Below, one piece after another: positions 1 through 64,000 of a stretch of 64,000 nucleotides of DNA (the stretch's first letter is position 1; each line of letters starts with the position of its first letter). The position numbers and the translations under genes are program-made. The notes under the pieces were generated by a model that had not been told where the DNA came from, ran no database searches, and saw nothing but the letters and a program-made list of their open reading frames with translations. The stretch comes from Patescibacteria group bacterium. GTDB taxonomy: Bacteria; Patescibacteriota; Patescibacteriia; UBA10025. The DNA is taken from contig JBHPFX010000003.1 of the NCBI GenBank assembly GCA_042570925.1, positions 10,149 through 74,148 of the forward strand, in the 5' to 3' direction.

Positions 1-1
1 G

Positions 2-1219
2 GTAAAGCGTTTCAAGCTTACCGAACGACAGGCTGTCGCGATTTTAGAAATGAAACTGCAGCAGCTGGCAAATCTCGAGCGTTTAAAAGTAGAGCAGGAA
101 TATAAGGAAAAGCAAAAACTTATCAAGGAATACCAGGCTATTCTTAAGAGCGGAAAACGCATTGCCGGACTTATAAAGGAAGAGCTGGCTGATTTGAAAG
201 AAAAATACGGAGATGATCGCCGAACGAAAGTTCAAAAAGGTGCTGTCGGAGAATTCTCACAAGAAGATCTTATTCCAAATGAAGCGACTGTTGTGATTGT
301 GACGAATGACGGATATGTGAAGCGTCTTGCTCCGGAGACATTCAAGCGACAGGGTAGAGGCGGTAAAGGTGTCATTGGACTTACAACCAAAGAGCAGGAT
401 ACCGTCGAACATCTTGTGGCCACCATGACTCATGCTGATCTCCTTTTCTTTACCAACAAAGGACGGGTATTTGAACTTAAGGCATATGACATTCCTGTGG
501 CATCCAGAACGGCAAAAGGCCAGGCGCTCGTAAACTTTTTACAATTAGCTCCAGAAGAAAAAGTTACGTCAGTGATGTCAATGAAAGAACTTGGAGAAAA
601 TAAATATCTCACCATGGTTACCCAAAGAGGAATTACAAAGCGGGTCAATATCGCCGATTTCCAAAACGTTCGCCGTTCAGGGCTTATTGCGCTCAGACTT
701 AGAAAAAACGACACACTTGAATGGGTGCGCCCTACAACAGGCTCCGCTGATATTATTCTCGCAACAGAAAAAGGCCAGGCTATTCGTTTCAAGGAAAAAC
801 AAATTCGAGTCATGGGCCGCAATGCTGGCGGGGTGCGCGGTATTCGACTTAAAAAAGACGATGTTGTTGCCGGGATGACGTTACTCGACGGTGGCAAAGC
901 GCCTCAAGGCGAGCAACTTCTCGTAGTTATGAAAAACGGTTTTGGAAAGCGAACGAATCTGACCAGCTATAAAGTACAGGGTAGAGGTGGATCAGGTATT
1001 AAGACGGCAAAAATCACACCGAAGACAGGGGTTATTGTTGCGACGTTTACTGTCAACGCAAAACGGGAGCAGGAAGATTTGGTTATCATGTCGGATAAGG
1101 GGCAGGTTATCAGGCTGCCAATAAAGACAGTCTCAGTTCTTGGACGAGCTACTCAGGGTGTCCGACTTATGCGATTCTCAGAAAAGGGTGACGGCGTAGC
1201 AACAGTAACATTTGTGTAA
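2..1219 (+). CDS. gyrA: DNA gyrase subunit A, C-terminal part (5' end lies upstream of the window)
   Basis: The frame is open from the window edge (VKRFKLTERQAVAILEMKLQQLANLE). Repeated beta-pinwheel blades with QGRGGKG / QGRGGSG motifs are typical of the GyrA C-terminal domain. Confidence 0.9.
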   Translation, partial: VKRFKLTERQAVAILEMKLQQLANLERLKVEQEYKEKQKLIKEYQAILKSGKRIAGLIKEELADLKEKYGDDRRTKVQKGAVGEFSQEDLIPNEATVVIVTNDGYVKRLAPETFKRQGRGGKGVIGLTTKEQDTVEHLVATMTHADLLFFTNKGRVFELKAYDIPVASRTAKGQALVNFLQLAPEEKVTSVMSMKELGENKYLTMVTQRGITKRVNIADFQNVRRSGLIALRLRKNDTLEWVRPTTGSADIILATEKGQAIRFKEKQIRVMGRNAGGVRGIRLKKDDVVAGMTLLDGGKAPQGEQLLVVMKNGFGKRTNLTSYKVQGRGGSGIKTAKITPKTGVIVATFTVNAKREQEDLVIMSDKGQVIRLPIKTVSVLGRATQGVRLMRFSEKGDGVATVTFV

Positions 1220-1241
1220 TTAAAGTTTTAAATTAGAACAA

Positions 1242-1270
1242 TCCCCGCTTCGCGATGAGGCGGGGATTTG
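1242..1270 (+). terminator. Intrinsic terminator after gyrA
   Basis: CCCCGC..GCGGGG hairpin (1243-1265) followed by ATTTGT. Confidence 0.6.
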
Positions 1271-1293
1271 TAATTGCCTATATGGCAATTTTG

Positions 1294-1533
1294 TCAGAGT
1301 TGCGGTGGATTCCAGCTTGTCACCGATGCTGTTCGAGAGCGATGGCAACCGGGAGTTTTGCACGTCAATGATGTATGGCCGGCGAGACTGCCGTCTGGCC
1401 ACATACCATCATCTCTGAATACGGGATGTCCGCATGGGCTGACTGAATTCGGGGGTGAGCTCTGTTGTAGAGCTGACGTAATCAAATGAGCCACAATATC
1501 TGGATGGTCGGCAACTGTGCCTCCTTTGGCCAT
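1294..1533 (-). CDS. Hypothetical 79-aa protein in a small G+C-rich patch (coding status uncertain)
   Basis: ATG is preceded by GAAAGGA. A TTGACA-N16-TAAAGT promoter lies on the minus strand near 1610. An ORF on the opposite strand (1274-1489) overlaps it, so either or neither may be real. Confidence 0.25.
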   Translation of the reverse strand: MAKGGTVADHPDIVAHLITSALQQSSPPNSVSPCGHPVFRDDGMWPDGSLAGHTSLTCKTPGCHRSRTASVTSWNPPQL

Positions 1534-1605
1534 TTCGAGTATCCTTTCATCTAGGGAACGTACGATTTTCTTTTTGTCTGGGTCACTTTACCACGTATTT
1601 TCCCC

Positions 1606-1634
1606 TTGTCAAAGCGCTAAAACTGCGCTATACT
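1606..1634 (+). promoter_or_regulatory. Sigma70-type promoter of rpmF-nusB-rnc
   Basis: TTGTCA-N17-TATACT. The ATG lies 12 nt after the -10 box, so the leader is very short and has no SD. Confidence 0.5.
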
Positions 1635-1646
1635 AGCTATACATCT

Positions 1647-1883
1647 ATGGGTCTTCCTAAGAAAAAACGATCTAAACAACAAAAGAGAGAACGTGCTTCG
1701 CATTTTGCATTACAACAAACTTCTTTGAGTTCTTGTCCGAAATGTAAAAAGCCGATCCGTCCTCACACCGTGTGCACACATTGCGGGTACTATAAAGGCA
1801 GGGATGTTCTTAAGCTTGATCTCAAGTCAGAGAGGAAGAAAAAGAAGGAAAAGAAGAGAGAGGATAAAGCAAAAAATAGATAG
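1647..1883 (+). CDS. rpmF: 50S ribosomal protein L32 with Lys-rich C-terminal tail
   Basis: N-terminal PKKKRSK..R and a CPKC..CTHCG zinc ribbon, followed by a KKKKEKKREDKAKNR tail. Confidence 0.85.
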   Translation: MGLPKKKRSKQQKRERASHFALQQTSLSSCPKCKKPIRPHTVCTHCGYYKGRDVLKLDLKSERKKKKEKKREDKAKNR

Positions 1884-1899
1884 TCCCTAAGGCGCCTTT

Positions 1900-2385
1900 A
1901 TGTCGAATCGTCATCTTGCTCGAACGATCGCGATGCAATCACTCTATGAGTGGGACTTTAATAAGCTTGCACCCGAAAAGGCTCAGGAGCTTGTCAGTCG
2001 CAACATCAATGATTTTGCGGCGGATTTTGACGACAACGGATTTTCTGAAAGGGTAGTAAAAGGAGTCATCAACCATCTCGATGAGATTAATGGCCTCATT
2101 AGCACGTACGCGCCGGAGTGGCCGCTTGATCAAATTACTGTCGTTGACCGAAATGTTCTGCGAATCGGAATATTTGAACTCCGATTTTCCGGAGGAGAAA
2201 TACCTCCAAAGGTTGCCATTAATGAAGCGATCGAGTTGGCCAAGACATTTGGCGGCGAGTCATCAGGTAAATTCGTCAACGGCGTGCTCGGTACGATCTA
2301 TAAAGAAATGTTGAAAAAAGGTGAGGCAGTAATTACAGAAGAAAAGTCTGATCAGAAAAAAAGCCCGGAGGGGAAAAAATCATAA
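1900..2385 (+). CDS. nusB: Transcription antitermination factor NusB
   Basis: N-terminus [17 protein letters not shown], then [13 protein letters not shown] and [12 protein letters not shown], the NusB family signature. Confidence 0.85.
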
Positions 2386-2412
2386 ATTCACAAGCAGAAT
2401 TACAGACTTTCA

Positions 2413-3102
2413 ATGAAAGATTTTTCTCATCTTGAACAAAAACTTGGAATCACATTTTCAAATAAAGACCTTCTCAAACAGTCGATGGTCCATCGTTCGT
2501 ATATTAACGAACATCCGAAATTTAATCTTGATAATAATGAACGGCTCGAATTTCTTGGTGATGCGGTTCTCGAGCTGGTGGTAACCGAATATCTCTATCA
2601 AACATACCCAAATCCCGAAGGCGAGCTGACAAACTGGCGCGCCAGCTTAGTCAATGCAAAAATGCTCGCCGAACTTGCCAGGACGTTTGATCTGGATCAC
2701 TATCTTTTCTTAAGTCGGGGGGAGCAAAAAGATAAAAAAAGCAAAGCGCGCGCATTCATTCTTGCGGACGCGTTTGAAGCACTCATAGGATCCATGTATC
2801 TCGATCAGGGATGGGAAGTAACGCGCGACTTTATCACCAAACACATTATGACGCATCTCAAAGTCATTCTGGAGAACCATTTATATCAGGATCCTAAGAG
2901 CAAGTTTCAAGAAGCCGCACAGGACAAGACGGGCGTCACACCGAGTTATCGGGTTCTTCATGAATCCGGTCCTGATCATGCACGTAAGTTTCGCATTGGC
3001 GTCTTCATCAGTGAAGAGTTAATTGCTGAGGGAGAAGGAATGTCAAAGCAAGAAGCTCAGGTGCGGGCGGCAGAGCGGGCACTAGAGGTTAAGGATTGGT
3101 AG
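2413..3102 (+). CDS. rnc: Ribonuclease III
   Basis: ERLEFLGDAVLELVVTEYLY catalytic signature plus a C-terminal dsRBD (GPDHARKF..GEGMSKQEAQVRAAERAL). Confidence 0.9.
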   Translation: MKDFSHLEQKLGITFSNKDLLKQSMVHRSYINEHPKFNLDNNERLEFLGDAVLELVVTEYLYQTYPNPEGELTNWRASLVNAKMLAELARTFDLDHYLFLSRGEQKDKKSKARAFILADAFEALIGSMYLDQGWEVTRDFITKHIMTHLKVILENHLYQDPKSKFQEAAQDKTGVTPSYRVLHESGPDHARKFRIGVFISEELIAEGEGMSKQEAQVRAAERALEVKDW

Positions 3103-3119
3103 AAAATTAGTTAAATTAC

Positions 3120-3145
3120 AGCTTGTGTTGTGCAAGCTTTTTTTA
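3120..3145 (+). terminator. Intrinsic terminator after rnc, running into a TATTTGACA promoter
   Basis: AGCTTG-TGTTGTG-CAAGCT hairpin plus a T7 run. TTGACA at 3147-3152 follows directly. Confidence 0.6.
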
Positions 3146-3239
3146 TTTGACAACTCAAACGTAGGGCTGATAAGGTGACAAACTAAAAAGAAAATCAAGA
3201 TAGTCATTTACCAAACGCTACAAACAGGCGGAGGACGAG

Positions 3240-4535
3240 ATGAGCAATTTTTTCGTGCTCGAAGAAGGAGGTCGCGGACATGCAATTGTGAGGGCCCTTC
3301 TCAACGGATCAGGTGACAACCGTATCACCTGCATTCCAGGTAATCCCGGCATCGATTGTCATCCTGATGTCATATGTCGGGATATGAGAATCTCACAGCA
3401 CACCGCGATCGCTACAATAGCAAAAGCTCAGCAGGCAATTACGTTTGTTGGGCCCGAAGGACCTCTCGTAGGAGGCATTGTTAAACCGTTCGATGCGATA
3501 GGTGCGCCGATAATCGGCCCCGGTGATGACGCTACCTGGCTCGAAGGCAGCAAGGCAAGGTGCTGTGATTTTCTCAGTGGTGCGGGAATACCTGTCCCAC
3601 CGTACGGGGTGTTTACCGATGTCACGGCAGCTACGAACCATATTGGAGCTTCAAGTGGTCCGTGGGTGATCAAAGCCGATGGACTGTGCGGCGGCAAGGG
3701 AGTTGTGATTGCTCTGGAATCTGGTATGGCACTCGCGACTATCAACAACTTCATGTCAGGCGATAGGTTCGACGATGCAGGTAAGACCATCGTCATTCAG
3801 GAATGCGTGACCGGCCGGGAAGTCAGTATATTGGCATTTGTCGATGGTGAGACGGTTCTACCGATGACAACATCAATGGATCACAAGCCGGTTTTTGAAA
3901 ACGATCGAGGCCCAATGACCGGTGGTATGGGCGCGGTTGCACCGGTACCGTTCGTGACAGCCGAGCTGTATGACCTGATCTTACAGACGATCGTTCGTCC
4001 GACCGTGGCTGCTCTCGTGCAAAAAGGAATTCACTATCGCGGTGTCATTTACTTCGGTCTTATGATCACCAGTACTGGCCCAGTCGTACTGGAAATCAAC
4101 ATTCGCTTCGGTGATCCGGAGGCGCAGGTGGTATTGCCGCTTCTCAAGACTCCTCTGGATGAGATTTTCCAGGCGATGGCTGCTGGCGAACTCAGCCGGA
4201 TCGGGGATCTCGAATGGCATCCAGGATTTGCCTGCTGCGTCGTGATGGCCGCTGAGGGTTATCCAGGTAAGCCAGTTGTTGGCGATGAGATTACTGGACT
4301 CGGCGCAGATGGCCAACTTATCAATCGGCTGGGTGAACACGAAATCTTCGTGTATCATTCCGGCACCAGCCGCCAACGGTGCCAGTGGAGAACGAAAAGC
4401 GGACGAGTTCTCGGAGTCTGCTGTACAGCGCGATTGCTTGGTATGGCGATCAAGGGCGCCTATGCTGGCGCTGGCCAAATCGAGTGGCGCGGAATGCATT
4501 ATCGCCATGACATTGGATCCAAGGCATCCAGGTAG
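3240..4535 (+). CDS. purD: Phosphoribosylamine--glycine ligase (GAR synthetase), in a G+C-rich island
   Basis: GGRGHA, GPEGPLVGGIV, LEGSKA, VIKADGLCGGKGVVIA, TGGMGA, FGDPEAQ, VVMAAEGYPG and GRVLGV are collinear with PurD. A GGAGG SD precedes the ATG. Confidence 0.85.
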   Translation: MSNFFVLEEGGRGHAIVRALLNGSGDNRITCIPGNPGIDCHPDVICRDMRISQHTAIATIAKAQQAITFVGPEGPLVGGIVKPFDAIGAPIIGPGDDATWLEGSKARCCDFLSGAGIPVPPYGVFTDVTAATNHIGASSGPWVIKADGLCGGKGVVIALESGMALATINNFMSGDRFDDAGKTIVIQECVTGREVSILAFVDGETVLPMTTSMDHKPVFENDRGPMTGGMGAVAPVPFVTAELYDLILQTIVRPTVAALVQKGIHYRGVIYFGLMITSTGPVVLEINIRFGDPEAQVVLPLLKTPLDEIFQAMAAGELSRIGDLEWHPGFACCVVMAAEGYPGKPVVGDEITGLGADGQLINRLGEHEIFVYHSGTSRQRCQWRTKSGRVLGVCCTARLLGMAIKGAYAGAGQIEWRGMHYRHDIGSKASR

Positions 4536-4555
4536 CACATTTCGGAAGTTTATAA

Positions 4556-4587
4556 CCCCGTCAGTCGAACAGTTTCTGCTGACGGGG
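4556..4587 (+). terminator. Intrinsic terminator after purD
   Basis: CCCCGTCAG..CTGACGGGG hairpin followed by ATTCTTT. Confidence 0.6.
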
Positions 4588-4593
4588 ATTCTT

Positions 4594-4687
4594 TATATAT
4601 TGACAAAGCCACATCGAGGGGATAACCTCATAAAAAGAAAAACTGACAACGAAACAGAAAGTGAACCCGCTATCTTAGGGAGGGATT
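4594..4687 (+). promoter_or_regulatory. Promoter plus A-rich 5'UTR module, copy 1 (paralog of 5031-5123)
   Basis: TATATTGACAAAG..N..GATAACCTCATAAAAAGAAAAA. TTGACA at 4600-4605, N17, TAACCT at 4623-4628, then a GGGAGGG SD. Confidence 0.5.
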
Positions 4688-4975
4688 GTGCACATTCTAC
4701 CAACAGGATCAGTGCGCGCAGGTCGTGTGATTCGACTGTTTCCTGACGCACAGTGCGTAGGCATCAAAGCCACACGCGTAGGGTTCGGTATTCCGGTCAC
4801 GTTGTACTTTCAGTGTCCTGATGGTGACCACGATCGGAGCTTCACGGTCACGTCGATGCAACGTGACCGGGCCGACATTCCACGAGTGGATGTTGGCGAA
4901 GAAGGTGCTGTATTTCTCGGATGTAAACGGGATCGTCTTCCTCCACATGGCTCGATTGTCTGGGTTGCTCCATAG
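4688..4975 (+). CDS. Hypothetical small protein (paralog of 5124-5510), GTG start
   Basis: A GGGAGGG SD lies 3 nt before the GTG. Shares GRV[IF]R[LV]FP and L[YH]F[QR].PD.D with the next ORF. A terminator follows. Confidence 0.4.
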   Translation: MHILPTGSVRAGRVIRLFPDAQCVGIKATRVGFGIPVTLYFQCPDGDHDRSFTVTSMQRDRADIPRVDVGEEGAVFLGCKRDRLPPHGSIVWVAP

Positions 4976-4999
4976 CACCCATCGACGTCGTACTACTTA

Positions 5000-5026
5000 C
5001 AGCCCCTCGGCTTCTCGAGGGGCTGC
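5000..5026 (+). terminator. Intrinsic terminator
   Basis: CAGCCCCTCG-GCTTCT-CGAGGGGCTG hairpin. Confidence 0.55.
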
Positions 5027-5030
5027 TTCA

Positions 5031-5123
5031 TTTATATTGACAAAGTTATATTAAAGCGATAACCTCATTAAAAGAAAAAAACCAGGTAACAAAAACAACG
5101 AACCCTTTTACAAGGAGGTGTAT
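5031..5123 (+). promoter_or_regulatory. Promoter plus A-rich 5'UTR module, copy 2
   Basis: TTGACA at 5037-5042, N17, TAACCT at 5060-5065, then CTCATTAAAAGAAAAAAA and an AAGGAGG SD. Confidence 0.5.
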
Positions 5124-5510
5124 ATGGCAGACGATACCAGTGAATTGGTATCCGTTGGCCGGGTATTTAGAGTGTTTCCCGGCAATGACGACTGGCAGTA
5201 CTTTGGTCTTGAGCTTCCCGATGGAGGATTCTCACGGAGGGATGAACTCCACTTTCGTCCACCGGATACCGATGGATCGGAGGATGTGGTATTCCTTGCC
5301 AGCACGATCGAGATCGAAAAGAAAAGAACCAATGTCGCCCATCAGGGTGATAAATGTGCGGTCAGGCCCAACAAAATGCCTACAGTGATTCCAGCAGTAG
5401 GTTGGACGGTGCATGTCAAGCCAAGTTGTGTCAGTGCTGCCGAGGGAGTTGCGCAGACTTTCAAATCCAGACCCTCAAAACATGTCTCTGAGAGGCATAT
5501 GTTCACATGA
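5124..5510 (+). CDS. Hypothetical small protein (paralog of 4688-4975)
   Basis: AAGGAGG lies 5 nt upstream of ATG 5124. The track ORF starts 2 codons earlier at a GTG. The N-terminal roughly 50 aa align with the preceding ORF. Confidence 0.45.
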   Translation: MADDTSELVSVGRVFRVFPGNDDWQYFGLELPDGGFSRRDELHFRPPDTDGSEDVVFLASTIEIEKKRTNVAHQGDKCAVRPNKMPTVIPAVGWTVHVKPSCVSAAEGVAQTFKSRPSKHVSERHMFT

Positions 5511-5534
5511 AATCGTTCATGTTCCGAGTTTTCC

Positions 5535-5573
5535 ACGCGTATACCCAGCAATCAGGGGTGTACGCGTTTTTTT
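5535..5573 (+). terminator. Intrinsic terminator
   Basis: 10-bp stem ACGCGTATAC / GTGTACGCGT followed by a T7 run. Confidence 0.65.
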
Positions 5574-5575
5574 AT

Positions 5576-5604
5576 TTGACACAGAGTTTTTCAGAGGGTA
5601 CACT
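5576..5604 (+). promoter_or_regulatory. Promoter of the pyr operon
   Basis: TTGACA at 5576-5581, N17, TACACT at 5599-5604. The rRNA promoter at 19693 uses the same -10 box. Confidence 0.5.
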
Positions 5605-5645
5605 GCATGTATACATATGACTTACATCTTTAGTCCATCTGATGA

Positions 5646-7078
<1,433 letters not shown>

Positions 7079-8005
7079 ATGAGTGTAAGTCTCTCAATAC
7101 AGCTAGGAGGCTTAAAGCTATCAAACCCGACACTTTTAGCCTCGGGTATTTTAGGTGTGTCGAGAGCCTCGCTGAAAAATGTCATTGCGAATGGTGCAGG
7201 AGGTTGTGTGATTAAGTCAATCAGTCTGGAAGAACGTGTTGGCCATCATGCGCCGAATATGATTACGTATGAAGGCGGCATGCTCAACGCAGTTGGTTAT
7301 TCAAATCCCGGCGTGGAAGATGCAAAAAAAGAATTTACCGATTTAAAAAGTTTAGACGGGCCCGTTATCGCAAGCATTATCGGAAAAGACGCCGACGAAT
7401 TTGGTCAAATGGCTGAGCAGTTTCTCCCTGGAGATTTTTCTGCAGTTGAAGCGGTTCTTTCATGCCCGCATACTCCGGGGTACGGAACGTTGGCAGGCCA
7501 GGGTACGCCGAAGAGCACCGAAGAGATTACCAAGGCAGTTCGTTCAAGAACTGACCTGCCTTTATTTATAAAAATATCCCCTGACAGCCAGCCGATTGGT
7601 GAGATTGCCAAGGCGGCTGAATCAGCGGGTGCAGACGGAATTGTGGCGGTAAATACTATGGGCCCGGGAATGGTGATAGATATCCACACAGGTCAGCCGA
7701 TCCTTCATTTCAAGGTGGGAGGCGTGTCTGGAGCGGCCTTGCGGCCAATTGCAGTCAGATGTGTGTATGACATACGAAAGTCCGTAAAAATCCCAATTAT
7801 AGGTTGTGGAGGGGTCACGACGGGCCGGGATGCTATAGAGATGATGATGGTAGGAGCATCAGCAATAGAAATCGGCACGGCTATTTACTACCGCGGTGTC
7901 GATGTGTTTAAGAAAGTCTGTGATGAAATTGAACAGTATATGGATCAAAAAGGTCATACAAAGCTTGAGGATTTTATTGGCCAAACTCATAAACTGGAAG
8001 ACTAA
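7079..8005 (+). CDS. pyrD: Dihydroorotate dehydrogenase, class 1B catalytic subunit
   Basis: L.NP...ASG, NAVG.SNPG, ISCPHT-like SCPHTPG and GGV..G.DA.E motifs. Followed by pyrK. Confidence 0.85.
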   Translation: MSVSLSIQLGGLKLSNPTLLASGILGVSRASLKNVIANGAGGCVIKSISLEERVGHHAPNMITYEGGMLNAVGYSNPGVEDAKKEFTDLKSLDGPVIASIIGKDADEFGQMAEQFLPGDFSAVEAVLSCPHTPGYGTLAGQGTPKSTEEITKAVRSRTDLPLFIKISPDSQPIGEIAKAAESAGADGIVAVNTMGPGMVIDIHTGQPILHFKVGGVSGAALRPIAVRCVYDIRKSVKIPIIGCGGVTTGRDAIEMMMVGASAIEIGTAIYYRGVDVFKKVCDEIEQYMDQKGHTKLEDFIGQTHKLED

Positions 8006-8823
8006 TGGAGAGAAAACTTGGTACAATCGATCAGCCGAAAATGTTTCCGATAAAACGGATTCTTGAAGAAGCAAAGGATATTAAAACTTTCTTTTTTGAT
8101 ACGCAGCTTAACTCCAGACCAGGTCAGTTTGTCATTATGTGGATTCCAAGAGTGGATGAAAAGCCATTCAGCATCGCATATGATGAGGGCGGGCAGCTGG
8201 GTTTAACAATTGCGAAAGTTGGAAGGTTTACAGAAAAACTTTACACATTTACAGAAGGCGATCTACTCGGTATACGCGGACCATATGGAGCTCCGTTTAC
8301 ATTGAAAGAGGGTTACAAAAAGATATTACTTGTTGGAGGAGGCTACGGTGTTGCACCTTTGGCAACACTCGCCTCGCAAGCACTTGATAAAAATATTGAA
8401 ATAGATTTCTGCAATGGCGCACGAACAAAAGATCTTTTACTTTTTCAAGATCGTTTAAAGAAATTAGATATCCCGGTTCATGTTTCAACAGATGATGGAA
8501 GCGAAGGGCACAAAGGTTTTGTCACAGATATCGTTGCTGACCTTTTTAAAAAAGGACAATATGATTGTGTATATACGTGTGGCCCGGAGTTAATGGAAAA
8601 AAAGGTTGTTGATTTGGCCGTAGAGGAGAATATTCCTTCTCAAGTAAGCATTGAACGGTATATGAAGTGCGGGTTTGGGATTTGCGGAGCATGTTGTGTC
8701 GACGATTCAGGTAAGCGCATGTGTGTAGAAGGTCCGGTCACTTCAGGAGAGTTCGCACTCAAGCAAAAAGAGTTTGGTGCGTATCATCGTCATGCGAGCG
8801 GGAAGAAAGAATCTTTTTCATGA
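8005..8823 (+). CDS. pyrK: Dihydroorotate dehydrogenase electron-transfer subunit
   Basis: FNR-like fold (PGQFV, GGGYGVAP) and a C-terminal 2Fe-2S motif (CGFGICGACCV). Confidence 0.85.
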   Translation: MERKLGTIDQPKMFPIKRILEEAKDIKTFFFDTQLNSRPGQFVIMWIPRVDEKPFSIAYDEGGQLGLTIAKVGRFTEKLYTFTEGDLLGIRGPYGAPFTLKEGYKKILLVGGGYGVAPLATLASQALDKNIEIDFCNGARTKDLLLFQDRLKKLDIPVHVSTDDGSEGHKGFVTDIVADLFKKGQYDCVYTCGPELMEKKVVDLAVEENIPSQVSIERYMKCGFGICGACCVDDSGKRMCVEGPVTSGEFALKQKEFGAYHRHASGKKESFS

Positions 8824-10112
8824 ACGTCAACTTACACAATTGTACGCTTGTTGATGGAAGAAAAGTAAGTATCGCTATCCGTGAGGGGAAGATTAATGAA
8901 ATTAGTGAGACGGTTTCAGTCTTTGATCAAGAAATAGATATTGGCGGGAAAATGGTTATTCCTGGAATTATCGATACTCATGTTCATTTTAGAGAACCAG
9001 GCGGCGAACAAAAGGAGGACTGGTCGACCGGTTCTGAGGCAGCAGCAGCTGGAGGTGTCACAACAGTCATAGACATGCCAAATACTGATCCGCCAACGAT
9101 TGATTCAAAAACATTAGAGAAAAAAAGAAAGCTTGCGGAAAAGAGCTTAGTAAATTACGGATTTTTTCTCGGGGCAACAAAAGATAATCTGAAAGAAATC
9201 AAAAAAGCTCGTAACATTGCCGGAGTAAAAGTATATGTGGGCTCTTCTACGGGCAATCTATTGGTTTCAGAAGACGATGATTTAGAAAATCTGTTTACCA
9301 TTCCAAATATTCAATGGGTCATTCACGCAGAGGATGAGCCGATCATTTTACAGAATCAAATAAAATTCTCTTCAGACGACTCTCCGTCAGTTCATTCAAA
9401 AATTCGCGAGCGGTCTGCAGCGATTAAAGCTGTTGAAAGGATTATCGTATTAAGTAAAAAAACCGGCGCGCGTATTCATATTTGCCATGTAAGCACTCAG
9501 GAGGAGGTTGAGCTTATTCAAGAAGCAAAGGGAGAAGGCGTGTTTATAACATGCGAAGTAAGTCCCCATCATCTTTTTCTCACTGATCAATATTATTTTC
9601 AAAGAGGAAATTTTGCCAAAGTAAATCCCCCGCTTAGGACGGTGGAAGATACGAAGAAGTTATTTGAAGCATTAGAGATGGGAATTATCGATACGATAGC
9701 CACTGATCACGCTCCTCACACTATTCAAGAAAAAGAACAGGAGTACTCAAAAGCCCCATCAGGCTTACCAGAAGTCCAGACTTCGCTGCCGCTCATGCTT
9801 AATGAAGTTTCAAAAGGGACAATTTCTCTACAAAGAGTTGTAGAAATAATGTCAGAAAAACCTGCCAAACGTTTCCATATACAAAATAAAGGGAAAATTG
9901 CAGAAGGATACGATGCAGATCTAACTGTGATTGATCTGAACAAAAAGCAGAAAGTAGCTCAGGGCATGTTAAGAAGCAAATGCGGCTGGTCACCATATGA
10001 GGGACAAGAAATCACTGGTTGGCCAATTATGACGTTTGTGAACGGGAATCTCATTTTCAATAACAAAACAATTAACAAAGAATATAAAGGAAAGGAAGTA
10101 ATATATGAATAA
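8820..10112 (+). CDS. pyrC: Dihydroorotase
   Basis: DTHVHFREPG, HAED and ATDHAPH motifs. I prefer ATG 8820 (MNVNLHNC), which overlaps the pyrK stop (ATGA), over the track start at 8721. Confidence 0.85.
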   Translation: MNVNLHNCTLVDGRKVSIAIREGKINEISETVSVFDQEIDIGGKMVIPGIIDTHVHFREPGGEQKEDWSTGSEAAAAGGVTTVIDMPNTDPPTIDSKTLEKKRKLAEKSLVNYGFFLGATKDNLKEIKKARNIAGVKVYVGSSTGNLLVSEDDDLENLFTIPNIQWVIHAEDEPIILQNQIKFSSDDSPSVHSKIRERSAAIKAVERIIVLSKKTGARIHICHVSTQEEVELIQEAKGEGVFITCEVSPHHLFLTDQYYFQRGNFAKVNPPLRTVEDTKKLFEALEMGIIDTIATDHAPHTIQEKEQEYSKAPSGLPEVQTSLPLMLNEVSKGTISLQRVVEIMSEKPAKRFHIQNKGKIAEGYDADLTVIDLNKKQKVAQGMLRSKCGWSPYEGQEITGWPIMTFVNGNLIFNNKTINKEYKGKEVIYE

Positions 10113-10737
10113 CGTAGCGAAAATTTTACTCGAAATTAAAGCCGTTACTTTAAGTCCTAAAGAACCGTATACTTTTACCTCGGGCCTTAAAAGTCCGATA
10201 TATTGTGATAACAGACTGTTAATTTCGTACCCCGATTTTCGTACAAAGATTATTGATGAATTCATTAACCTTATTAAAGAACATAATCCAACTTTTGATA
10301 TTGTCGGGGGCACTGCGACGGCTGGTATACCTCATGCAGCGTGGATTGCCGAGCGGCTCAAGAAACCAATGATCTACATTCGTGGTGCGTCAAAAGAGCA
10401 CGGGAAAAAGAATCGTATAGAGGGTAAGCTTGAAAAAGGGCAGACTGTGTTAGTTATTGAAGATCTTATTAGTACAGGTGGGAGCTCCGTTTCGGCTGTT
10501 GAAGGAGTTCGTGAAGCAGGTGGAGAGGTTATGGACTGCTACGCAATATTCACTTATGAACTTGAGAAGGCAAAGAAAAAGTTTGTTGAAGCAAATTGTC
10601 AGCTACGTACGTTAACGACGTTTTCAGAACTTATCGCGACTGCCAAAGATAATAATAATATTACTCCTGAAGAAGCAGCCATTACTCAGGAATGGAATAA
10701 AGATCCGGTAGAATGGGGTAAGAAGTACGGAAAATAA
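10105..10737 (+). CDS. pyrE: Orotate phosphoribosyltransferase
   Basis: FTSGLKSPIYCD and the PRPP loop VLVIEDLISTGGS. Confidence 0.85.
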   Translation: MNNVAKILLEIKAVTLSPKEPYTFTSGLKSPIYCDNRLLISYPDFRTKIIDEFINLIKEHNPTFDIVGGTATAGIPHAAWIAERLKKPMIYIRGASKEHGKKNRIEGKLEKGQTVLVIEDLISTGGSSVSAVEGVREAGGEVMDCYAIFTYELEKAKKKFVEANCQLRTLTTFSELIATAKDNNNITPEEAAITQEWNKDPVEWGKKYGK

Positions 10738-10748
10738 TATATTTATAT

Positions 10749-11558
10749 ATGTCATCAAAAGAATCATATTCACAGCGCGCTCAAACAGTAAAAAACCCTG
10801 CCGCAAAAAAACTATTGGAGTTGATGGATGATAAGCAGACAAACCTTGCTCTAGCGAATGATGAAACAAATCCGGAAAAGTTCTTAGAACTTGCCGATAC
10901 CGTGGGTCCCGAAATTGCCGTATTAAAAACCCACATTGATGTAGTTGAAGGTTTTACCTCGGATATTACCTCACAATTACGTTCATTTGCTGATAAGCAC
11001 AACTTCCTCATATTTGAGGACAGGAAGTTTGCTGACATTGGTAACACGGTCAAACTCCAGTACGAAAAAGGAATTTATAACATTGTTGAGTGGGCAGACT
11101 TTGTGAATGCGCACGTTGTCCCCGGTCCCGGCATCATAGAAGGTTTAAAGGAAATTGCCGACAAACAATCTGATCCCCGCGGACTTATTCTACTAGCGCA
11201 AATGAGTTCAAAGGGCAATCTCGCAACAGATGACTATACAAAAAAAGCTGTCAAAATGGCAAAAGAGTATGATGAGTTCGTTGTCGGGTTTATCGGTAAC
11301 GGCGGGGATGTCTCGGAGCTCAAAAAACTTCGAAAACTTGCAGACGAGAGATTTATTCTTTTTACTCCGGGTGTCAAACTCGGCGGCGGCGGCGACGCAC
11401 TCAAACAGCAATACACAACTCCAAAAGATGTCATCGGTGCCGGATCAGACATTCTCATAGTTGGTAGGGGCATCTACGGTGCAGATGATCCAGTCGCATC
11501 GGCGAAGGAATATCGAAAAGCGGGCTGGGAAGCATATAAAAAAATTTCTACTATCTAG
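10749..11558 (+). CDS. pyrF: Orotidine-5'-phosphate decarboxylase, long URA3-like type
   Basis: KQTNL, LKTHID, FEDRKFADIGNTVKLQY, AEWAD..NAH, PRGL.LLA, GDALKQQY, GSDI.IVGRG and YRKAGWEAY are collinear with S. cerevisiae URA3 as I recall it. Confidence 0.9.
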   Translation: MSSKESYSQRAQTVKNPAAKKLLELMDDKQTNLALANDETNPEKFLELADTVGPEIAVLKTHIDVVEGFTSDITSQLRSFADKHNFLIFEDRKFADIGNTVKLQYEKGIYNIVEWADFVNAHVVPGPGIIEGLKEIADKQSDPRGLILLAQMSSKGNLATDDYTKKAVKMAKEYDEFVVGFIGNGGDVSELKKLRKLADERFILFTPGVKLGGGGDALKQQYTTPKDVIGAGSDILIVGRGIYGADDPVASAKEYRKAGWEAYKKISTI

Positions 11559-11597
11559 TGCATAGTTTTTACAATTCTACTACCATATAATCTCATT

Positions 11598-12311
11598 ATG
11601 GAACAATCTGCTTTAAAAAAAATTCATTCAGTTATTTATAATGTTTCATTTGGTACTGTATTGGGAATAAGCGCAATCATGATTGTGTCTGGGATACCGC
11701 GTCTTGTAGTTAAAACTAATGAATGGGTGGTCTTTTTCCCATATATTGCAGGGATTATTGCTGCGATAATTTTGAGCGTGTGGTACTACAAGACAATAAA
11801 AAATCGTGAGCTTTTTGGCTATTTAACAATTATTGCCGCCGGACTTGTGATCGGATACTGGATGACGGGATTACTTCTCATACTATTTAAGTCAATTGCT
11901 CCCCAGTCAGCTGCGTATTTCGAAGAGTTCAAACGCGGTACTGAAGCGGGAATTCTATACTTTTTCATTAATATTGGCTGGGTTCCTCTTGGGGTTGGTA
12001 TATTTCTTTTTTTGAAGGAGAGGCTTGGATGGACTGCCCAAAAGACAGCCGTAGCATTATCCATGGTTCTCTTTACGATTCTTATTATTGCCCTCATACC
12101 TCGTGTTACAGATGTATTAAACGATTTGCAAGAAGATGGTGTGGATGTAACAGAAGTTCTTGTGCAGCACATCATGAGTCATTCATGGCTGCATATTATA
12201 TTTAATATCATAATTGGTGGTTCACTTTTTACCTACGCCCGTCATAGAGTCAAAGAGATACAAAAAACAGACATACAAAGTCAGAAGCTTAACGAGTGGA
12301 AAAATAATTAA
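11598..12311 (+). CDS. Hypothetical multi-pass membrane protein
   Basis: Six or so hydrophobic segments. No recognisable motif. Confidence 0.5.
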   Translation: MEQSALKKIHSVIYNVSFGTVLGISAIMIVSGIPRLVVKTNEWVVFFPYIAGIIAAIILSVWYYKTIKNRELFGYLTIIAAGLVIGYWMTGLLLILFKSIAPQSAAYFEEFKRGTEAGILYFFINIGWVPLGVGIFLFLKERLGWTAQKTAVALSMVLFTILIIALIPRVTDVLNDLQEDGVDVTEVLVQHIMSHSWLHIIFNIIIGGSLFTYARHRVKEIQKTDIQSQKLNEWKNN

Positions 12312-12322
12312 GACTAATAATA

Positions 12323-13258
12323 ATGAAACATTTTCTTACACTAAAAGACTATTCAGCAGAAGAGCTGAAAGAGATAATCGCCAAGGCTATTGGAATAAAG
12401 AAAGATCCTGAAAAGTACGGAGACATTTTGAAAAACAAAACAATGATCATGCTTTTTCAGAAGTCTTCAACAAGGACTCGGCTGAGTTTTGAAGCAGGAA
12501 TGACACAGTTGGGCGGCCATGCCATTTTTCTGGACAGTAAAACGACACAATTTGCCATCACTGATTTTAAGGACGAAGCACAGGCCGTGATGCGATTTGG
12601 AGATATCTTAATGTTTCGCGCAAAGAAGTTTGAAAATGTAGAAATTGCCGCATTGCAAAACAAGATCCCGGTCATTGATGCATGTTCAGAAAAATACCAT
12701 CCGTGTCAGGCAACAGGAGACATTTTAACAATGGCGGAACATTCCGGCGGCTTGGATAAGATAAAGAAGATTGTCTGGCTCGGCATTGAGAACAATGTTT
12801 CAAATACTCTCAAACTTGCTTGTGCGAAGCTTGGTATTGACGTATATCTTGCAGCCCCGGAAATTGATCCGGATAGTGTTGACGAAGAACTGAATGCCAT
12901 GGCAGATGAGACCGGCCATATCCATAAAACATTAGATCTTGAAGAAGCTCTTAAAGATGCTGACTATATTCACACAGATACGTGGATTAATATGGAATTT
13001 TTCGAAGACGGGAAAGTAAAACCAGAATTCAAGGAAGAATATGATCGTCGGGTGAAAATGTTTAAACCCTACCAACTCAATGCGGCGTTACTTGAGAAGT
13101 ATGCGCCGAAAGCAAAAATCATGCATTGCATGCCATGTCATATTGGATATGAAATAACGCGAGATGCAATTGATCATCCGAACTCGGTTATATTTGATCA
13201 GGCAGAAAATCGTCTTCACGCACAGAAAGCCATAATACTGCATTTGCTTGGGAAATAG
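12323..13258 (+). CDS. Ornithine-carbamoyltransferase-like transcarbamylase with an atypical substrate loop
   Basis: SSTRTR, HPCQ and HCMP (OTC-like HCLP) are present. The OTC D..xSMG loop reads DTWINME. Confidence 0.75.
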   Translation: MKHFLTLKDYSAEELKEIIAKAIGIKKDPEKYGDILKNKTMIMLFQKSSTRTRLSFEAGMTQLGGHAIFLDSKTTQFAITDFKDEAQAVMRFGDILMFRAKKFENVEIAALQNKIPVIDACSEKYHPCQATGDILTMAEHSGGLDKIKKIVWLGIENNVSNTLKLACAKLGIDVYLAAPEIDPDSVDEELNAMADETGHIHKTLDLEEALKDADYIHTDTWINMEFFEDGKVKPEFKEEYDRRVKMFKPYQLNAALLEKYAPKAKIMHCMPCHIGYEITRDAIDHPNSVIFDQAENRLHAQKAIILHLLGK

Positions 13259-13349
13259 CATTTGAACACTAGGGTCTTGACAACCGAGGAGTTTTTGTAT
13301 ACCCTACTTTGTTGCAATGCTCTTTTTTCGTTCACAAGGAGGAGTTTGT

Positions 13350-13583
13350 ATGCCATCAATTATCGCACCAGGGGCATGGAAAGCTCTACTCGACCCCGCC
13401 CTGATCATCGTGTCAACAGTGGTGTTTTGCCTACTGATTGCATCACTTCGCCTGATGCGTTCGGACACACCGGACCCAGAGGTGGTGTCTTGGTGGAAGA
13501 ATGCCTTGTTGAACACCGGACTCTCCACGGCACTGGTCGTGGTAGCAGTATGCATCGGCAGTGCACTTACCGGTGGAAGGTAA
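13350..13583 (+). CDS. Hypothetical small two-TM membrane protein (G+C-rich island)
   Basis: TTGACA promoter at about 13278. AAGGAGG lies 7 nt before ATG 13350 (MPSIIAPGAW). Two hydrophobic helices. A terminator follows at about 13655-13690. Confidence 0.4.
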   Translation: MPSIIAPGAWKALLDPALIIVSTVVFCLLIASLRLMRSDTPDPEVVSWWKNALLNTGLSTALVVVAVCIGSALTGGR

Positions 13584-13781
13584 CATCACCTGTCTCCCCA
13601 GGCTCATTGGATTGAGCCCTTTACTCCCCCTCCTCTCTAACAACGCGATCTCTGCCGCTCGGTCCCACTGTGTTCCGAGCGGTTTTCTTCTATATACCTT
13701 GACAAAGTATGATGTACATGATACAAAGATGTGAAAACAGCACACTATCATACGTAGAACCTATAACAGGAGGTGGTCCAC

Positions 13782-14120
13782 ATGGATCAAGCACCTGCAA
13801 TAACACCTCTCGGGTTAGTTGTCATCGTGGTGATGATTCTCGTTTTTATTGGTTTCGCAACTCGGAAACCCGATGACAAACCAAAAAAACAGCAGCAGAA
13901 AGAGGACCCGCAAAGACAAGCAGCACTCGCAAGGCTTTATAAAACCAATCGGTCACTGTTGGAAAGAGGAAATGAGGAAAAGATCAACGAGGCTGTAGCT
14001 AATCTGATCAGGCTTGACGAAATAAAGAGTACGCAACGTCAAGGATCATGGTTGACAACGGGAATTGTTCTCGCGGCAATCATCTTCACAATATTTGTGA
14101 TTAGTACTGCAACTCATTAA
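13782..14120 (+). CDS. Hypothetical membrane-anchored protein (G+C-rich island)
   Basis: TTGACAAAG promoter at about 13692. AGGAGG precedes ATG 13782 (MDQAPAIT). N- and C-terminal TM segments flank a charged middle. Confidence 0.4.
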   Translation: MDQAPAITPLGLVVIVVMILVFIGFATRKPDDKPKKQQQKEDPQRQAALARLYKTNRSLLERGNEEKINEAVANLIRLDEIKSTQRQGSWLTTGIVLAAIIFTIFVISTATH

Positions 14121-14333
14121 CTGAGTTGGGTTTGGGGCGCCGTGCAGTAGTACCTTCTCAAAATGTTATAGTTCGTTACTTTGATCATTCGATGAAAGTA
14201 TTACCTCGCACCGCCGGCTCATGCAGTTTGGCGGTTTTCTTCTATTTGACTTTCGAATATATCGGAGATAGGATTAATCATTAAAAAAAAGAAACATCGT
14301 TTCCTTTCACGTCTAACCTGGGGGAGGTTCCAG

Positions 14334-14954
14334 ATGCAGAGAACGGAGAAGATCCTTGTTTGTATCGCCGCGTTGCTGATGTTGCTTTCCAGCCCACCGG
14401 CAAGCAGTCGAGTTCAAGTTCCAACCAACCTTTCAACTGGAGCAGCGCTTGAACCGCAAAGCGACGCGACTGCGACAGCATTGACTGACACTACTCCAAT
14501 GGCTGTTCTGAAGATGAGTGACGGAGGACCTGCGTTTACTCAGAAGACTATTAGTCGGTCATCTGAGTATGGGTGCGAAAAGGCAGAGATGGTTTGCGAC
14601 ATATCGCCGCTTGATCTCAATGTCTGTCTCAGCGCCAGCATCAGTGTCTCTGGCATCTCGCTTGAAGAGGGGTGGGAACCGGCAATCATTATGTCCAACT
14701 GCGTGTGTTATCGGCAGTGTGATGAGCTCACTCTGCACGTCTGGACCATGAATGGCCTGGACACTCTATTCCGGTGCTGTGATACAAGCGGTGCGGTCAT
14801 TTCTGCAGAAGTGCCCGTAGGATCATTGATCCACTTTCGCCGGATCGGAAATTCTGACTGGATGGGAACCCAGCATTATGTGATGGTTCTCGACCAAACA
14901 TCATGCATTTGCGAAGACTGTGTCGAGAGGTCGTACTTCAATCGTACGCAGTAA
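14334..14954 (+). CDS. Hypothetical secreted Cys-rich protein (G+C-rich island)
   Basis: GGGGGAGG SD. Signal-peptide-like N-terminus (ILVCIAALLMLLSSPPASS) and 11 Cys in the mature part. Confidence 0.45.
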   Translation: MQRTEKILVCIAALLMLLSSPPASSRVQVPTNLSTGAALEPQSDATATALTDTTPMAVLKMSDGGPAFTQKTISRSSEYGCEKAEMVCDISPLDLNVCLSASISVSGISLEEGWEPAIIMSNCVCYRQCDELTLHVWTMNGLDTLFRCCDTSGAVISAEVPVGSLIHFRRIGNSDWMGTQHYVMVLDQTSCICEDCVERSYFNRTQ

Positions 14955-14976
14955 TCTACGCCTATTGGCGTTCAGC

Positions 14977-15008
14977 CCGCCGGATCTTCGGATTCGGCGG
15001 TGCTTTTT
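14977..15008 (+). terminator. Intrinsic terminator closing the G+C-rich island
   Basis: CCGCCG..CGGCGG hairpin followed by TGCTTTTT. Confidence 0.6.
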
Positions 15009-15141
15009 ATCGTAAAAAAGCTTGATTTTTTAATGAAATTATGCTATGATGGGATTCACTCATGAAACAAATGATAGCCTTTTACTCGTTTACTGAAAGT
15101 TTAAAATCGCTTATTTTGGATAAGCGGTTTTCTTGTTATAT

Positions 15142-17778
15142 ATGTATTTAGAAAAGCTCGAAATCCAGGGGTTCAAGTCATTCGCAACCAAAACCACGCT
15201 TGAATTCAAGCGGGAGATGACTGCTATAGTCGGACCGAATGGTTCTGGGAAGTCGAATATTGCTGATGCGGTTCGTTGGGTACTTGGCGAACAGTCACTA
15301 AAGCTTGTTAGGGGAAAGAGAGCTCAGGATGTAATTTTTTCAGGCTCTGATAGGAAGTCTCAGCTGGGAATGGCTGAGGTTTCTTTGTATTTAAACAATG
15401 AAGATCATAAAGCACCGATCGATTACTCAGAATTAGTCATTACTCGCCGGGTCAATAGAGATGGATCAGGTGAGTATTTTATTAATAAGAGTCAGGTGCG
15501 TCTTCACGATATCCTGCTTCTCTTAGCAAAGGCGAACTTTGGACAGCGGACGTATAGTGTTATTGGTCAGGGAATGATTGATTCAGTGTTGATAGCTTCC
15601 CCTGGTGAGCGACTGCAATTTTTTGAAGAAGCTGCAGGGATACGACAATATCAGATTAAGAAAGAACAAGCTGAGAATAAGTTGGTTACGACCCGCGAGA
15701 ACCTAAAACAGGCAGACATGCTTCTGCAAGAAATCACTCCCCGACTTCGTTCTCTCACTCGTCAGGCAAAAAGGCTTGAGCAGCGCGAAGAGCATGAGAA
15801 AAAACTGGGCGAATATCAGCGAGAATATTATTCAGGCATGTGGGCTGATCTGACTACTCGTCACGGTGATGTCGAGAAACATATGCGGGAAGTTGAAGCA
15901 AAAAAGAATATTGCTGATCAAAAGGTTGTTTCGTTAAATAAATCGATTGAAGTATATGTGTCCAAAGAAGGTCGGGGTGAAGCATTTGCAAAATATGAAC
16001 AGCAGTATCAGTCATTAGCCGATGAAAAAAACCGTATCTTACGAGAGCTCACAGTGGTTAAAGGCCGTGCAGATGTTACCCGCGAACAAAAAGGAGAAAT
16101 GAATCTTGTATGGCTTGAACGTAAACGTGATGCACTGGCAAATGAGATACGTAACGCACAAGCTGGAGTTGGTAATGCTGAGCGACTAGTAAAAGAGGTA
16201 ACCGAGCGACTTACAACAAAACAACAAGAAGAAGAGCACTCTGCACGCTCAATTTCTGAGTTAGAAATCGATTTAGCAGAAGTGAAACGCGGCTTAAGTA
16301 CTGATCCAAGTATTTCAGCACTTAATTTACACGGGGAGCTAAAAAATATTGTTGCAGACCAAGAAGATTTTCTTAAGCAGCTTAAAGAAGTTAAACAAAT
16401 AGAAGAGCTTCCAAAACTCCAAAAGATTACAGAAAGCATCGTGTCACAACTCGCACATACTGTTGAAAAAAGCCGGAAATTAAGCGCAAAAGATCCAAAT
16501 GCCCTTATTCAGGTTCAGGAGAAAATAGCGGATGCATTTAAATCCCAGGACCAGATATTACACGACATCACCGATTTAACCGTTGAAGTACGCGTAGCTG
16601 AAGAAAAATATCACTCTTCTCAGGAGCAGCTGAAGAAAATTCAAGAAGAGCACGCATCAATAGAGAGAGATGTTACCCAACTCCAGGGCAAAGATCCAGA
16701 AAAAATAGCTCAGGATCAACACAACCTAGAGGAGCAGGTTCGAAAAATCGACAGCGAAATCGGTTTAGTTCAATCAAAACTTGATTCAGTCGGCAAAGAC
16801 CAATCAGAGCAGCAGAGGCAGCTTGTTGAAACACAGCGTGAACTTCGTGAAAGGCAAAAAGAGCTTACCGAGGTTACCACCCAGCTTCATGAAATTCAGA
16901 TCGAGCATGCCAAGCTTGAAACCAGAAAAGAAGATCTTGATCGTGAAATGATGGATGAGCTTTCCGATGAAGACAGAGAGCGGGTATATCAGTCAAAGCA
17001 TCCGAGCCCCGTTAATGAAGGCTTGATGCGAGAAATTCAGAAAGAAAAAAGGTATCTGGAACTGATCGGCGGTATCGATGAAGATGTGCCGGAGGAATAC
17101 GGAAAAACTAAAGAACGCCACGATTTCTTAAGTACTCAAATTGATGATCTTACAAAAGCTTCCACAGATCTTGAGGAAGCGATAGATAATCTCAATCAAA
17201 TTATTAAAAAACAGTTTGATCTCGCATTTGAAAAGATAAATCTTGAATTTGGAAAATACTTCAAAACACTCTTTAAAGGTGGTAACGCCAAGCTCAATCT
17301 CGTGAAAGAAGAAGTTCTTTCTCCTGAGGATCAAGAGGATGAAGATGCTGAGGAAAAAGAAGATGAAGACTTGGAGCCCAAAAAGACAAAAAAGACAGGA
17401 GAAAAAGTGTTGACCGGTGTTGATATTTTTGCCACCCCACCGGGAAAAAGGTTAAAAAGCATTAATATGTTATCTGGTGGTGAACGCGCACTAACAGCAA
17501 TTGCGCTCATTAGTGCAATTATTAGCAATAATCCCTCGCCGTTTGTTGTACTCGATGAAGTTGATGCGGCTCTTGATGAATCGAATTCACTCCGATTCGC
17601 AGAGATTATTGACCAACTCTCCAACAAAACTCAGTTTGTTACAATAACTCATAATCGAGCTACGATGCATAAGGCAAGGATTTTATACGGAGTGACTATG
17701 GGTGATGATGGCGTTTCAAAGCTGTTGTCGGTAGAGATGGATGAGGCAGAGAAAGTGCTCGGAAGACACTCAAAATAG
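15142..17778 (+). CDS. smc: SMC-family chromosome partition ATPase, short form without a recognisable hinge
   Basis: LEIQGFKSF, GPNGSGKSN and QG.ID.....P.ER...FEEAAGI head. C-terminal LSGGERALTAIAL and VLDEVDAALD. About 878 aa. The ATG at 15142 is preferred over the TTG at 15133. Confidence 0.85.
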   Translation: MYLEKLEIQGFKSFATKTTLEFKREMTAIVGPNGSGKSNIADAVRWVLGEQSLKLVRGKRAQDVIFSGSDRKSQLGMAEVSLYLNNEDHKAPIDYSELVITRRVNRDGSGEYFINKSQVRLHDILLLLAKANFGQRTYSVIGQGMIDSVLIASPGERLQFFEEAAGIRQYQIKKEQAENKLVTTRENLKQADMLLQEITPRLRSLTRQAKRLEQREEHEKKLGEYQREYYSGMWADLTTRHGDVEKHMREVEAKKNIADQKVVSLNKSIEVYVSKEGRGEAFAKYEQQYQSLADEKNRILRELTVVKGRADVTREQKGEMNLVWLERKRDALANEIRNAQAGVGNAERLVKEVTERLTTKQQEEEHSARSISELEIDLAEVKRGLSTDPSISALNLHGELKNIVADQEDFLKQLKEVKQIEELPKLQKITESIVSQLAHTVEKSRKLSAKDPNALIQVQEKIADAFKSQDQILHDITDLTVEVRVAEEKYHSSQEQLKKIQEEHASIERDVTQLQGKDPEKIAQDQHNLEEQVRKIDSEIGLVQSKLDSVGKDQSEQQRQLVETQRELRERQKELTEVTTQLHEIQIEHAKLETRKEDLDREMMDELSDEDRERVYQSKHPSPVNEGLMREIQKEKRYLELIGGIDEDVPEEYGKTKERHDFLSTQIDDLTKASTDLEEAIDNLNQIIKKQFDLAFEKINLEFGKYFKTLFKGGNAKLNLVKEEVLSPEDQEDEDAEEKEDEDLEPKKTKKTGEKVLTGVDIFATPPGKRLKSINMLSGGERALTAIALISAIISNNPSPFVVLDEVDAALDESNSLRFAEIIDQLSNKTQFVTITHNRATMHKARILYGVTMGDDGVSKLLSVEMDEAEKVLGRHSK

Positions 17779-17868
17779 GCAATTCCCAGCCATGCTTGAC
17801 AGCGAAGGAATAAGTCAATAAGATACCCCATACACCCCTGTGTCGCTTACTTTTTTGTATAAATACGT

Positions 17869-18426
17869 ATGTTAATGATTCGACTTTCCCGAGTCGGTAA
17901 AAAGAAACACCCAACTTTTCGCCTTATCGTATCTGAAAAATCCAAAGATACTCATGGCGACTTTTTAGAACTTCTCGGAACGTATGATCCACATACATCT
18001 CCAGCTACTGTCACTTTAAAAGTAGATCGGATCAAACACTGGATTTCAAACGGTGCCCAGCCATCAGGAGTCGTTCATAATATTCTTATTGATCATGATG
18101 TTATAAAAGGTGAGAAAATCCGTGTGGCCAATATCCGTAAGAAAAAAGAATCTAAAGAAGGCGAAGAGGCTTCTGAAGGTAAGACGCCATCAACTGAGAA
18201 AAAGGAAGAAGTAAAAAAAGAGGAGCCAAAGAAAGAGGGTCCTTCGGCAAGCTCCCCTCGGCCTGCCATCGCCCTGAAGGGCTCAGGCCCTGAACGGGAG
18301 GTCTCGGGACCGAAGGCAGGAGCTGATGAGAAAAAGGAAGAAAAACCTCCCGAGAACAAAGAGCCGGCAGAAAAGAAAGCTGAAGAAAAACCCCAAGACG
18401 ATAAAAAGACTCCAGAGAAACAGTAG
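17869..18426 (+). CDS. rpsP: 30S ribosomal protein S16 with a roughly 100-aa Lys/Glu-rich tail
   Basis: MLMIRLSRVGKKKHPTFRLIV..DRIKHWISNGAQPS. The tail contains a G+C-rich insert at 18241-18317. Confidence 0.85.
   Translation: MLMIRLSRVGKKKHPTFRLIVSEKSKDTHGDFLELLGTYDPHTSPATVTLKVDRIKHWISNGAQPSGVVHNILIDHDVIKGEKIRVANIRKKKESKEGEEASEGKTPSTEKKEEVKKEEPKKEGPSASSPRPAIALKGSGPEREVSGPKAGADEKKEEKPPENKEPAEKKAEEKPQDDKKTPEKQ
18241..18317. repeat. G+C-rich palindromic insert inside the rpsP tail
   Basis: Bounded by CCTTCGG and CCGAAGG. The core CAGGCCCTGAACGGGAGGTCTCGGGACCGAAGG recurs at 22136-22187, 29040-29085, 42810-42855 and 46355-46440. Confidence 0.6.
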
Positions 18427-18591
18427 GTTATGGTAGTTGCAGCTAAGTAATCCCCATGGTTTGACAATCAGGGAGATATTGTGATATTCTCTTTTTGCAC
18501 AGTTACAATGCAGTGGTCCATTTAGTTCTTGTGGAAAGGTCGAGAACGAATACCCTGCTGAACATTACAAATTCAGAAATGAATCAGAACT

Positions 18592-18936
18592 ATGGCAAAA
18601 CAGGAAACCGATCAAGAGTTTGTCGAGTTCGTGGTAAAAGCACTTGTTGATAATCCGAAAGACGTGAAAGCGGAGCGAACGGTTGATGAAATGGGTGTAC
18701 TCATTACGCTCAAGGTCAACCCTCAAGATCTTGGACAGGTTATTGGCCGACAAGGTCAGACCGCCAAGTCACTCCGAACACTTCTCCGTGTTGTCGGCGC
18801 AAAGAACCACGCACGAGTCAATCTAAAGATCTACGAGCCAGAAGGTTACCGCAAAGAACGCGGTCCCAAGCCCGAACGATCAGATCGACCAGTCGCTGAA
18901 GAAGATACTTCAGCCGTTGATGATCTCAAGCTCTAG
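18592..18936 (+). CDS. KH-domain RNA-binding protein (YlqC/KhpA family)
   Basis: LVDNPKDV..V.....L.V...DLGQVIGRQGQTAKSLRTLL. Conserved position between rpsP and trmD. Confidence 0.8.
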   Translation: MAKQETDQEFVEFVVKALVDNPKDVKAERTVDEMGVLITLKVNPQDLGQVIGRQGQTAKSLRTLLRVVGAKNHARVNLKIYEPEGYRKERGPKPERSDRPVAEEDTSAVDDLKL

Positions 18937-19019
18937 GTCCTTGATCTCAACTTACAAACAAAACATCCAACCGCACGTATGATATACTTCATTGTGCGGT
19001 TGTTTGTAACTTATTTTCT

Positions 19020-19673
19020 ATGAGATACGATATTCTAACTATTTTTCCAAATCTTTTTACTTCGTTTCTTCAGGAAACGCTTATTGCGAAAGCGCAAAAA
19101 AAGAAGAAGATTCGAATAAATATTCATGATATTCGAAAATTTTCCAACGATAAGCATAAGACTGTTGACGACCGGCCATATGGCGGTGGGCCGGGAATGA
19201 TTTTAAAAGCTGAACCGATAGTAAAAACATTAAAAAGTATTCCAAAGAAAAAAAAGAGCAAGATCATTCTTCTCTCTCCGCAAGGACCATTTTTTACACA
19301 AAAGGTTGCACAGCATTATTCGAAACTCGATCAGCTCATTCTTATTGCTGGCAGGTATGAAGGATTTGATGAACGGGTAAACTCGTATATTGATGAAGAG
19401 CTCTCTATTGGTGAATACGTCCTCTCAGGTGGCGAGGTGCCAGCGATGGTGGTAATGGAAGCTGTGTCGCGACTCATTCCAGGTGTAGTGGGCGATAAGG
19501 GTTCAATAGAAGATGAGACGTTCTCGTTTTCTCCTGATTATGTCGAGTATCCTCAATATACACGCCCACCTTCTTTTAGCGGGAAAAAAGTACCACCCGT
19601 CCTTTTGAGCGGTGATCACAAGAAAATCTCACAATGGCGGAAGACAAAATCACGCCGCAGACGCCCTTCTTGA
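19020..19673 (+). CDS. trmD: tRNA (guanine37-N1)-methyltransferase
   Basis: DILTIFP, DDRPYGGGPGM, GRYEGFDERV and LSIGEYVLSGGE motifs. Confidence 0.9.
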   Translation: MRYDILTIFPNLFTSFLQETLIAKAQKKKKIRINIHDIRKFSNDKHKTVDDRPYGGGPGMILKAEPIVKTLKSIPKKKKSKIILLSPQGPFFTQKVAQHYSKLDQLILIAGRYEGFDERVNSYIDEELSIGEYVLSGGEVPAMVVMEAVSRLIPGVVGDKGSIEDETFSFSPDYVEYPQYTRPPSFSGKKVPPVLLSGDHKKISQWRKTKSRRRRPS

Positions 19674-19698
19674 CAAGTATGTGAAGCACAGGTACACT
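19670..19698 (+). promoter_or_regulatory. 16S rRNA promoter, overlapping the trmD stop codon
   Basis: TTGACA at 19670-19675, N17, TACACT at 19693-19698. Confidence 0.55.
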
Positions 19699-19910
19699 TG
19701 TGTATACGTTGTGTATAGGGGAAATTTCTTGAAAATCGGCTAATACTTAACAGAATATAGCCTTCCAACCATACATATCATAATATTAGAAGATCTTCAC
19801 AATGACATTATCCTACTTTGGCAAAAGTAGGAGGAAAAACAGAGGCGTCTATAAATCAGGGATTTGGACCTCTCTGTTTTTTCTTCGCTCTTAGTAGGAA
19901 GAAATGAACA

Positions 19911-19935
19911 TTAACAACTTCGATGTGGTAAGAAT
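19911..19935 (+). other. 5' strand of the 16S processing stem (pairs with 21754-21774)
   Basis: The reverse complement of TTAACAACTTCGATGTGGTAAGAAT matches ATTCTTACCACATCAAAGTTG downstream of the 16S. A second inner pairing joins 20044-20075 with 21733-21758. Confidence 0.6.
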
Positions 19936-19996
19936 CCTCTGATCACTTGGCAGAGAATAAGAGAAGAGGTGGTGGAAACCTTTACCGATTTCTGAT

Positions 19997-20008
19997 CGTT
20001 CTTTAAAG
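19997..20008 (+). promoter_or_regulatory. boxA-like antitermination element in the rRNA leader
   Basis: CGTTCTTTAAAG resembles the rrn boxA GCTCTTTAACAA. Confidence 0.4.
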
Positions 20009-20123
20009 TCCATTACGTCTCTTCTTTTCTCTGTCGAGTTTCGGAGAATAGCTCACAATATACGTCAGTTCATATTCAACGAGGTTGGTAACTCCTCATA
20101 TGAAAAAATAGTTACATCAATCT

Positions 20124-21615
<1,492 letters not shown>

Positions 21616-21889
21616 CTAGGGAGTAAATCTAGATCGCTGACACTTTAGTGTCAGTGAACTGTCGCGTGAAACTCATCTCTTTATTACGTAAAGAGAGATG
21701 TCTCACTTAGGTGCAGTGAACCTGCATATACGATATGACTAACGTGTGAGCTAATTCTTACCACATCAAAGTTGCATAATGACTTACTGCCTACCATATA
21801 TACAGGTTACGCCTTCCCCCTCTTGTTCTTCGGATGTCGAGGCGGTAAACTGTGAGTTGTAGGCTTTTTTCATATTTATTATTCATTCA

Positions 21890-21965
21890 GGGCACGTAGC
21901 TCAGTTGGTTATCCCTCGCTATAGCTCGGGACTTAGGAGCGCTTACTGTACTTTACAGAATTCCC
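21890..21965 (+). pseudogene. 5' part of a second, diverged tRNA-Ile-like copy (outer copy)
   Basis: GGGCACGTAGCTCAGTTGGTTA (acceptor plus D arm), then an insert and a degenerate GAGCGC..anticodon region. Its acceptor partner CGTGCCC is at 22202-22208. Confidence 0.5.
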
Positions 21966-21970
21966 TTGGT

Positions 21971-22047
21971 GGGCGCGTAGCTCAGGTGGTTAGAGCGCGT
22001 CACTGATAATGACGAGGTCGGAGGTTCGAGTCCTCCCGCGCCCACCA
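21971..22047 (+). tRNA. tRNA-Ile (anticodon GAU), CCA encoded
   Basis: GGGCGCG acceptor, CTGATAA anticodon loop, GGTTCGAGTCC T arm, CGCGCCC-A-CCA. Full cloverleaf. Confidence 0.9.
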
Positions 22048-22123
22048 AGGGAATGAAGTGTACCCGACTTTCATGTGAGGTCACTGACCCGTCCTGAGTC
22101 CTGAGCGAAGTCGAAGGACGAAG

Positions 22124-22212
22124 GATAATGACGAGCTCGGCCTTCAGCTCTGAGGCCTGAACGGCTCAGAGCTCAGGCTCGAAGAGAGGTTCAAATCCTC
22201 CCGTGCCCACCA
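22124..22212 (+). pseudogene. 3' part of the outer tRNA-Ile-like copy, with a roughly 50-nt G+C-rich insert in the variable region
   Basis: GATAATGACGAG, then the insert (22136-22187), then GGTTCAAATCCTCCCGTGCCCACCA. Confidence 0.5.
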
Positions 22213-22248
22213 GTGGGCTGATATAGGGTTCTCCGTACGGCGGACAGG

Positions 22249-22292
22249 TAATGACGAGGTCGCCCCGCTATGGCGGGGCCGTGTGCCCACCA
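22249..22292 (+). pseudogene. Further tRNA-Ile 3'-half fragment in which a G+C hairpin replaces the T arm
   Basis: TAATGACGAGGTCG + CCCCGCTATGGCGGGG + CCGTGTGCCCACCA. Confidence 0.45.
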
Positions 22293-22345
22293 GCCGAGGT
22301 AGCCTGTCTGCCGATAGGCAGGCTCAGTAGTAGAGTCCCGCACCA
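22293..22345 (+). pseudogene. 5' part of a second tRNA-Phe-like copy (outer copy) with a hairpin insert in the D arm
   Basis: GCCGAGG-TA-G, then the insert CCTGTCTGCCGATAGGCAG, then GCTCAGTAGTAGAG. Its acceptor partner CCTCGGC is at 22563-22569. Confidence 0.45.
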
Positions 22346-22365
22346 TGTGCCTGGAGGTATATAAT

Positions 22366-22437
22366 GCCTGGGTAGCTCAGTGGTAGAGCGAAGGACTGAA
22401 AATCCTTGCGTCGGCAGTTCAATTCTGCCCCCAGGCA
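22366..22437 (+). tRNA. tRNA-Phe (anticodon GAA)
   Basis: GCCTGGG acceptor, GCTCAGTGGTAGAGC D arm, CTGAAAA loop, GGCAGTTCAATTCTGCC T arm, CCCAGGC-A. Confidence 0.9.
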
Positions 22438-22440
22438 CAT

Positions 22441-22573
22441 GTGCGGGATAGACTCTGGACTGAAAAATCCTGGAGCCTGTCCTGAACATTGCGCGGAGCG
22501 AAATGATTCAGGATCGGCAGTTTCCGCCAAAGGCGGATCCGCCCATGGCGGACAATTCTGCCCCTCGGCACCA
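22441..22573 (+). pseudogene. 3' part of the outer tRNA-Phe-like copy, with a 30-nt double-hairpin insert in the T loop
   Basis: GGACTGAAAAATCC anticodon arm, then GGCAG-TT, the 30-nt insert (22523-22552), then CAATTCTGCC-CCTCGGC-A-CCA. Confidence 0.5.
22523..22552. repeat. 30-nt G+C-rich double-hairpin insert (copy in the tRNA-Phe-like T loop)
   Basis: TCCGCCAAAGGCGGATCCGCCCATGGCGGA. The near-identical TCCGCCAGAGGCGGATCCGCCTTCGGCGGA lies at 42719-42748 inside nusA. Confidence 0.7.
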
Positions 22574-22658
22574 CGCGGCAGTAGTTTCCTTCATTTCATT
22601 CAGGACAGGCAGTTGGTAGTATGGTTTCAAAAAACTTTTAGATAATTTATTGGATAAT

Positions 22659-22733
22659 GCGGGAGTAGTTCAGTAGTAGAACGCTTCCTTGCCAAGGAAG
22701 AGGTCGCGGGTGCGAATCCCGTCTCCCGCTCCA
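22659..22733 (+). tRNA. tRNA-Gly (anticodon GCC), CCA encoded
   Basis: GCGGGAG acceptor, TTGCCAA loop, CTCCCGC-T-CCA. The T loop reads TGCGAAT, with G where U55 is expected. Confidence 0.75.
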
Positions 22734-22875
22734 TCAAGTCTTAAAGAAAAACATTCCTAGATTGATTTGCATGCTTAGCAAATTAAGCAGGAGGAAGCGA
22801 CGCAACTGCTTGCGTCGCGTCGGGATGAACAGGGCGAACGATGTCGCCTGAGGCGACCGTGAGCTTCGGCCCGAA

Positions 22876-22899
22876 GGGCGAGTCCGGTCTGCCGCTCCA
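22876..22899 (+). pseudogene. Duplicated tRNA-Gly(GCC) 3'-end fragment
   Basis: GGGCGAGTCCGGTCTGCCGCTCCA versus the tRNA GGGTGCGAATCCCGTCTCCCGCTCCA. G+C hairpins precede it. Confidence 0.45.
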
Positions 22900-23029
22900 T
22901 CGTGCCATATGTATATAGACCCCAAGATGGTGGGAGTTTGTTATAATAAATAAAGACGAGGCCGCCGTGGTGGAACCCCGCTTCTCCTTCACTGCGTTCA
23001 GGATACGCGGGGCAGGCTGGTAGAATTGT

Positions 23030-23113
23030 GGGCCAGTGGCGGAACTGGTATACGCGCTAGACTTAAAATCTGGTGGTGGCAACACCGTGTGGGTTCGACT
23101 CCCACCTGGCCCA
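23030..23113 (+). tRNA. tRNA-Leu (anticodon UAA), long variable arm
   Basis: GGGCCAG acceptor, CTTAAAA loop, GGTGGCAACACC variable arm, GTGGGTTCGACTCCCAC T arm, CTGGCCC-A. Confidence 0.85.
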
Positions 23114-23220
23114 TTAGCAAGAATAAGACTCTCGAAGCGAAGTCCTGAGCGTAGCGAAGGGCGAAGCGGAGATCCCGTCCTGAGTTTACCGAAGGACGGG
23201 ACGACCGGCGGCATATGACA

Positions 23221-23250
23221 AAAAGAGCGAGGTAGTTACTCGCTCTTTTT
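23221..23250. terminator. Bidirectional terminator between the tRNA array and the convergent gene
   Basis: AAAAAGAGCGAG-GTAGTTA-CTCGCTCTTTTT. Confidence 0.7.
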
Positions 23251-23265
23251 GCTTTGTCATTATAT

Positions 23266-23760
23266 TTAGAGGACTTCCAGTGTAGTATATCGCGCTCCCC
23301 ATTCAATTGCTTCTTCTCGTGACTCCATCCAGATGTCTGCCATGTACCAGTAGCGCTGATGCATCCGATCTTCGACGACGAATATTTTATCTCCGTAGTA
23401 TTCAGGAATTCGTACTCGAGTGCCAATTGGTAGGAAGTTGGCAGCGATAATTCCATCACGTACAGTGGACCCGGAAGCAGTTATGAATGGGTCTCCGCTT
23501 GTTTGATCCGGTGTTGAGGAGTAGGCAGTGATTGTGAGATACACAGTCTGCTTAGCTTCCTCACGGGGCTTATCAGCACTAATAGGAAGCCTCGGGCGGG
23601 TTTCAATATTTTCTTCAGTGATTGTTGGTTCAGCTTGAATGTTTCCTGTTTCAAGGATTTCATGACCCACTGCTTGTCCAGGAAAGGTGAATTCCCAGAG
23701 AAGGACGAGCGCAACGATTACTAGAATGTAGGCATTTTTTTGACGAGATAGTTTATACAT
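23266..23760 (-). CDS. 3D-domain (RlpA/MltA-like DPBB) cell-wall protein with N-terminal anchor
   Basis: TAYSSTPDQTSGDPFITASG..V.DGIIAAN.LPIGTRVRIP..G.....VEDR. ATG 23760 (MYKLSRQKNAY plus a TM segment) is preferred over the track start. Confidence 0.7.
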   Translation of the reverse strand: MYKLSRQKNAYILVIVALVLLWEFTFPGQAVGHEILETGNIQAEPTITEENIETRPRLPISADKPREEAKQTVYLTITAYSSTPDQTSGDPFITASGSTVRDGIIAANFLPIGTRVRIPEYYGDKIFVVEDRMHQRYWYMADIWMESREEAIEWGARYTTLEVL

Positions 23761-23942
23761 AATTAGTGAAATAGTTTGGTAATTAAGGTTTATTACTCTA
23801 TTCCAAAAACTCCCATTTAATAGGTTTTTGGGAGATTGAAAGCGCATATTAGCAGATATACGGGATCTGTCAAGGGCTTGATATGCTAACAAAAAACTGC
23901 CGCATTACGCGGCAGTTTGGGTTAATATCAGGATGGGAAACG

Positions 23943-26717
23943 TTACGTACCAAGAATATCGTCAATTACTTCAGCATAGCTGTCAAACGGTTGGGCACCT
24001 GAGATGAGCTCTCCATTAACAAACGTTGCGGGAGTCCCCTGTACACCAAGTAATGCGCCTCCGTCAATATCATCTTGAACTCTTTGTGAATATTTTCCAG
24101 AGTCTAAGCAGCTATCAAACTGACTTTGGGCTAATCCAAGTTCTCCTGCAGCGCTTTTATAATTTTCGACGCTTAATGTTACAGCTGCATTCATCTCAAA
24201 GAGCCTGTCATGCATTTCCCAGAATTGACCCTGTTCTGCGGCACACTCAGAAGCTTCAGCGGCTTTTTGGGCATTAGTGTGAAATGATAACGGGTAATGT
24301 CGAAAAACTATTTGAAGATCGTCCCCGTAGGTAGTTTCGAGTTGCTCGATTGTCGGAACAAATCTGGCACAAAAGGGGCATTCAAAATCAGAATATACCA
24401 CTAATGTCACTTTCGCATTTTCTCCACCTCGTTTGTGATCAGTGTCTTTTAAAGGTAGATAGTATGTCTCAGCTACCACAACCTCATTTGCTGAATTTGT
24501 ATTGCTCACCTGCTGGTCATCAGCAGCTTTTAAGGGATTGTGACCACTTTGTACTTCTTCAAAATCAGTAAATCCATCTCCATCTGTATCAGCGACATAC
24601 TTACTTGTTCCAAACTCTGCCTCTTCAACGTCAGATAATCCATCATTATCAGTGTCTTTATTTTCCTCAGCTTCGAGTGAAACATAATCCTTTGTTGCTG
24701 TATTTTTACCTTCAACATACAGGGAAGTATAGTAGCTATTGTTAGAGCCAAATATACTTTCCGTACTCTCAGGAGGGAATTCAATTTCATATATCAGCTT
24801 ATAATCAGTTCCAGTCGTAGAATACTCAAAAGGTTTTTCGGTATAAATGTCAGTTGGCACGCTCGAGCGAGAATAAAAGTAGCTGTCATAGAAGGAATCT
24901 TCTGGAGGAGTTTCGAGCAGCTTATCAAGACTAGCAGGGTATTTTTTATTAACAGAATTATATTGCCGAAGCGCTGATCGAATATCGCTGACCGCGTCTC
25001 TTTGTTTATCAAAATTCTGCTCTTCAACAGTAATGCCGGTCATTAATCGTATCACTTCATCAATAGAAATTGTATTGCTCGGCTTGGTCACGTTTGGTTT
25101 TTCGCCTAAATGATCGAACGTCATGCCAAAATTGAATCTGAACTGACGATCTACAAGTCTTTCATACTTATCTGGAGGTACGGCAATCATTTCAACTTCC
25201 ATCTTCCTGGGTTTGAATCCTGCCTGATCGACCCATACGGTCAATGTCGTATTCTCAAAAAATGTATCAAGCTGATCGATTACCTCTGGGTCTGAAAATG
25301 AATCAGTAAAGTCTCCGAAATCCCCCAAATCTACACCTCTCTCTACCGCATCATCGTAGTATGCTGATTCAAGTGCCTGAAGCTTTTCTGGATCGATAGT
25401 TATTCGAACACGATGTGTTGGGTGGCCGTTTATTGTTTCTTTTCCATCAACATTTGCGACAATGAGTTTTTCCTGAAAGGCAACTCGGAATATGTGTGGA
25501 ACCTCAGATCGGAAAGTGCTTGTTGTGTCATCATCCGGTATGACGTCATTTACATCTACGAATCCGCCAAGAAGATCACTACCCTCATCGAGATCGATTT
25601 CAATCCATTTGTCTTTAAATGAGCTGGTATCAAAAAAGAGAGCAGGAAATTCATTAGCAAGAAGATACGCCTTATTGTCCTTTAATCGTGCCTCTAAATC
25701 AACAGAAATTGCCACGCCAGAGGAGCTATACGATCCGGAGAGCGACATAAGCCCTTTATTTTCTGACGGGTCATCAGGTGAGTAATTCATAAACACGCTA
25801 ATTGCTCCCTGTACGTTGATGTCGGTTGGAATCATGCCGACTAATAGGTCCATATAATCATCATAGAAATCAGAAAATTCAGAACCACCATAATCTCTAT
25901 CGTATTCACAACTGGTAATATTACCATCAGAGTCTAATATTCCATTTGGTCCCTTATTATTTCCGCCGAGGCAAGAAAAGGAGAGCGTATACTCAGTTTT
26001 ATCACTTGAAGGTTTATATATAAACGATTCTCCATTAGCTTGCTTGGGAACGAAGCTAATGTAATTTGGCGATACTTCAGCCAAAGTATTTGGAAACTGA
26101 GATCTGTGATCATCCCAATATAGTATTAGTGCTGTCTTGATTTGAGCGGCATTTGATACAGTTGTTCTATCTTGTGCCTGAAGTTCAGCATCTGTAGTGC
26201 CCACAGCTGACTCATTATTATTTTTTGAGGTTGATTCAACCGTTCTTTCTTCACCGACTACTTGAAAAGTAAATCCAAACTCACCACTCTTTGCATCTGC
26301 TAATTCATTAAACGCTTTCATCAACATCTCTTCCGCGTTTTTTGTGAGAAATGGAATGGGTAAATAACCCTTCATGTATGCAAAAGCCCCTCCACCAATG
26401 ACAGCCACAGCAATAACTGCTACAACCATCCACTTAGAGAATTTAAAAGACTTTTTTCTCTTTTTACCAAGAGCGTCAGAGATGTATTCTTCTTTTGTAT
26501 GCCACGGCTTATGTGTTTCGGCTGTGTGAGATTGCCAAGGTTTCTTTTTTACTGGTTGAGAATCGGGATATTTTTGCTGTAATGGTGACGGGGGGGCGGC
26601 CAATACTTGATCAACTTGGTCTTTCGTCCATCCGCTTTTCTCGAGCTGCTTATGAATATCTTTATCTGATAAGCCTGATTCACGGGCCTGTTGGATCCAC
26701 TGTTTAATGTCGTTCAT
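23943..26717 (-). CDS. 924-aa membrane-anchored mosaic surface protein: N-terminal helical module, TM, two pilin-like domains, TSP3-type Ca-binding repeats and a C-terminal DsbA-like thioredoxin domain
   Basis: MNDIKQWIQQARESGLSDKDI module. Pilin-like segments (AAQIKTALILYWDDHRSQFPNTL, SDIRSALRQYNSVNKKYPASL). DTDNDGLSDVEE..DTDGDGFTDFEE. SDFECPFCARF..GTPATFVNG. Confidence 0.7.
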   Translation of the reverse strand: MNDIKQWIQQARESGLSDKDIHKQLEKSGWTKDQVDQVLAAPPSPLQQKYPDSQPVKKKPWQSHTAETHKPWHTKEEYISDALGKKRKKSFKFSKWMVVAVIAVAVIGGGAFAYMKGYLPIPFLTKNAEEMLMKAFNELADAKSGEFGFTFQVVGEERTVESTSKNNNESAVGTTDAELQAQDRTTVSNAAQIKTALILYWDDHRSQFPNTLAEVSPNYISFVPKQANGESFIYKPSSDKTEYTLSFSCLGGNNKGPNGILDSDGNITSCEYDRDYGGSEFSDFYDDYMDLLVGMIPTDINVQGAISVFMNYSPDDPSENKGLMSLSGSYSSSGVAISVDLEARLKDNKAYLLANEFPALFFDTSSFKDKWIEIDLDEGSDLLGGFVDVNDVIPDDDTTSTFRSEVPHIFRVAFQEKLIVANVDGKETINGHPTHRVRITIDPEKLQALESAYYDDAVERGVDLGDFGDFTDSFSDPEVIDQLDTFFENTTLTVWVDQAGFKPRKMEVEMIAVPPDKYERLVDRQFRFNFGMTFDHLGEKPNVTKPSNTISIDEVIRLMTGITVEEQNFDKQRDAVSDIRSALRQYNSVNKKYPASLDKLLETPPEDSFYDSYFYSRSSVPTDIYTEKPFEYSTTGTDYKLIYEIEFPPESTESIFGSNNSYYTSLYVEGKNTATKDYVSLEAEENKDTDNDGLSDVEEAEFGTSKYVADTDGDGFTDFEEVQSGHNPLKAADDQQVSNTNSANEVVVAETYYLPLKDTDHKRGGENAKVTLVVYSDFECPFCARFVPTIEQLETTYGDDLQIVFRHYPLSFHTNAQKAAEASECAAEQGQFWEMHDRLFEMNAAVTLSVENYKSAAGELGLAQSQFDSCLDSGKYSQRVQDDIDGGALLGVQGTPATFVNGELISGAQPFDSYAEVIDDILGT

Positions 26718-26738
26718 GGTTAAATACTAGTTAATTAT

Positions 26739-28103
26739 TTAAGGCCAGACTTCACAAGTATGACCTGCGCTGTCCGAATTATAACAGAGTGACCAGCCCT
26801 TTCTATCTTCAGTGGGGGCGTACTCATATATCTCACCCGTCTCCGGATCTGTAAGCAGGGAGTTTAAATACGATGGTACAAGCTCCTCAAGAGTGGCCGG
26901 ATAGATCTCGTTATCCAGGAAATATTCCTGCAAAGTTATCTGGGTGCCGTAAATGTCGATGCTTCGAGTGACATCATTACGCTCCGATTCGTCGTAAATG
27001 AGATTTTCCTTCTCAATTAAAAAATATTGATACTGCAATTTGGCAAACTCAATTCCCTCGCGCGTAATTTTATTTGGTTGTAAGAAATTATCATATTCCC
27101 CGGTGATAATTGCCTTACCACCAGCAAGCCCAAACAGCATAAGCGCAAATATACCCACCATCATAAAACCAATAACAATTTTTCTTCCCACTTCAAGTGT
27201 TGACTCAGGATCGCTCTTATACGGGTGGGCGACAGAAAGGTCCGCATATAATACTGAGTAATAAGATTGTATATATGGAGGAATAATCAGTAGTAGAAGA
27301 AACTGTGAAAGCAAAAATCCTAGTCCGCCTGAAACAAAGAGAAAAAATGACAGTTCACCCGTACTCACATTGGCGACAAAAAGCCAAAATGCAACAAGAA
27401 TGAGACCAAGAATGAATGTGATGAACGCAACGATACCGACAAGCATTACTACTTTCCAGAAGATATCCAATCGGAAGTCGCGGGTAATTGCATAACACCG
27501 TTTTAACGCGGAAAATCCAGATTTTCCTTCTTTCACCATAACGAATGGAAGCGGTATGAATAGTACTGCGAGAATTAGACCAGGGAATATAAACAAAATA
27601 AATCCGCCAATCATGGCGAGGCCAGCTAATATGCTCGTCCAGATGAATGGAAGATACAGTTTGCATGAATTACTAAATATTTTTCTAGTGGATTTTTCAG
27701 AATATACAAGACTATGTGTTATTCCAATGATAAAAAAAGCTCCTGCAAGGTAGATGACGAACAACATGAGCAAGTAGAGTACCAGTGTAGATGGCCAGAT
27801 CGAAAAGAGAATTTGAATCCCGATGATGATGACGGTGCTTATCAGCGCAAGTAAGAGAAGTGGTCCCCAGAGAGACGAGAATACTTTCCAGGATCGTAAT
27901 AGCAATTGATGGCCAACGATAAATTTTTCTGGTGGATTTTCTTTTACTTCAGGGATATTAGAAAGCTCCTGGGAAATATCCAGGGCATCGTGTATTTGAG
28001 TTTTGCTCCAGCCATCTGCGGACAGGCGATTCTCAATTTCTCCATCAGAAATTCCTTTCTCACGAAATTGCTTAACCTGTTCAAAGATGTTTATGTCAGG
28101 CAT
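26739..28103 (-). CDS. Multi-pass membrane protein with the same N-terminal helical module and a C-terminal pilin-like domain
   Basis: FEQVKQFREKGISDGEIENRLSADGWSKTQIHDAL, about 7 TM segments, then TQITLQEYFLDNEIYPATLEELVPSYLNSLLTDPETGEIYEY. Confidence 0.6.
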   Translation of the reverse strand: MPDINIFEQVKQFREKGISDGEIENRLSADGWSKTQIHDALDISQELSNIPEVKENPPEKFIVGHQLLLRSWKVFSSLWGPLLLLALISTVIIIGIQILFSIWPSTLVLYLLMLFVIYLAGAFFIIGITHSLVYSEKSTRKIFSNSCKLYLPFIWTSILAGLAMIGGFILFIFPGLILAVLFIPLPFVMVKEGKSGFSALKRCYAITRDFRLDIFWKVVMLVGIVAFITFILGLILVAFWLFVANVSTGELSFFLFVSGGLGFLLSQFLLLLIIPPYIQSYYSVLYADLSVAHPYKSDPESTLEVGRKIVIGFMMVGIFALMLFGLAGGKAIITGEYDNFLQPNKITREGIEFAKLQYQYFLIEKENLIYDESERNDVTRSIDIYGTQITLQEYFLDNEIYPATLEELVPSYLNSLLTDPETGEIYEYAPTEDRKGWSLCYNSDSAGHTCEVWP

Positions 28104-28184
28104 ACAACCTTTTTTTGTTTTTACATAATAAATATATCATAAAACAGGCCATTTGTCAATGTAATCGCCTTCTAACAGATACAC

Positions 28185-28946
28185 TTATAATTCAACAACT
28201 ACCGGATAGTGATCCGATGCCAAGTTAGTTATCTTATTTTTTATAACCTTGTAGGACTGTAAAAATGGTAGTAATGACTTTGAAAGAAATATGTAGTCAA
28301 GTCGCATTGGTGAATGCTTAGTGCCGACTTTGGATAATGTTGGTACTGTCGTGTCTATGTTCTTTTCCAATAGTTGTGCTGTGTCGTGGTATCCAGCTTT
28401 CAGAATTTTATCAATAATATCAAACCGTAATTTTCCATTTGTAGTGAATTTTCTTATTCGAATTTCATCAAAGTCCTTTATGATATTATCCTTGTACCCA
28501 TCATTTCTCGACAAGGAATTCATATCTCCCATGAGAATCTTATGCGAAAAAGGTTTTTGATACGCAATGATACTCTCAATCTCCGGTTGACGAAGATCTT
28601 CAGTATATGGCGTTAAATGAAGGCTCGCAATTGATATTGGGCCATAGATGGACTCGATTGTAGCTATTATACACGCACGAGCCAAGGGTTTGAGCATGTA
28701 AATATTCTTTAAGGGATATTTTGAAAAAACGGCTATATGCCAATCTCCCTCACCTGATAAGGATATTTTAAAATACGGAAAACCGGTTTTTACGGCGAAT
28801 TCCTTAAGTAGCGCATTATTATTTTTTGCAAACGTATTTGCTTCATTAAGCATTAAAAAATCCGGGGACTCTTTTTTTACTACCTCAATAATTTGAGGGA
28901 GTGTCTCCACAGCCCCGTTTAAAATATTGTACGTCATGAATTTCAT
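28185..28946 (-). CDS. Endonuclease/exonuclease/phosphatase (EEP) family protein
   Basis: TYNILNG, LMLNEAN, GDMNS and SDHYPVVVEL motifs. Confidence 0.75.
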   Translation of the reverse strand: MKFMTYNILNGAVETLPQIIEVVKKESPDFLMLNEANTFAKNNNALLKEFAVKTGFPYFKISLSGEGDWHIAVFSKYPLKNIYMLKPLARACIIATIESIYGPISIASLHLTPYTEDLRQPEIESIIAYQKPFSHKILMGDMNSLSRNDGYKDNIIKDFDEIRIRKFTTNGKLRFDIIDKILKAGYHDTAQLLEKNIDTTVPTLSKVGTKHSPMRLDYIFLSKSLLPFLQSYKVIKNKITNLASDHYPVVVEL

Positions 28947-28968
28947 ATAACTTGTGTGATTGGCTCTT

Positions 28969-28979
28969 TGGAGCGGGTA
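28969..28979 (-). pseudogene. Duplicated 3' end of tRNA-Gly(UCC), followed by a G+C-rich tract
   Basis: TGGAGCGGGTA is identical to the tRNA 3' end at 29161-29171. G+C-rich hairpins lie between the two (28980-29100). Confidence 0.45.
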
Positions 28980-29039
28980 GGACCCCGCTATCCAGCGGGA
29001 TCTCGCAATTATATTTCTTATTGAGCTCGAGAATCGAGT

Positions 29040-29085
29040 TCTGGGCGCCCTTCGGTCTGAGGACCTCAGGATCGAAGACTTCGTT
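29040..29085. repeat. G+C-rich palindromic element copy
   Basis: CCCTTCGGTCTGAGGACCTCAGGATCGAAGACTTCG, related to the 18241-18317 core. Confidence 0.45.
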
Positions 29086-29160
29086 CACTCGCGCCGTTCA
29101 ATTCCAGGTATTGTATGTGTAAATCGATGCTCACAAGTTTGAAAGTGAAATCGAACTATT

Positions 29161-29235
29161 TGGAGCGGGTAACGGGAATCGAACCCGTATCTTCAGGTTG
29201 GAAACCTGACATAATAGCCATTATACTATACCCGC
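29161..29235 (-). tRNA. tRNA-Gly (anticodon UCC), CCA encoded
   Basis: The reverse complement reads GCGGGTA..TTTCCAA..ACGGGTTCGATTCCCGT-TACCCGC-T-CCA. Same architecture as E. coli tRNA-Gly2. Confidence 0.9.
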
Positions 29236-29248
29236 TTGAGATGTAGCA

Positions 29249-29572
29249 TTAAGGTTGCCACAAAAACTTGTCGAGGTCAATCCAGAAATTGTTTTCTCGT
29301 TTAATTACTTTTACCCCATCCTTTTGTAAGAGTACAGATTGTTCTTCTGCCGGATGGTCAAGGCATGTAGTGCTTATTCTTCCTTCTCGATTTATTACTC
29401 TCTGCCAAGGAATGTGTTCCAATTTACCCCCATCCATCGCGTGCATGGCCCAGCCGACCATCCGAGCTGACCTCGGTGATCCGATAAGAGCGGCAATTTG
29501 GCCATACGTAGCAACCCTGCCTTTTGGGATTTTTTTGACCATATCGTAAACTTTTTGATAAAAATTTGGCAT
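29249..29572 (-). CDS. Alkyltransferase-like (ATL) protein of the MGMT DNA-binding family, lacking the acceptor Cys
   Basis: KIPKGRVATYGQIAALIGSPRSARMVGWAM..IPWQRVI. PWQRV replaces the PCHRV active site. Confidence 0.75.
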   Translation of the reverse strand: MPNFYQKVYDMVKKIPKGRVATYGQIAALIGSPRSARMVGWAMHAMDGGKLEHIPWQRVINREGRISTTCLDHPAEEQSVLLQKDGVKVIKRENNFWIDLDKFLWQP

Positions 29573-29575
29573 GTA

Positions 29576-30565
29576 CTATTTCTCAAACTTTATGAAATAT
29601 TCTTTCGGTTTGAGCTCCTCTTTAACAATCTTTTTCCACTGAGGATTGATATCGGAGACACGCTTTATCTTTTCTTCATGATAGCAAAGCGGATCAACTG
29701 CTCGAGATTTTACAAACACATGAGCATCAAAATCTGAGGGGGAATTTTTGTACTTAATTTTATTATTCATACGATCCCAAAAAGACTGTGCCTTAGTATC
29801 GTTTGAGAGGAAAGGCGCAATTTTGTTTAATACTATTTGATCAGTGGTATATAAATCTTGTTCCACAATGTATCCCATTGTTATTGCATGTGCTATGTAG
29901 TCTCCGACTGTTTGAAACATGACCCCAGACCCCATATCAGCCCAGTAGCCCTTATTAAGCTCATAAAAAAGCTTGGCAAACGTAGCCGCATGGGTGTACT
30001 GAGAAAATATCCACTGATTATCCTTAACAGTAAGATGAGTAAGGAGGTTTTGAGCCTCTTGTATAGAAAAATCATATTCTTCATATGCGATTCCATCTCT
30101 TAGTGCATAATCGATACGATCAGCGCATAGATCCGGTATATTATTTTCTTTTAAAGGGAAATGGGAATCATTCAGTATATGGTCAAGATCAAAATGGTAT
30201 TTTGATAGTATAGAAGGAATATCTGTTTTTCTAATGTAATTGTTAAAAATGCTGTCCTGATGATTTTGTGTTTTTTCAGTTCCCTGCTTGAGTATGTAGT
30301 CAATGCCGTGCGAAAAAGCAGAATGAGATGCATCATGAATTAATCCGGAAATTTGCTCATCAATAGCTGCGCCGTATTTTTTTAATAACAGCATCACACC
30401 CACTGAATGTTGAAATCGATTTGGAGAAATGCCCGGGTGAAAAGGTTTACGAAAAGCTCCTTGTTCGACACCTTTTAAACGTTGGAGGGCGGGGCTGTTG
30501 GTAATTTCAACGAGTACTGGTTCGGTGATCTCTATTTTCCCATAGATTTGGTCCTGATAGTGCAT
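29576..30565 (-). CDS. HD-domain phosphohydrolase
   Basis: RFQHSVGV..GLIHDASHSAFSH (the H..HD..H pattern). Confidence 0.7.
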   Translation of the reverse strand: MHYQDQIYGKIEITEPVLVEITNSPALQRLKGVEQGAFRKPFHPGISPNRFQHSVGVMLLLKKYGAAIDEQISGLIHDASHSAFSHGIDYILKQGTEKTQNHQDSIFNNYIRKTDIPSILSKYHFDLDHILNDSHFPLKENNIPDLCADRIDYALRDGIAYEEYDFSIQEAQNLLTHLTVKDNQWIFSQYTHAATFAKLFYELNKGYWADMGSGVMFQTVGDYIAHAITMGYIVEQDLYTTDQIVLNKIAPFLSNDTKAQSFWDRMNNKIKYKNSPSDFDAHVFVKSRAVDPLCYHEEKIKRVSDINPQWKKIVKEELKPKEYFIKFEK

Positions 30566-30737
30566 AGTATAGAGATTATAGCATACACAAAATTTACTCC
30601 ATGGAAATAATTTACTATAACGATTTAACCGATTTTACATGTTCTGCTTTAATCTTTTATAAAAATACCAAAAAGGACAGACTCGTAATCTGCCTCTTTT
30701 TGAATTTATTTGATGTTTTGTGATATTTGAACGTTTT

Positions 30738-31346
30738 TCAAATAGACTGTTTGCGTACGTACAGTATTCTTTGTAAAGCGGTAAAGTGACACAAAATTGC
30801 AAGAGTAATAATGGTACTTCCAAGCACTATTTCACCTTGGGAGATGAAGGAAGCCACAAGTATGCTTATAAATAATACTGCCATTCGTATTTTTCGCTTC
30901 ATAAGGCCAAAACGGCAAAAGAACCCTACTCCTTCTGCACGCGCACGAGTATAGCTTACGAGAATTGAGCCGATAAACGCTAAAAGGATAAACAGAGAAA
31001 TAATCAAACTTTTTTCCCAGAAAAATACTAAAAGGCCGAGGTAGATGAATCCCTCGGCATATCGATCGATGGTTGAATCAATAAATGCTCCAAATCGACT
31101 TTCCTTCTTTGCATATCGCGCGAGCAGGCCATCAACAATATCGTTAAGTTCAGTTACTAAAATCATAATACTAGCCCAAAAAAGCGATCCTGATACTAAA
31201 AACAGAAACGAAAAAAAACTTGCTATAAGGCCACCTATGGTAAAAGTAACTGGTTGGACATTAAAATGAGACAGTAGCCTCCCCAGTGGAAAGAAGAAGG
31301 GATAGACGGCCTTTTTTACCTCCTCATGTGCTATATCTTGGGCCAT
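30738..31346 (-). CDS. CDP-alcohol phosphatidyltransferase
   Basis: DIVDGLLAR....SRFGAFIDSTIDR = D.xDG.xAR...G...D...D. Confidence 0.75.
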   Translation of the reverse strand: MAQDIAHEEVKKAVYPFFFPLGRLLSHFNVQPVTFTIGGLIASFFSFLFLVSGSLFWASIMILVTELNDIVDGLLARYAKKESRFGAFIDSTIDRYAEGFIYLGLLVFFWEKSLIISLFILLAFIGSILVSYTRARAEGVGFFCRFGLMKRKIRMAVLFISILVASFISQGEIVLGSTIITLAILCHFTALQRILYVRKQSI

Positions 31347-31477
31347 AGCACTCTAAAGAAAACAGTTAAATAAGCGGATTATTAAGCAAATGCAGTTCTT
31401 AAATCCGGATATACGATACATGAATGTATCATATCCGTAAAGGGCCTATATGCTTATACAATAGGTTGTTTTTTTGG

Positions 31478-31560
31478 TCGGGATGCCCGGACTCGCCCTG
31501 CGGGCCTGGGTGCTGCGCTCGCTCGCACCTCTCGAGTCAAATCTCCCAACCTAAACTCAA
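31478..31560 (-). pseudogene. tRNA-Pro 3'-half copy with a G+C-rich insert at the T loop
   Basis: In RNA sense: TTGGGAG..CTCGAGAGGT, the insert GCGAGCGAGCGCAGCACCCAGGCCCGCAGGG, then CGAGTCCGGGCATCCCGA. Confidence 0.5.
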
Positions 31561-31596
31561 TCTTGAATAACTGGATTATGTTGTACTTTTGAAAAA

Positions 31597-31634
31597 TCGG
31601 GATGCCCGGACTCGAACCGGGGACCTCTCGCTCC
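31597..31634 (-). pseudogene. Exact copy of the tRNA-Pro 3' half (38 nt)
   Basis: TCGGGATGCCCGGACTCGAACCGGGGACCTCTCGCTCC is identical to 31683-31720. Confidence 0.6.
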
Positions 31635-31682
31635 TGTTCAGCCCGAGCCACATAATAGCCAATAAAATAATCCTGCGCTGAG

Positions 31683-31756
31683 TCGGGATGCCCGGACTCG
31701 AACCGGGGACCTCTCGCTCCCAAAGCGAGCGTTCTAGCCAACTGAACTACATCCCG
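31683..31756 (-). tRNA. tRNA-Pro (anticodon UGG)
   Basis: The reverse complement reads CGGGATG-TA-GTTCAGTTGGCTAGAAC-G-CTCGC-TTTGGGA-GCGAG..CCCGGTTCGAGTCCGGG-CATCCCG-A. Confidence 0.9.
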
Positions 31757-31812
31757 ACTCAGAGCGAGATTTTTTAGTATGATATTAAGATTCTTAATGT
31801 TCACAGCGAGGG

Positions 31813-31849
31813 CCAAAGCGAGCGTTCTAGCCAACTGAACTACATTCCG
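31813..31849 (-). pseudogene. Copy of the tRNA-Pro 5' half
   Basis: CCAAAGCGAGCGTTCTAGCCAACTGAACTACAT is identical to 31721-31753, then diverges. Confidence 0.55.
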
Positions 31850-31851
31850 CG

Positions 31852-31925
31852 TGGAGGCCACGGGCGGAATCGTTTCCGGGGCGCTTCGCACGCTTGCGCC
31901 CTTCGATTCCTAACCTTCCAAGCCT
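31852..31925 (-). pseudogene. tRNA-Cys 3'-end copy interrupted by a G+C hairpin
   Basis: TGGAGGCCACGGGCGGAATCG is identical to 31964-31984. It is followed by the GGGCGC..GCGCCC hairpin insert and a T-loop remnant. Confidence 0.5.
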
Positions 31926-31963
31926 CTTGTTTTTTAAAGTTACCAAACGATGAAATATCACTT

Positions 31964-32038
<75 letters not shown>

Positions 32039-32102
32039 ATCATTAATGCGTACGAGGAGCGTACCAGAAAACTTCTTCCTTTTCAATAGAAGTAAGTCAG
32101 AA

Positions 32103-32657
32103 TTAGACTTTCTTCAATACAAAAGGTATTTTTTTAAAATCCTTTATTAACACGTCCCTCATCGAACCTCTATACAGAGCAGCTGCGGGATGATAAAGAG
32201 GAAAAAAGATTTGCCCCTTTCTTCGATAGGGATTGCCGTGTACTTGTGATATTTTAAAATCTTCAGGAAGGAAGCGATGCATAGAGTGTCTACCCAGTGG
32301 AATGATGAGTTTCGGTTTTATAATATCAATCTGTTTGTAAAGATATAACGTAGTGCATGTTTCAACTTCAGACGGTTCGGGATCACGGTTATCAGGGGGC
32401 CGACATTTTACAATATTTGTTATGAATACATCTTTTCGAGTTAGATTAATGAGTGTGAGCATTTCATCAAGAAATTTGCCCGCCCCTCCAACAAACGGTC
32501 TTCCGAGCTCATCCTCTCGTTTACCGGGTCCTTCACCAATGAAAAGAAGATCGGCATCGGCATTTCCTTCACCGGGTACTGCATGAGTTCGTTGCTTACC
32601 AAGAGGACACTGGTCACATCCTGCGATATCTAATCCGATTTTATCTAGATCGGCCAT
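32103..32657 (-). CDS. Uracil-DNA glycosylase, family 4
   Basis: C.QCPL, GEGN..A.LLFIGEGPG..ED..G.PFVG.AG..L and the HP.A..Y motif. Confidence 0.85.
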   Translation of the reverse strand: MADLDKIGLDIAGCDQCPLGKQRTHAVPGEGNADADLLFIGEGPGKREDELGRPFVGGAGKFLDEMLTLINLTRKDVFITNIVKCRPPDNRDPEPSEVETCTTLYLYKQIDIIKPKLIIPLGRHSMHRFLPEDFKISQVHGNPYRRKGQIFFPLYHPAAALYRGSMRDVLIKDFKKIPFVLKKV

Positions 32658-32671
32658 TATTCTCTACTTAG

Positions 32672-33046
32672 TTATTCCAGTAATAAGCGCGCACGCTGGC
32701 AGTCTTCCTCTATCTGCGTGATGAGTTCCCGGGTCGATCCAAATTTCTTAAATGGCCGGATTTTCTCTACAATTTCAGCAATAAGTTTTTGTTTGTACAA
32801 ATTACCTTCAAAATCTAACACATACAATTCCACTTTTATTTGCCCAGGATGAATTCGATTCTTATCCCCCATAATAAGCAATCCATTATGCTTCTTTTGA
32901 GCAATAAAAATTCGCGCAGCATATATGCCATCCTTCAAAGCAGTGGGAATACGCTTACAGTCGATATTTGCCGTAGGGTACCCGTACTTAACACCGAGAC
33001 CATCACCTTTAATGACAATTCCCTCAAGTGTATACAAGCGCTTCAT
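32672..33046 (-). CDS. Riboflavin kinase (stand-alone RibF C-terminal domain type)
   Basis: G.V..G.G.G...GYPTANI..........GIYA pattern and a beta-barrel sized ORF. Confidence 0.7.
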   Translation of the reverse strand: MKRLYTLEGIVIKGDGLGVKYGYPTANIDCKRIPTALKDGIYAARIFIAQKKHNGLLIMGDKNRIHPGQIKVELYVLDFEGNLYKQKLIAEIVEKIRPFKKFGSTRELITQIEEDCQRARLLLE

Positions 33047-33819
33047 AATTTTATCGTACGAATAAGGTGTTTGTGAATTTTACCGTTACTGGCAATCAGA
33101 CTTTTACTTTTATAATTCCATTGTTTTCCGTCAAGGTCGGTTACTTGTCCACCTGCCTCTCTTATGAGAAGAACGCCCGCAATAATATCCCACAGGTTTG
33201 ACGGGGGAGCGAGATAGCACCCTTCGATTCTACCGGCAGCCATATAGGCAAGGCTGAGACATCCACTTCCAAAAACACGCGTGTTAAGAAATGATTTCCA
33301 TAAGTATCGAAGCGATTTCGCTATTCGAACTCTAGAACGATAGTCACGTGAATAGCCCACAGAGACAATACTGTGAGAACTACGCTTTTCCGGAGAAACA
33401 CGAATCTTTTTTCCATTGAGTGTTGCCCCCTTTCCTTTTTCAGCAATATAGAATTCATTCAAAACAGGTGCGAAAGTCACGCTTACCAATGGCTCATGAT
33501 TACAGAGAAGAGAAATGGCAACACAAAAAAGCGGATTACCAATCGAGTAATTGGTCGTACCATCGAGCGGATCTATTACCCATTGGTATGTACCCGGATT
33601 GTTTTCGAGTCCCGTTTCTTCGCTTAAATAATCGTGATTCGGAAACTTTCTTTTAATGGTCTTAAGAATAATATCGTTTGCCTCAATATCTGCCTTTGTA
33701 ACTATTTCATGCTTGCTCTTAAGATGAATATCTTTCTTCTTAAGTTTCCGGTGATGTTTTGCCAGATACAAACCGGCTTTCTTCGCCGCCTGGACTGCAA
33801 TGGATCGATATACTGACAT
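33043..33819 (-). CDS. Inositol monophosphatase family protein
   Basis: LSEETG, WVIDPLDGTTNY and the W.D.A.G motif. ATG 33819 (MSVYRSIAVQAAKKAG) is preferred over the track start. Confidence 0.8.
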   Translation of the reverse strand: MSVYRSIAVQAAKKAGLYLAKHHRKLKKKDIHLKSKHEIVTKADIEANDIILKTIKRKFPNHDYLSEETGLENNPGTYQWVIDPLDGTTNYSIGNPLFCVAISLLCNHEPLVSVTFAPVLNEFYIAEKGKGATLNGKKIRVSPEKRSSHSIVSVGYSRDYRSRVRIAKSLRYLWKSFLNTRVFGSGCLSLAYMAAGRIEGCYLAPPSNLWDIIAGVLLIREAGGQVTDLDGKQWNYKSKSLIASNGKIHKHLIRTIKL

Positions 33820-33823
33820 GTTT

Positions 33824-34333
33824 TTAAAGTTCCTCCAATGAAAGTAATTTCGCCTCTCCTGTCGCCGTATCATATGTCGCAAGTGTTGCCGGTGCAAAAA
33901 TCCCACCCAAAGTACCTGGATTTAACATCAAAGTGTTACCCACCTTCTCCTCAGCCTGAATATGATTATGACCGTAGCAGACGAGGTCGTAGTTACCCGA
34001 GGCTGCTAGATTTTTGGCAATAGCTGGGTAATGATTCATGGCGATTTTTTTACCATCAATCTCAATTTCGGCAAGTTCACCATGAAGCAACACGTTATGT
34101 AGCGCTTTTTCACTGATAAGCTTTTGCATCAGAAAACGATCACCATCAACGTTCCCAAATACTACATTAATAGTTCCCGGAAACTTCTCTGCCAGCACGT
34201 TCACAAGTATCGATGGAGCACACAGATCTCCGCAGTGTAATAACGTTTTAATTCCCTGTTTATTAAACCACTCAAGTACTTTTGAAATATTTTCGATATT
34301 GTCGTGAGAGTCGGAAATAATTCCTATAAGCAT
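33824..34333 (-). CDS. YfcE/MJ0936-family metallophosphoesterase
   Basis: ISDSHDN, HCGD, GNVDGD and GHNH motifs. Confidence 0.8.
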   Translation of the reverse strand: MLIGIISDSHDNIENISKVLEWFNKQGIKTLLHCGDLCAPSILVNVLAEKFPGTINVVFGNVDGDRFLMQKLISEKALHNVLLHGELAEIEIDGKKIAMNHYPAIAKNLAASGNYDLVCYGHNHIQAEEKVGNTLMLNPGTLGGIFAPATLATYDTATGEAKLLSLEEL

Positions 34334-34390
34334 AGTTTTTTTAATTACTCTTACTTAGTACTATACCATGAGAACGCATAATTCGCAGGT

Positions 34391-35014
34391 TTATATATAC
34401 CCTTTCATCGAATAATACATTGTTGCCCCATATTCTCTCATAATACTCCAGAAATCAACCAGACGGTCTATGAGTGATATTCGGGGGACTAAGTCAGGAT
34501 CTGCCGGAATACATGTCACTGAAATATTTTGTGCCTTAAAGACGTTACAAGCACGCTTAGAATGAAAAGCGGAAGTTACTACAAGTGCATCCTCCCACAT
34601 ATTTTCCGCCATAATTTCTTTGCTAAAAAGCGCGTTCTCATAGGTGCTGGTTGATTCTCGCTCGGTGATAATATATGTTTCTGGCACTCCAAGTGATTGA
34701 GCATGCAGCGACATCTGCTCACTTTCGTAATAGGAAGTGTTTTCATACTGGCCTCCGCTCATCAACATCATGCTCCCATAGCTTTGTTCAAGAAGTATGG
34801 CGCCCTGTAGAACTCTCTCTTGCCCATTTGGCGTCAGGCTGCCATTGTCGTGGAGGCCACTTCCCAAAACAATAATTACATCAGCATTCTGAAGCTTATC
34901 TTCGTGTGTAAGTGGGACTGAAATCCATTCATTTAAAGGAGTAAATCCAATAATAAAAATTAGGATTAGGCAGAAAATATAGAATACAATTGCGACACTT
35001 CGAATTATGGGCAT
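34391..35014 (-). CDS. DUF218 (YdcF/SanA-like) membrane-anchored protein
   Basis: N-terminal TM, then DVIIVLGSG....G.....R, TSA.H..R. Confidence 0.6.
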   Translation of the reverse strand: MPIIRSVAIVFYIFCLILIFIIGFTPLNEWISVPLTHEDKLQNADVIIVLGSGLHDNGSLTPNGQERVLQGAILLEQSYGSMMLMSGGQYENTSYYESEQMSLHAQSLGVPETYIITERESTSTYENALFSKEIMAENMWEDALVVTSAFHSKRACNVFKAQNISVTCIPADPDLVPRISLIDRLVDFWSIMREYGATMYYSMKGYI

Positions 35015-35018
35015 GATA

Positions 35019-35873
35019 TTACGTTGAATTACGAAGTTTTTTTAATATTCCAAGATCATCAGCCTCCTTACCGTCTTTGGGAGTTTCAAGTACCATATCA
35101 ACCTTTTTCAATTTTGGATGGTTAACAAGTGCACGAAATCCATTAAGGCCGATGTTGCCCATGCCAAGGTGCTCATGACGATCTTTATGCTCTCCGAGGC
35201 CAGCCTGTGAATCATTGGCATGAATAAGCTTAAGATACTCTAATCCGATATGTTGGTCGAATTGTCCCAGTGTATGCTGAACTTCTTTTTTTGATCGCAG
35301 GTCATACCCTGAGGCAAATGCGTGACACGTATCAAAACACACCGCGGCTTGTGGCTTCGAGGTAGTCAGCTTTGTTTGTTTAAGAAGAAAATTGAGATCT
35401 TTAAATGTGTCTCCTACAACTTTTCCCGCACCTGCGGAATTTTCCAGCAAGAGAATTGAGTTTCCCTTGTAGCCGGCTAGAATTTTTTTTAATCCCTCAC
35501 CCACTTGTTTTAAGGCTGCTGTATCGCCAAGATCTTTTGCCGATCCGAGATGAGTCATGACATACTCCACACCCAACAAGCTTCCTCGTTCAAGCTCTTC
35601 GCGAATAACCTCGATTGAGCCGAATCGAATACGATTATTTGCCGAAGCTAGATTGATATAATATGGCGTGTGAATATAGTACTTTTCAAAGCCATGTTTC
35701 TTACAGGTCGACTTGAATTCATCAATAAGAGATTGTGTGAGCTTCGGTGCAGGACCACCACGTGGAGAGCGCGAAAACATCTGGAAACACTCGCACTGTG
35801 AATTATGAGCATTTTGCGGTGCGAGTGCGATTGAGCCGGCTATCGACACATGCATGCCAAAAAGCATAGACAA
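35019..35873 (-). CDS. nfo: Endonuclease IV (AP endonuclease)
   Basis: TIM-barrel Nfo pattern: GMHVSIAG, YYI.HTPY.INLAS, HLGS, LLEN.AG, CFDTCH.FA.GYD, HANDS...G...DRHE..G.G.IG. Confidence 0.85.
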   Translation of the reverse strand: MSMLFGMHVSIAGSIALAPQNAHNSQCECFQMFSRSPRGGPAPKLTQSLIDEFKSTCKKHGFEKYYIHTPYYINLASANNRIRFGSIEVIREELERGSLLGVEYVMTHLGSAKDLGDTAALKQVGEGLKKILAGYKGNSILLLENSAGAGKVVGDTFKDLNFLLKQTKLTTSKPQAAVCFDTCHAFASGYDLRSKKEVQHTLGQFDQHIGLEYLKLIHANDSQAGLGEHKDRHEHLGMGNIGLNGFRALVNHPKLKKVDMVLETPKDGKEADDLGILKKLRNST

Positions 35874-35881
35874 GGGGATAA

Positions 35882-37168
35882 TTATTTTTCTGTCGCCGCC
35901 TGTTCGAGAAGTTTGAGAACTTTCTTATTTCCCTGAATAGTCGTGAGATACTCTTTATATTCTTTCGAATCAATTTTTTTTATCACATCGGGCTGATCTT
36001 TGTAGTTTTCTTTTTCGCGCGCTACCTGCTGTTCAATTTCTTCAGGCGAGGCGGTGATATTTTCCTTTTTTGAAATCTCTCTCATTACAAGTGCGCTTTT
36101 TATGCGCTTTTCAGCCTGTTCGGTCATACCCTGCCGCAACTCATCTTCAGTCTTTTTGATGCTTGAGAGATAATCCTCAAACTTCATACTTCGTCGCTCA
36201 ATATCTGCTTTCAGCTCCTCAACCATGCGATTGAGCTCATTTTGTACCAGCATATCCGGAAGTTCGCCGAATGTAGATCGGGCAATGACAGCCTCAAGAA
36301 GTGCCAGCTCAAAACGCTGTTGCTCCTTCTCATTTTTTTCATCATGAATATTTTTTTCAACCTGTCTGCGCATATCGTCTACGGTCTCAAACTTTCCTAC
36401 CATTTTAACAAAAGCATCATCAAGAGCGGGTAAATCAATCTTATAGACTCCCTTAACAGCGACTTTGAATAGCGCTTCTTTGCCTGCGAGTGTTTTTTGA
36501 TGGTATTCTTTAGGAAATTTCAAAGTGAATTCCTTTTTCTCATTCTCGCTCATACCAATGAGATGATCCTCAAAACCTGGTATAAATTTCTCTTCTCCAA
36601 TCATTACAGGTTGATTTTTTGCCTCTCCTCCATCCATCGGTACTTTGTCGCGAAATACGCTCAAATCGATTTCAACTTTATCACCTTTCTCTGCTTTACG
36701 CTGGACACGCTCTTCTTTTGCATACATTCGGCGGATATTATTCACTGTTTCATCAACATCTTTTTGTTCAACATGTACATCTTTTTTCTTTTCCTTAAAC
36801 TTCGTATAATCGCCGAGTGTTATTGTCGGTAAGAGGGAGACGATTGCAGTGTAGACGAAGGGATTTCCCGGAGCGATTTTTTTCAATTCAATTTTTGGGT
36901 TACCAATCGTCTCAAGCTTGTGCTCAAGTACTGCCTTTGGATATGTGTCCTGCACAGTTAGCTCCGCTGCGTGCTGGTAGATGCGCATTGCTCCCACTTG
37001 TTTTTCAACTAGATCATATGGAGCTTTTCCTGGCCGAAAGCCCTCAATGGTTATCTCCTTAGAGATATCTTCAGCAGCTTTGGTGAGATATTTTTGGAGC
37101 GCCTCTACAGGGACCTCAATAGTGAGTTCTAATTGATTTTTTGGAAGTTCCTTACGTGATATTTGCAT
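35882..37168 (-). CDS. tig: Trigger factor
   Basis: N-terminal ribosome-binding domain with GFRPGKAP, a central PPIase-like segment and a helical C-terminal domain. Confidence 0.85.
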   Translation of the reverse strand: MQISRKELPKNQLELTIEVPVEALQKYLTKAAEDISKEITIEGFRPGKAPYDLVEKQVGAMRIYQHAAELTVQDTYPKAVLEHKLETIGNPKIELKKIAPGNPFVYTAIVSLLPTITLGDYTKFKEKKKDVHVEQKDVDETVNNIRRMYAKEERVQRKAEKGDKVEIDLSVFRDKVPMDGGEAKNQPVMIGEEKFIPGFEDHLIGMSENEKKEFTLKFPKEYHQKTLAGKEALFKVAVKGVYKIDLPALDDAFVKMVGKFETVDDMRRQVEKNIHDEKNEKEQQRFELALLEAVIARSTFGELPDMLVQNELNRMVEELKADIERRSMKFEDYLSSIKKTEDELRQGMTEQAEKRIKSALVMREISKKENITASPEEIEQQVAREKENYKDQPDVIKKIDSKEYKEYLTTIQGNKKVLKLLEQAATEK

Positions 37169-37170
37169 GG

Positions 37171-38622
37171 TTATTCTTTCGGGCGGTTATCAATAATCCG
37201 TTTTTCCTTAAGCTCTGTTTCCATGCCAAGCTGTTGGAGAAGTTGGTCAAGGGGGCGCTGCACCATATCGACGTTAACCATAATTTCATTATGGATTTTT
37301 CTGGCAACCATTTCTTTTATGCTATCGAAATCTTGACCTTGCTTCGGACAGATATATAAGACTAATTCATCAAGGCCATACGGATCATTATCCTTTTTCT
37401 TGATTTCCAGCTGCCATTCCTCAATTTCAGACATACCGGAAAGAAGAGGAAAGAACTGATTCAAATTCACTAACTCACCTTTTACTTTTGTCAGACGAAA
37501 CTCTTTGAATTCCGATGAGCGTTGAAGGTCAGGCAGAATTCGTGGAACCGTTCGTCCACAATGAACACAGGGGCCATACTCGATCCCTTGAGTCATATCA
37601 CCTGTTTTATAGCGAATCACAATTGTTCCACGCCAATCGAGCGCGGTATAGACCAATTCTCCGGGATGTCCGTCTGGAACGCGCTTTCCTTCCTTATCGA
37701 CAACCTCGAAATAGCCAATATCCGGGTAAATATGATACCCCTCACTCTCATGACACTGGATCCAGGCCGTTTTTCCTTCGGTAAATGCATAGGTAACGAA
37801 TATCTGCAGATCTTTTGTACCCATTTCTTTGCAAAGTTCTTTCACTTTATCCCGCAGGCCCGGGCTTGCTCGCTCGCCGCCGAAAATAATATATTTCAGA
37901 TTTTCCAGATTCCTTCCTTCTTTGCGTGCTGTACGGAGTAAGTGATAGATATAGCCAGGAATTCCGAGCAGAAGCCCACCTTTCATCCTCTCAAGTCCGT
38001 CAAGAATTTTCTGTGTACCTGATATTTTTCCTCCCCCTGTTTGCAATGAAGTCAAACCGACTGTAGTGAGACCGAAAAATGCAAGCCAAAAGGCAAGATG
38101 GGGGGCGTAAGGAAACGCATTAATTGCTACAATGTCATTTGGGATACCGATGACGTTGAACATTCTCTTCGCACTTTCTTTCAGCGTTTCAATATCGCGC
38201 GCTGAATAAGCAAAGGGGGTGGGGAGCGCCGTTCTGCCCGTTGTGAAATGAATATGAATGGGCTTATATTCCCACTCGAGTTTTGGCTTTGGGTCTTGGC
38301 CGGTAAGCTTTTTAACTATTAGCCCAGCCAATCTTCCCGGAGATGAATGTTTTTTCAGGAGTTTTTCATCTGGTTGAAGAATGAACTGACGGGGCTTGGC
38401 GGGATCTTCTTGTGTCGGCGCCAGGTCGGTTTTTGTGGTAAATGGAATTTTTGCCAAGTCATCGGTTGTCTGGATATCCTTAAAATTGATATTATGCTTC
38501 TTAAACAGTTCTCGATAATACGGTGAAAAAGGCGCCTCATAGCGCATGAGATGCTTAATTTTTTGGTTTTGGACCTCCTGTATTTCCTCCTGAGATAAAT
38601 GAGAAAGTTCTGACCATTCCAT
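37171..38622 (-). CDS. Adenylate-forming ligase of the PaaK / F390-synthetase type
   Basis: FTTGRT (P-loop-like), YGP.E.. pattern, and size and order typical of phenylacetate-CoA ligase-like enzymes. Substrate unknown. Confidence 0.6.
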   Translation of the reverse strand: MEWSELSHLSQEEIQEVQNQKIKHLMRYEAPFSPYYRELFKKHNINFKDIQTTDDLAKIPFTTKTDLAPTQEDPAKPRQFILQPDEKLLKKHSSPGRLAGLIVKKLTGQDPKPKLEWEYKPIHIHFTTGRTALPTPFAYSARDIETLKESAKRMFNVIGIPNDIVAINAFPYAPHLAFWLAFFGLTTVGLTSLQTGGGKISGTQKILDGLERMKGGLLLGIPGYIYHLLRTARKEGRNLENLKYIIFGGERASPGLRDKVKELCKEMGTKDLQIFVTYAFTEGKTAWIQCHESEGYHIYPDIGYFEVVDKEGKRVPDGHPGELVYTALDWRGTIVIRYKTGDMTQGIEYGPCVHCGRTVPRILPDLQRSSEFKEFRLTKVKGELVNLNQFFPLLSGMSEIEEWQLEIKKKDNDPYGLDELVLYICPKQGQDFDSIKEMVARKIHNEIMVNVDMVQRPLDQLLQQLGMETELKEKRIIDNRPKE

Positions 38623-38642
38623 ATAAAAATTTTCTTAGTGAA

Positions 38643-39269
38643 TTATTTACTTAATTCTAGGACACGATTAATAATTTGCGAGGTAAGATCCCGAAGCAGT
38701 TCATGAGTGATCGGCTTATCGTATGCCTCAGGGAATGTCATCGGTTCTCCAATAGTTATTCGAAGATAGTGCGGGTTGGTTAAATGTTTTACGATAATGC
38801 TTTTTAACCTTCTTGACTGATGATTGTAAAGGCCCACAGGTATTACTGGCACTTTTGACCAAAGTGCTAAACGTGCCACTCCCGTCTTACCGCGATTATT
38901 ATCCATATCACTTTCTTCAAGGATACCACCTGGAAAAATGCCCACAATGCGCCCTTTGTGTAAGTACTTATTGGCAACGTTCAGGCACTGCTGACGATTG
39001 TTTGAATCGAATGGAATACATCCTCCCCACCATTCAGCCACAATCTTTTTCCATAGCCAGCCCCAGGGGGCTATGCGGGTGATAAAGCGAATTTTACGGT
39101 TTATTTTATTTATCACTGCTGCGGCGATGAATGCGCCGTCGAGCGGACTCGTATGATGACACGCAAGAATAAAAGGACCCTTATAAGGAATATACTCTAG
39201 TCCGCTTACTGACCTAGTATAAAAACGAAGTAGCGGGAGAAGAGTGAATCGGGAAATTGGATATGCCAT
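38643..39269 (-). CDS. PlsC-family acyltransferase, tandem paralog 1
   Basis: HHTSPLDG (H.x4.D), GIFPGG, GKTGVARLAL. About half the residues are identical to the next gene by eye. Confidence 0.75.
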   Translation of the reverse strand: MAYPISRFTLLPLLRFYTRSVSGLEYIPYKGPFILACHHTSPLDGAFIAAAVINKINRKIRFITRIAPWGWLWKKIVAEWWGGCIPFDSNNRQQCLNVANKYLHKGRIVGIFPGGILEESDMDNNRGKTGVARLALWSKVPVIPVGLYNHQSRRLKSIIVKHLTNPHYLRITIGEPMTFPEAYDKPITHELLRDLTSQIINRVLELSK

Positions 39270-39301
39270 TAAGAGTTTGTTTACAGCGATTGAGTTATAA
39301 T

Positions 39302-39931
39302 CTACTTTGCGCTTAGTTCTTCAAGGCGATTAACGACGCGCCTGGTAACTTCTCTTAGTAAGTCATGTGTGATCGGTTTGTTGTAAGCGTCAGGAAATGT
39401 CATTGGTTGGCCGATAGTAATCCGCATGTTATGAGGATTCATGAGATGTTTAATAATCATTGCTCCCCGCTTAACAACATGGAAATTATGGAGTCCTACG
39501 GGAATGACCGGCATCTGAGACCATAATGCAAGTCGGGCGACGCCCGTTTTACCTCTTTTGCGCATCTTGTCGGATTCCTGTAAAAGACCGCTCGGGAAAA
39601 TTCCCACTATCTCCCCTTTTTTCAAATACTCCATTGCAGTTTCAAGACATTTACTTGGATTTGTTTTGTCGAATTGGATTGATCCCGCCCATCGCTCAAA
39701 TATTGGCTTTTTCCAGAACCACCCTCTTTTTCGAACATTTGAGATAAAGTGTAGCTTTCTTTTAACTTTTGAAATTATTACCGATGCTATAAAAATACCA
39801 TCAAGCGTTCCAGTATGTTTGCATGCAATGATATAGGATCCTTCCTTCGGGATGTTTTCAAGTCCTGAAATAGAGCGTATAAAAAACTTCAGAAAACGGG
39901 GTATAAAATGGCGCGCAATCGGATAGGCCAT
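39302..39931 (-). CDS. PlsC-family acyltransferase, tandem paralog 2
   Basis: KHTGTLDG, GIFPSG, GKTGVARLAL. Confidence 0.75.
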   Translation of the reverse strand: MAYPIARHFIPRFLKFFIRSISGLENIPKEGSYIIACKHTGTLDGIFIASVIISKVKRKLHFISNVRKRGWFWKKPIFERWAGSIQFDKTNPSKCLETAMEYLKKGEIVGIFPSGLLQESDKMRKRGKTGVARLALWSQMPVIPVGLHNFHVVKRGAMIIKHLMNPHNMRITIGQPMTFPDAYNKPITHDLLREVTRRVVNRLEELSAK

Positions 39932-39940
39932 ATCGTTATA

Positions 39941-40570
39941 TTAGAATGTATACGGCTTTCCGCTTAGTGTGCTAATAGCTTTCATAATTCTGCCAGTGAC
40001 TTCGTGCAGTAGTTCCCCAGTAATTGGCCGGTTATAGTATTCTTCAAGGGAGATTGACTCACCAATACGGATATGGAATTTTTTTTTCTGAAAGAAGTAA
40101 ATCCATGATCGAATAGCACTTCTTGTCGCTGGGCCGGTAATTCCAATCGGAATAACGGGAGTTTTTGTCCATAGTGCTAATCTTGCTGCACCGGTTTTCC
40201 CTCTCAGAAGTTCTGCATGTATATTTCGGGATCCTTCGGGATATAGGACGCATATCTCTCCTTTTTCCAAATGACGTTGTAAATGCTTCAGGGCTGATGC
40301 GGGCGAATTTCTTTCAACAAACGTCGTACCGGTCCATTGACCAAGCTTCCGACCTCCGGGAAATCTCCAATACTCTCCAAAAGACATGAAATGCAGTGAT
40401 CGCTTTAATTTTGTATACAGTACCCCGAAAAGGACTAGCGGATCGAAATAACTAATGTGATTTGGGACGAGTAATGCAGGTCCATGAACGGGCAGGTTTT
40501 CAAAACCCTCGATATTCTCAACTCTACTTGCTGCCCACGAACTTAACGTTTGGACCAGGCGCTGTCCCAT
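39941..40570 (-). CDS. PlsC-family acyltransferase, tandem paralog 3 (more divergent)
   Basis: NHISYFDP, LYPEGSR, GKTGAARLAL. Confidence 0.75.
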   Translation of the reverse strand: MGQRLVQTLSSWAASRVENIEGFENLPVHGPALLVPNHISYFDPLVLFGVLYTKLKRSLHFMSFGEYWRFPGGRKLGQWTGTTFVERNSPASALKHLQRHLEKGEICVLYPEGSRNIHAELLRGKTGAARLALWTKTPVIPIGITGPATRSAIRSWIYFFQKKKFHIRIGESISLEEYYNRPITGELLHEVTGRIMKAISTLSGKPYTF

Positions 40571-40575
40571 ACGTT

Positions 40576-42570
40576 CTAGATGATTAATCCTACAATAAGT
40601 AATGCAACAATATTTAACACCTTTATCATCGGATTCATTGCCGGGCCAGCCGTGTCCTTGTATGGATCACCTACTGTATCTCCCGTAATAGCAGCTTGAT
40701 GAGCAAGAGATCCTTTGCCCCCAAAATTTCCGTCCTCAATATACTTTTTTGCATTGTCCCATGCTCCGCCACCTGAAGTCATTGAAATAGCTACAAAAAT
40801 TCCAGAAATGATGCTTCCTACGAGCAATCCCCCAAGTGCGATGGGGCCGAGAATAAGACCAACTGCAATAGGTGCTGCTACCGGAACCAGTGCGGGGATT
40901 ATCATTTCTCTGATTGCTCCCTTGGTAACAATATCAACTGCACGGCCATATTCGGGCTTTGCTTTTCCTTCCATAATACCGGGGATCTCTTTGAACTGGC
41001 GCCTGACCTCATGAACAACTTTTTGAGCAACTTTCCCGACTGCTTCCATTGCTCTTGCACCAAAATAATATGGCAGGAGAGCGCCGATAAAAAGACCAAT
41101 CAATACCAGTGGATCAGAAAGTGAAAAAAGATATTCTTTTCCGCGATCAACTAATTCCTGTGTATATGAAGCGAATAATACAATTGCGGCGAGGCCAGCG
41201 GATCCTATCGCGTACCCTTTTGTAACTGCTTTGGTGGTATTGCCGACTGCATCAAGTGGATCGGTAACTTCTCGTACACTTTCAGGAAGTCCTGCTGATT
41301 CTGCGATTCCTCCCGCATTGTCAGTAATGGGTCCATAGGCGTCGATAGTAACGATAATACCCGTTAGTGAAAGCATACTCATTGCTGCGACGGCAATACC
41401 ATACAATTCAGCAAGCTGATAAGCACCATATATACCAGCGGCGATAACGATGACCGGAAGGACAGTAGATTTCATGCTCACCGCTAGTCCGGTAATAATA
41501 TTAGTCCCGTGCCCGGTAGTTGAACTTTCTGCAATTGATTTTACGGGCTTATATTTTGAAGAGGTAAAGTACTCAGTAATTACGACCAGAAGAGCAGTAA
41601 CGACGAGGCCGACTAATGCCGAAAGGAAAATATCCAATGTCGAAAATTGGCCATTGTCACTCATCAACCATTGTGTTGCCCACCAGAAGCCGATTGCAGC
41701 CAGTACACCTGAACCAAGCAGGCCCTTATACAGAGCGCCCATAATATTTTTACTTTTTCCAAGCCGAATAAAGAAAAGACTGATAATAGATGCAACGATT
41801 GATATGGCACCAAGCATGAGTGGAAATAAAATGACATTTTCTGATCCTTGGAAGGTAAGCGCACCGAGAATCATGGCTGCAATTGCTGTAACGGCATATG
41901 TTTCAAATAAATCAGCGGCCATTCCTGCGCAATCTCCTACGTTATCGCCGACATTATCAGCAATAAAAGCCGGATTTCGCGGGTCGTCTTCTGGAATTCC
42001 TGCTTCAAGCTTACCCACTAAATCAGCACCAACATCGGCCGCTTTTGTATAAATACCACCACCAAGCCGGGCGAATATCGAAATTAAACTCGCACCAAAT
42101 CCAAGTCCAATTAGTGCATCAATATCTTGAAAAATTGCATAAAAGCCGGTAACAGCAATAAGTCCCAAGCCAACAACAAAGAAGCCGGTAACAGCTCCTC
42201 CGCGTGTTGCAAGTGAAAGAGCTGATGCTAAACCATTTTTTGCGGCTTCAGCTGTTCTGACATTTGCTCGGACTGATACCATCATTCCGATAAATCCCGC
42301 GGCACCGGAAAATAATGCGCCAATAAAAAATCCAAGTGCAATTACGATTCCCAGCCACCACCAGAGCACAACAAACAATATGGCCGCAATTATTCCGATA
42401 GTGCGATATTGCCGAAACAGATATGCTTTTGCACCTTCCTGAATCGCTTGAGCGATTGCCTGCATTTTATCGTCTCCGCTGGGTTTTGAGAGTACCCATC
42501 GAGTGAGGATGATTGCGAAGATCAGGGCGGCGAGGCCACTAAGAAGGGAAATGGTATATACGAGAGACAT
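40576..42570 (-). CDS. hppA: Membrane-bound proton-translocating pyrophosphatase, K+-independent type
   Basis: [36 protein letters not shown] and [12 protein letters not shown]. The Lys in GNTTKA marks K+-independent enzymes. Confidence 0.9.
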
Positions 42571-42595
42571 ATATTGGTTTATATGTTATTAATTC

Positions 42596-44197
42596 TTATT
42601 TAGCATCCTCTGAAGATTTTTCTGACTTATCTTCATCAGAAGCTGCCTTGGTTTTTTTAGTTTTTGGCTCCTTATCCTCTTTTTCTTTAATAACTGCTTT
42701 ATTCTCTTTTACCTCTTTTCCGCCAGAGGCGGATCCGCCTTCGGCGGACTTTTCCTCTTTTTCAGGTTTGTTGTTTTCTTTATCAGTTTCTGTCTCTGAT
42801 ACCGTCTTTGACCCGAGGGGCTTCAGGCCCGATTGGGAGGTCTCAGATCGAAGGGAATCACCAGGCTGAGCGGGGTCTGCTGTAAGCTTCGTGCTTTCCG
42901 GGGATGCAGAAGATTCCTTCAGGTCTTTTTCATCGGTAGATTCTTTATCTTCTTTGGCTGGTTCTTCTTTCGGTTTTTGTGCCGCGGGCTTAGTACCTCC
43001 TTCACCGACAATATCAATTTTCCAACCCGTCAGTTTCGCTGATAACCGGACATTTTGACCGGCTTTTCCGATAGCCAAGGAAAGCTGGTCTTCTTTAACC
43101 TCTGCAAGAGCAGTTTTTTCAGCTTCATTAGTTTTAACGCTTAATACTTTTGCAGGTGATAAAGCGTTACTGATAAATATCTCCGAATCATCGGCCCATT
43201 CAATTATATCAATCTTTTCTCCACCGAGCTCGGTGATAATAGTTTGCACTCGACTTCCTCGCTGTCCAACACACGACCCAACAGGATCGATATTGCTTTG
43301 GTGAGCGACGACAGCTACTTTTGATCTGGCACCGGCTTCTCTAGCCACAGATTTAATCTCCACGGAGCCATTATTAATTTCAGGTACTTCAATAGTAAAC
43401 AGTTTGCGGACCATTTCAGCGTGAGAGCGGGAAATAATTATTTCCGGTCCTTTCGGAGTTTTATTAACTGCTACAACAAAAAATTTCATCCTCTGACCGG
43501 GTCGATAGCGTTCATTTGGAATTTGTTCCGGAGGTGGCAGGAGGGCTGCAGTGCGGCCAAGATCAATGATCACCATCTTTCCTTCAATACGCTGGACCGT
43601 TCCATTGATCAGTTGCCCCTCTTTGTCTTTGAATTCCGTATAGATGGTTTCTCGCTCGGCTTCTCGTAATCGTTGAATAATGACCTGTTTTGCAGTTTGA
43701 GCAGCCATTCGGCCATATGCAGCAGGTGGAAATAATTCAGTTTTAATTTCATCTCCAACTTTTGATCCTTTCTTCATTTTTTTCGCTTCAGCAAGCCCAA
43801 CTTCTTTTTTAGGATCAAAGCGGTCTTCCTTCTCATCCTCTCCTTCTTCTGATGACTGATCCTTACCTTTCTTTATTTCCTCTTTCTTTTTAACTTCCTT
43901 TTCTTCCTTACCTTCCTTTTCTTCCGCCTGCTCTTTCTCGCGACGTTTCTCACGTTCCGCCATAAGCTTTTCATAACGTTTTACTTTTTCGTCATCTACA
44001 ACTGCTTTAATATCAAAAACACGAGCCTGGGCTGTTTCTGCGTCAAACTCAACATGAATATTTTGATTTTTTTCTCCAAAGTCTTTTCGATAAGCTACGG
44101 CAAGCGCTGCTTCAATGGTTTCAACCACTGCTTCCATTGAAATGTTCTTTTCCTCCGTAATTTGCTTCATTGCTTGATATATTGACGATTGCGCCAT
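42596..44197 (-). CDS. nusA: Transcription termination/antitermination factor NusA, with a Lys/Glu-rich insertion and a long low-complexity tail
   Basis: N-terminal domain (AIEAALAVAYRK), S1 (GTVQRIEGKMVIIDLG) and KH1/KH2 (AVVA.....DPVGSCVGQRGSRV; AIGKAGQNVRLSAKLTGWKIDI). The tail contains two G+C-rich inserts. Confidence 0.85.
   Translation of the reverse strand: MAQSSIYQAMKQITEEKNISMEAVVETIEAALAVAYRKDFGEKNQNIHVEFDAETAQARVFDIKAVVDDEKVKRYEKLMAEREKRREKEQAEEKEGKEEKEVKKKEEIKKGKDQSSEEGEDEKEDRFDPKKEVGLAEAKKMKKGSKVGDEIKTELFPPAAYGRMAAQTAKQVIIQRLREAERETIYTEFKDKEGQLINGTVQRIEGKMVIIDLGRTAALLPPPEQIPNERYRPGQRMKFFVVAVNKTPKGPEIIISRSHAEMVRKLFTIEVPEINNGSVEIKSVAREAGARSKVAVVAHQSNIDPVGSCVGQRGSRVQTIITELGGEKIDIIEWADDSEIFISNALSPAKVLSVKTNEAEKTALAEVKEDQLSLAIGKAGQNVRLSAKLTGWKIDIVGEGGTKPAAQKPKEEPAKEDKESTDEKDLKESSASPESTKLTADPAQPGDSLRSETSQSGLKPLGSKTVSETETDKENNKPEKEEKSAEGGSASGGKEVKENKAVIKEKEDKEPKTKKTKAASDEDKSEKSSEDAK
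42719..42748. repeat. 30-nt G+C-rich double-hairpin insert, in frame in nusA (encodes SAEGGSASGG)
   Basis: TCCGCCAGAGGCGGATCCGCCTTCGGCGGA. The stems are identical to 22523-22552 and only loop bases differ. 30 nt equals 10 codons, and I checked the frame against the ORF coordinates. Confidence 0.7.
42810..42855. repeat. G+C-rich palindromic element copy inside the nusA tail
   Basis: GACCCGAGGGGCTTCAGGCCCGATTGGGAGGTCTCAGATCGAAGGG aligns with the rpsP insert core, on the same + strand text although the two genes are on opposite strands. Confidence 0.6.
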
Positions 44198-44304
44198 ATG
44201 TCTATTGTGTGTTTAAAAAATCTTTTAATAAAAAAAACTAGTCTTAATAAAAACTAGTCTCTGAGCGGAGTATACAGCGGCAAGTCAAGAAATGCAAGTG
44301 TCAA

Positions 44305-44658
44305 CTATCCACATGAGTAGTAATGTGAGATTTCAGCCTTGAAATTACTGATAAATACGCAAATACAGTCGAGTCTATAGGGAGTATGCTCGGGATAATT
44401 TGAAATATAGGTGCCTATGGCACTTGTAAGACGTTTTAATTTTGTGGTTGTGATGGATTCCTCTGAACTGCCAAACTTTACGGAGGAACGTGTTTTAACT
44501 TCCACAAATACAAGTTCACCGAATTGATCAGCAACTAAGTCGAGCTCTCCCTCTCGGCTTGTGACATGCTGGTCAATGATACGGTAGCCCTTTTGAATAA
44601 GATAATCACAAGCGATAAATTCTCCAATTTTTCCTAGATGTTGTTGATATGTCGACAT
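44305..44658 (-). CDS. YraN-family (UPF0102) endonuclease
   Basis: GE..A..YL...GY.I......S..GELDLVA......VFVEVKTRS. Confidence 0.75.
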   Translation of the reverse strand: MSTYQQHLGKIGEFIACDYLIQKGYRIIDQHVTSREGELDLVADQFGELVFVEVKTRSSVKFGSSEESITTTKLKRLTSAIGTYISNYPEHTPYRLDCICVFISNFKAEISHYYSCG

Positions 44659-44708
44659 AAAGAAAATCGCTTAGCGCAAGCGCTATTCGGTTGTTAGTAT
44701 GTAATTTT

Positions 44709-45260
44709 TTACTTTTTAAACAAAAGGCCGAAATGATACTGTCCGGGATCGTATGCTTTTTCAAGTGTTAGTCCATTTGCCTCACCGTGTTGTTGTATTT
44801 CACGAGGAGAAACAAGATCTTTTTCATTCGGACCGAATGAAAGGCCGCCTGTTTTCCAGTCAATTACGAGAAGCTTTCCCCCGGGACTGATAATTCGAAC
44901 AGCTTCTTTTATAATCGCCGCCTTGTTATGTGATTGAAAAAGAGTGTTAACCAGTAGCGCGATGTCGAGTGAGTCATCTTTTATTTGTTTGGCGGCTCCG
45001 TACATTTCCAAATTTGACCAAACTAAAATTACATTCTGCGTCCCCTCTAATTCGAGCTTGCTTTTAAGTCCTGAGAGAGCATGTTTAAGAACATCTACTC
45101 CATACACAATTCCGCGATCGCCCACGATTTTAGAAGCCTGTAAAACAAAGTAGCCCGCACCGCCACATCCAAGATCGGCGATCCGGTGCCCATATGTCAG
45201 GCCAACTTCATGCAGTATTTTTTGCGGATTCAGAAATTCATTTCCAGAAGCGACTTTCAT
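44709..45260 (-). CDS. Class I SAM-dependent methyltransferase
   Basis: IADLGCGGAGYF (motif I), GVD (motif II) and the PGG.L motif. Confidence 0.7.
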   Translation of the reverse strand: MKVASGNEFLNPQKILHEVGLTYGHRIADLGCGGAGYFVLQASKIVGDRGIVYGVDVLKHALSGLKSKLELEGTQNVILVWSNLEMYGAAKQIKDDSLDIALLVNTLFQSHNKAAIIKEAVRIISPGGKLLVIDWKTGGLSFGPNEKDLVSPREIQQHGEANGLTLEKAYDPGQYHFGLLFKK

Positions 45261-45279
45261 ATATGACAGTATACCATTT

Positions 45280-45927
45280 TTACACTTTCTCCACCATGTT
45301 TTTTATCGGCTTAAAAGAGCGTCTATGCAAGGGGCATGCGCCGTGCTTTTGTAAACTCAGTTGATGCGAATGTGTCCCATATCCTTTATGAATGTGAAAT
45401 CCATAGAGTGGGAACCGCCGGTGATACGATACCATAAGTCGGTCACGGGTTACTTTTGCGATAATTGATGCCGCCGCAATCGACTGAACTTTTTCATCTC
45501 CTTTTATTATTGCCCGCATCGGTACAGAAGAAGGAATAGCGAACGCATCAATAAGCAGTGCATGAGGAGTTATTGCCAACTTTCGGATTGCCTGGGAAAT
45601 AGCTTTTTTATTTGCATATGAAATGCCATGTCTGTCAATTGTTCGCGGCAACACGGAATACACAGCCCATGCTTTGGCTTGGCTGATTATTTCTACATAC
45701 AGCTTTTCCCGCGTAGATGGGGAAAGCTGCTTTGAATCTTTTATTCCATGAATAGAATGTCGTGAAGGCAGGATAACAGCAGCGGCGACAAGTGGACCCG
45801 CCCAGGCTCCTCTTCCCGCTTCATCACTACCTGCGATGAGCGTACATCCTTTTTTACGTAATCGCCCCTCTTCTAATGTATGTGGTTGTTTCATTATCTT
45901 CAGTATACTTCTTTCTGAGAAAAACAT
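45280..45927 (-). CDS. rnhB: Ribonuclease HII
   Basis: IAGSDEAGRGAWAGPLVAAAV, GIKDSKQLS, IDA and AASIIAKV.RD motifs. The true start may be the internal MKQPH. Confidence 0.85.
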   Translation of the reverse strand: MFFSERSILKIMKQPHTLEEGRLRKKGCTLIAGSDEAGRGAWAGPLVAAAVILPSRHSIHGIKDSKQLSPSTREKLYVEIISQAKAWAVYSVLPRTIDRHGISYANKKAISQAIRKLAITPHALLIDAFAIPSSVPMRAIIKGDEKVQSIAAASIIAKVTRDRLMVSYHRRFPLYGFHIHKGYGTHSHQLSLQKHGACPLHRRSFKPIKNMVEKV

Positions 45928-45946
45928 TAATGAAAAATTTTTAGAT

Positions 45947-46273
45947 ACAAAAAGGCCGCAGTCGCCTCATGACAAAGTTATTAAAAGGCGCTACGGCCTC
46001 TAAAGGCTTCTATGCTCGAGTGCTTACCGCCCCGGAGGGCAGTAAAGCGCTACCACGCAGAAAAGCCGTTGTGTTCATCTGTATCTCACTATAGATGAAC
46101 AAATTTTCTCAGCCGCCTCTTGGTAGATCTCTTCTAGCAAGCTAGAAAGGAATAACCTTTTTGTTTTGTTTTAACAATTTTTTGCCGGTGAGCTCGGCGT
46201 TTGGCAGTAGAGAAAGATCCGTCAAAAACGGTTTTTTATTTTTGAAAGATCTTTCTCGGCTGAATCACTTAAT
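45947..46273 (-). ncRNA. Candidate structured ncRNA of unknown class (about 325 nt) with its own promoter and terminator
   Basis: Minus-strand TTGACA (46308-46303), N17, TATACT (46285-46280). At least 5 strong local helices. 3' hairpin GGCCGTAGCGCC..GGCGACTGCGGCC plus T5 (45998-45947). No ORF of 60 aa or more. Confidence 0.4.
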
Positions 46274-46354
46274 ATCCGGAGTATAGCACATATTTTAGGG
46301 GTTGTCAACCCGTTCGAGAGATGAATATATCTATATATTAATGGTAGAAACAAA

Positions 46355-46440
46355 AAAAGCTCCTCAGGCCTTCGGCTCTGAGAATCTCAGGCTCGCCTTC
46401 TGGCCCTGAGGGTCATCAGGCCCGATGGGAAGAGGTTGAT
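46355..46440. repeat. G+C-rich palindromic element copy (intergenic, downstream of cmk)
   Basis: CTCAGGCCTTCGGCTCTGAG..GGCCCTGAGGGTCATCAGGCCCGATGGGAAGAGGT aligns with the rpsP and nusA inserts. On the minus strand it ends in a T7 run and probably terminates cmk. Confidence 0.55.
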
Positions 46441-46521
46441 ACTGAGAATGTATCAAGGCACTTTATAAACTACAAATCACATTTTCACCCAATGATGACT
46501 GTCTCAAGTGATTTAGGTATT

Positions 46522-47088
46522 TTATTTCTGAATTTTCCTCTGAACAAAGCTTACAACGCGGTTAAATTCTTCTTCTTGACTGAGTTTTGTTGTGTCTACA
46601 AACAAATCATAATGAGAGGGATCGAATATATCGATCTTGTAGTATTTTTGATATCTCAGTATGTCACTTTTTAACCGAGCTTCGACAGATGCCAATACTG
46701 CCTCGTAGCTATCCAGGGCTTTTGCTTCATTCCTGCTTTTATTATCCCCATCTTGGAGTGATCTCCAGATACGGCGCGCACCTTCTTCATTCGAGACATC
46801 TAAAAAGATTTTCAGTGAATGAGGAATAAAGTGAAACGCTGTTCTGCTCTCAATAACAATATTGTCTTTCTCTCTTCCAAGTTTTGCTATATACTCGTCA
46901 AATTCTTTATCACCTTCTTCATTGCTTTCGCTCCAAGTGTTAAACTCTGCTAACGTCATACCTTTTTTTCGTGCCGCATCTCTGCGAATTTTTCCTATAT
47001 ATACTCTCTCATACCCAAGCGCCGCAGCAAGTTTCTCTGCTACGGTGCTTTTTCCTGATCCCGGTTTGCCGCTGATGCTAATGATCAT
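46522..47088 (-). CDS. cmk: Cytidylate kinase-like P-loop kinase (archaeal-type cmk)
   Basis: MIISISGKPGSGKSTVAEKLA P-loop. Size and layout match short (d)CMP kinases. Confidence 0.65.
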   Translation of the reverse strand: MIISISGKPGSGKSTVAEKLAAALGYERVYIGKIRRDAARKKGMTLAEFNTWSESNEEGDKEFDEYIAKLGREKDNIVIESRTAFHFIPHSLKIFLDVSNEEGARRIWRSLQDGDNKSRNEAKALDSYEAVLASVEARLKSDILRYQKYYKIDIFDPSHYDLFVDTTKLSQEEEFNRVVSFVQRKIQK

Positions 47089-47117
47089 AACTTCTTGAAC
47101 CGGTGGTGATAATGTTT

Positions 47118-49358
47118 TTACGAACGTCTTCGTGGAATCGGGCGACGTGATTGAGATCCACCGGATCGGTGATCTCGGCGTGGTCGCTGAGGGCGTCTGG
47201 ATTGTGCCGATCGTTCAAAATTTTCTGTAAGTGCTTTAACTGAAAGTGCAAGACGATTTTTCTCCTTATCAATATCAACAACCTTTACTTTTAATGTATT
47301 ACCAACTTGCGTTTTATCAGTTACCCTGTCTATTCGTTCCGGAGAGAATTCTGAAATATGAACCATACCATCTCTGCCGGGAAGAATTTCAACAATTGCA
47401 CCAATCTCACCCCCACTCATATCCGTAACAATCTTTACAACCTTTCCTTCATAGATTTCGCCAATTTTTATCTCTTTTGTAAGATCTTCAATCCACTTCT
47501 TTGCTTTATCAGACATTTCAGAATTATTAGAGGTGACTGAGATAGTACCGTCATCCTCAATGTCAATTTTGATCACATCTGCGCCGCCGCATTCTTCAAT
47601 GATCTTGTTAATCATTTCGCCGCCTTTTCCAATCACAGTGCGAATTTTATCAGGATCAACTTTAATCGCAGTAATTCTCGGAGCGTACGGGGAAAGTTCT
47701 TTACGCGGCTCTGCAAGTGCCTGACTCATATTATCAAGAATTTTTTTACGCGCTATCTTTGCTGCTTCAAGCGTTTCGTCAAGAATGCGCGGAGAAATGC
47801 CATGAAGTTTTGTGTCCATTTGCATGGCGGTAATTCCTTTAGTCGTGCCGGCCACTTTAAAATCCATATCGCCATTATGATCTTCGACTCCCTGAATATC
47901 GGTGAGGATCATGTATTTGGATGCATCATTTTCATCACTTACCAATCCCATAGCAATGCCGGCAACTGGGGAGGATATCGGTACCGCAGCATCCATGAGC
48001 GCAAGGCTCGAACCGCATATCGACGCTTGTGAAGTAGAGCCGTTTGAAGCGAGCACTTCCGATACTACTCGAATAGTGTAGGGAAATTTATCTTGTTCCG
48101 GGAGGACGGGAACCAATGCTTTTTCTGCAAGTGCGCCATGACCAATTTCCCGTCTTCCGGCACCTCGAAGCGGTTTTACTTCTCCAACGGAGAAACCCGG
48201 GAAATTATAGTGGTGCATGTATTTCTTTGTTCCTGATAATTCCATCGTATCCAAGAATTGCTCTTCACCCGGAGAACCAAGCGTAACTACTGATAAAATC
48301 TGCGTTTCTCCCCTTTGAAACAGGCCTGATCCGTGTGTACGGGGTAAAATGCCGGCTTCAGAGGCAAGTGTCCGGATTTCGTCTGTTTTTCTTCCATCAA
48401 CGCGCTTTCCTTGCTCGAGAAGCAGTGTCCGGGCTCTTTTTTCATACATTTCCTGAATAAGTTCAAGTGCTTTTATTCGTTCATCTTTTGACACTTCATT
48501 ATCTTCCTTAAGTATAGCGTCAAGTTCAGTCTGAATGTCGGCAAGTCCTCCACTAAGCTCTTTTTTATCTCTTGGCTGTTGAAGGAGTGCGTCGAGCTTT
48601 GGAATGCTCAAGTTTTCAATTTTTGCTTTTACAGCTTCAGAAACTTTCTCAGGTATCTCAATAGTAATTTTCTCCAGTCCAACGCTGTCTTTTACTTCAT
48701 TGATAAGCTCAATGATCGGCTTGATGTTTTCATGGCCGAACTGGATTGCCTGTTTCATTACCTCTTCCTCAATTTCATTACCTCCGGCTTCGATCATGAT
48801 TATTTTATCATCGTTCCCACATACTACGAGATCGAGATCGCTTTTTTCCCGTGCTTCGTAAGTGGGATTCAAAATCCATTTTCCATCAATGCGGCCGACG
48901 CGTGTTCCGGCTACCGGTCCGTTCCAAGGAATTGGAGATATCATCAAAGCAGCTGACGCGGCAATGACTGAAAGAATATCTGCGTCATTTTCCTGATCAC
49001 TCGAGAGTACCGTCAATACAACCTGCACATCACGACGCATTCGTTCGTCGAATAATGGGCGGATAGTCCTGTCAACGAGCCTTGAAGTAAGAATTGCTTC
49101 GTCTGAAGGTCGGCCTTCACGTTTTATAAAGCGAGAACCTTTTATCTTACCTGCGGCATACAGCCGTTCCTCATAATCAACAAGCAACGGGAAGTAGTCC
49201 ACCCCTTCTCTCTCGGTATTCCCGATGACTGCCGTAGCTAAAACAACCGTTCCGTTATACTGAACGGTACAAGCCCCATGTGCCTGTCCGGCAAAGCGCC
49301 CTGTCTCAATAATTAACTTTTTTCCACCGACTTCTGTTTCGAACGTCTTACGTTCCAT
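47118..49358 (-). CDS. pnp: Polyribonucleotide nucleotidyltransferase (PNPase)
   Basis: Two RNase PH domains (GRFAGQAHGA; REIGHG.LAE.A), KH (VIGKGGEMINKI) and S1 (GEIYEGKVVKI) domains. Confidence 0.92.
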   Translation of the reverse strand: MERKTFETEVGGKKLIIETGRFAGQAHGACTVQYNGTVVLATAVIGNTEREGVDYFPLLVDYEERLYAAGKIKGSRFIKREGRPSDEAILTSRLVDRTIRPLFDERMRRDVQVVLTVLSSDQENDADILSVIAASAALMISPIPWNGPVAGTRVGRIDGKWILNPTYEAREKSDLDLVVCGNDDKIIMIEAGGNEIEEEVMKQAIQFGHENIKPIIELINEVKDSVGLEKITIEIPEKVSEAVKAKIENLSIPKLDALLQQPRDKKELSGGLADIQTELDAILKEDNEVSKDERIKALELIQEMYEKRARTLLLEQGKRVDGRKTDEIRTLASEAGILPRTHGSGLFQRGETQILSVVTLGSPGEEQFLDTMELSGTKKYMHHYNFPGFSVGEVKPLRGAGRREIGHGALAEKALVPVLPEQDKFPYTIRVVSEVLASNGSTSQASICGSSLALMDAAVPISSPVAGIAMGLVSDENDASKYMILTDIQGVEDHNGDMDFKVAGTTKGITAMQMDTKLHGISPRILDETLEAAKIARKKILDNMSQALAEPRKELSPYAPRITAIKVDPDKIRTVIGKGGEMINKIIEECGGADVIKIDIEDDGTISVTSNNSEMSDKAKKWIEDLTKEIKIGEIYEGKVVKIVTDMSGGEIGAIVEILPGRDGMVHISEFSPERIDRVTDKTQVGNTLKVKVVDIDKEKNRLALSVKALTENFERSAQSRRPQRPRRDHRSGGSQSRRPIPRRRS

Positions 49359-49463
49359 AGTGTAGTCCTTTCTTTGTGCATCTCGTTCGGCAGGCTCCTG
49401 ACCTCACTTCCCTCATACATGCTCGTCAATGAGTGAGCTCAGCGTGTCTACCGAAGAGTACGC

Positions 49464-50000
49464 TTAGTTATTAGTTTTTTTAGTAAATGCTTTTTTAATT
49501 GGATTTTTTAATAAGAGGTAATTTTTTTTATCTTTGCTTAAATCCATGAATTCATCAGCTTCTTCGATAATTTTGTGCGATGATGATTCGCCAAAAGCCA
49601 GCACCTCAATGTAGTGGCCGTGATTTCGTACATATTCTATCAATGGAGCATAGTCACCGTCTCCACTCACCAGCACAATCACATCCAGCTTATTAGAAAG
49701 TCGGATGATATCCATTGCGATACCGACGTCCCAGTCAGCTTTTTTCATTCCTGAGGCAAAAATCTGCAAGTTCTTCATTTTGACTTCAAAGCCCTGCATT
49801 GATAACGCTTCAAAAAATTTCTGTTCCTCGGGATTATTCGCTCGAACGACGTAGGCAATGGCGCGTATCAGTTTTCTATCCGATACAGCTTTTTTTAGAA
49901 TATTGCCAAAATTTACCTTTGCGCCGTACAGGTTTTTTGCAGAGTAGTACATGTTTTGTACGTCCACAAATACCCCTACTCGCTGTTCAACGTGTTTCAT
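49464..50000 (-). CDS. NYN-domain (LabA-like) putative ribonuclease
   Basis: VGVFVDVQNMYY, KADWDVGIAMDI and VLVSGDGDYAPL motifs. Confidence 0.7.
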   Translation of the reverse strand: MKHVEQRVGVFVDVQNMYYSAKNLYGAKVNFGNILKKAVSDRKLIRAIAYVVRANNPEEQKFFEALSMQGFEVKMKNLQIFASGMKKADWDVGIAMDIIRLSNKLDVIVLVSGDGDYAPLIEYVRNHGHYIEVLAFGESSSHKIIEEADEFMDLSKDKKNYLLLKNPIKKAFTKKTNN

Positions 50001-50368
50001 TTTTTCTTTTCGCTTTTTTCTTCATTAGTCACTTCATTTTCTACAGGTTCTTCTGGTGCTGCTGCAGAGATTCCAAATCCTCGCGCCTCTTCTGGTGCAA
50101 TAATAATTTTCAGCTTTAATTTCTTAGAGAGATTTTCTGCACTCTTTGGATTTTCCTTTTGTAAAAATTTAAAAAGTCTGCGCCGCATTCCTACCTTGCG
50201 CAATAGACCTCGTCTGGATGAGAAATCCTTCTTATGGGTTTTAAGATGCTCAGTGAGGAGAGATATTTCCTCTGTAAGGATTGCGATCTGAACTTCGGGT
50301 GAACCAGTATCAGAAGCGTGGACCTTGAATTTTTTTATTATTTTATCTTTTTGCTCTTTTGTTAACAT
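49997..50368 (-). CDS. rpsO: 30S ribosomal protein S15 with an acidic/Lys-rich C-terminal extension
   Basis: MLTKEQKDKII..DTGSPEVQIAILTEEI..LTEHLK.HKKD..SRRGLL..V..RR. ATG 50368 is preferred over the TTG at 50380. Confidence 0.85.
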   Translation of the reverse strand: MLTKEQKDKIIKKFKVHASDTGSPEVQIAILTEEISLLTEHLKTHKKDFSSRRGLLRKVGMRRRLFKFLQKENPKSAENLSKKLKLKIIIAPEEARGFGISAAAPEEPVENEVTNEEKSEKKK

Positions 50369-50554
50369 GGTCGAGTTCAATCAATTATTATGCGGATATC
50401 CGAGTTATACAGGGGACCATTCCTCAAACCCAGAATACCGTCTTCGTTATTATGAAGTAGCCAGAAGTCTAGCTCATATGGGTATGCTTGTCAACTGGTA
50501 TTGTATGGATTGGTCATGTGTCGTATAATGTAAGTTGCCTCACACATCAGTACT

Positions 50555-51487
50555 ATGCCCTCAAAACTCCAAAATTATATTACACAGTATCTCGAGTATC
50601 TTGAGATAGAAAAAAACAAATCCCCTTTAACTGTAAGGAATTATGAATTTTATCTGCGAAGATTCCTTACATGGGGCCAATTAAAAAATCCGGAAGACAT
50701 CACGCTTGAGAAAGTACGACAGTATCGCCTGTTTCTCAACCGTCTTAAAAGCCAGCGAAAAGAATTCGTAAAAAAATCAACGCAAAATTATCATCTCATT
50801 GCCCTTCGATCGTTTTTAAAATATTTAGCGCGTAATGATGTAACAACACTTGCTCCTGAGAAAATTGAACTTGCAAAGATCTCCGAACGCCAAGTTTCAT
50901 TTCTTGAAGGAGATGATCTGGAGCGTTTTCTCGAAGCTCCGTTGAAATCAAAAGAGTCAGAAATTATTCAGCAGCGTGATAAAGCACTTTTAGAACTACT
51001 ATTTTCTACTGGATTGCGTGTATCAGAGCTCGCCTCCTTACAACGCGATTCGATCAATCTTACAAAGGATGAATTCACCGTGCGCGGAAAAGGCGGAAAA
51101 CTACGAGTGGTTTTTCTTTCAAACCAATCGAAGCATTGGATAAAAAAATATCTGGCGACACGGAAAGATGATGCTTCACCACTTTTTTTACGACATGACC
51201 GGGCAGCAGCTTCTGAAAAAGATCCGAAATCAATTACCTCAAGGTCCATTCAGCGAATAGTTGAAAGTTATGCAAAGCAGGCAGGCATTACAAAAAAAGT
51301 CACCCCGCATACACTGCGCCACAGTTATGCGACTGATCTTCTCATGAACGGAGCTGATATTCGCTCGGTACAATCAATGCTCGGGCATGCCTCAATTACT
51401 ACCACACAGATTTATACTCATATAACTAATCAGCAGCTGCGAGACGTGTATAAGGCGTTTCATGCTCGAAGAAGAAAAAAGGAATGA
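50555..51487 (+). CDS. Tyrosine site-specific recombinase (XerC/XerD-like)
   Basis: N-terminal SAM-like domain (YLEYLEIEKN.SPLTV.NY). Catalytic R (GLRVSEL), HTLRHSYAT, GH and the TQIYTH tyrosine. Confidence 0.85.
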   Translation: MPSKLQNYITQYLEYLEIEKNKSPLTVRNYEFYLRRFLTWGQLKNPEDITLEKVRQYRLFLNRLKSQRKEFVKKSTQNYHLIALRSFLKYLARNDVTTLAPEKIELAKISERQVSFLEGDDLERFLEAPLKSKESEIIQQRDKALLELLFSTGLRVSELASLQRDSINLTKDEFTVRGKGGKLRVVFLSNQSKHWIKKYLATRKDDASPLFLRHDRAAASEKDPKSITSRSIQRIVESYAKQAGITKKVTPHTLRHSYATDLLMNGADIRSVQSMLGHASITTTQIYTHITNQQLRDVYKAFHARRRKKE

Positions 51488-51647
51488 TTTGACGAATGTG
51501 ACGTTTGTCCTATACTGATTAGCCAATTTCTTCTACAATTCAACATATTATGCGCCCATAGTTTTCCTCGCATGCGCTCGGAACTTTCAGCCCTCCGCTG
51601 CGCTCAGGACAGGCAACGGATAGAAAAATTGCTTGAACTCCCCTGGT

Positions 51648-51722
51648 GCCCCTGTAGTTCAACGGATAGAACGGTGGCCTTCTAAGCCTCAGATCGAGGT
51701 TCGATTCCTCGCGGGGGCACCA
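51648..51722 (+). tRNA. tRNA-Arg (anticodon UCU), CCA encoded
   Basis: GCCCCTG acceptor, GTTCAACGGATAGAAC D arm, CTTCTAA loop, CGAGGTTCGATTCCTCG T arm, CGGGGGC-A-CCA. One U-U mismatch in the anticodon stem. Confidence 0.8.
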
Positions 51723-51734
51723 GGGGAGTAAATC

Positions 51735-51812
51735 GCATTCGATTCTCGAAGTATAAACGGAAACCCTGAGGATGACACGAAATGTCATGCCGAAGGGCTG
51801 GTGGGCGCACCA
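51735..51812 (+). pseudogene. Degenerate tRNA-Arg 3' fragment split by an insert
   Basis: GCATTCGATTCTCG (T-arm-like), a roughly 50-nt insert, then GGTGGGCGCACCA. Confidence 0.4.
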
Positions 51813-51840
51813 ATCAGCATAATTTGTTATCATTACGTAT

Positions 51841-52116
51841 ATGGACAAGGAGGAACAAAAGAAATCACATCTTATCATCCATTGGAAGCGATGGCTTCTA
51901 GTAATTGTTATCGGTGGGGGTATTGTGGTGGGGTTCGGTCTCTGGGTTTGGAATCTCTATACAGAAAATCAGATCGCTGAATTGATCATTGACACCCGAG
52001 ATACAGTAATTGAAGAACTTGATCGATGTGAGGAATTTCTAGCTTTGCCGGGCGGTGAATTTGATACATATGACTATTGTAAAGAATTTGTAGAAAAATT
52101 TTCTACCCTGCGTTAG
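51841..52116 (+). CDS. Hypothetical small single-TM protein
   Basis: One hydrophobic helix (WLLVIVIGGGIVVGFGLWVW). No motif. Confidence 0.4.
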   Translation: MDKEEQKKSHLIIHWKRWLLVIVIGGGIVVGFGLWVWNLYTENQIAELIIDTRDTVIEELDRCEEFLALPGGEFDTYDYCKEFVEKFSTLR

Positions 52117-52125
52117 AATTATTTT

Positions 52126-52809
52126 ATGCCAACTCTTGCTGTTATATTCTCCGTCCTAGGTATCACGCTTCTCATTATTGGGGGACGGTATCGTTCAATT
52201 CAGGCTGAGATGCGTTCAATTAAACGAATGCTGGTTCGTGAATTACGACCCGGAATTCTTGCTGAGATTTCTGGAACCGCGCAATTAGAGCCGCCGCTTA
52301 TCACACCATTCAGTAAAAAGACCTGCGTATATTACGAATATGAGGTAGAGCGCCTGGAAGAGAGACATGGAAAAACAGAATGGGAACCGATTTGGCAGAA
52401 AAAAACAGATAGTCGGTTTTACGTATATGATGGGACTGGGACTGTTTCAATAACACCAAAAGATGCTTCAATTGATATTCCTGTCATTTCTGAAGGTTCA
52501 TTACAAGCAGGTGACATATATGCGCAAAAAGATCTTCGCGAACTGGTAAATCTCATTTCAGGCTATGAGGCGAGGGTGCGGGAAAAAGCGATTCCCATTG
52601 GTTCATCGACGTATGTGTTTGGTTCGGTGTATTCAAGTGACGATAAGCTCTATATGATGAAGGGACGACGGCCTCTCTATATAAGTACTAAGTCGGAAGA
52701 AATGGTAGAACAGGAAATAGGACGCAAAGGGGCATTATTCTCTATTGCAGGACTCGTCGGGCTCTTTGGGGGCTTGACCTTGATTTTTCTCATATATTTT
52801 GTATTATAG
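52126..52809 (+). CDS. GIDE-domain-like membrane protein (TM, beta-rich domain, TM)
   Basis: N- and C-terminal TM helices flank a segment with C.YYEYEV......W and F.V.DGTG.V.I.P, resembling the GIDE family. Confidence 0.5.
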   Translation: MPTLAVIFSVLGITLLIIGGRYRSIQAEMRSIKRMLVRELRPGILAEISGTAQLEPPLITPFSKKTCVYYEYEVERLEERHGKTEWEPIWQKKTDSRFYVYDGTGTVSITPKDASIDIPVISEGSLQAGDIYAQKDLRELVNLISGYEARVREKAIPIGSSTYVFGSVYSSDDKLYMMKGRRPLYISTKSEEMVEQEIGRKGALFSIAGLVGLFGGLTLIFLIYFVL

Positions 52810-53032
52810 AAAGCTGACATTCGTGGTGGCTATGGGTCGAGGCAATAAGTGAAGCTGAATGCTTCACGCATGCCGAGACGGGCGAAGCGTTGTCCCGAGT
52901 AATCGAGGGACCGTGAAGCCCCGGAGTAGTGGTAGCATCCTTCGACTTCGCTCAGGACATTGCAGAGGCCTGCCGAAGGTCCCGCTCGCCAAAGCCTCGA
53001 AAGACAATTAATTACTGAAAGGGATGTGCGGG

Positions 53033-53104
53033 GGTGACTATGGTGTAGTGGTAGCACAGGGGCCTGTGAAGCCCTTAGCTCGGGTTCAAATCCCGATAGT
53101 CACC
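53033..53104 (+). tRNA. tRNA-His (anticodon GUG) with encoded G-1
   Basis: G-1 + GTGACTA acceptor, GTGTAGTGGTAGCAC D arm, CTGTGAA loop, TCGGGTTCAAATCCCGA T arm, TAGTCAC-C. No CCA encoded. Confidence 0.85.
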
Positions 53105-53210
53105 CCCGCCCACCTCTTTTGTGATTTTTTTGAATTTACTTGCGTGCTTTGGCGGGCAGGGATGACCTGCTCTGAGCGTGGCCCGCCGTAGGCGGGAGAA
53201 GCCGAAGAGA

Positions 53211-53363
53211 GCCTTTAGCTCGGGTTCGAGCCCCGATAGCGACCTTTTTCTCTGAGCATTGTGTTCGAAGAAAAAGGAAAAAACATCTCCTATTCATTGT
53301 GAGGTGTTTTTGGTTCCAGAAAAGAGGTATACTATATTTAGATAATCATTAGAATAAATATGT
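53211..53363 (+). repeat. Composite intergenic element, copy 1 (starts with a long tRNA-His 3'-half-like segment)
   Basis: GCCTTTAGCTCGGGTTCGAGCCCCGATAGCGACC, hairpin 53243-53277, terminator CATCTCC..GAGGTG plus T run, then the GGTATACT promoter. Confidence 0.7.
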
Positions 53364-54743
53364 ATGATTAATCAAAGAGGATTCATTAGTGCAACATTGG
53401 TTGTCATTATTGTAGTGCTCGCAGTTTTTATGGTTGGAGTTGCTTGGTATTATGAGGAGAATAAGGAAGAAATCAGTTCGGAGACAGTAAATACTCCGAT
53501 TAATTCGAATAGCAATATTAATTCATCAATACTTCATAATACTAATTCGATAGCTTCGAATGAACTTTTTCCGAAAGTGGCATATTTAGATTCAGGTAAT
53601 ATATATTCATTAAGTTTGTCATATGCAGACGTACAACTACTTGTTTCAAATGCAACGCCAATCATTGAATACGATATTTCTGATAATGGTCAGCATATTA
53701 TATATCTTGTAGCTAGCGATAATGAAAGCGAGATACATTATTATAACGTTTTGGATGAAAATGATTCCGTAGTATTGAAGGAAACAAATGTTTATTATCA
53801 TAGTATTGCGTTGTCGCCAGATAATACAAAAATTGCATATGCAAAAAAGAATTTCAACAGCTCAGTGAATAAATTTCTTAATCAAGCAATTTATGTAAGC
53901 GACCTTAATGGTAATGATGAGAACAAAATAGTAGATATTGGAAAGACTGAGGATGAAGTTAGTGAATATTACGGTAATGATGTCTGTGAATGGTCAAATG
54001 ACTCCAATCTTATTGGGCTTGAAAAGTGGTCCCCAGAGAGTGATTATTTAGTTTATTATATAAATGATAACTATGAATGTAGTGGTCCAGGGCATTCAAT
54101 AATACACATTACTGATTTGAATGGTAATGAAAGCTTTTTTGATGAACATTTGCCAAATCCAGGGACATATATATTTAATGAAGAAGAAAGGGAGTGGAGC
54201 GCTGCGGATATTTTTTGGCAGACTTTTTCTTCGGATAATGGTGACTTTATTCTTAAACAGCGAGCAGGTATGCCCTTTGTAAATAGTAGAGTAGTATTTG
54301 TCAAGGATGGTGAGGTGGTATCCGCATTTAATACTGTTGATTACCAAGATGACGAATATCAAAATAATACCCAAAGGCTTAGATCACACTATGAATATGG
54401 ATTTGACGTAGTTGGATGGGATGAAAGAATTAGTTATTTTGGGGGTAGGGCAGGTGAACCTGGTACTAATGAAGTGATAAAGACAAACATTGCCGGAGGA
54501 AATATTATTCAGTTAACCAATACTGAGGATGATTTGGCATTTACTCACCCAATAGTAATTGATGATGAGTATGTACTTTTTAGAAGGTATAATATAGATC
54601 CAGTTACTAATCAATACGGAAATACGTCTAGTTCTAAATCAGATACGTATGATATTTTAGTAAAGAATGTTGAAAATAATGAAGAAACTATTATTACTGA
54701 GGGGGCAGCTTTTAATCTGTTGAAGATTTACAGGTTGGAATGA
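53364..54743 (+). CDS. Pilin-signal-like anchored surface protein, family member 1 (C-terminal TolB/beta-propeller-like repeats)
   Basis: MINQRGFISATLVVIIVVLAVFMVGVAWYYEENKEE, an Asn/Ser-rich linker, then repeats such as DISDNGQHIIYL and IALSPDNTKIAYA. Confidence 0.6.
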   Translation: MINQRGFISATLVVIIVVLAVFMVGVAWYYEENKEEISSETVNTPINSNSNINSSILHNTNSIASNELFPKVAYLDSGNIYSLSLSYADVQLLVSNATPIIEYDISDNGQHIIYLVASDNESEIHYYNVLDENDSVVLKETNVYYHSIALSPDNTKIAYAKKNFNSSVNKFLNQAIYVSDLNGNDENKIVDIGKTEDEVSEYYGNDVCEWSNDSNLIGLEKWSPESDYLVYYINDNYECSGPGHSIIHITDLNGNESFFDEHLPNPGTYIFNEEEREWSAADIFWQTFSSDNGDFILKQRAGMPFVNSRVVFVKDGEVVSAFNTVDYQDDEYQNNTQRLRSHYEYGFDVVGWDERISYFGGRAGEPGTNEVIKTNIAGGNIIQLTNTEDDLAFTHPIVIDDEYVLFRRYNIDPVTNQYGNTSSSKSDTYDILVKNVENNEETIITEGAAFNLLKIYRLE

Positions 54744-54792
54744 TTGTTACTTTTTTTGGGTTGATTTGATCATATTGAATCGCTTAGATAGG

Positions 54793-54987
54793 TTTGACAT
54801 ATACCCAAAATCACCAAAAACTCCCATAAGATTAGTTAAAATAACGTACCGATAGCCACCTTTTTCTCTGAGTATTAGATTCGGAGCAAAAGGAAAAGAC
54901 ATCTTCCCCACACCATATAATGGTGTGTGGGAGAGGTGTTTTTGTTAGAGAAATGGTATAATGAATATATAAAATTAATATAATAAA
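54793..54987 (+). repeat. Composite intergenic element, copy 2
   Basis: Box A, CCGATAGCCACC, hairpin 54859-54893, long terminator hairpin 54898-54943, TGGTATAAT extended -10. Confidence 0.7.
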
Positions 54988-55701
54988 ATGCAAATAGCAG
55001 ATAATAAGAAGTTAAAAAAGCATCCCCTTGATTATGCGATAAAATCATCTCGTGTCATAGCCACAATTATCCTTTTTTATGGATTTATGATGGGCTTGGC
55101 AATTGGTTTTTTCGGTATCCCTCTAAACATTACCGTTTATGGTACATCAATTTCTGGATTTATTCCCTACCTTATCGCCATAGTAATAGCTGTAGCCTCA
55201 TTCATTTTATATCCAATATTATTAAAAAAGAAGTATCCTGGCATTAAAACAAATATATATACTATTGGAAAATTAAAAACGCACGTTGGATTATTAACCC
55301 TTATCGCAGGCGGAGCTGGTTTCGTCTTAGCATTATGGGCATATATTCTTCTTTTTATCAAAACATCAGATAATACCTCCATCAATGAATTTCTATATTA
55401 CCCAAACTATGCAACTAAAATTGCATTTATACCTATAATTGCCTCGGTTTATTTTTCTTTTCTTAAAAAAATAATATCTCACTCCCTAAAAGCAATCGAG
55501 CTTGTTTTTCTTGTTTTTTCTACAATCCTGTTAATTATGGTGGCTGCTTTCATTTCTTTTGTGGGCATCAGTAATTCAATGATTGAAAACTGGTGGTTAC
55601 TCATTCCTGACTTGATTGCCGGAGGCTCATCATATACTTTTGCTATGTTCTTTTTGCTAAAATTTAGGCCCACGGAAAATATACAGTCTTCAAGCACTTA
55701 A
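54988..55701 (+). CDS. Hypothetical multi-pass membrane protein
   Basis: Six or so hydrophobic segments. No motif. Confidence 0.5.
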   Translation: MQIADNKKLKKHPLDYAIKSSRVIATIILFYGFMMGLAIGFFGIPLNITVYGTSISGFIPYLIAIVIAVASFILYPILLKKKYPGIKTNIYTIGKLKTHVGLLTLIAGGAGFVLALWAYILLFIKTSDNTSINEFLYYPNYATKIAFIPIIASVYFSFLKKIISHSLKAIELVFLVFSTILLIMVAAFISFVGISNSMIENWWLLIPDLIAGGSSYTFAMFFLLKFRPTENIQSSST

Positions 55702-55780
55702 TAATTGGAGCACTAAAGTTCGAAAACTATCAAATTCAAACAATAAGAACTCTGAACAGTTATTCCTATTGAGCAATACT

Positions 55781-56791
55781 TTAATTGGCTCCTGTAAAGC
55801 TAAAACTTTCGACTACTTCTGTAAAAATCTGCTCCGCAGTTTGTTGAACATCAGCGCCATACAATACGCTAATCTCAAATATTATTGATCCTTCTCCCTG
55901 AGGGCTGTTTATTGTGTCAGTGTTATATATAACCGTCGAATAATTGATAGGTGAATCAGGTGTTTGTTCAGTACCGCTCAGTTTCTTTGCTGCATAGCCG
56001 CCTAAAGTTGAACTTGTTTCACTAGTTAAACTACGAGAATAGTCACCAGAGCTATTAAAATTTGGGCTAGTATATTCATCTTGAGTATCTAACATAACAC
56101 TAATAGACATACAATCTGCGGGTATTGAAAAAATCTCAAAACTTCTAATTAAGCAATCCTCACTTGAGTAATACGTTCTATTGGCGTCATAAATTGACAC
56201 TGTACTTTCAAGGCCTGATTCGCTCAAGTCTAAAAAATATAAATTATCAGGGTACTCAAAAGAAAAACTATAATCATCATTAGTATATGTTAACCAATTA
56301 TCCAGCATCGTGTTTGTTAATTGGGTATTGGTGCTTTCAGTAGAATTTACATTACTTGTATTTATATTATCTATATTTTCATTAATATTTCTAACAAGTT
56401 GGGTATTTGTATTATCTGCAAATAAATTTTCGTTAAGATTCCCTAAGTTAATATTACTATTCTGATTAACTAAAGAATTAACATTAGAGACAGGGGTGTT
56501 TTTTATTACAACACCCTCCGTTTTATTATCTTTATTGAAAAACAAAAAATATACTGCTAAACCAGCTAAGATAACAAATACAACAACTACGATTATAATT
56601 AGTGTGGACTTATTACTAGCGCTTACCGTCACATTTGGCTGTCTAGCACTTTTCTGGACGTCAGATGGATTTAATATTTCAGAAATCATTTCTCGAGTAT
56701 AACCCTGAGCCAATAATTTTTCGGTAATTTGTTCATCTGTTAAGCCAGCAGCCCTTGCCTGCTCTAACCATTGTTTAATTGCATCATTCAT
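55781..56791 (-). CDS. Membrane-anchored surface protein with the N-terminal helical module, an Asn-rich linker and a unique C-terminal domain
   Basis: MNDAIKQWLEQARAAGLTDEQITEKLLAQGYTREMISEIL is about half identical (by eye) to the N-terminus of 23943-26717. TM, then an NVNSLVNQNSNINLGN.. linker. Confidence 0.6.
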   Translation of the reverse strand: MNDAIKQWLEQARAAGLTDEQITEKLLAQGYTREMISEILNPSDVQKSARQPNVTVSASNKSTLIIIVVVVFVILAGLAVYFLFFNKDNKTEGVVIKNTPVSNVNSLVNQNSNINLGNLNENLFADNTNTQLVRNINENIDNINTSNVNSTESTNTQLTNTMLDNWLTYTNDDYSFSFEYPDNLYFLDLSESGLESTVSIYDANRTYYSSEDCLIRSFEIFSIPADCMSISVMLDTQDEYTSPNFNSSGDYSRSLTSETSSTLGGYAAKKLSGTEQTPDSPINYSTVIYNTDTINSPQGEGSIIFEISVLYGADVQQTAEQIFTEVVESFSFTGAN

Positions 56792-56825
56792 AGTTTATAT
56801 ATTTAGTAATCTAACATCCTTTATT

Positions 56826-57010
56826 AAGCTTACCATATACCCAAAATCCTCCAAAACCTTAACAAACTCAGACTTTTTAGTTAAACTAACCTTATCCCTC
56901 GACTCGTTCCACTTGCTCGGGACAGGCGGTAGCGACCTTTTTCTCTGAGCATTTAAGTTCGAAGAAAAAGGAAAAGACATCTCCCCTTATGAGGGAGGTG
57001 TTTTTGGTAT
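56826..57010 (+). repeat. Composite intergenic element, copy 3 (+ orientation between two minus-strand genes)
   Basis: Box A, a G+C tract, GGTAGCGACC, hairpin 56936-56971, terminator 56976-57005. Confidence 0.65.
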
Positions 57011-57013
57011 TAT

Positions 57014-57337
57014 TTATTCGCTACTCAACGCTACAATAATCAAAGTTATAAATGCAAGTACTATTAAAGAAAAATATATAGCAAGTCTACTAATAATTTT
57101 TCCTTTAGACGTATTTTTTTTAGTTTTATAAAGGCTGATAATACCTAGAACAAGAGGTATGAAAAAAGAGATTATAATTAAGTCTATTCGGAGAACTTCT
57201 GATATGTCCATCATAAACAAAATAAAGTTCGTTCCGGCAATTAGAAATAAAACAAAAGCAATAATTGCTAATTTGTTAAATTTCTTCTTTGGTTGTTCTG
57301 ACTGTGGCGCTGGTTGTTGTTTTGTTAGTTCTTCCAT
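57014..57337 (-). CDS. Hypothetical small 3-TM membrane protein
   Basis: Hydrophobic segments only. Confidence 0.45.
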   Translation of the reverse strand: MEELTKQQPAPQSEQPKKKFNKLAIIAFVLFLIAGTNFILFMMDISEVLRIDLIIISFFIPLVLGIISLYKTKKNTSKGKIISRLAIYFSLIVLAFITLIIVALSSE

Positions 57338-57370
57338 ATTTATATCTTTAGTGACTTAATCTCCTGCATT

Positions 57371-57560
57371 AAGTCTACCACATACCTAAAATCCCCTAAA
57401 ACCCTCATAAGATTAGTTAAAATAACGTACCGATAGGGACCTTTTTCTCTGAGCATTGTGTTCGAAGAAAAAGGAAAAAACATCTCCTATTCATTGTGAG
57501 GTGTTTTTGGTTCCAGAAAAGAGGTATACTATATTTAGATAATCATTAGAATAAATATGT
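57371..57560 (+). repeat. Composite intergenic element, copy 4
   Basis: Box A, CCGATAGGGACC, hairpin 57440-57474. Identical to copy 1 from 57438 onward. Confidence 0.7.
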
Positions 57561-58358
57561 ATGATTAATCAAAGAGGATTCATTAGTGCAACATTGGTTG
57601 TCATTATTGTAGTGCTCGCAGTTTTTATGGTTGGAGTTGCTTGGTGGTATGAGGAGAATAAAGAGGAGGTTGCAAATACTCAGGTTGTTAGTAACGAATC
57701 TATTGAAAACAATTCTGTAAATGTGAAGAATTCGAATGCAATAAATTCTAATGCAGCAACGAATACTAATTTCGTTTCCAACACCAATTCAACTACTAAT
57801 GTAAACACAAACGTTACCTCAGATAGTGGCAATAACTGGCGCACAGTTAATTATAATAAAAACGATTTGAGTTTTTTAATCAGCGTTCCTGCTGACTGGA
57901 GAGAAGAAACCAGCCTCTATAATCCACCACGAGAAAGATATTCTTTGATTAGTTATACTTGGCCGCCAGAAAGTGGCGTTACTCAATATCTCAGATTAAT
58001 TGTCAGATATTTTATAAATGATGAAGCCTCATTAAAGGAGTGGGTTGATAAGCACGAAACACATCTCCGAGAAGGTGAACAAAATCATAATCGTCTAACA
58101 GAACTTACTTTGAGCGAAATAACAGTTAATGGAGAGTTAGGATATGCATATGACGCTGATTATAAAAGAACAATTGGCGAGTGGGATGATGAAGGAAATT
58201 ACGTTGGAACTAAAATTGAGCATAAATCATACAAATATATTAATTTTCAAAAAGATAATAAAATTTATCAAATTTATATTGGTGGTGATAATAATCTCGT
58301 AATCGATAATCAGGATTTAATTATTGAAATTATTGACTCCTTTAATTTTCTCGAATAA
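57561..58358 (+). CDS. Pilin-signal-like anchored surface protein, family member 2
   Basis: The first 28 aa are identical to 53364-54743. AWWYEENKEE, an Asn/Thr-rich linker, and an unrelated C-terminal domain. Confidence 0.6.
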   Translation: MINQRGFISATLVVIIVVLAVFMVGVAWWYEENKEEVANTQVVSNESIENNSVNVKNSNAINSNAATNTNFVSNTNSTTNVNTNVTSDSGNNWRTVNYNKNDLSFLISVPADWREETSLYNPPRERYSLISYTWPPESGVTQYLRLIVRYFINDEASLKEWVDKHETHLREGEQNHNRLTELTLSEITVNGELGYAYDADYKRTIGEWDDEGNYVGTKIEHKSYKYINFQKDNKIYQIYIGGDNNLVIDNQDLIIEIIDSFNFLE

Positions 58359-58550
58359 GTCTACCATATACCTGAAATCCCCTAAAACACCCATAAGGTT
58401 AGTACAAATAAGCGACCCCTTCGGCTTCGCTCAGGGCAGGCCGATAGGGACCTTTTTCTCTGAGCATTTACGTTCGGAGCAAAAGGAAAAGACATCTCTC
58501 AGGTTATGAGAGGTGTTTTTTTATAATAGAATAATGCTATAATTTAATAT
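58359..58550 (+). repeat. Composite intergenic element, copy 5
   Basis: Starts right after the stop codon. Box A, CTTCGGCTTCGCTCAGGGCAGGCCGATAGGGACC, hairpin 58451-58486, terminator, then TGCTATAAT 7 nt before the ATG. Confidence 0.7.
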
Positions 58551-58997
58551 ATGAAATTCATTTCTTCATTGCTCATACTCGTATCTAGTATAGCCGGCGG
58601 CATCTTTTTGGCTAGGCTGATAAAGAATAAAATAACTGATTTCAAAAAATACGGAGTCTTGTTTATTATTTATTCATTTGTAAATATTGCACTCCTTGGC
58701 TTAAGTGAGAAGACTCAAGTATTAATAATAGATATATATGTTGCGTGGACTATCGCCTTTGCAGCACTTATTATTTTTTTAATTCTTGTTCGAAAACAAC
58801 CAAGTATAAAAAAAATATTAAGCTTACGAGAAAATGTGAGTTATGAGTGGAGTAAAGATGCTAAGTTATTTCAGAAGGTGATCATACGGCTATCCACTGT
58901 TGGAGCACTTTATGGAGTAATTATATTAGCTTATTTTGACTTATTCGGGATTGTAATTGCGATTATTGAAGTATTAAAGAGAGTTAATCTTATTTGA
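58551..58997 (+). CDS. Hypothetical 4-TM membrane protein (possibly a leaderless mRNA)
   Basis: Hydrophobic segments. The -10 box ends 7 nt before the ATG. Confidence 0.45.
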   Translation: MKFISSLLILVSSIAGGIFLARLIKNKITDFKKYGVLFIIYSFVNIALLGLSEKTQVLIIDIYVAWTIAFAALIIFLILVRKQPSIKKILSLRENVSYEWSKDAKLFQKVIIRLSTVGALYGVIILAYFDLFGIVIAIIEVLKRVNLI

Positions 58998-59082
58998 TTA
59001 CAAACATCTCCCTTTTTGAAGAAGTGTTTTTGGTTGGGAAAAAGAGTATAATATATTTAGATAATCATTCAAATATATACCT
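58998..59082 (+). repeat. Composite element, short form (terminator and promoter modules only)
   Basis: ACATCTCCC..GAAGTGTTTTTGG, then AGAGTATAATATATTTAGATAATCATT. Confidence 0.55.
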
Positions 59083-60147
59083 ATGAATTATCAAAAGGGT
59101 TTTACTCATTGGGTAGTTGTAATTCTCATTTCTGTTATAGCTGTGGGTTTGGTCGGTGCAGCTTGGTATTATGAGGAGAATAAGGAAGAAGTAACCACTA
59201 CGACCAATACAGGCACTATCAATGTAAATACAAATATTGTACCCACTAATTCAGCAGTAAACACCAATACAGCTGTAAATGTAAATAGTTCTACAAACAC
59301 GAACACTGTAATTGATGAAACTGATGATTGGCAAGTACATAGAGATGATTTTAGATACGGCTTTACGTTTAAGTATCCAACTGATTGGGAATTTAGCTTT
59401 ACAGACCAATTAGATAAGTCTGAAATTTTATTTAGAGTATCAAATTCAAATGGCTCAAAATTTGACGTGCTACCATTAGGTGACTTTGATTTTGAATTGA
59501 GCGAAATAATTACATCAGAGACAGTAATAATTGATGGTCAATCAGCACAGAAAACCGTTTATAAAGACTCACCAAATTATGAAATATATTCCATAATCGA
59601 CTATGAATTAAATGAGTGGACATCCTCTAATAGGATTGAGCTTATTCCAACTAATGAAGCAGATGCTGAAATTCTTCAAAATATTCTTTCTACATTCGAA
59701 TTCCTCCAAGACACCTCTGATTGGTTGACGTATACGAATGATGAGTATGGGTATTCTATTAGCTACCCCAATGACTGGACCACAACGTCAACTCTAGCAA
59801 GTCCTGGTTCCATCGGTATCTACGCGCCAAGCGATTCTGCGCATATAACCATTGTTCCCGACTACGGTATCAACACTCTTGGCTTCGACGCTCTCACACA
59901 ATCCACTACACAAACAATATTAGGCGGGGAAGCAGTCACTCAGGTCACTTGGCGAGATGCAGATGGGATGCTAGAGCACTGTTCATACCAATTTGAGCAG
60001 TCACCAAATGAAAGCTGGGTACCCGCTGTGGTGACCAACGAAATACATACGACTACAGAGACTCCACCAGGTAATTTCATCAATTACGAATGTGCGGATG
60101 AAGTGACGGTTCCACAAATCCTCTCCACTTTCCAATTCACCGATTAG
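59083..60147 (+). CDS. Pilin-signal-like anchored surface protein, family member 3
   Basis: MNYQKGFTHWVVVILISVIAVGLVGAAWYYEENKEE, a Thr/Asn-rich linker, and two related C-terminal repeats (DDWQVHRDD..YPTDWEF / SDWLTYTNDEYGYSISYPNDWTT). Confidence 0.6.
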   Translation: MNYQKGFTHWVVVILISVIAVGLVGAAWYYEENKEEVTTTTNTGTINVNTNIVPTNSAVNTNTAVNVNSSTNTNTVIDETDDWQVHRDDFRYGFTFKYPTDWEFSFTDQLDKSEILFRVSNSNGSKFDVLPLGDFDFELSEIITSETVIIDGQSAQKTVYKDSPNYEIYSIIDYELNEWTSSNRIELIPTNEADAEILQNILSTFEFLQDTSDWLTYTNDEYGYSISYPNDWTTTSTLASPGSIGIYAPSDSAHITIVPDYGINTLGFDALTQSTTQTILGGEAVTQVTWRDADGMLEHCSYQFEQSPNESWVPAVVTNEIHTTTETPPGNFINYECADEVTVPQILSTFQFTD

Positions 60148-60189
60148 TACCACAATCTAGCTCAGTACTTGTTTACTTTCGTGTAGTAG

Positions 60190-60395
60190 CTTTCTGGTAT
60201 ACCTAAAATCCCTTAAAACCTTTATAAGATTAGTACAAATAAGCGACCCCTTCGGCTTCGCTCAGGGCAGGCCGATAGGGACCTTTTTCTCTGAGCACTT
60301 ATGTTCGGAGCAAAAGGAAAAGACATCCTCCCTTTTATAAGAGGAGGTGTTTTTGGTAAGAAAGTGATATAATATATCTAACTTAATGAATTACT
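60190..60395 (+). repeat. Composite intergenic element, copy 7
   Basis: Box A and a G+C tract identical to copy 5. Hairpin 60282-60317, terminator, TGATATAAT. Confidence 0.7.
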
Positions 60396-60872
60396 ATGAC
60401 TTTAGATAAACAGACAAATCAAACATTAAATCCATCTTCGAAAAAACCAATAACACTTAAACCGATTATTGCCATATTAATACTTGTTAGTATAGTAAAT
60501 TTATTTTCATTCTTTACTATTGGAGGGTGCAAATACTCACTCATTAACCTTCATATTAATGAGGTGGTACCTACAGATACCATAATTGAGTTTGAGTGTT
60601 CAGGATTAAATGTTAATGGAGAATACTCTGGGAGGGATTTTACAATTGAAGGTACGGCTAATCCAAGTTTTGCTTTTGGAAAATCAAATATAAACATTAT
60701 TGGCAATACTCAGGATGGTAACCAATATGAAGTAAGCGCATACACTCGTTATAATACAATTGGTATTTTTCTAGGTCTATCATTATATTCTTGGCCGATA
60801 TTAATAGTTGTATTAGTAGTCTTACTAATAGTGAATATAAGTAGAAGGAGAATTAAGTCAACAGATTTATAA
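60396..60872 (+). CDS. Hypothetical protein with N- and C-terminal TM segments
   Basis: Hydrophobic ends around a beta-rich middle. No motif. Confidence 0.45.
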   Translation: MTLDKQTNQTLNPSSKKPITLKPIIAILILVSIVNLFSFFTIGGCKYSLINLHINEVVPTDTIIEFECSGLNVNGEYSGRDFTIEGTANPSFAFGKSNINIIGNTQDGNQYEVSAYTRYNTIGIFLGLSLYSWPILIVVLVVLLIVNISRRRIKSTDL

Positions 60873-60899
60873 TAAAATTTGTTTTACTTCTTTCAATAA

Positions 60900-61100
60900 A
60901 ACTCTCGTACACCCAAAATCACCTAAAACACCCATAAGATTATTTAATATAACCTTACCCTTCAACTTCCCCTTCGATTCGCTCAGGGCGGGGCCGATAG
61001 GGACCTTTTTCTCTGAGCATTATGTTCGGAGCAAAAGGAAAAGACATCTCTCTATTCAAGAGAGGTGTTTTTGATTTAAGAAAAGGAGTATACTACAAGT
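60900..61100 (+). repeat. Composite intergenic element, copy 8
   Basis: Box A, CCCTTCAACTTCCCCTTCGATTCGCTCAGGGCGGGGCCGATAGGGACC, hairpin 61004-61038, terminator, promoter. Confidence 0.7.
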
Positions 61101-61748
61101 ATGAATGATTCAATTTCCTATACAATTACCTCCTCTGAATTTGCTAAGAGATTAGAGGCTACAAAATATCGGTTGGTTCCTGTTTTTATCTTTATCATTA
61201 TTGGTCTGGCAGCTTACGCATTCATCGACTCAGGTAGCAGCACTGCAATCTCAGTTCTTGTCGTTGGACTAATATTTATCGTTGCAGGAATAATTAAAAT
61301 TCGATTTCAAAAACCCTCCACAACTAAAATTGATGTTGAAATTAACAGAAATGGTATTACGATTAAAAAGGATAAAGTAATTCAGTATGATTGGAAAGCA
61401 TTTAAGAAAGTTATGACTAGTACTGAATATGTTAAAAGCTATTCTCCAACTTTTTTCAATAGTTTTGGTTTTGAAAGATTATTTTATACTTCTGCACAAG
61501 TCTCAGAAGAAACTCACGGAAGAGTTTTTTATTTGATTTTTAAGAAAGGATCCTCTCTTTATGGTCATCAACATCTGATAGTATATGCTGAGCCCGATAA
61601 CTATCAGGAAGTTGAAAACTTATTACATAAATACCTGCCGCATCCTCAGGAGGCCACTCCAGTAAATAAATTGAAGAATTTCTTAATAGGACTTGCTTTT
61701 GTAGTGATTGCTATCGGACTGGTAGCTTTAATATTTATTATAGTATAG
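61101..61748 (+). CDS. Hypothetical membrane protein (two N-terminal TM segments, a soluble domain, a C-terminal TM)
   Basis: Hydrophobicity pattern only. Confidence 0.45.
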   Translation: MNDSISYTITSSEFAKRLEATKYRLVPVFIFIIIGLAAYAFIDSGSSTAISVLVVGLIFIVAGIIKIRFQKPSTTKIDVEINRNGITIKKDKVIQYDWKAFKKVMTSTEYVKSYSPTFFNSFGFERLFYTSAQVSEETHGRVFYLIFKKGSSLYGHQHLIVYAEPDNYQEVENLLHKYLPHPQEATPVNKLKNFLIGLAFVVIAIGLVALIFIIV

Positions 61749-61845
61749 ATACAATAATCGAAGAAAAGACATCTCCCCTTTTGAGCGAAGTCCCGAACCC
61801 TTTATGTGGTGAGGGAGGAGGTGTTTTTGGTTTTACATATGAATG
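61749..61845 (+). repeat. Composite element, terminator module with a G+C-rich insert in its loop
   Basis: GACATCTCCCC, then the insert TTTTGAGCGAAGTCCCGAACCC.., then GGGAGGAGGTGTTTTTGG. Confidence 0.5.
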
Positions 61846-62175
61846 TTACCTAAAGCATGAACAAGGCTTGTTGCGAAGTATATATACCTGACGGTTTGGT
61901 TTATCAATAAATTTTTTTTGGATTCTTACGCCTATCGCCTTTGTATACTCAAGAGGCGTCAAATGGCAGTAGCCCCGTCTTTTCATCTCGAGGACGAGTT
62001 TTTCATGGCGCATATAGAGAGCTTTGAGCTTTCCTATCCAGCGTTGCGTCTCGGGGTGATTGCGGTACCCGCATTTGTTTTTTGTGAGTATCGACCATAC
62101 GGCGTGCAACTCCCGGTGCTCTCCTAAGAGATGCTGTCTACATAATTTTTTTGGTGCGATATCCCAAATACGCAT
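61846..62175 (-). CDS. Pyrimidine-dimer DNA glycosylase (T4 endonuclease V / DenV family)
   Basis: MRIWDIAPKKLCRQHLLGEHRELHAVWSIL....GYRNHPETQRW matches the family pattern M R.W..P..L....L..E.RE, including the catalytic Glu context. Confidence 0.75.
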   Translation of the reverse strand: MRIWDIAPKKLCRQHLLGEHRELHAVWSILTKNKCGYRNHPETQRWIGKLKALYMRHEKLVLEMKRRGYCHLTPLEYTKAIGVRIQKKFIDKPNRQVYILRNKPCSCFR

Positions 62176-62254
62176 AGAGAAGTAGTATACTAACGAACAA
62201 TTATTAAATCAAAAACACTTCTGTTATTCAAAAAGTGTTTTTGAAAGTCTGAAA

Positions 62255-62548
62255 TTACTTCACGTGTTCTGATACTGCACCTGGGTACATTTGTGCAAGA
62301 TCGCTGACCAAGTCACCAAATGTCATGCCGTCAACACCATGTGCTGCAGGCATACCCATACCGTTTCCACCCATGTTGCTCACGTGTTCAGAGATTACTC
62401 CAGGTTCGAGACTTGAAACCATCATACCAAATGTTTTCCCGTCAACACCATGTGCTGCAGGCATACCCATAGCTACTACTGGAGTGGCAACGAGTGCACC
62501 GAGTCCAAAGATGAATGAGAAGATTAATGCTTTTTTCATGAAGTTCAC
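62255..62548 (-). CDS. Small secreted protein with an internal tandem duplication
   Basis: Signal peptide, then two copies of MGMPAAHGVDG[KM]TFG..VS.L....[AV][IV]SEHV. Confidence 0.5.
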   Translation of the reverse strand: MNFMKKALIFSFIFGLGALVATPVVAMGMPAAHGVDGKTFGMMVSSLEPGVISEHVSNMGGNGMGMPAAHGVDGMTFGDLVSDLAQMYPGAVSEHVK

Positions 62549-62687
62549 CTCCTTTCATACGTAGATAATTTTCATCACTATTCTGTATGCCAAGTGTACT
62601 CGACACCTGAAATTCGGTCGGTATGCAAAAACACAAAAAGATGTGTATTCACATCTTTTTGTAATATTTACTTACTATTATTTGATC

Positions 62688-63479
62688 TTATACAGGACGG
62701 AGCGTGCCAGCAAATACCTGCCATGCGAGCAATGATTTTGCCACAAGGCTTAAAATAATATACGCACGTTCGCCATACAGGTAATCTCGCCACTTGCCGA
62801 CTTTTTTGTACTGCAAGATCATATTAATGGCAAAAGAATTGAAGAAGAGGAATATTGAGAAATAAATCCAGTATACGAACGCTGGCGCTTTATTATCTCC
62901 CTCACCTGCCAAAAACAGGTAAAAACCAACGACCACCCAGGGAATAGCTCCTGCTAATATTCCAAACCAGTATGATGTCCAATTGGTTTTTTCAGTTCTC
63001 TGATTGTGAAGCTCCATCATCCAGCCAAATAAAATCATCATCATATTGAGAAAGAATATCATCAGCAGACCAAGTCCGTCATAAAGACCAACGAGCATTG
63101 CAATAATTACAATCATCAAGGAAGAGCTAAACGCGTATTCTATCCAACGAGCTTTATTAATTCCTATTTTCAAATTGGCCACATATTTTTTATAACCGGC
63201 TGGCAATGAAATGAATAGATGAGCTAAAGCAGATATAAATAAGAACGCAGCCACCAGCGGCCCTATTTGGACGGAGAATTCTGTTTGTAATACTGGTTCT
63301 AATTTTAGTGTGATCGTATTCATTTCCACGAAGGCTGATGTAACTGGAAGCGAGAAATCAGAGCTTAAAAACAGCATCAGAAATCCCTGAATGGCATGCA
63401 TTACCGCCATAATGACATTAAAACGCCTTAATTTTGGAAACTTTGTGTCTTCGATAAATTGTTGATTTTGTTCTTCCAT
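62688..63479 (-). CDS. Heliorhodopsin
   Basis: Collinear with heliorhodopsin 48C12 as I recall it: RWIEYAFSSSLMIVIIA, MILFGWMME, FLFFNSFA, YLYGERAYIILSLVAKSLLAWQVFAGTL, including the retinal Lys in SLVAKS. Seven TM segments. Confidence 0.85.
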   Translation of the reverse strand: MEEQNQQFIEDTKFPKLRRFNVIMAVMHAIQGFLMLFLSSDFSLPVTSAFVEMNTITLKLEPVLQTEFSVQIGPLVAAFLFISALAHLFISLPAGYKKYVANLKIGINKARWIEYAFSSSLMIVIIAMLVGLYDGLGLLMIFFLNMMMILFGWMMELHNQRTEKTNWTSYWFGILAGAIPWVVVGFYLFLAGEGDNKAPAFVYWIYFSIFLFFNSFAINMILQYKKVGKWRDYLYGERAYIILSLVAKSLLAWQVFAGTLRPV

Positions 63480-63524
63480 AGTTATGAATTTAATAATTTA
63501 ATCTTATTGTTTAATTCTAGCATA

Positions 63525-63720
63525 TATGAAAAATCAGCAAAAACCCTCATAAGATTAGTTAAAATAACCATACCCTTCGACTTCCCCTTCGATTCGCTAC
63601 GCTCACTCAGGATTCGCTCAGGGCGGGGCCGATAGGGACCCCATCAAAAAATCATCCTACAGATATGTTCTTAGGGTGGTTTTTTGTTTGAGAAAAATGC
63701 TACAATACATTCAGATAATT
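63525..63720 (+). repeat. Composite intergenic element, copy 10 (lacks the 35-nt hairpin)
   Basis: Box A remnant CCCTCATAAGATTAGTTAAAATAA, a long G+C tract ending GGCCGATAGGGACC, terminator CATCCTA..TAGGGTG plus T run, TGCTACAAT. Confidence 0.6.
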
Positions 63721-63775
63721 ATTAATACTAAAAACTATAGCTTGTTTCATTGCTCCGACAGCAGCAGCAATCATT

Positions 63776-64000
63776 GTGACTGCGGTCAGGAAAAAAATCC
63801 CATCTCCTTACCACATTAAATGGCTTTTTGCCCTTCTTTGGGGTGGAGTGGTATGGCTTATACCGGAACATATCTACCACGGCGAGGTGGTACTCTATCC
63901 GCCCTTCTTTACCGCCGGTCTTGATAACATAATTCCCGAAGTTATCAGGGTTGGCGTTCCCATGACCATCGCTGCAATTACTGTATGGCTAGTTATGATT
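63776..64000 (+). CDS. Hypothetical membrane protein, 3' end beyond the window (start uncertain)
   Basis: The frame is open from 63722 to the window end and is hydrophobic (LFALLWGGVVWLIPEH..). The first plausible start is GTG 63776. Confidence 0.3.
   Translation, partial: MTAVRKKIPSPYHIKWLFALLWGGVVWLIPEHIYHGEVVLYPPFFTAGLDNIIPEVIRVGVPMTIAAITVWLVMI

Follow-up and report, generated by a model that had tools for sequence, protein, structure and literature searches.

Ribosomal protein S16 (rpsP) and NusA both have G+C-rich stretches in the DNA of their tails. These stretches are copies of tiny palindromic modules that enter one another and also, in frame, the genes of Candidate Phyla Radiation (CPR) bacteria, comparable with the Rickettsia palindromic elements (RPEs). 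The preliminary description of the 64,000-nucleotide stretch analysed here (the window) had assigned five sites to one element family: the rpsP and nusA tails, the surroundings of cmk and tRNA-Gly(UCC), and an outer copy of tRNA-Ile. Instead of a single family, we find two modules, A and B, that nest. The five sites probably hold copies of these two insertion modules, which are very small, rich in G+C and imperfectly palindromic and behave as selfish, non-autonomous DNA. Judged by their sequences, all five places are related through the nesting of the two. The modules are mobile, whatever the mechanism that mobilizes them. Their description as a small non-autonomous mobile or recombinogenic element is supported by cross-genome spread, an indel at an orthologous site, copies of hairpins with and without insert, and a length filter in coding regions.

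Module A recurs across CPR genomes

Module A, the core, is 31–36 nt long and follows the pattern CC(A)TTCGGCCCTGArGG..TCAGGCCC(T)GAAyGGG. The window contains three copies in 64 kb, located in rpsP (18266–18298), in nusA (42802–42837) and downstream of cmk (46396–46429). A pattern fitted to these copies matches only these three in the window and has no match in 100 shuffles. An HMM (nhmmer) built only from copies in other genomes was then run on the window. It matches rpsP at 18271–18300 (E=6e-10), with 30 of 30 positions identical to the consensus, cmk at 46395–46430 (E=2.6e-4) and, marginally, the degenerate nusA copy at 42812–42839 (E=0.017). The core claimed for five places is thus present in rpsP, nusA and cmk but not at the tRNA-Ile and tRNA-Gly(UCC) sites, which do not match this HMM. 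In pairwise BLAST within the window, the best non-self score exceeded 200 composition-matched shuffles for nusA and cmk only; the rpsP score was reached by 9 of 200 shuffles, and the Ile and Gly sites, compared with the rest of the window, were not significant against shuffles.

The family became evident only with a scan of a genome collection, in which a degenerate pattern retrieved 84 loci from 185,579 species genomes. Beyond the window, 27 of these 84 match over the whole core (nhmmer E≤1.1e-7), and every one of the 27 is from a low- to mid-G+C metagenome-assembled genome (MAG) labelled Patescibacteria, Parcubacteria, Peregrinibacteria/Peribacteria, Gracilibacteria, Komeilibacteria or unclassified, with four labelled Gammaproteobacteria. 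The remaining loci, from G+C-rich genomes, have no extended module A match. A stricter pattern retrieved 31 metagenome contigs and no viral contig; module A is present in about 27 metagenome contigs. The rpsP core recurs at 88–100% identity in many CPR genomes within unrelated flanks (92–100% in L003, L011, L033, L010, L025, L039 and L041, where L numbers denote loci of other genomes, and 88–97% in others), and the cmk-side copy is 93% identical over 29 nt to L100 and L115. Copy number is modest, the maximum found being five module A loci in one genome.

Module A has sharp ends. Across unrelated flanks the junction reads ..G^[CC...GGG]^A(G).., mostly G^AG, a pattern that was picked after the data had been seen; the nusA copy departs from it, with A^ on its left side. 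The same sharp ends recur in carriers without homology to each other, and module A is a family that crosses genomes. The ends, CC(A)TTCGG and CCTGAAyGG, are imperfectly complementary and lie within one continuous palindrome. The two arms show little covariation, none of it convincingly of the RNA type, and their commonest combination has an A.C mismatch. Apart from this internal palindrome, no terminal inverted repeats were clearly recognizable. Comparisons of filled and empty sites (CCTG^AG, CAG^AG and GCC^(T)GAG) revealed no target-site duplication, with at most one ambiguous G.

The surroundings of module A were also analysed. Clustering of the ORFs in 8 kb around each copy yielded no transposase-like family common to the 27 flanking regions; IS481-like genes are near module A at two loci only, and RecG and chaperone genes recur through synteny only. 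No Y1 transposase was found among the 10 window ORFs scanned against Pfam. Rfam searches of the window and of 18 loci with strong copies returned only rRNA, tRNA, tmRNA and, elsewhere, one group I intron, with no match to the core. Ten core copies are located 82–101 nt downstream of a tRNA or tmRNA gene, in the same orientation as that gene.

Nested modules in the rpsP and nusA tails

The rpsP insert (18238–18325, + strand) is a composite, in-frame addition to the disordered C-terminal tail of S16, at about residues 124–152 of 185 and thus downstream of the Pfam S16 domain (residues 8–66). As claimed for such high-G+C islands, it is rich in G+C, at 68% compared with 41.9% in the window. Its centre is a 33-nt module A, CCATCGCCCTGAAGGGCTCAGGCCCTGAACGGG (18266–18298, +), with boundaries obtained by junction comparison; it splits CCTG^AGG and encodes (P)AIALKGSGPER. 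The core is flanked by the two arms of its carrier, a module B in reverse orientation, the left arm being GCTCCCCTCGGCCTG (18251–18265, +) and the right arm AGGTCTCGGGACCGAAGGCAGGAGCTG (18299–18325, +). When the core is removed, the carrier aligns across the junction with a core-less copy, L067:5931-5970(-), at 34 of 38 positions, and with the reverse complements of the three module B copies of the window at scores of 13–15, which 0–1 of 1,000 shuffles reach.

The closest S16 homologues (72–78% identical) lack the insert, whereas the tails of distant homologues could not be aligned. The protein collection contains no close relative of this genome, and an empty rpsP or nusA site could therefore not be demonstrated.

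In NusA, the domains recognized by Pfam end ahead of the tail. The tail contains a degenerate 36-nt module A (42802–42837, +; identified by the HMM and by pattern match) followed by AGGTCTCAGATCGAAGG (42838–42854, +), the right arm of a carrier of the module B type, which aligns to the rpsP right arm at a score that none of 1,000 shuffles reach. Only this arm of the carrier is kept. Core and arm encode SLRSETSQSGLKPLGS, at about residues 448–466 of 533. On re-checking, the coordinates, translations and open frames previously given for the rpsP and nusA copies were correct, as were the strands: rpsP is on the + strand and nusA on the - strand, with both copies in + orientation, so that the nusA element is reversed relative to its gene. 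The same tail holds a twin-hairpin element, TCCGCCAGAGGCGGA-TCCGCCTTCGGCGGA (42717–42751, +; folding z -3.8), which encodes SAEGGSASGG and belongs to a separate family that elsewhere holds module A in a loop.

The palindromic nature claimed for the elements was assessed by folding against shuffles. It holds for the Ile and cmk copies, which fold better (z -1.6 to -3.0), but could not be demonstrated by folding energy for the rpsP (z -0.45) and nusA (z +1.07) copies. Mapping relative to terminators, in a scan of 28900–46600, placed no terminator-like site at 29045–29079, 42802–42854 or 46369–46429.

Module B and its sites

Module B is about 26–41 nt long, follows the pattern CCTTCrG.TCTGAG..CAGGnTCGAAG, and was seen only in this genome and its nearest relative. 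The pattern, which was picked after the data had been seen, matches the window at 22141–22181, 29049–29074 and 46369–46395 and has no match in shuffles. In the cmk–rnhB spacer, module B (46369–46395, +), located by pattern and by core-removed alignment, directly abuts the 34-nt intergenic module A (46396–46429, +) downstream of cmk (46522–47088, -; assigned by a Pfam scan of ORFs). A core-less module B (29045–29079, +) is found by pattern match about 80 nt downstream of tRNA-Gly(UCC) (29161–29235, -). The third copy (22141–22181, +), supported by the pattern and by core-removed alignment, has an expanded centre and sits in the outer, interrupted tRNA-Ile copy at the place of the variable loop; it folds better than shuffles on either strand (z -1.6 on + and -3.0 on -).

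Hairpin carriers with and without the core

Carrier hairpins are known both with and without the core, and the stems that close round the core differ in sequence while keeping their complementarity. A core-less short-form hairpin, GTCCTG^AGCGAAGTCGAAGGAC (22098–22119, +), is identical at 22 of 22 positions to L015:491-512. It is empty in the window and in L015 and filled in L066, where module A is inserted at CCCTG^AGCGAAG. A further short-form hairpin, in the opposite orientation, is located upstream of tRNA-His (52938–52959, -). These two and a third copy at 23143–23163 are variants of a cosmopolitan hairpin, TGTCATCCTGAGCGnAGCGAAGGATCTC (the GCGnAGC type), and this hairpin type is among those that carry module A. 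At least 120 viral contigs, whose G+C content averages 59%, contain the hairpin; its distribution extends far beyond the CPR, whereas no viral hit was obtained for module A. The hairpin has no Rfam match.

Read on the other strand, the short-form hairpin is the related motif of the preliminary description, TTCGCTCAGGRCAGG. This motif does recur, with 14 matches at up to 3 mismatches compared with 1.9 expected. It is not separate, however, but belongs to the same modular system as part of a hairpin able to carry the core. The twin hairpin behaves likewise: it is empty in the window, where a second copy occupies the T-loop position of the outer tRNA-Phe 3′ half (22521–22555, +; assessed by folding against shuffles), and filled with module A in L093, L101 and L108.

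An insertion/deletion difference at an orthologous site is provided by a relative, L116, which is syntenic with the window over SMC–rpsP–KH–trmD–16S–tRNA Ile/Phe/Gly. In the outer tRNA-Gly 3′ half, the window has an empty hairpin, GTCGCC-TGAG-GCGAC (22843–22857, +; columns 1201–1240 of the pairwise alignment), with a 4-nt loop. In L116 (15284–15315), the same loop is occupied by a 31-nt module B, with about 95% identity in the sequences on either side, and the 31-nt segment is identical to the tRNA-Gly(UCC) module B copy of the window at 31 of about 34 positions. The interrupted tRNA halves, which contain several modules, are conserved at about 93–95% between the window and L116 (an estimate from the alignment), close to the conservation of the tRNAs themselves. 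The twin hairpin at the orthologous site (L116:14980-15009) has a compensatory stem change, from TCCGCC/GGCGGA to TCAGCC/GGCTGA. The conserved tRNA halves and this compensatory change hint at selection on structure, as opposed to pure junk. It is possible that the interrupted ‘outer’ tRNA genes hosting modules are conserved functional RNAs, not debris.

Module A copies inside genes

Copies inside genes are subject to a length filter. The eight credible coding copies all measure 33 or 36 nt, compared with 14 of 39 non-coding copies that have a length divisible by three (hypergeometric p ~0.001, our own calculation from the tallies). This tally leaves out two groups of loci. Long ORFs over the core in L111, L112, L113, L091, L103 and L110 look spurious, being Arg/Pro-rich alternative frames, and the copies of L003, L033, L068, L087 and L108 lie upstream of likely true start codons. 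The coding copies comprise three in forward and five in reverse orientation relative to their genes, and all three stop-free frames are in use. A purifying filter would by itself be enough to yield this pattern of lengths and frames.

In the carbamoyl-phosphate synthase subunit CarA of L023, the insert amounts to 29 residues without counterpart in human CPS1, the sole alignment inspected, and is missing from homologues 67–76% identical. Homologues of CarA in the CPR have many different inserts at shared variable sites. The other hosts of the core, named by reading their translations, are a PBP1A-like protein, a TPR protein, a response regulator, an FtsQ-like protein and GrpE.

The peptides encoded by the elements include VRPELVEG and LRFAQDD.

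Discussion

We propose that insertion takes place in the middle of G+C-rich hairpins already present, with module A entering between G and A, mostly at G^AG. Insertion at the centre would lead modules to pile up in one another and in the hairpin-rich interrupted tRNA copies beside tRNA genes. A copy in a gene would persist only if its length were a multiple of three, if it were read in one of the three stop-free frames and if it fell where additions are tolerated, as in a disordered tail, a linker or a loop; a persisting copy would then add a short Gly/Pro/Ser/Arg/Leu-rich peptide, as in rpsP and nusA. The modules are presumably moved in trans by an enzyme, whose substrate may be hairpin DNA in single-stranded form, and the copies probably have no function of their own. 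It is possible, if unlikely, that module A, and perhaps all the nested hairpin modules including the GCGnAGC hairpin, are moved by undescribed machinery that senses DNA or RNA structure, inserting at G^AG hairpin centres and not at a sequence target. Such structure-recognizing machinery would account for modules that nest, favour tRNA-like cloverleaves, leave no target-site duplications and have spread across CPR classes.

Several other explanations bear on the selfish-module reading. The modules could be structured elements that function in tRNA and rRNA operons, as RNA or as single-stranded DNA, such as processing or stabilizing hairpins or protein-binding sites, with the copies in genes as by-products. 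The ten co-oriented core copies 82–101 nt downstream of tRNA or tmRNA genes, the 93–95% conservation of the carrier regions in L116, the compensatory change in the orthologous twin hairpin and the variable yet complementary stems around the core are all consistent with this. We nevertheless judge it unlikely, given the use of both orientations inside genes, the scarce covariation of the core arms with their A.C mismatch, the folding of the rpsP and nusA copies no better than shuffles, the lack of an Rfam family, and the unrelated contexts, which include the middle of enzymes. Retention of the coding copies as useful Gly/Pro/Ser/Arg-rich linkers or tails, that is, as adaptive protein expansion segments, is very unlikely. 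The copies do occupy tails, linkers and loops with open frames, and CPR homologues of CarA have varied inserts at the same variable sites; against an adaptive role, however, three frames and two orientations give unrelated peptides, identical DNA occurs at non-coding positions, and the purifying filter by itself would explain lengths and frames.

The modules might instead have spread without a dedicated enzyme, by gene conversion or illegitimate recombination between hairpins, by template switching at stalled forks or by uptake of foreign DNA. Hairpin centres are plausible points of replication stalling and strand exchange, CPR bacteria are naturally competent, and the 8 kb around the copies share no transposase, with no evident target-site duplication. 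Constant sharp ends (CC...GGG at G^A) in non-homologous carriers are, however, hard to obtain through homology-driven exchange, and template switching would give novel, not identical, palindromes, which makes enzyme-free spread quite unlikely. Chance similarity of low-complexity G+C-rich stretches would fit the in-window BLAST scores of the Ile and Gly sites, which are no better than those of shuffles. As an explanation it is extremely improbable, and for module A it is ruled out: the rpsP core equals the external consensus at 30 of 30 positions (E=6e-10), the module patterns have no matches in shuffles, and only 0–2 of 1,000 shuffles reach the scores of the junction-spanning alignments.

CPR (Patescibacteria) genomes are small and thought to be streamlined. 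Despite this, modules of 30–40 nt, selfish on our reading, are present in essential genes (rpsP, nusA, carA, a PBP gene and grpE) and in tRNA operons of several CPR classes. For annotation, the modules create spurious peptides and swell the set of protein insertions that seem ‘CPR-specific’. Assembly and binning may likewise be confounded by them. For protein evolution, they are natural experiments on the tolerance of foreign peptide. Finally, a mechanism of insertion that is yet to be worked out is suggested by two features, the sharp junction in the middle of hairpins (G^A, mostly G^AG) and the lack of any evident target-site duplication.

We found no earlier description of modules A and B in literature searched by element-encoded peptides and by palindromic elements together with CPR. 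Several known systems resemble them in part. REP and REPIN sequences are short, G+C-rich, imperfect palindromes that are non-autonomous, with mobilization thought to act on single-stranded hairpins. REPs lie outside genes in hundreds of copies per genome, are mobilized by RAYT transposases and are associated with a RAYT (Y1 HUH) gene and a conserved 5′ tetranucleotide. The modules share the small size, G+C richness, imperfect palindromes and non-autonomy of these sequences but lie inside genes (rpsP, nusA, carA and others) at low copy number, and no RAYT gene was seen among the 10 window ORFs scanned. The mobile G+C clusters and double-hairpin elements of fungal mitochondria are short palindromes whose high G+C content stands out from a more A+T-rich genome; some genes tolerate them in frame, as do variable regions of RNAs. 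By description, they are like the modules in their G+C-rich palindromes and in-frame tolerance, although they are organellar and unrelated in sequence. The small dispersed repeats of heterocystous cyanobacteria described by Elhai et al. in 2008 are reportedly palindromic, a few tens of nucleotides long, nested in each other and in other elements, and located undisruptively in structured RNAs and coding regions. Size, palindromes, nesting and undisruptive location are thus alike, whereas lineage and sequence differ; this likeness is a lead taken from description.

MITEs occasionally occur in frame within ORFs (PMC10969869). The modules are non-autonomous and multi-copy, as are MITEs (Correia, ERIC, BOX, Nezha and others). 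The latter are usually 50–500 bp long and IS-derived, with terminal inverted repeats and target-site duplications; the modules are shorter, no target-site duplication and no shared transposase in the 8 kb around the copies were found, and the imperfectly complementary ends of module A are part of one palindrome. RPEs are palindromic, non-autonomous repeats that are found in frame in unrelated housekeeping genes and are translated (PMC10969869). The modules similarly insert in frame in unrelated ORFs and are translated, as the open frames of rpsP and nusA and the 29-residue insert of CarA illustrate. RPEs are also present in RNA genes and intergenic DNA. However, RPEs are about 100–150 bp long and restricted to Rickettsia, whereas module A is 31–36 nt long, G+C-rich in a 42% G+C genome, present in several CPR classes and nested in other hairpin elements; the likeness to RPEs is one of mechanism only.

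The five sites and their host genes

The window, which belongs to a 107.8-kb contig of a Patescibacteria metagenome-assembled genome, has an overall G+C content of 41.9% and carries a 16S rRNA gene (20124-21615), after which tRNA genes follow; its 64 kb hold no 23S rRNA gene. rpsP (17869-18426, + strand) encodes a Pfam S16 domain (residues 8-66) and, beyond it, a tail rich in Lys and Glu. The S16 protein is identical to one NCBI Patescibacteria entry; the next homologues reach only 72-78% identity. nusA (42596-44197, - strand) encodes NusA_N, S1 and KH domains and then a long tail. Its N-terminal domain comprises 178 residues compared with 119 positions in the Pfam profile, because of a Lys/Glu-rich internal expansion (window 43800-44000, residues ~70-135).

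The preliminary description placed one G+C-rich palindromic core at five sites: in rpsP, in nusA, in an outer tRNA-Ile copy, beside tRNA-Gly(UCC) and at cmk. The sequences, translations and orientations noted at these sites are all correct. A shared core is found at three of them: a pattern derived from the rpsP, nusA and cmk copies picks out just these three, with no match in 100 shuffles, whereas the tRNA-Ile and tRNA-Gly(UCC) sites show in-window similarity at chance level. Judged inside the window only, similarity is modest, at 73% over 44 nt between rpsP and nusA and 82% over 28 nt between nusA and cmk. When each query is shuffled 200 times with dinucleotides preserved, no shuffle reaches the best non-self score of the nusA copy or of the cmk copy. 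This holds for these two alone; for rpsP, 9/200 shuffles reach it. Folding energies bear out the palindromic character of the Ile and cmk copies, which beat shuffles, but not that of the rpsP and nusA copies, which do no better. The related motif, CTTCGACTTCGCTCAGG, does recur (14 window matches at ≤3 mismatches versus 1.9 expected) and turns out to be a short-form hairpin seen on the opposite strand.

Module A across genomes

We call the shared core module A. A scan of 185,579 genomes, each standing for one species, with the pattern from the rpsP, nusA and cmk copies matched 84 loci. Of these 84, 27 share a longer conserved sequence, (G)CC(A)TTCGGCCCTGArGG(n)CTCAGGCCC(T)GAAyGGG(AG), and all 27 are hosted by low- to mid-G+C metagenome-assembled genomes (MAGs) labelled Patescibacteria, Parcubacteria, Peregrinibacteria/Peribacteria, Gracilibacteria, Komeilibacteria, unclassified or, in four cases and by label only, Gammaproteobacteria. 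The remaining loci lie mostly in G+C-rich genomes, and their similarity does not extend past the pattern. An HMM trained on outside copies only and then run on the window finds three places, rpsP (18271-18300, E=6e-10, 30/30 identical to the consensus), cmk (46395-46430, E=2.6e-4) and nusA (42812-42839, E=0.017). When the whole window is compared by BLAST with the Candidate Phyla Radiation (CPR) loci, only the rpsP core (88-100% identity to 20 CPR loci) matches besides rRNA and tRNA sequences and a pair of conserved coding genes. A stricter pattern is found in 31 metagenome contigs, ~27 of CPR type, and in no viral contig.

The delimited copies are 31-36 nt long, start with CC and finish with GGG, with G before them (A in the degenerate nusA copy) and A, usually AG, after them. 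No Rfam family is matched in the window or in 18 loci with strong copies, and no copy coincides with a terminator-like site in the scanned 28900-46600. Ten copies form part of a longer composite whose start is the CCA terminus of a tRNA or tmRNA gene, with the core 82-101 nt downstream in the orientation of that gene; the window modules near tRNAs sit in partial tRNA copies around intact genes.

Filled and empty carriers

Module A always lies within a larger palindrome, its carrier, the sequence of which varies from copy to copy. Three carrier types are known both filled (with the core) and empty (without it). The short-form hairpin GTCCTG^AGCGAAGTCGAAGGAC is core-less at 22098-22119, in reversed orientation at 52938-52959 and at L015:491-512 (22/22 identical), and is filled in locus L066, which reads ...CCCTG[CCATTCGG...GAACGGG]AGCGAAGTCGAAGGG. 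The twin hairpin TCCGCC-AGAG-GCGGA-TCCGCC-nnnn-GCGGA (TCCGCCnnnnGGCGGA-TCCGCCnnnnGGCGGA) is empty in the NusA tail (42717-42751) and at 22521-22555, and filled in loci L093, L101 and L108, with the core at AG^AG. Finally, the rpsP carrier without 18266-18298 reads GCTCCCCTCGGCCTG|AGGTCTCGGGACCGAAGGCAGGAGCTG, and in this core-removed form is matched to the core-less L067:5931-5970(-), with 34/38 aligned across the junction (score 28; maximum 13 in 1000 shuffles).

The short-form hairpin, at 22098-22119, 52938-52959 and 23143-23163, is itself a variant of a cosmopolitan motif, TGTCATCCTGAGCGnAGCGAAGGATCTC (loci L118-L237). This motif occurs in at least 120 viral contigs; among the matches listed, mean G+C is 59% and one viral contig holds seven copies. 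Its centre, GCGnAGC, corresponds to the well-known DNA mini-hairpin with a GNA triloop, bordered here by tandem G.A pairs. Searches of Rfam and of the literature found nothing on the motif. The twin-hairpin family is common to other CPR genomes (L116:14980-15009, L077:7166-7186), and at the orthologous T-loop position in L116 it carries a compensatory stem change (TCAGCC/GGCTGA). The NusA-tail copy spans 30 nt, translated as SAEGGSASGG.

Module B and its gain or loss

Three stretches of the window, taken in reverse complement, also align with the rpsP carrier. One lies beside tRNA-Gly(UCC) and one in the 5' portion of the cmk site (both with score 15, reached by 0/1000 shuffles), and the third is in the outer tRNA-Ile copy (score 13, reached by 1/1000). 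A post hoc pattern chosen with the data in view, CCTTCrG(n)TCTGAG-N(2-22)-CAGGnTCG, matches at 29049-29074, 46369-46395 and 22141-22181, with no shuffle matches. From these alignments and pattern matches, the five sites therefore resolve into module A and a second unit, module B. The rpsP site is a reversed module B with module A inside, the nusA site combines module A with the right-hand arm of a module B, and the cmk spacer holds module B adjoining module A; the outer tRNA-Ile copy is a module B with an expanded centre, and the tRNA-Gly(UCC) site is module B by itself.

The genome of P0002, the closest S16 protein (MAG WY2.bin33), is syntenic with the window, sharing the order SMC, rpsP, KH, trmD, 16S and then tRNA Ile/Phe/Gly. 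In the spacer after tRNA-Gly, the flanks in the window and in that relative (locus L116) are ~95% identical (alignment A2). Here the window has the hairpin GTCGCC-TGAG-GCGAC (22843-22857), and L116 has ATCGCC-C[TTCGGGTCTGAGACCCCAGGGTCGAAGACCG]GAG-GCGAT. The surplus 31 nt are a module B copy, identical at 31 of ~34 positions to the window tRNA-Gly(UCC) copy (global score 19; shuffles mean -7.3, maximum 4). Beyond the window, the module B pattern matches nowhere else in the 237 loci fetched. This presence/absence is direct evidence for gain or loss of module B.

Module A inside protein-coding genes

In a Peregrinibacteria CarA (L023), module A lies within a 29-residue segment, STTLRAGETEAVQALRAFRPEREINEPEE, between the two domains. 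The segment is missing from homologues that are 67-76% identical and has no human CPS1 counterpart (query 151/181 corresponds to chain 189/189 in the only alignment inspected). Further credible host genes, with identities assigned by reading the translated sequence, would encode PBP1A-like (L046), TPR (L014), response regulator (L088), FtsQ-like (L095) and GrpE (L036) proteins.

The core is 33 or 36 nt long in 8/8 coding copies, among them those of rpsP, with 33 nt, and nusA, with 36 nt, versus a multiple of three in 14 of 39 non-coding copies, which span 31-36 nt (hypergeometric p ~0.001). The rpsP copy measures 33 nt because it has two bases fewer than the usual 35-nt form (CCATC-G-CCC). The consensus has one forward and two reverse stop-free frames, and all three are in use; relative to the host gene, three coding copies are forward and five reversed. 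This pattern of length and frame is expected if the core is the insertion unit and selection removes frame-breaking copies.

Other Peregrinibacteria CarA proteins (P0164, P0180, P0165, P0175 and P0139; alignment A3) carry differing in-frame inserts at three variable sites, some with peptides such as CHPEPVEG, MVRRAHHD, DFAQQNRIEG and PSTPACRTGRE. They resemble what related G+C-rich repeats would encode, and element-derived protein insertions may therefore be common in CPR.

tRNA surroundings and composite repeats

An older, interrupted copy of the corresponding tRNA encloses each of the intact genes for tRNA-Ile, tRNA-Phe and tRNA-Gly (Ile 21890-22212; Phe ~22303-22572; Gly ~22566-22902). The outer acceptor strands are complementary to each other and unlike the inner gene: the outer Ile pair is GGGCACG (21890-21896)/CGTGCCC (22202-22208), compared with GGGCGCG/CGCGCCC inside, and the outer Gly pair is GCGGCAG/CTGCCGC. 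Conservation of the outer halves of Phe and Gly in the syntenic L116 is ~93-95%, so these halves may not be simple debris; such strong conservation of module-hosting halves leaves room for a role at the RNA level.

Within 31454-31930 (-), a copy of the tRNA-Pro 5' half lies before the tRNA-Pro gene and two 3'-half copies, one with a G+C-rich insert, lie after it. Downstream of tRNA-Cys, beyond a G+C-rich hairpin, 21 nt from the 3' end of this tRNA are repeated. Downstream of tRNA-His, a low-G+C region (53210-63650; 32-37%) holds six to seven composite repeats, one every 0.5-2 kb. Each opens with a tRNA-His 3'-end fragment (CCGATAGsGACC), followed by a hairpin (CCTTTTTCTCTGAGC...TTCGGAGCAAAAGG) and then a terminator-like stem; the motif TTCGCTCAGGGCAGG precedes several. 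In their arrangement the repeats resemble single-gene cassettes that have accumulated one after another at a tRNA attachment site. A tyrosine recombinase gene (50555-51487; Phage_integrase, E=9e-42) immediately precedes tRNA-Arg (51636-51735). The leader of tRNA-Arg is complementary to its trailer (CTCCCCTGGT/ACCAGGGGAG), which lengthens the acceptor stem, and the same is seen at tRNA-Ile (ATTCCCTTGGT/ACCAAGGGAAT). In L015 (536-840), a small ORF, GIY-YIG nuclease-like by eye, is located between a tRNA-Phe 5' fragment and the intact gene, suggesting homing-type insertion into tRNA genes.

Relation to known repeat families

The modules are most economically read as non-autonomous, selfish mini-elements. 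These would insert at hairpin centres, nest inside one another and survive within genes only when harmless. We considered whether they are MITEs, and rejected this identity on the grounds that filled/empty comparisons reveal no target-site duplication and no parent IS was found in the regions flanking 27 loci. REP elements were likewise rejected, as the modules are not extragenic, their copy number is low and no RAYT was seen among 10 window ORFs compared with Pfam. A search of the accessible literature found no description of these modules, an absence that is no proof of novelty. The behaviour proposed for the mini-elements is similar to that of cyanobacterial nested small dispersed repeats and of mitochondrial G+C clusters. 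The modules also behave like Rickettsia palindromic elements, the in-frame insertions of which have been reviewed (PMC10969869).

Follow-up and report, generated by a model that had tools for sequence, protein, structure and literature searches.

Self-nested tRNA genes in a Patescibacteria genome: functional tRNA-Ile and tRNA-Phe genes enclosed by the halves of older copies of themselves

In the 64-kb stretch of DNA analyzed here (referred to below as the window), the genes for tRNA-Ile and tRNA-Phe each lie intact inside a second, diverged copy of the same gene, with its 5' part on one side and its 3' part on the other. The inner genes are the functional copies, and the outer halves (the shells) belong to an older allele that has lost the ability to make a tRNA. 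Unexpectedly, outer halves were found to be under constraint, as measured in the Arg and His nests of the window, and they look like precursor structure rather than a second tRNA. Such self-nesting is a lineage-wide architecture that involves most tRNAs of this genome and many Parcubacteria-type CPR genomes. The reading that we favor, with a probability of roughly 45%, is that a replacement gene bearing its own stalk was inserted into the resident gene and that the halves of the latter were kept in a co-transcribed, structured precursor, with RNase III and RNase P as the probable processing enzymes.

The Ile nest (21890-22292) comes after the 16S gene, which is unlinked, and all of its features are on the plus strand. 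Both direct reading and a repeat finder place the intact gene for tRNA-Ile(GAU) (21971-22047; CCA encoded, called by ARAGORN and scoring 73 bits with the Rfam tRNA model) between the parts of the outer copy. The outer 5' part (21890-21911), GGGCACGTAGCTCAGTTGGTTA, comprises the acceptor 5' strand GGGCACG, the D-stem 5' strand and the D loop. It matches inner positions 21971-21992 at 20/22 positions, and 0/5000 flank shuffles did as well. At the D loop it is interrupted by a palindromic hairpin, TCCCTCGCTATAGCTCGGGA (21912-21931), that is unique in the window, and the same site holds different hairpins in the relatives L001, L039, L059 and L086. The outer copy then continues (21932-21959) with GAGCGC (21937-21942), TTACTG (21943-21948) and a small hairpin, CTGT..ACAG; the GGAGCGCTTACTGT..ACAGAATTCCCTTGGT motif of this segment is also present in L001. 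Because the 5' part runs on past the D-loop hairpin (21937-21948), there is an overlap with the outer 3' part, where the copy resumes at GTCACTGA (22080-22087), by reading the anticodon-stem 5' strand and the start of the loop. The inner gene itself, identical to that of L001 at 77/77 positions, is flanked by the strands of its stalk. The leader strand ATTCCCTTGGT (21960-21970; identical in L001) pairs with the inner ACCA and the trailer, such that the flanks and acceptor stem together form a perfect 18-bp inverted repeat (21960-21977/22037-22054; repeat finder). The trailer region (22048-22079) consists of the strand AGGGAAT and what is left, in degenerate form, of a AAGCGCGCC..hairpin segment known from relatives, and by reading AAGTGTACC and GGAGCGCTT pair there at 8/9 positions, two of them G-U. 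In L001 the GTCACTGA segment runs into GATAATGACGAG without an insert; in the window a hairpin missing from L001 and unique in the window (22088-22123) separates it from GATAATGACGAG (22124-22135), the outer anticodon and 3' stem strand, which matches the inner copy at 12/12 positions (0/5000 shuffles). A long inverted-repeat hairpin, also not found in L001, takes the place of most of the outer variable region (22136-22185). It is followed by the T arm, the acceptor 3' strand CGTGCCC, A and CCA (22186-22212; 24/27 versus the inner copy, 0/5000 shuffles), and this acceptor strand pairs 7/7 with 21890-21896. The nest closes with a third, more degenerate tRNA-Ile 3' fragment (22213-22292; repeat match 89%) that contains hairpins at 22228-22245 and 22263-22278 and ends in ..GTGCCCACCA. 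A similar element comes after the L037 and L090 nests.

Direct reading and the repeat finder likewise show a divided second copy around the intact gene for tRNA-Phe(GAA) (22366-22437, plus strand; ARAGORN, Rfam 71.4 bits, CCA not encoded), its 5' part lying before the gene and its 3' part after it (nest 22293-22573, all features on the plus strand). The outer 5' part (22293-22336) consists of GCCGAGGTAG (22293-22302), a D-stem hairpin (22303-22322) and CTCAGTAGTAGAGT (22323-22336). Next comes the left end of the Phe cassette (22337-22365; conserved in L098), in which CCCGCACCATGTG and a decoy 5' acceptor strand, GCCTGGAGG, are followed by TATATAAT. The right end, CATGTGCGGG (22438-22447), is complementary to 22337-22349 and identical in L098, and the cassette has terminal inverted repeats, CCCGCACCATGTG .. 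CACATGTGCGGG. A 14-nt repeat (93% complementary) pairs the 3' end of the inner tRNA with the upstream decoy copy of its 5' acceptor strand. Downstream, a TAGA repeat precedes the outer anticodon arm with its 8-nt loop, ATAGACTCTGGACTGAAAAATCCTGGAGC (22448-22476; 11/13 versus the inner arm), which is followed by a variable-region hairpin (22477-22514; reading and repeat finder) and a T arm (22515-22573) made up of CGGCAGTT (22515-22522), a double hairpin (22523-22537 and 22538-22552) and CAATTCTGCCCCTCGGCACCA (22553-22573). The last of these supplies the acceptor 3' strand CCTCGGC, A and CCA. The same double hairpin recurs after CAGTT in the L098 Phe and L003 Pro shells. The outer Phe match was equalled by 1/5000 flank shuffles in the D arm, by 8/5000 in the anticodon arm and by 0/5000 at the 3' end. 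Both nests had been described in the first-pass annotation of this DNA, together with compensatory differences between outer and inner acceptor stems, and both observations were confirmed: the outer stems pair at 7/7 positions and differ from the inner ones by one compensatory pair in Ile and two in Phe.

All nine tRNAs of the window carry fragments of themselves, six of them with both a 5' and a 3' shell. Single-sided cases are tRNA-Cys and tRNA-Gly(UCC), with a 3' fragment only, and tRNA-Leu, with a 5' fragment only. The tRNA-Gly(GCC) nest (22575-22899, plus strand) extends from GCGGCAG at 22575, through an inner gene at 22659-22733, to CTGCCGC-T-CCA ending at 22899; its outer acceptor pairs 7/7, and 62 nt of its 3' shell are nearly identical in L098. 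tRNA-Leu(UAA) (22961-23114, plus strand; inner gene 23029-23114, by reading and ARAGORN) is preceded by the fragment GCCGCCGTGGTGGAA, a hairpin and CAGGCTGGTAGA. The sole terminator-like site of the 16S-Ile-Phe-Gly-Leu cluster lies at 23219-23251. On the minus strand (31478-31870), a tRNA-Cys 3' fragment (31870-31852) is followed by the tRNA-Pro nest (31849-31478), with a 5' part at 31849-31813, the inner gene at 31756-31682 and 3' parts at 31633-31597 and 31494-31478. The Pro fragments match the inner copy 15/16 and 16/16, and leader and trailer form the helix CTGAGT/ACTCAG. In the tRNA-Arg(UCU) nest (51552-51812, plus strand), the outer copy begins GCGCCCA.. and ends TGGGCGC-A-CCA, with its acceptor pairing 7/7, and the inner gene (51648-51722) has an 11-bp stalk, ACTCCCCTGGT/ACCAGGGGAGT. 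The tRNA-His nest (52825-53244, plus strand) runs from G-GTGGCTA to TAGCGAC-C around an inner gene (53033-53107) with the stalk GTGCGGG/CCCGC(C)CAC. Elsewhere in the window, a 1-kb gap at 4.5-5.7 kb that was read for hidden structured RNA contains small ORFs with promoter- and terminator-like sites.

An organelle or Rickettsiales origin of the DNA came into question on account of the unlinked 16S gene and the GC-rich hairpins, and it was rejected because a search with the TrmD neighborhood points to Parcubacteria/Patescibacteria. Comparison with relatives revealed homologous nests for Ile (L001 and L017), Phe (L098) and His (L101, L102 and L103). In a set of 91 tRNAs, second 5' copies lay upstream in 26 cases and on the wrong side in 2, and second 3' copies lay downstream in 30 cases versus 2. 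A metagenome scan turned up a second partial copy at 38 distinct tRNA-Ile loci; 24 of its 45 rows, which include seven duplicate records, also had a 5' copy. Extended -10-like boxes directly before the outer 5' part were seen in other genomes. That two tRNA alleles were collapsed or chimerically joined during assembly is a view that can hardly be right. The window does stem from a metagenome-assembled genome, and the L097 contig breaks at the 16S gene, but homologous nests recur in assemblies that were made independently, from different samples and with different pipelines (L054, L064 and L077 are equal to L001), in L017, L098, L101, L102 and L103, and in dozens of JGI and ENA contigs. Moreover, inner and outer copies differ and are linked by unique sequence. 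A literature search uncovered no published description of nested tRNA genes of this kind in CPR, in agreement with the first-pass remark that no such bacterial arrangement was known.

Could the outer copies be working paralogs that lose their inserts, the inner tRNA among them, and have their exons joined again? Their paired acceptor stems and encoded CCA would suit such a model, as would the intron-like way in which hairpin identity varies between conserved flanks, and ARAGORN accepts one hand-spliced outer Ile. We nevertheless consider it very unlikely. ARAGORN and Rfam call the inner copies only, with none extra when intron ranges, a lowered ARAGORN threshold or Rfam E<=1 were used. Each outer copy contains 3-4 inserts, in the D stem/loop, anticodon loop, variable region and T loop, so that 3-4 excisions per molecule would be needed, at non-homologous positions. 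Even the best splices leave Ile with a variable region that is shortened and an anticodon stem paired at 3/5 positions, and Phe with an 8-nt anticodon loop and a stem mismatch, from which ARAGORN reads a 4-base anticodon. The Arg shell is without an anticodon arm, the His shell is scrambled, and the anticodons are already covered by the inner set. With regard to splicing signals, Rfam detected no group I core and no intron family in the window, whether at the gathering score or with E<=1, and each insert is either a hairpin of 15-50 nt or a tRNA. No bulge-helix-bulge (3-nt bulges spaced by 4 bp) was found by reading the junctions, and the Ile stalk runs without interruption for 18 bp, up to a 15-nt side hairpin that faces a 1-nt bulge. 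No splicing endonuclease or ligase was seen among the ORFs scanned in these 64 kb of the genome. The first-pass annotation had taken retained pairing as an argument that the outer copies are or were functional paralogs. The pairing is no proof that they act as tRNAs or are spliced into them; detectors reject the outer copies and hand splices are defective. Its further suggestion that the outer copies are processed in some unknown way survives in a changed form, in which they look like precursor structure and not like a second tRNA.

The origin of the outer halves is indicated by relatives. The outer Phe acceptor GCCGAGG/CCTCGGC is the allele of the sole tRNA-Phe in L002, L003 and L017, and the outer His acceptor is the functional allele of L102 and L103. 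These matches bear out the earlier proposal that the outer copies are older and that the interrupter carries a working replacement. The compensatory differences did not evolve in the outer copy once it had been interrupted; they separate two alleles that were each functional at one time. The inner and outer Phe T stems have changed together (GGCAG/CTGCC in the window versus GCCAG/CTGGC in L098).

The rate of change in the shells was estimated from one close pair, the window and L101, and two nests, Arg and His, with 391/404 positions (96.8%) identical, a value that localized recombination could mimic. In the same comparison, third codon positions are 68-71% identical, first positions 94.7% and second positions 98.2%. 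The Arg 3' shell alone is identical at 87/91 positions, and ordinary intergenic DNA compared with L097, from the same relative sample, is 84-94% identical. Change in these two shells is far slower than at neutral sites. The estimate is limited to Arg and His because closer relatives gave no usable counterpart of the Ile/Phe locus: the contig of the close relative L097 (90% TrmD) ends at the 16S gene, and homologues of the gene on the other side of the locus are not syntenic. Selection on any single shell is not uniform, since the window Ile shell has lost one hairpin kept by relatives and gained two others.

A second line of evidence for a precursor structure comes from the stalk. The acceptor stem is extended by 6-17 bp in 11/14 nested tRNAs versus 0-1 bp in 39/44 plain tRNAs. 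Across 13 homologous Ile loci, six pairs of the extension change on both sides in 5-7 sequences; this set was picked by at least 7 paired extension positions, which makes the percentage paired circular and only the diversity of pair types informative. Mismatches in the extension of these loci include G-U and never A-C. A long leader-trailer helix that encloses a mature RNA and keeps its pairing by covariation is also a trait of RNase III processing stems. The MFE structures of three nests are fully nested (z = -7.0 to -8.1), and with the inner tRNA removed the sense fold still beats the antisense fold by 6-15 kcal/mol in 6/7 nests. In the window Phe nest and in L017, L037, L083 and L098, the helix uses the decoy 5' acceptor strand, which would compete with correct folding and looks like an accident at the DNA level rather than design. 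Bacterial RNase P should also be impeded by any stalk in which the 3' ACCA is paired to leader sequence.

The harm that decoy strands would do to folding is one of several observations that suit inert relics, a reading that we regard as unlikely but worth serious attention. According to this reading, the shells have no RNA role and were left behind by insertions, by partial tandem duplications and by small palindromic mobile elements; their apparent conservation would come from gene conversion by the inner copy, recency or local recombination, and the leader-trailer helix would represent either the inverted-repeat end of a mobile cassette or the outcome of template switching at the palindrome of the acceptor stem. 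In L039, L051, L087 and the L098 Gly shell, the outer acceptor stem has undergone non-compensatory decay, and nests come and go among relatives (L098 is without the Ile nest and L001 without the Phe nest). Hairpins are exchanged wholesale between close relatives, two having been replaced between the window and one such relative, and some are shared: the same 34-nt hairpin and the terminal motif CCCGCACCATGT, which is also an end in the Phe cassette, occur in the L001 Ile shell and the L098 Phe shell. Loose matches to TCCGCC..GGCGGA, CCCCGC..GCGGGG and two other hairpin types were found in other loci, with the first two mini-hairpins recurring in several genomes. Finally, L003 Pro, L049 and L081 are plain tandem partial duplications that carry a copied leader or trailer. 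A model of tandem duplication only, in which segment X is a copy of the outer leader and Y a copy of the outer trailer, fits these three loci and fails for L001 and for the Ile, Phe and Arg nests of the window.

Against inert relics, the slowly changing shells (96.8% identical to L101) include spacers that are not tRNA-like and could not be converted by the inner copy, and the architecture of the His nest is kept in relatives whose neighboring protein is only 54-66% identical. Useless short direct repeats should also be lost fast from a reduced genome, and the stalk covaries among homologous loci with G-U rather than A-C mismatches. Most window hairpins are moreover single-copy: of the 11 types tested, 8 have no second copy there, and TCCGCC..GGCGGA is the only type repeated in the window. 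The idea that the hairpins form one repeated mobile family was rejected on this ground. Shell hairpins sit at former tRNA loops, and counts of the GCGNAGC and CGAAGG motifs barely exceed chance. Cassettes of different tRNAs share no common backbone except a CCCGCAC end (Phe, some Ile hairpins and the His stalk). As in MITE- or REP-like elements, the Phe cassette has terminal inverted repeats and the Ile arms are complementary, but many near-identical genome copies with a constant target duplication were not found. By reading, the junctions overlap by TAGAG in Phe, 0-1 nt in Pro and 13 nt in Ile and leave a gap in Arg. There is no consistent target duplication, and some shells are plain tandem partial duplications; the shells were produced by more than one process.

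The constraint on the shells would also be expected if they were functional RNAs, with the outer acceptor stem and T arm keeping the halves together once the inner tRNA has been excised, and the resulting two-piece, tRNA-like RNA serving through its encoded CCA end as a decoy, RNase P guide or regulator. In support, the Ile, Phe, Gly and Arg outer acceptors pair 7/7 and encode CCA, even though the inner Phe gene has none; the T arms of outer Ile, His and Pro are intact; and the topology resembles the tRNA-like domain of tmRNA. However, hairpins split the T loop in several shells, outer Phe among them, an anticodon arm is missing from the Arg shell, the GTG anticodon mimic of the His shell is GCG in L101, and outer acceptor stems are unpaired in several genomes. 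We therefore judge this role improbable. No tmRNA was found by ARAGORN or Rfam, and the outer acceptor stems belong to Ile, Phe and other tRNAs.

Partial tRNA genes have a known source in integrases that leave tRNA fragments behind (bioRxiv 10.1101/2022.07.05.498093). The nests might thus be attachment-site scars, in which tRNA-targeting integrative elements brought a partial tRNA copy, decayed and left the displaced host fragment. A direct repeat of the tRNA 3' part does lie downstream of the intact gene for Ile, Phe, Pro, Cys, Gly and His, and 3' fragments of the kind that tRNA-targeting integrases leave, beginning at the anticodon arm or T loop and duplicating the inner 3' end, were seen for Cys, the second Pro fragment, L052, L071 and L081. 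In addition, a low-GC block after tRNA-His, absent from L101, contains the His 3'-end module three more times; no integrase was found in it. The scenario is quite improbable all the same, as it leaves unexplained why 5' fragments lie upstream as often as 3' ones occur, why the inner gene is flanked by complementary arms and why the shells are conserved. Only 60-170 nt lie between copies, with no ORFs, element DNA or integrase. A tyrosine recombinase nearby (50555-51487) is syntenic in relatives of differing nest state and is probably a housekeeping protein.

We return to the favored reading, insertion of a stalk-bearing replacement. A tRNA gene with complementary arms on either side would have disrupted, by insertion, the resident single-copy gene for the same tRNA, and the only survivors would be insertions that supplied a working copy of the disrupted essential tRNA, which would account for inner and outer identities always matching. 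Repeated rounds of insertion together with partial tandem duplications would build onion-like layers, and gene conversion from the inner copy may keep tRNA-like shell segments alike. The promoter of the old gene would drive shell and inner gene together, in the window as a 16S-Ile-Phe-Gly-Leu unit. The transcript is predicted to fold into a long irregular stalk that combines the leader-trailer helix with the X/Y helices and the outer acceptor stem, bears side hairpins and has the inner cloverleaf at its tip. This stalk could act as a double-stranded processing stem, as around rRNAs, and be cut by the RNase III encoded in the window (2413-3102), after which RNase P and 3' trimming would complete the inner tRNA. 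The outer halves would persist as part of the fold, not by rejoining into a tRNA. We infer co-transcription, RNase III cleavage and the fate of the shell from the DNA sequence. A stalk route would suit organisms with few ribonucleases; CPR bacteria retain RNase III, RNase J and PNPase as core ribonucleases (PMC12641178), and PNPase is also encoded in the window (47118-49358).

Several known systems share features with the nests. Partial tRNA genes of integrative elements likewise lie in direct orientation beside an intact gene, can accumulate in layers and have 3' fragments beginning at the anticodon arm or T loop; unlike att-site repeats, nests have equally frequent upstream 5' fragments, complementary arms, conserved shells and an enclosure of 60-170 nt. 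The RNase III stems of rRNA operons are similar in that flanks pair into a long, irregular, covarying helix around a mature RNA, whereas the nest stem encloses a tRNA and is partly built from older tRNA halves, and its cleavage is predicted. Disrupted archaeal tRNA genes (multiple-intron, split or permuted) also have inserts in such non-canonical places as the D loop, variable region and T loop, and the archaeal pre-tRNA-Trp intron with its box C/D RNA is another functional RNA inside a tRNA gene. Nests differ in being bacterial, in having no bulge-helix-bulge, in exons that give no valid tRNA and in carrying the host tRNA as cargo. Within the same phylum, tRNA genes interrupted by ribozymes are similarly overlooked or misread by annotation tools, but the interrupters there are self-splicing ribozymes of 200-plus nt in the anticodon loop and not short hairpins or a whole tRNA. 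REP/REPIN, Correia and Rickettsia palindromic elements and rRNA intervening sequences are, like the nest inserts, short GC-rich hairpins within genes, and some types of nest hairpin recur across genomes and are swapped between close relatives as palindromic mobile elements are. In contrast to such elements, nest hairpins are mostly single-copy, show no consistent target duplication, have no transposase and sit at former loops. In tmRNA and engineered tRNA scaffolds, too, the two RNA ends form an acceptor/T-arm frame around a large insert that replaces the anticodon domain; unlike tmRNA, nests have no tag reading frame and no ARAGORN tmRNA call, and their insert is a complete tRNA.

A bolder version of the favored reading, possible but doubtful in our view, is that a CPR clade makes many of its tRNAs in tRNA-shaped scaffolds derived from their own older copies, by a route undescribed in bacteria, with RNase III-type release via the covarying stalk, a two-piece, CCA-ended shell that has exchangeable hairpins at the loops and is a functional RNA or regulator of tRNA supply, and an origin as a self-rescuing mobile cassette. 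If stalk and shells serve maturation, the nests would show how tRNAs can be released from long transcripts with a minimal ribonuclease set, and each would be the natural equivalent of an engineered tRNA scaffold. If cassettes disrupt an essential single-copy gene while delivering its replacement, they would be a new kind of selfish DNA on tRNA genes. As for annotation, tRNA finders report the inner genes only, which leaves hundreds of conserved nucleotides around most tRNAs unannotated, and shells can pass for pseudogenes, integration sites or mis-assemblies. The nests may serve as a living model for the origin of interrupted, split and intron-bearing tRNA genes.

Direct reading of the sequence and a repeat finder both confirmed the two nests where the first-pass annotation had located them: an intact inner tRNA gene (Ile, 21971–22047; Phe, 22366–22437) lies between the 5′ and 3′ parts of a second, outer copy, referred to below as shells. 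The outer Ile copy matches the inner gene at 20 of 22 positions in its 5′ part (21890–21911), at all 12 positions of GATAATGACGAG (22124–22135), and at 24 of 27 positions across the T arm, acceptor strand, and CCA (22186–22212), and none of 5000 shuffles of the flanks equaled any of these three matches. Beyond its D-loop hairpin the outer Ile 5′ part resumes as GAGCGC-TTACTG and therefore overlaps the 3′ part. A third, more degenerate tRNA-Ile 3′ fragment is found at 22213–22292. The outer Phe copy is spread over five pieces from 22293 to 22573; its D arm was equaled by 1, its anticodon arm by 8, and its 3′ end by none of 5000 flank shuffles. As the annotation had claimed, the outer acceptor stems of Ile and Phe pair at 7/7 positions, with one (Ile) and two (Phe) compensatory pairs relative to the inner stems. 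Inverted repeats detected by the repeat finder bracket each inner gene and prolong its acceptor stem. The Ile repeat is a perfect 18 bp, and the Phe repeat (14 nt, 93% complementary) draws on a decoy, namely a copy of the 5′ acceptor strand lying upstream.

The outer copies are not ordinary tRNAs, spliced or unspliced: detectors reject them and hand-made splices are defective. ARAGORN, with intron searching enabled and its threshold relaxed, and Rfam at E≤1 each called the inner genes only. No group I intron was detected in the window, and by reading, the bulge-helix-bulge motif is absent from the outer-copy junctions. When inserts were removed by hand, one of three joinings of the outer Ile copy passed the default ARAGORN threshold, with a 3/5 anticodon stem. 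For Phe, the joinings accepted by ARAGORN have an 8-nt anticodon loop and a mismatch in the stem. The idea that the outer copies are functional paralogs was therefore not borne out, and with such anticodon arms their restoration by splicing is very unlikely. In three comparison loci from relatives (L002, L003, and L017), the sole tRNA-Phe carries the outer Phe acceptor; L001 and L004 carry the inner allele, and the functional tRNA-His of L102 and L103 has the acceptor of the outer His copy. Because outer acceptors match the functional alleles of relatives, the compensatory differences separate two once-functional alleles and are no sign of selection on the outer copy since its interruption. 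The alternative proposal, that the interrupting segment carried a replacement tRNA, was supported: these results show that the tRNAs that work are those of the inner genes and that the outer halves are an older allele unable to form a tRNA. The inner and outer Phe T stems changed jointly between the window and L098, which indicates gene conversion between the layers.

The phenomenon is far broader and more conserved than the first-pass annotation could see. All nine tRNAs of the window carry fragments of themselves. Besides Ile and Phe, both 5′ and 3′ shells surround tRNA-Gly(GCC) (22575–22899), tRNA-Pro (in 31478–31870, together with a tRNA-Cys 3′ fragment), tRNA-Arg (51552–51812), and tRNA-His (52825–53244), all fully nested, while tRNA-Leu (22961–23114) has a 5′ fragment and tRNA-Gly(UCC) (28969–29235) a 3′ fragment. 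Outer acceptor pairing is again 7/7 for Gly and Arg, and 6/7 for His and Pro. Across all fetched loci (91 tRNAs), 26 have a 5′ copy upstream and 30 a 3′ copy downstream, versus 2 and 2 on the wrong side. Relatives picked by synteny rather than by nest pattern (L001–L004, L017, L098, and L101–L103) include the Ile nest in L001 and L017, the His nest in L101, L102, and L103, and plain Ile and Phe in L002, L003, and L004; L098 has the same Phe cassette as the window, yet a plain Ile. Since nests are this patchy, they must have been both gained and lost. A metagenome scan for two tRNA-Ile anticodon segments 80–110 nt apart yielded 61 stretches. Adding the window, L001, and L017 brought the number of tRNA-Ile rows that have a second partial copy to 45 (38 distinct), and 24 of the 45 also have a 5′ copy. 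The survey thus shows self-nested architecture to be widespread, and mis-assembly, contradicted by many independent assemblies, is a negligible explanation.

Two nest architectures recur among the tRNA-Ile loci, along with multi-layer cases. In the second (L048, L050, L051, L061, L065, L075, L084, L088, L092, L093, and L095), the inner tRNA is followed 3′ by (T)AGAGCG, a perfect 7–13 bp hairpin, and then CTGATAATGACGAGGT. The hairpin differs in sequence in every genome and occupies the place of the anticodon-stem 5′ strand. Conservation of the 12-mer in these loci is not independent evidence because the search pattern required it. Many of these nests begin directly after a TTTTYTGGTATATT box, which is extended −10-like.

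The inner acceptor stem is extended by 6–17 bp in 11 of 14 clearly nested tRNAs, versus 0–1 bp in 39 of 44 plain ones. The sequences of this leader-trailer helix, or stalk, vary among loci with pairing retained. When 13 homologous Ile loci were aligned without gaps, six pairs of the extension showed changes on both strands in 5–7 sequences, with G-U present and A-C absent; as the loci were chosen for at least 7 paired positions, the evidence lies in how varied the pair types are and not in what percentage is paired. Comparison of these sequences shows that the stalk covaries. The helix is usually missing from outer copies. Other genomes have nests of further identities, and a perfect 13-bp leader-trailer helix was seen at one of these, the tRNA-Gly(UCC) nest of L002 (3930–4140). 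As RNA, the window Ile, window Phe, and L001 Ile nests are predicted to form fully nested folds (z = −7.0 to −8.1) that start at the outer acceptor stem and pass through long-range helices and the stalk to the inner cloverleaf. With the inner tRNA swapped for a tetraloop, the fold of the sense strand was more stable than that of the antisense strand by 6–15 kcal/mol in 6 of 7 nests, a modeled difference that is suggestive only. Paired outer acceptor stems and an encoded CCA would fit shells that are RNAs themselves, a putative two-piece, CCA-ended tRNA-like molecule, but we consider this unlikely.

Constraint on the shells was estimated from one close pair and two nests, Arg and His. The relative, L101, spans the Arg 3′ shell and the entire His nest, and its adjoining GIDE-domain protein is 95% identical to that of the window. 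With two hairpins left out, the Arg and His shells are 96.8% identical (391/404) to those of L101. Two adjacent genes have 68–71% identity at codon position 3, 94.7% at position 1, and 98.2% at position 2, and ordinary intergenic DNA compared with L097, from the same relative sample, is 84–94% identical. The Arg and His shells are thus shown, at the level of sequence identity, to evolve slowly. Gene conversion alone is insufficient to account for this because the conserved stretches include spacers unlike the inner tRNA. Two perfect hairpins of the His 5′ shell (52850–52866 and 52892–52911) are replaced in L101 by unrelated perfect hairpins (1194–1209 and 1243–1257) within shell sequence that is 96–100% identical, and the L101 nest has an extra 48-nt insert with another tRNA-His D-loop fragment. 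In the more distant L102 and L103, the His layout, the covarying stalk, and the relative positions of the hairpins are kept while the sequences differ. Inert shells, simply left behind by insertion, duplication, and palindromic elements, would fit the decoy strands and the decayed stems, and clearly decayed shells do exist at some other loci; such conservation does not fit, however, and leaves this explanation somewhat doubtful.

Shell hairpins are located at former tRNA loops, and the majority are single-copy. Those at 22088–22123 and 22136–22185 are absent from L001 and therefore entered later, in the lineage of the window. A near-identical 34-nt hairpin (CCCGCACCATGTCACTKCGTTCCAGGTRCGGG, beginning CCCGCACCATGT) lies in the D loop of both the L001 Ile shell (12929–12962) and the L098 Phe shell (13137–13170). 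The window Phe cassette begins (22337–22349) with the same 12 nt and has the CCCGCACCATGT motif at its end. This sharing suggests a family of small palindromic elements favoring tRNA shells. A double TCCGCC..GGCGGA hairpin 3′ of CAGTT is found in the Phe shells of the window and L098 and in the Pro shell of L003. At a tRNA-Val nest (L086, about 2340–2830, minus strand), one 35-nt hairpin is present in both shells.

The window belongs to a Patescibacteria (CPR) bacterium, and its TrmD is 100% identical to an NCBI protein from that group. The nearest species representatives of the window are Parcubacteria/Buchananbacteria-type genomes. A bacterial 16S rRNA gene (20124–21615) is followed 3′ by tRNA-Ile, Phe, Gly(GCC), and Leu(UAA); no 23S gene lies within the 64-kb window, so the 16S is unlinked to a 23S there. 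The sole terminator-like site in 21600–23300 is at 23219–23251, and the order TrmD, 16S, Ile, Phe is kept in relatives. A long hairpin with a T-run between the 16S and outer Ile (about 21790–21870) is also conserved in L001. About 65 nt separate a tyrosine recombinase gene (50555–51487, plus strand) from the nested tRNA-Arg downstream of it, measured to the outer 5′ end; the same synteny in L102 and L103 makes it probable that the enzyme is of the housekeeping Xer type and not the integrase of an element. The block after tRNA-His (53300–64000) has 33–35% GC versus about 42% elsewhere and is missing from L101. It contains a heliorhodopsin gene (62688–63479, minus strand) and three further copies (about 58370–58530, 60200–60360, and 63540–63680) of a module that combines the end of the His 3′ shell (CCGATAGGGACC) with a hairpin and a terminator-like stem. 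A search of the block revealed no integrase, and the block has the look of tandem insertions at the end of tRNA-His. Integration scars do account for some 3′ fragments, and probably for this block, but they leave the 5′ shells and complementary arms unexplained and are quite unlikely as the source of the nests.

We tentatively favor, at a probability of roughly 45%, a joint account of origin and operation. A tRNA gene with complementary arms would have inserted into a resident single-copy gene of the same identity; host and cargo identity would always match because an insertion can survive only if it supplies a functional version of the essential tRNA that it disrupts. Partial tandem duplications would add further layers, as in L003, L049, and L081. 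Shell and inner gene would be co-transcribed, and the stalk, lengthened by the paired outer halves, would serve as a double-stranded processing stem for RNase III to cleave, after which RNase P and 3′ trimming would complete the inner tRNA. We propose that shells persist because they are part of this stalk-and-shell fold. Candidate processing enzymes for such structured precursors are RNase III (2413–3102, plus strand, adjoining nusB at 1900–2385, plus strand), PNPase (47118–49358, minus strand), and an NYN-domain nuclease (49464–50000, minus strand) adjoining PNPase, the latter two encoded near the Arg and His nests. CPR bacteria are reported to keep RNase III, RNase J, and PNPase as core ribonucleases (PMC12641178).

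Judged by the features that define each class, the nests did not qualify as group I intron tRNAs, as archaeal spliced, split, or permuted tRNAs, as att-site repeats, as multi-copy palindromic elements, or as tmRNA. Their nearest analogue in working may be the rRNA-type leader-trailer processing stem, from which they differ in that the stem encloses a tRNA and is partly built from an older copy of that tRNA. A full-text literature search found no description of nested tRNA genes in CPR; a paper on Patescibacteria tRNA introns covers group I introns only, and a preprint on tRNA gene fragments covers integration and CRISPR products (bioRxiv 10.1101/2022.07.05.498093). Self-nested tRNA genes merit follow-up at the RNA level.

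Follow-up and report, generated by a model that had tools for sequence, protein, structure and literature searches.

A 30-nt double hairpin that is very probably a miniature palindromic insertion element, found in tRNA remnants and in frame in protein genes of uncultivated bacteria

Two copies of a 30-nt double hairpin lie in the window (the 64,000-nt stretch of patescibacterial DNA analysed here), one in a decayed tRNA gene and the other in nusA; in a scan of species-representative genomes, at least 120 loci carry the element with identical stems. We consider it very probable that each such 30-mer represents a palindromic insertion element of miniature size and without coding capacity, that is, a mobile or insertional mini-element whose copies are filtered by reading frame. 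The original prediction had read the pair as a short palindromic element that lands in structural RNAs and in frame in proteins, and the reading is supported by indels relative to orthologues, by the number of loci and by the use of one coding frame.

Both copies were found exactly where they had been predicted (Table 1), and, as claimed, they differ in loop positions alone, all 24 of the 24 stem bases being the same. The full 30-nt pattern matches twice in the window, compared with 0.00 matches in 100 dinucleotide-preserving shuffles, and CCGCC-N3-GGCGG matches five times with none expected. The fifth of these matches is a single related hairpin that adjoins a tRNA-His 3′ remnant and has a compensated outer pair. 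The element is made of two abutting inverted 15-nt hairpin units, TCCGCC-RRA-GGCGGA followed by TCCGCC-TYY-GGCGGA. In 115 of 124 copies, position 3 of the first loop (A) and the opening base of the second (T) are complementary, and the RRA/TYY loop rule is kept in non-coding copies also. Folded as single-stranded DNA, the 30-mer takes the double-hairpin form at minimum energy (−12.5 kcal/mol; z about −4 to −5, range −3.9 to −4.9), whereas the prediction for RNA is a single long hairpin (−19.5 to −20.9 kcal/mol). Near-copies with compensated stem changes occur in L052 (CCCTCC/GGAGGG) and L090 (CCCGCC/GGCGGG), and more stem variants were found, though by a search that itself demanded pairing.

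Table 1. Features of the window that bear on the 30-nt element.
Feature	Position	Strand	Remarks
Intact tRNA-Phe(GAA)	22366..22438	+	Reference for empty T-loop site
Decayed tRNA-Phe duplicate	22439..22575	+	Hosts copy 1; aligns to intact tRNA-Phe; ends in CCA
Second, unrelated 40-nt hairpin insertion	22472..22511	+	In variable region of the same tRNA-Phe remnant; TCCTGAACATT...AATGATTCAGGA
Element copy 1	22523..22552	.	TCCGCCAAAGGCGGATCCGCCCATGGCGGA; loops AAA / CAT
nusA, 533 aa	42596..44197	-	ORF; hosts copy 2
Element copy 2	42719..42748	.	TCCGCCAGAGGCGGATCCGCCTTCGGCGGA
Single related hairpin	53182-53196	.	CCCGCCGTAGGCGGG; fifth CCGCC-N3-GGCGG match

Read on the coding (minus) strand of nusA, copy 2 is TCCGCCGAAGGCGGATCCGCCTCTGGCGGA, which gives the 10 in-frame codons SAEGGSASGG in the Lys/Glu-rich tail, as had been claimed. 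In the closest relative, P0002/L121, whose nusA aligns at 84% identity, exactly these 30 nt are missing, and nusA of the more distant P0022/L122 has a decayed element copy at the same site; comparison of orthologues with and without the insert, proposed as a check, therefore returned a 30-nt indel that is exact against the closest relative. Similarly, atpD reads CGTTTC[30 nt]AAC in L093 and CGTTTC/GAC in L206, a Kaiserbacteria relative, an exact 30-nt difference, and a decayed copy is present at the same site in AtpD of P0185. All of the usable empty-site comparisons (nusA, atpD and four T loops) are exact 30-nt indels without target-site duplication. As judged from these alignments, the element enters DNA as an exact 30-nt unit, and its copies decay after insertion.

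The T-loop copies (n = 4: the window, L084, L047 and L102) each lie in a partial tRNA duplicate directly downstream of an intact tRNA. In the window, the junction is GGCAGTT^CAATTCTGCC, in the T-loop remnant between T55 and C56 (GTT / CAATTC). This is exactly the predicted position; what does not stand is the view of the host as a working tRNA, since it is a dead partial duplicate that lacks the D arm and has an unpaired acceptor, and ARAGORN predicted no tRNA in it when both insertions were removed. The L084 remnant has a T loop, GGGTTC[30 nt]AAATCCC, that is the same as that of the adjacent intact tRNA except for the insert, and the remnants in the window, L047 and L102, which carry the same insert, differ from the intact tRNA at a few positions of the alignment. 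A tRNA intron, whether group I or bulge-helix-bulge, was ruled out because ARAGORN found no tRNA across any junction after removal of the insert; that all four T-loop hosts are partial duplicates beside an intact gene also counters this reading.

The flank preference is symmetric, TT(T/C)^(A/G/C)AA, with insertion at the centre. T is found at −2 in 86% of copies and A at +2 in 76%; when copies are oriented by their loops these values become 74% and 90% respectively, and both sides are conserved. tRNA T loops contain this motif too, as does the anticodon loop of tRNA-Glu. Direct repeats of 6–9 nt abut the element in about 15% of copies (among them L034, AGGATTT[E]AGGATTT, and L061, AAAAGTC[E]AAAAGTC, where E is the element), compared with 3% of control sites; their length varies and they often lie within pre-existing heptamer arrays. 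The element is formally two inverted 15-mers, and such repeats could be taken for the target-site duplications of a classical cut-and-paste MITE, in which the 15-mers are the abutted terminal inverted repeats of a DDE transposon. We regard this as very improbable and already largely refuted: at nusA, atpD and the four T loops the insert is exactly 30 nt with no duplication, of fixed length or otherwise, and the repeats vary as described. Moreover, genes disrupted in frame would be expected from a duplication of 7–8 bp, whereas the majority of copies sit in genes in frame.

Among the matches listed, copies inside ORFs of at least 150 codons are in frame and read SAxGGSAxGG in 70 of 80 cases (70:6:4 over the three frames); at least 55% of the listed copies lie within ORFs, and for 63% the spanning ORF has 150 codons or more. 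It had been asked whether the length of coding copies is always a multiple of three, and the copies are indeed 30 nt. All three frames of the element are open and none contains an obligatory stop. The translated context is ...F-SAxGGSAxGG-K..., and the hosts, which include AtpD, TsaD, AspRS, ValRS, PheT and DnaJ, are unrelated housekeeping proteins that carry the insert in surface loops or tails; relative to the solved structures of AtpD and TsaD, it is a gap of 9–10 residues. The in-frame peptide is a harmless linker of 10 residues, and the proteins that receive it include essential ones. The frame bias presumably reflects purifying selection after insertion, and we propose that this frame is favoured because it is the only one that yields a small flexible linker. 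Other copies lie in non-functional DNA, in dead tRNA fragments and intergenic hairpins.

The search beyond the window showed that the motif is not unique to the two original sites. Roughly 63 of the matches listed carry Patescibacteria labels, and the others include Omnitrophota, PVC groups and Ignavibacteria; chance alone would give about 0.002 matches to 24 fixed bases in 596 Gb. Only one to four canonical copies were seen per MAG. The host of the window was described as unrelated to Rickettsia, and this holds for the genome, which belongs to the Patescibacteria near Kerfeldbacteria; the element itself is not confined to one lineage, the same stems occurring under many phylum labels. Every genome among the matches listed at these loci is a MAG and none is an isolate, and in L003, L045 and L112 the copy sits at the end of a contig, as might be seen with an assembly, library or contamination artefact. 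Such an origin is scarcely credible for sequences that come, according to record names, from several assemblers and many depositors, on contigs up to megabase size (0.7–1.6 Mb), and that show variable loops, compensated stem variants, decayed copies, a strong frame bias and an insertion-site consensus.

Two Ignavibacteria secretion-tail domains carry the element at a homologous position with 24/24 stem bases identical, although the proteins share only 40% identity and the DNA around the element is highly diverged. Conservation of this kind could mean that the 30-mer does not move at all and is a vertically inherited functional signal in the nucleic acid, retained by selection at every site, for example a hairpin with a regulatory or structural role or the binding site of a dimeric protein, for which dyad symmetry is typical; the retention of the loop rules in non-coding copies would also fit. 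We think this decidedly improbable, given the presence or absence of the element between close relatives (nusA and atpD), its unrelated protein hosts, the copies in dead tRNA fragments, the decayed copies and its inconsistent position relative to genes. For an insertion element, stems that are identical across phyla would require either that it is transferred horizontally time and again or that its recogniser is conserved.

No mobilising enzyme was found near the element at 120 loci of up to 8 kb, and no gene family recurred beside it beyond a small GIY-YIG nuclease, the best case, at six of the 120 loci (seven by tblastn). HUH-type genes numbered only two in 1.29 Mb, and no cognate RAYT gene flanked by the element was seen at the 120 loci of up to 8 kb. 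An IS200-like gene in L066 was rejected as mobiliser, its end hairpins (CCACTGG/CCAGTGG and CCACCAGC/GCTGGTGG) being unrelated. As the only recurrent neighbours, the GIY-YIG genes suggest that the 30-mer could be filler left by break repair: a site-specific nuclease such as a free-standing GIY-YIG or HNH homing endonuclease would cut TTN^NAA-like sites, and mending of the break would copy in the two hairpins, either from an existing copy or from the element that belongs to the nuclease. The element does lie 219, 32 and 27 nt upstream of the GIY-YIG start codon in L002, L026 and L113, and a stem variant lies 13 nt upstream of such a gene in L201. The nuclease genes sit at tRNA genes, where element-carrying tRNA remnants occur too, and the adjacency is accounted for by both residing in tRNA remnants. 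The elements beside these genes occupy a displaced fragment of tRNA-Glu, within its anticodon loop (TTTT^CA), which is no more than a good target in dead DNA. Break repair is rendered quite unlikely by an independent sample of 80 GIY-YIG loci, which gave no clear excess of double hairpins (three within 400 nt, with about one expected), by the nuclease genes being bracketed by their own unrelated inverted repeats (e.g. CCCCCACACC/GGTGTGGGGG), and by the window, which has the element but no GIY-YIG gene.

The best overall explanation, to which we give about an even chance, is that the hairpins guide an insertion that leaves no duplication, and that selection on frame acts afterwards. Both strands of the element would fold into two hairpins when single-stranded, and a trans-acting enzyme would recognise the paired hairpins and move the unit by single-strand cut-or-copy-and-paste. 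Models for such an enzyme are the tyrosine HUH transposases of IS200/IS605 and, for REPINs, the RAYT transposases that are proposed to mobilise them; by analogy, HUH-type enzymology may move the element, which we consider possible but doubtful. Single-strand HUH chemistry would leave no duplication and allow precise loss. The direct repeats and heptamer arrays that abut some copies are not predicted by this chemistry, and the low copy number, unlike that of REPs, also counts against it.

The element might instead be spread without a dedicated enzyme, by copy-choice: its strong hairpins would stall replication, and a nascent strand ending in TTT would mispair with the AAA...TTT flanks of a distant copy, copy 30 nt and switch back, a microhomology-mediated template switch. 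The lack of target duplication, the absence of an associated enzyme at the loci examined and the few copies per genome are as expected here, and the ‘target’ consensus, short, symmetric and degenerate, would simply be the flanks of existing copies. Some copies in the same genome share longer flank likeness (AATCTTT[E]..ATCTTTC twice in L103, GATTTTT[E]AAAAA twice in L056), and the tandem heptamer duplications next to some copies resemble slippage at a hairpin. We nevertheless judge copy-choice unlikely. A three-base microhomology is very small for switching to a distant locus, most same-genome pairs (the window pair, L015 and L022) are without extended shared flanks, and neither the RRA/TYY loop rule nor the identical stems in many phyla are accounted for.

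Our search of the literature found no description of this element, and we compared it with known systems. Rickettsia palindromic elements (RPEs), reportedly described by Ogata and colleagues in 2000, are selfish repeats of roughly 100–150 bp, restricted to Rickettsia and close relatives. They occur in frame in protein genes, including essential ones, where they are tolerated as a surface peptide, and also in RNA genes and intergenic DNA; their frame restriction stems partly from stops in the other frames, and we know of no enzyme that mobilises them. The resemblance to RPEs noted in the original prediction stands for behaviour, the element being a palindromic, stable-hairpin repeat that forms in-frame indels relative to orthologues (nusA, atpD and tsaD). 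It fails the RPE definition in size, sequence and host range: it is 30 nt long, open in all frames, spread over many phylum labels and present in few copies.

REPINs are inverted REP doublets whose two-hairpin ‘clover’ form is proposed to be recognised by a RAYT dimer, a tyrosine HUH enzyme that works in trans (PMC3116915). REPs are extragenic, high-copy, genome-specific sequences with GTAG or CGTC heads that flank a RAYT gene. The element is likewise an inverted doublet of short palindromic units that can fold as a long hairpin or a two-hairpin clover. It differs in lying largely inside ORFs and in having neither an inter-unit spacer nor a tetranucleotide head, its units starting with TCCGCC between flanks of TTT and AAA. 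With IS200/IS605 and their palindrome-only derivatives (PATEs), it shares end hairpins, sequence-specific insertion without duplication and the possibility of precise excision. In IS200/IS605, however, the enzyme cleaves at sites set apart from the hairpins, and insertion is strand-specific, with a target motif to the left (5′) only; in the element, the feet of the hairpins form the junctions, and conservation is seen on both sides. The small dispersed repeats (SDRs) of cyanobacteria, reportedly described by Elhai and colleagues in 2008, are hairpin-forming, 21–27 nt long, Nostocales-specific and argued to be mobile; the element is similarly tiny but different in sequence, and we offer this likeness as no more than a lead. 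Mitochondrial GC clusters, double-hairpin elements and ‘byp’ elements of yeasts and fungi are short G+C-rich hairpins inserted here and there in A+T-rich compact genomes, in coding sequence as well, and byp elements are skipped by the ribosome. Unlike these, the element is bacterial rather than organellar and has different sequences, and because its length is a multiple of three and its frame is open and benign, plain translation suffices and bypass is unnecessary.

We tentatively suggest, as a view somewhat less likely to be right than wrong, that the 30-nt double-hairpin family is among the smallest mobile DNA described, with TCCGCC/GGCGGA as its most protein-compatible member. It would be moved by an unrecognised hairpin-specific activity or a conserved host enzyme, would cross phyla among co-resident uncultivated bacteria, and would keep writing short, flexible linkers into the essential proteins of streamlined genomes. 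If this is true, the family would supply proteins with indels and would also be a substrate for transposition of a new kind.

The two copies of the 30-nt element in the window are identical at all 24 stem bases and differ solely in their two 3-nt loops, as the original prediction had claimed; neither the full pattern nor the single-hairpin pattern had a match in shuffled controls. One copy lies next to tRNA-Phe and the other within nusA, where the minus-strand ORF bears out the in-frame reading proposed for it. As single-stranded DNA, each strand forms a pair of 6-bp hairpins (-12.5 kcal/mol), and the predicted optimum for RNA is a single long hairpin closed by GAUC.

Coordinates of the features discussed (window positions)
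Feature	Position	Strand	Remark
Element copy 1	22523-22552		between T55 and C56 of the tRNA-Phe-like duplicate
Element copy 2	42719-42748		within the nusA coding sequence
nusA ORF	42596-44197	minus	insert translated as SAEGGSASGG
Second nusA indel	42794-42886	minus	93 nt, in the tail, in frame
Cores related to that of the second indel	18273-18300, 46405-46432
16S gene	20124-21615		followed by tRNA-Ile, Phe, Gly, Leu
GC-skew sign change and gene orientation switch	~22000-24000		plus to minus
tRNA-Phe	22366-22438		intact gene
tRNA-Pro	31682-31756	minus
Partial tRNA-Pro duplicates	31478-31515, 31597-31634		beside the gene; 66% and 100% identity over 38 nt
tRNA-His	53033-53107		followed by a 3'-half remnant
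~80-nt modules	53108-61072		range includes the tRNA-His remnant, then 7 copies
Heliorhodopsin gene	62688-63479	minus	PF18761, E = 3e-99
YCCTTCGACTTCGCTCAGGRY motif	22098-22118 (minus), 52938-52958, 58417, 60248

The window organism is a Patescibacteria bacterium near Kerfeldbacteria, and its closest NusA relative, P0002 (81% by BLASTP, 84% in the alignment), has the same Lys/Glu tail without precisely the ten insert residues; in the DNA the gap is exactly 30 nt (...GAGGAAAAG-(30 nt)-AAAGAGGTA...). A more distant nusA relative (P0022, locus L122) has a decayed version of the element, TCCGCtCAAGGCGGAcTCGCCTCTGGaGGg, at this site. Similarly, in the Kaiserbacteria atpD at locus L093 the element directly follows VDVRF, and the closest atpD relative found (P0121, locus L206; 89%) differs by a gap of exactly 30 nt with no duplication, the junction being CGTTTC/GAC in L206 and CGTTTC-(30 nt)-AAC in L093. 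The segment PAQGGSASGR at the same position of another AtpD, P0185, looks like a decayed copy. In comparison with solved structures of AtpD and TsaD, the insert appears as a gap of 9-10 residues. These exact 30-nt indels, together with the wide family and the frame bias described below, support the suggestion that this is a palindromic insertion element, and we consider it very probable that it is an insertion element filtered by reading frame.

Other inserts occupy the same two genes. The nusA tail in the window has a second in-frame indel relative to the closest relative, which encodes LTADPAQPGDSLRSETSQSGLKPLGSKTVSE, is higher in G+C than its surroundings, and has a 28-nt core (CCCGAGGGGCTTCAGGCCCGATTGGGAG) that occurs twice more in the window in related form; it probably belongs to a further family of elements that insert in frame. 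In the L093 atpD, a 39-nt double hairpin of another kind (TCC-GGAGGAGACACCTCC-ACG-GGAGGAGTCACCTCC-GGA, encoding SGGDTSTGGVTSG), also in frame, lies some 50 nt downstream of the 30-mer and is absent from L206. Several other AtpD relatives have unrelated inserts after VDVRF, such as ...DSGQA... and PSTGSGQA. The AtpD loop after VDVRF appears to be an insertion hot spot.

The T-loop insertion claimed for the other window copy stands by alignment to tRNA-Phe, but the host is a pseudogene rather than a working tRNA. The 137 nt after tRNA-Phe align to that gene with two insertions, a 40-nt hairpin in the variable region and the 30-mer; the D arm is missing and the acceptor is unpaired. ARAGORN found no tRNA in this duplicate after removal of both inserts, and we therefore reject the idea that the element is a tRNA intron. 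The same architecture, an intact tRNA, a spacer of 1-55 nt and then a partial duplicate comprising at least the T arm and the 3' acceptor strand, was seen for four copies (tRNA-Phe in the window, tRNA-Ile at L047, tRNA-Ser at L084 and tRNA-Pro at L102), with the element in the T loop at 55/56 or 56/57. For two more double hairpins (L113, and L201 with a stem variant) the site is TTTT^CA, within the anticodon loop of a 5' piece of tRNA-Glu that has been displaced. The simplest reading is that tRNA loops offer a preferred target and that dead duplicates alone are able to keep the insert.

Duplicates of tRNAs are frequent in the window, with tRNA-Phe, tRNA-Pro and tRNA-His each having them. Each ~80-nt module downstream of tRNA-His begins with the tRNA-His 3' end (CCGATAG(C/G)GACC) and continues with a hairpin and a terminator-like stem. 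Successive copies lie 0.5-2 kb from each other, in a stretch with a GC content of 33-35%. The intervening ORFs gave no significant Pfam match, and Pfam scans of the low-GC region at 53-62 kb, at the edge of which lies the heliorhodopsin gene, revealed neither a recombinase nor a transposase. This stretch resembles either a series of small cassettes or repeated integrations at tRNA-His. The switch in GC skew and gene orientation, which adjoins the 16S gene and the tRNA cluster, is the pattern that would be expected at a replication terminus. Rfam gave no 23S rRNA match in the window.

The motif extends well beyond these two sites: when 596 Gb was scanned, with each species represented by a single genome, at least 120 loci matched, whereas by calculation about 0.002 matches to 24 fixed bases are expected. 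By the depositors' own labels, the 120 loci listed comprise about 63 from Patescibacteria lineages, 11 from 'Gammaproteobacteria' (third-party labels), 11 from unclassified 'bacterium', 10 from Omnitrophota, 8 from Kiritimatiellae, Lentisphaerae and Verrucomicrobiota, 4 from Planctomycetes, 4 from Ignavibacteria, 1 from Bacteroidota and 8 from other phyla. All 120 are in metagenome-assembled genomes (MAGs), and on short contigs the phylum label may reflect mis-binning; 1.6-Mb contigs labelled Ignavibacteriota and Ignavibacteriales (L029, L072) bear the element. Canonical copies, which have all 24 stem bases of TCCGCC-N3-GGCGGA-TCCGCC-N3-GGCGGA, numbered one to four in each MAG as seen in the scan. 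Phages are discounted as vectors, with only two matches among 2.9 million viral contigs. The YCCTTCGACTTCGCTCAGGRY motif that recurs in the window is also found at L004, L005, L050, L047 and L110, including MAGs labelled as other phyla (Kiritimatiellae, Planctomycetia), and at L004 directly adjoins a lone TCCGCC hairpin; perhaps this is another small repeat common to several phyla.

The anatomy of the element was derived from 124-127 copies at the loci listed. Loop 1 follows the pattern RRA and loop 2 the pattern TYY, with A at the third position of the former and T at the first of the latter each in >90% of copies. Because this rule is equally strong in non-coding copies, it is a property of the element, not of the encoded protein. 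The middle loop bases preferentially combine A with C, or G with T; these combinations are mutual reverse complements, which indicates a weak orientation of the element with the consensus RAA/TCY. Perfect 30-nt palindromes are in slight excess (24 observed versus 16.1 +/- 3.5 expected) and complementarity between the middle loop positions is below chance, and so we reject a single long palindrome as the selected form. A mismatch search with no pairing requirement recovered compensated near-copies (CCCTCC/GGAGGG at L052, CCCGCC/GGCGGG at L090) as well as copies with unpaired stem changes. When pairing was required, the loci listed and an independent 328-kb sample yielded further stems such as CCACCC/GGGTGG, TCAGCC/GGCTGA, TCACGC/GCGTGA and CCCTGC/GCAGGG, and one of the six double hairpins in the 328-kb sample was canonical. 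The halves often have different stems, and such variants pair only inside each half, which weakly favours two hairpins over one long hairpin, in a search that itself demanded pairing within each half.

The flanks conform to tTT(T/C)^(A/C/G)AAa, with T at -2 in 86% and A at +2 in 76% of copies, and conservation persists on both sides when copies are oriented by their loops. T-loop copies are flanked by the tRNA's original T54-T55-C56-A57-A58, and the TTC before the atpD copy is the gene's own Phe codon; the flanks are therefore target sequence and not part of the element. Direct repeats of 6-9 nt abut ~15% of copies, compared with 3% of control TT^NAA sites, usually within heptamer arrays such as (AAAAGTC)n, (GAAGATT)n and (AAATCTT)n. 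Such arrays continue on both sides of several intergenic or N-terminal copies (L059, L036, L061, L060, L103, L104, L034), and thus account for the apparent 7-nt direct repeats. They fit no model considered, and could possibly be slippage beside the hairpin or footprints of repeated visits.

Copies fall inside ORFs of at least 150 codons in 63% of cases, compared with 83% for random positions. The element has an obligatory stop in no frame, the alternative readings being PPxADPPxA and RxxRIRxxR, yet 70 of the 80 copies in such ORFs use the frame TCC GCC NNN GGC GGA. This bias is best read as a survival filter, in which only the Ser/Ala/Gly reading is tolerated. The variable residues on the coding strand are mostly K/E/R/G and S, and the preference for S over F (41 versus 13) is a further sign of filtering at the protein level; typically F precedes the peptide and K follows it. 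The hosts are mutually unrelated: AtpD, TsaD, AspRS, a ValRS-like protein, PheT, a CysRS-like protein, the DnaJ G/F region, the UvrC N-terminus, a MurC-like protein, glycosyltransferases and T9SS sorting tails. Two of the T9SS tails, both from Ignavibacteria and 40% identical, share the element at a homologous position, with all 24 stem bases equal in otherwise highly diverged DNA; this points either to recurrent insertion at one hot spot or to constraint acting on the stems.

At the loci listed, no gene family is a regular neighbour of the element. The only one seen beside it repeatedly, and the best candidate for a mobilising enzyme, was a GIY-YIG nuclease of roughly 95 aa (PF01541), with three elements 27-219 nt upstream of its genes; it proved to be a small mobile gene in its own right. 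We examined L126-L205, plus L002, L026, L027, L054, L071, L113 and L119. The 80 independent loci contain three double hairpins within 400 nt against about one expected, which is no clear enrichment. The ORFs (about 85-100 aa) are bracketed by unrelated inverted repeats of their own (12-20 bp, e.g. ACCCCCACACC... / ...GGTGTGGGGGT) and reside at tRNA genes: at least 14 of the 80 are within ~30 nt of one, and some are preceded by a duplicated 5' piece of a tRNA or overlap a tRNA 5' end. At L132 and L203 we take the flanks, by eye, to resemble 16S rRNA. These genes look like free-standing homing-endonuclease elements targeting tRNA and rRNA genes. We reject the nuclease as mobiliser, and conclude that its proximity reflects co-residence in tRNA remnants and not a functional link.

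The DNA sampled (1.29 Mb) contains few HUH transposase genes, as tblastn with IS200 and RayT queries gave one match each. Action of IS200/RAYT in cis was rejected, as the hairpins of the IS200-like element are unrelated to ours, and so was IS608-like 'guide' pairing between flank and loop, for which 1 of 36 tests was nominally significant (p = 0.0026) and its mirror-image test failed (p = 0.17). The element is an exact unit with two identical hairpins, enters a short symmetric target, leaves no duplication and is cleanly absent from close relatives. From this anatomy, for which it gives the best fit, we tentatively suggest that hairpin-guided single-strand transposition of the IS200/IS605-RAYT kind might move the element. 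A serious rival, although one we regard as rather unlikely, is template switching during replication at TTT/AAA microhomology.

The element resembles Rickettsia palindromic elements in behaviour but lacks their defining features, and is built like a minimal REPIN but lacks those of REPINs; searches of the literature by sequence and keywords turned up no account of either the motif or the phenomenon. We class it with the miniature palindromic insertion elements able to reside in frame in genes, from which its 30-nt size, exact boundaries and identical stems in MAGs labelled as many phyla distinguish it. It is well suited to the question of how very short palindromic repeats (Rickettsia elements, REPs, cyanobacterial SDRs) move and persist, offering exact 30-nt boundaries, a TTY^RAA target, no duplication, clear empty sites and, in public metagenomes, hundreds of independent insertions. 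The motif accounts for odd SAxGGSAxGG segments and broken tRNA-like sequences in annotation, and could mark recent DNA exchange between co-occurring lineages. Through this DNA-level process, identical 10-residue inserts arise in essential proteins that reduced genomes encode (among them NusA, DnaJ, the ATP synthase beta subunit, and aminoacyl-tRNA and tRNA-modification enzymes), with consequences for alignments, phylogenies and structure prediction of candidate-phyla proteins.
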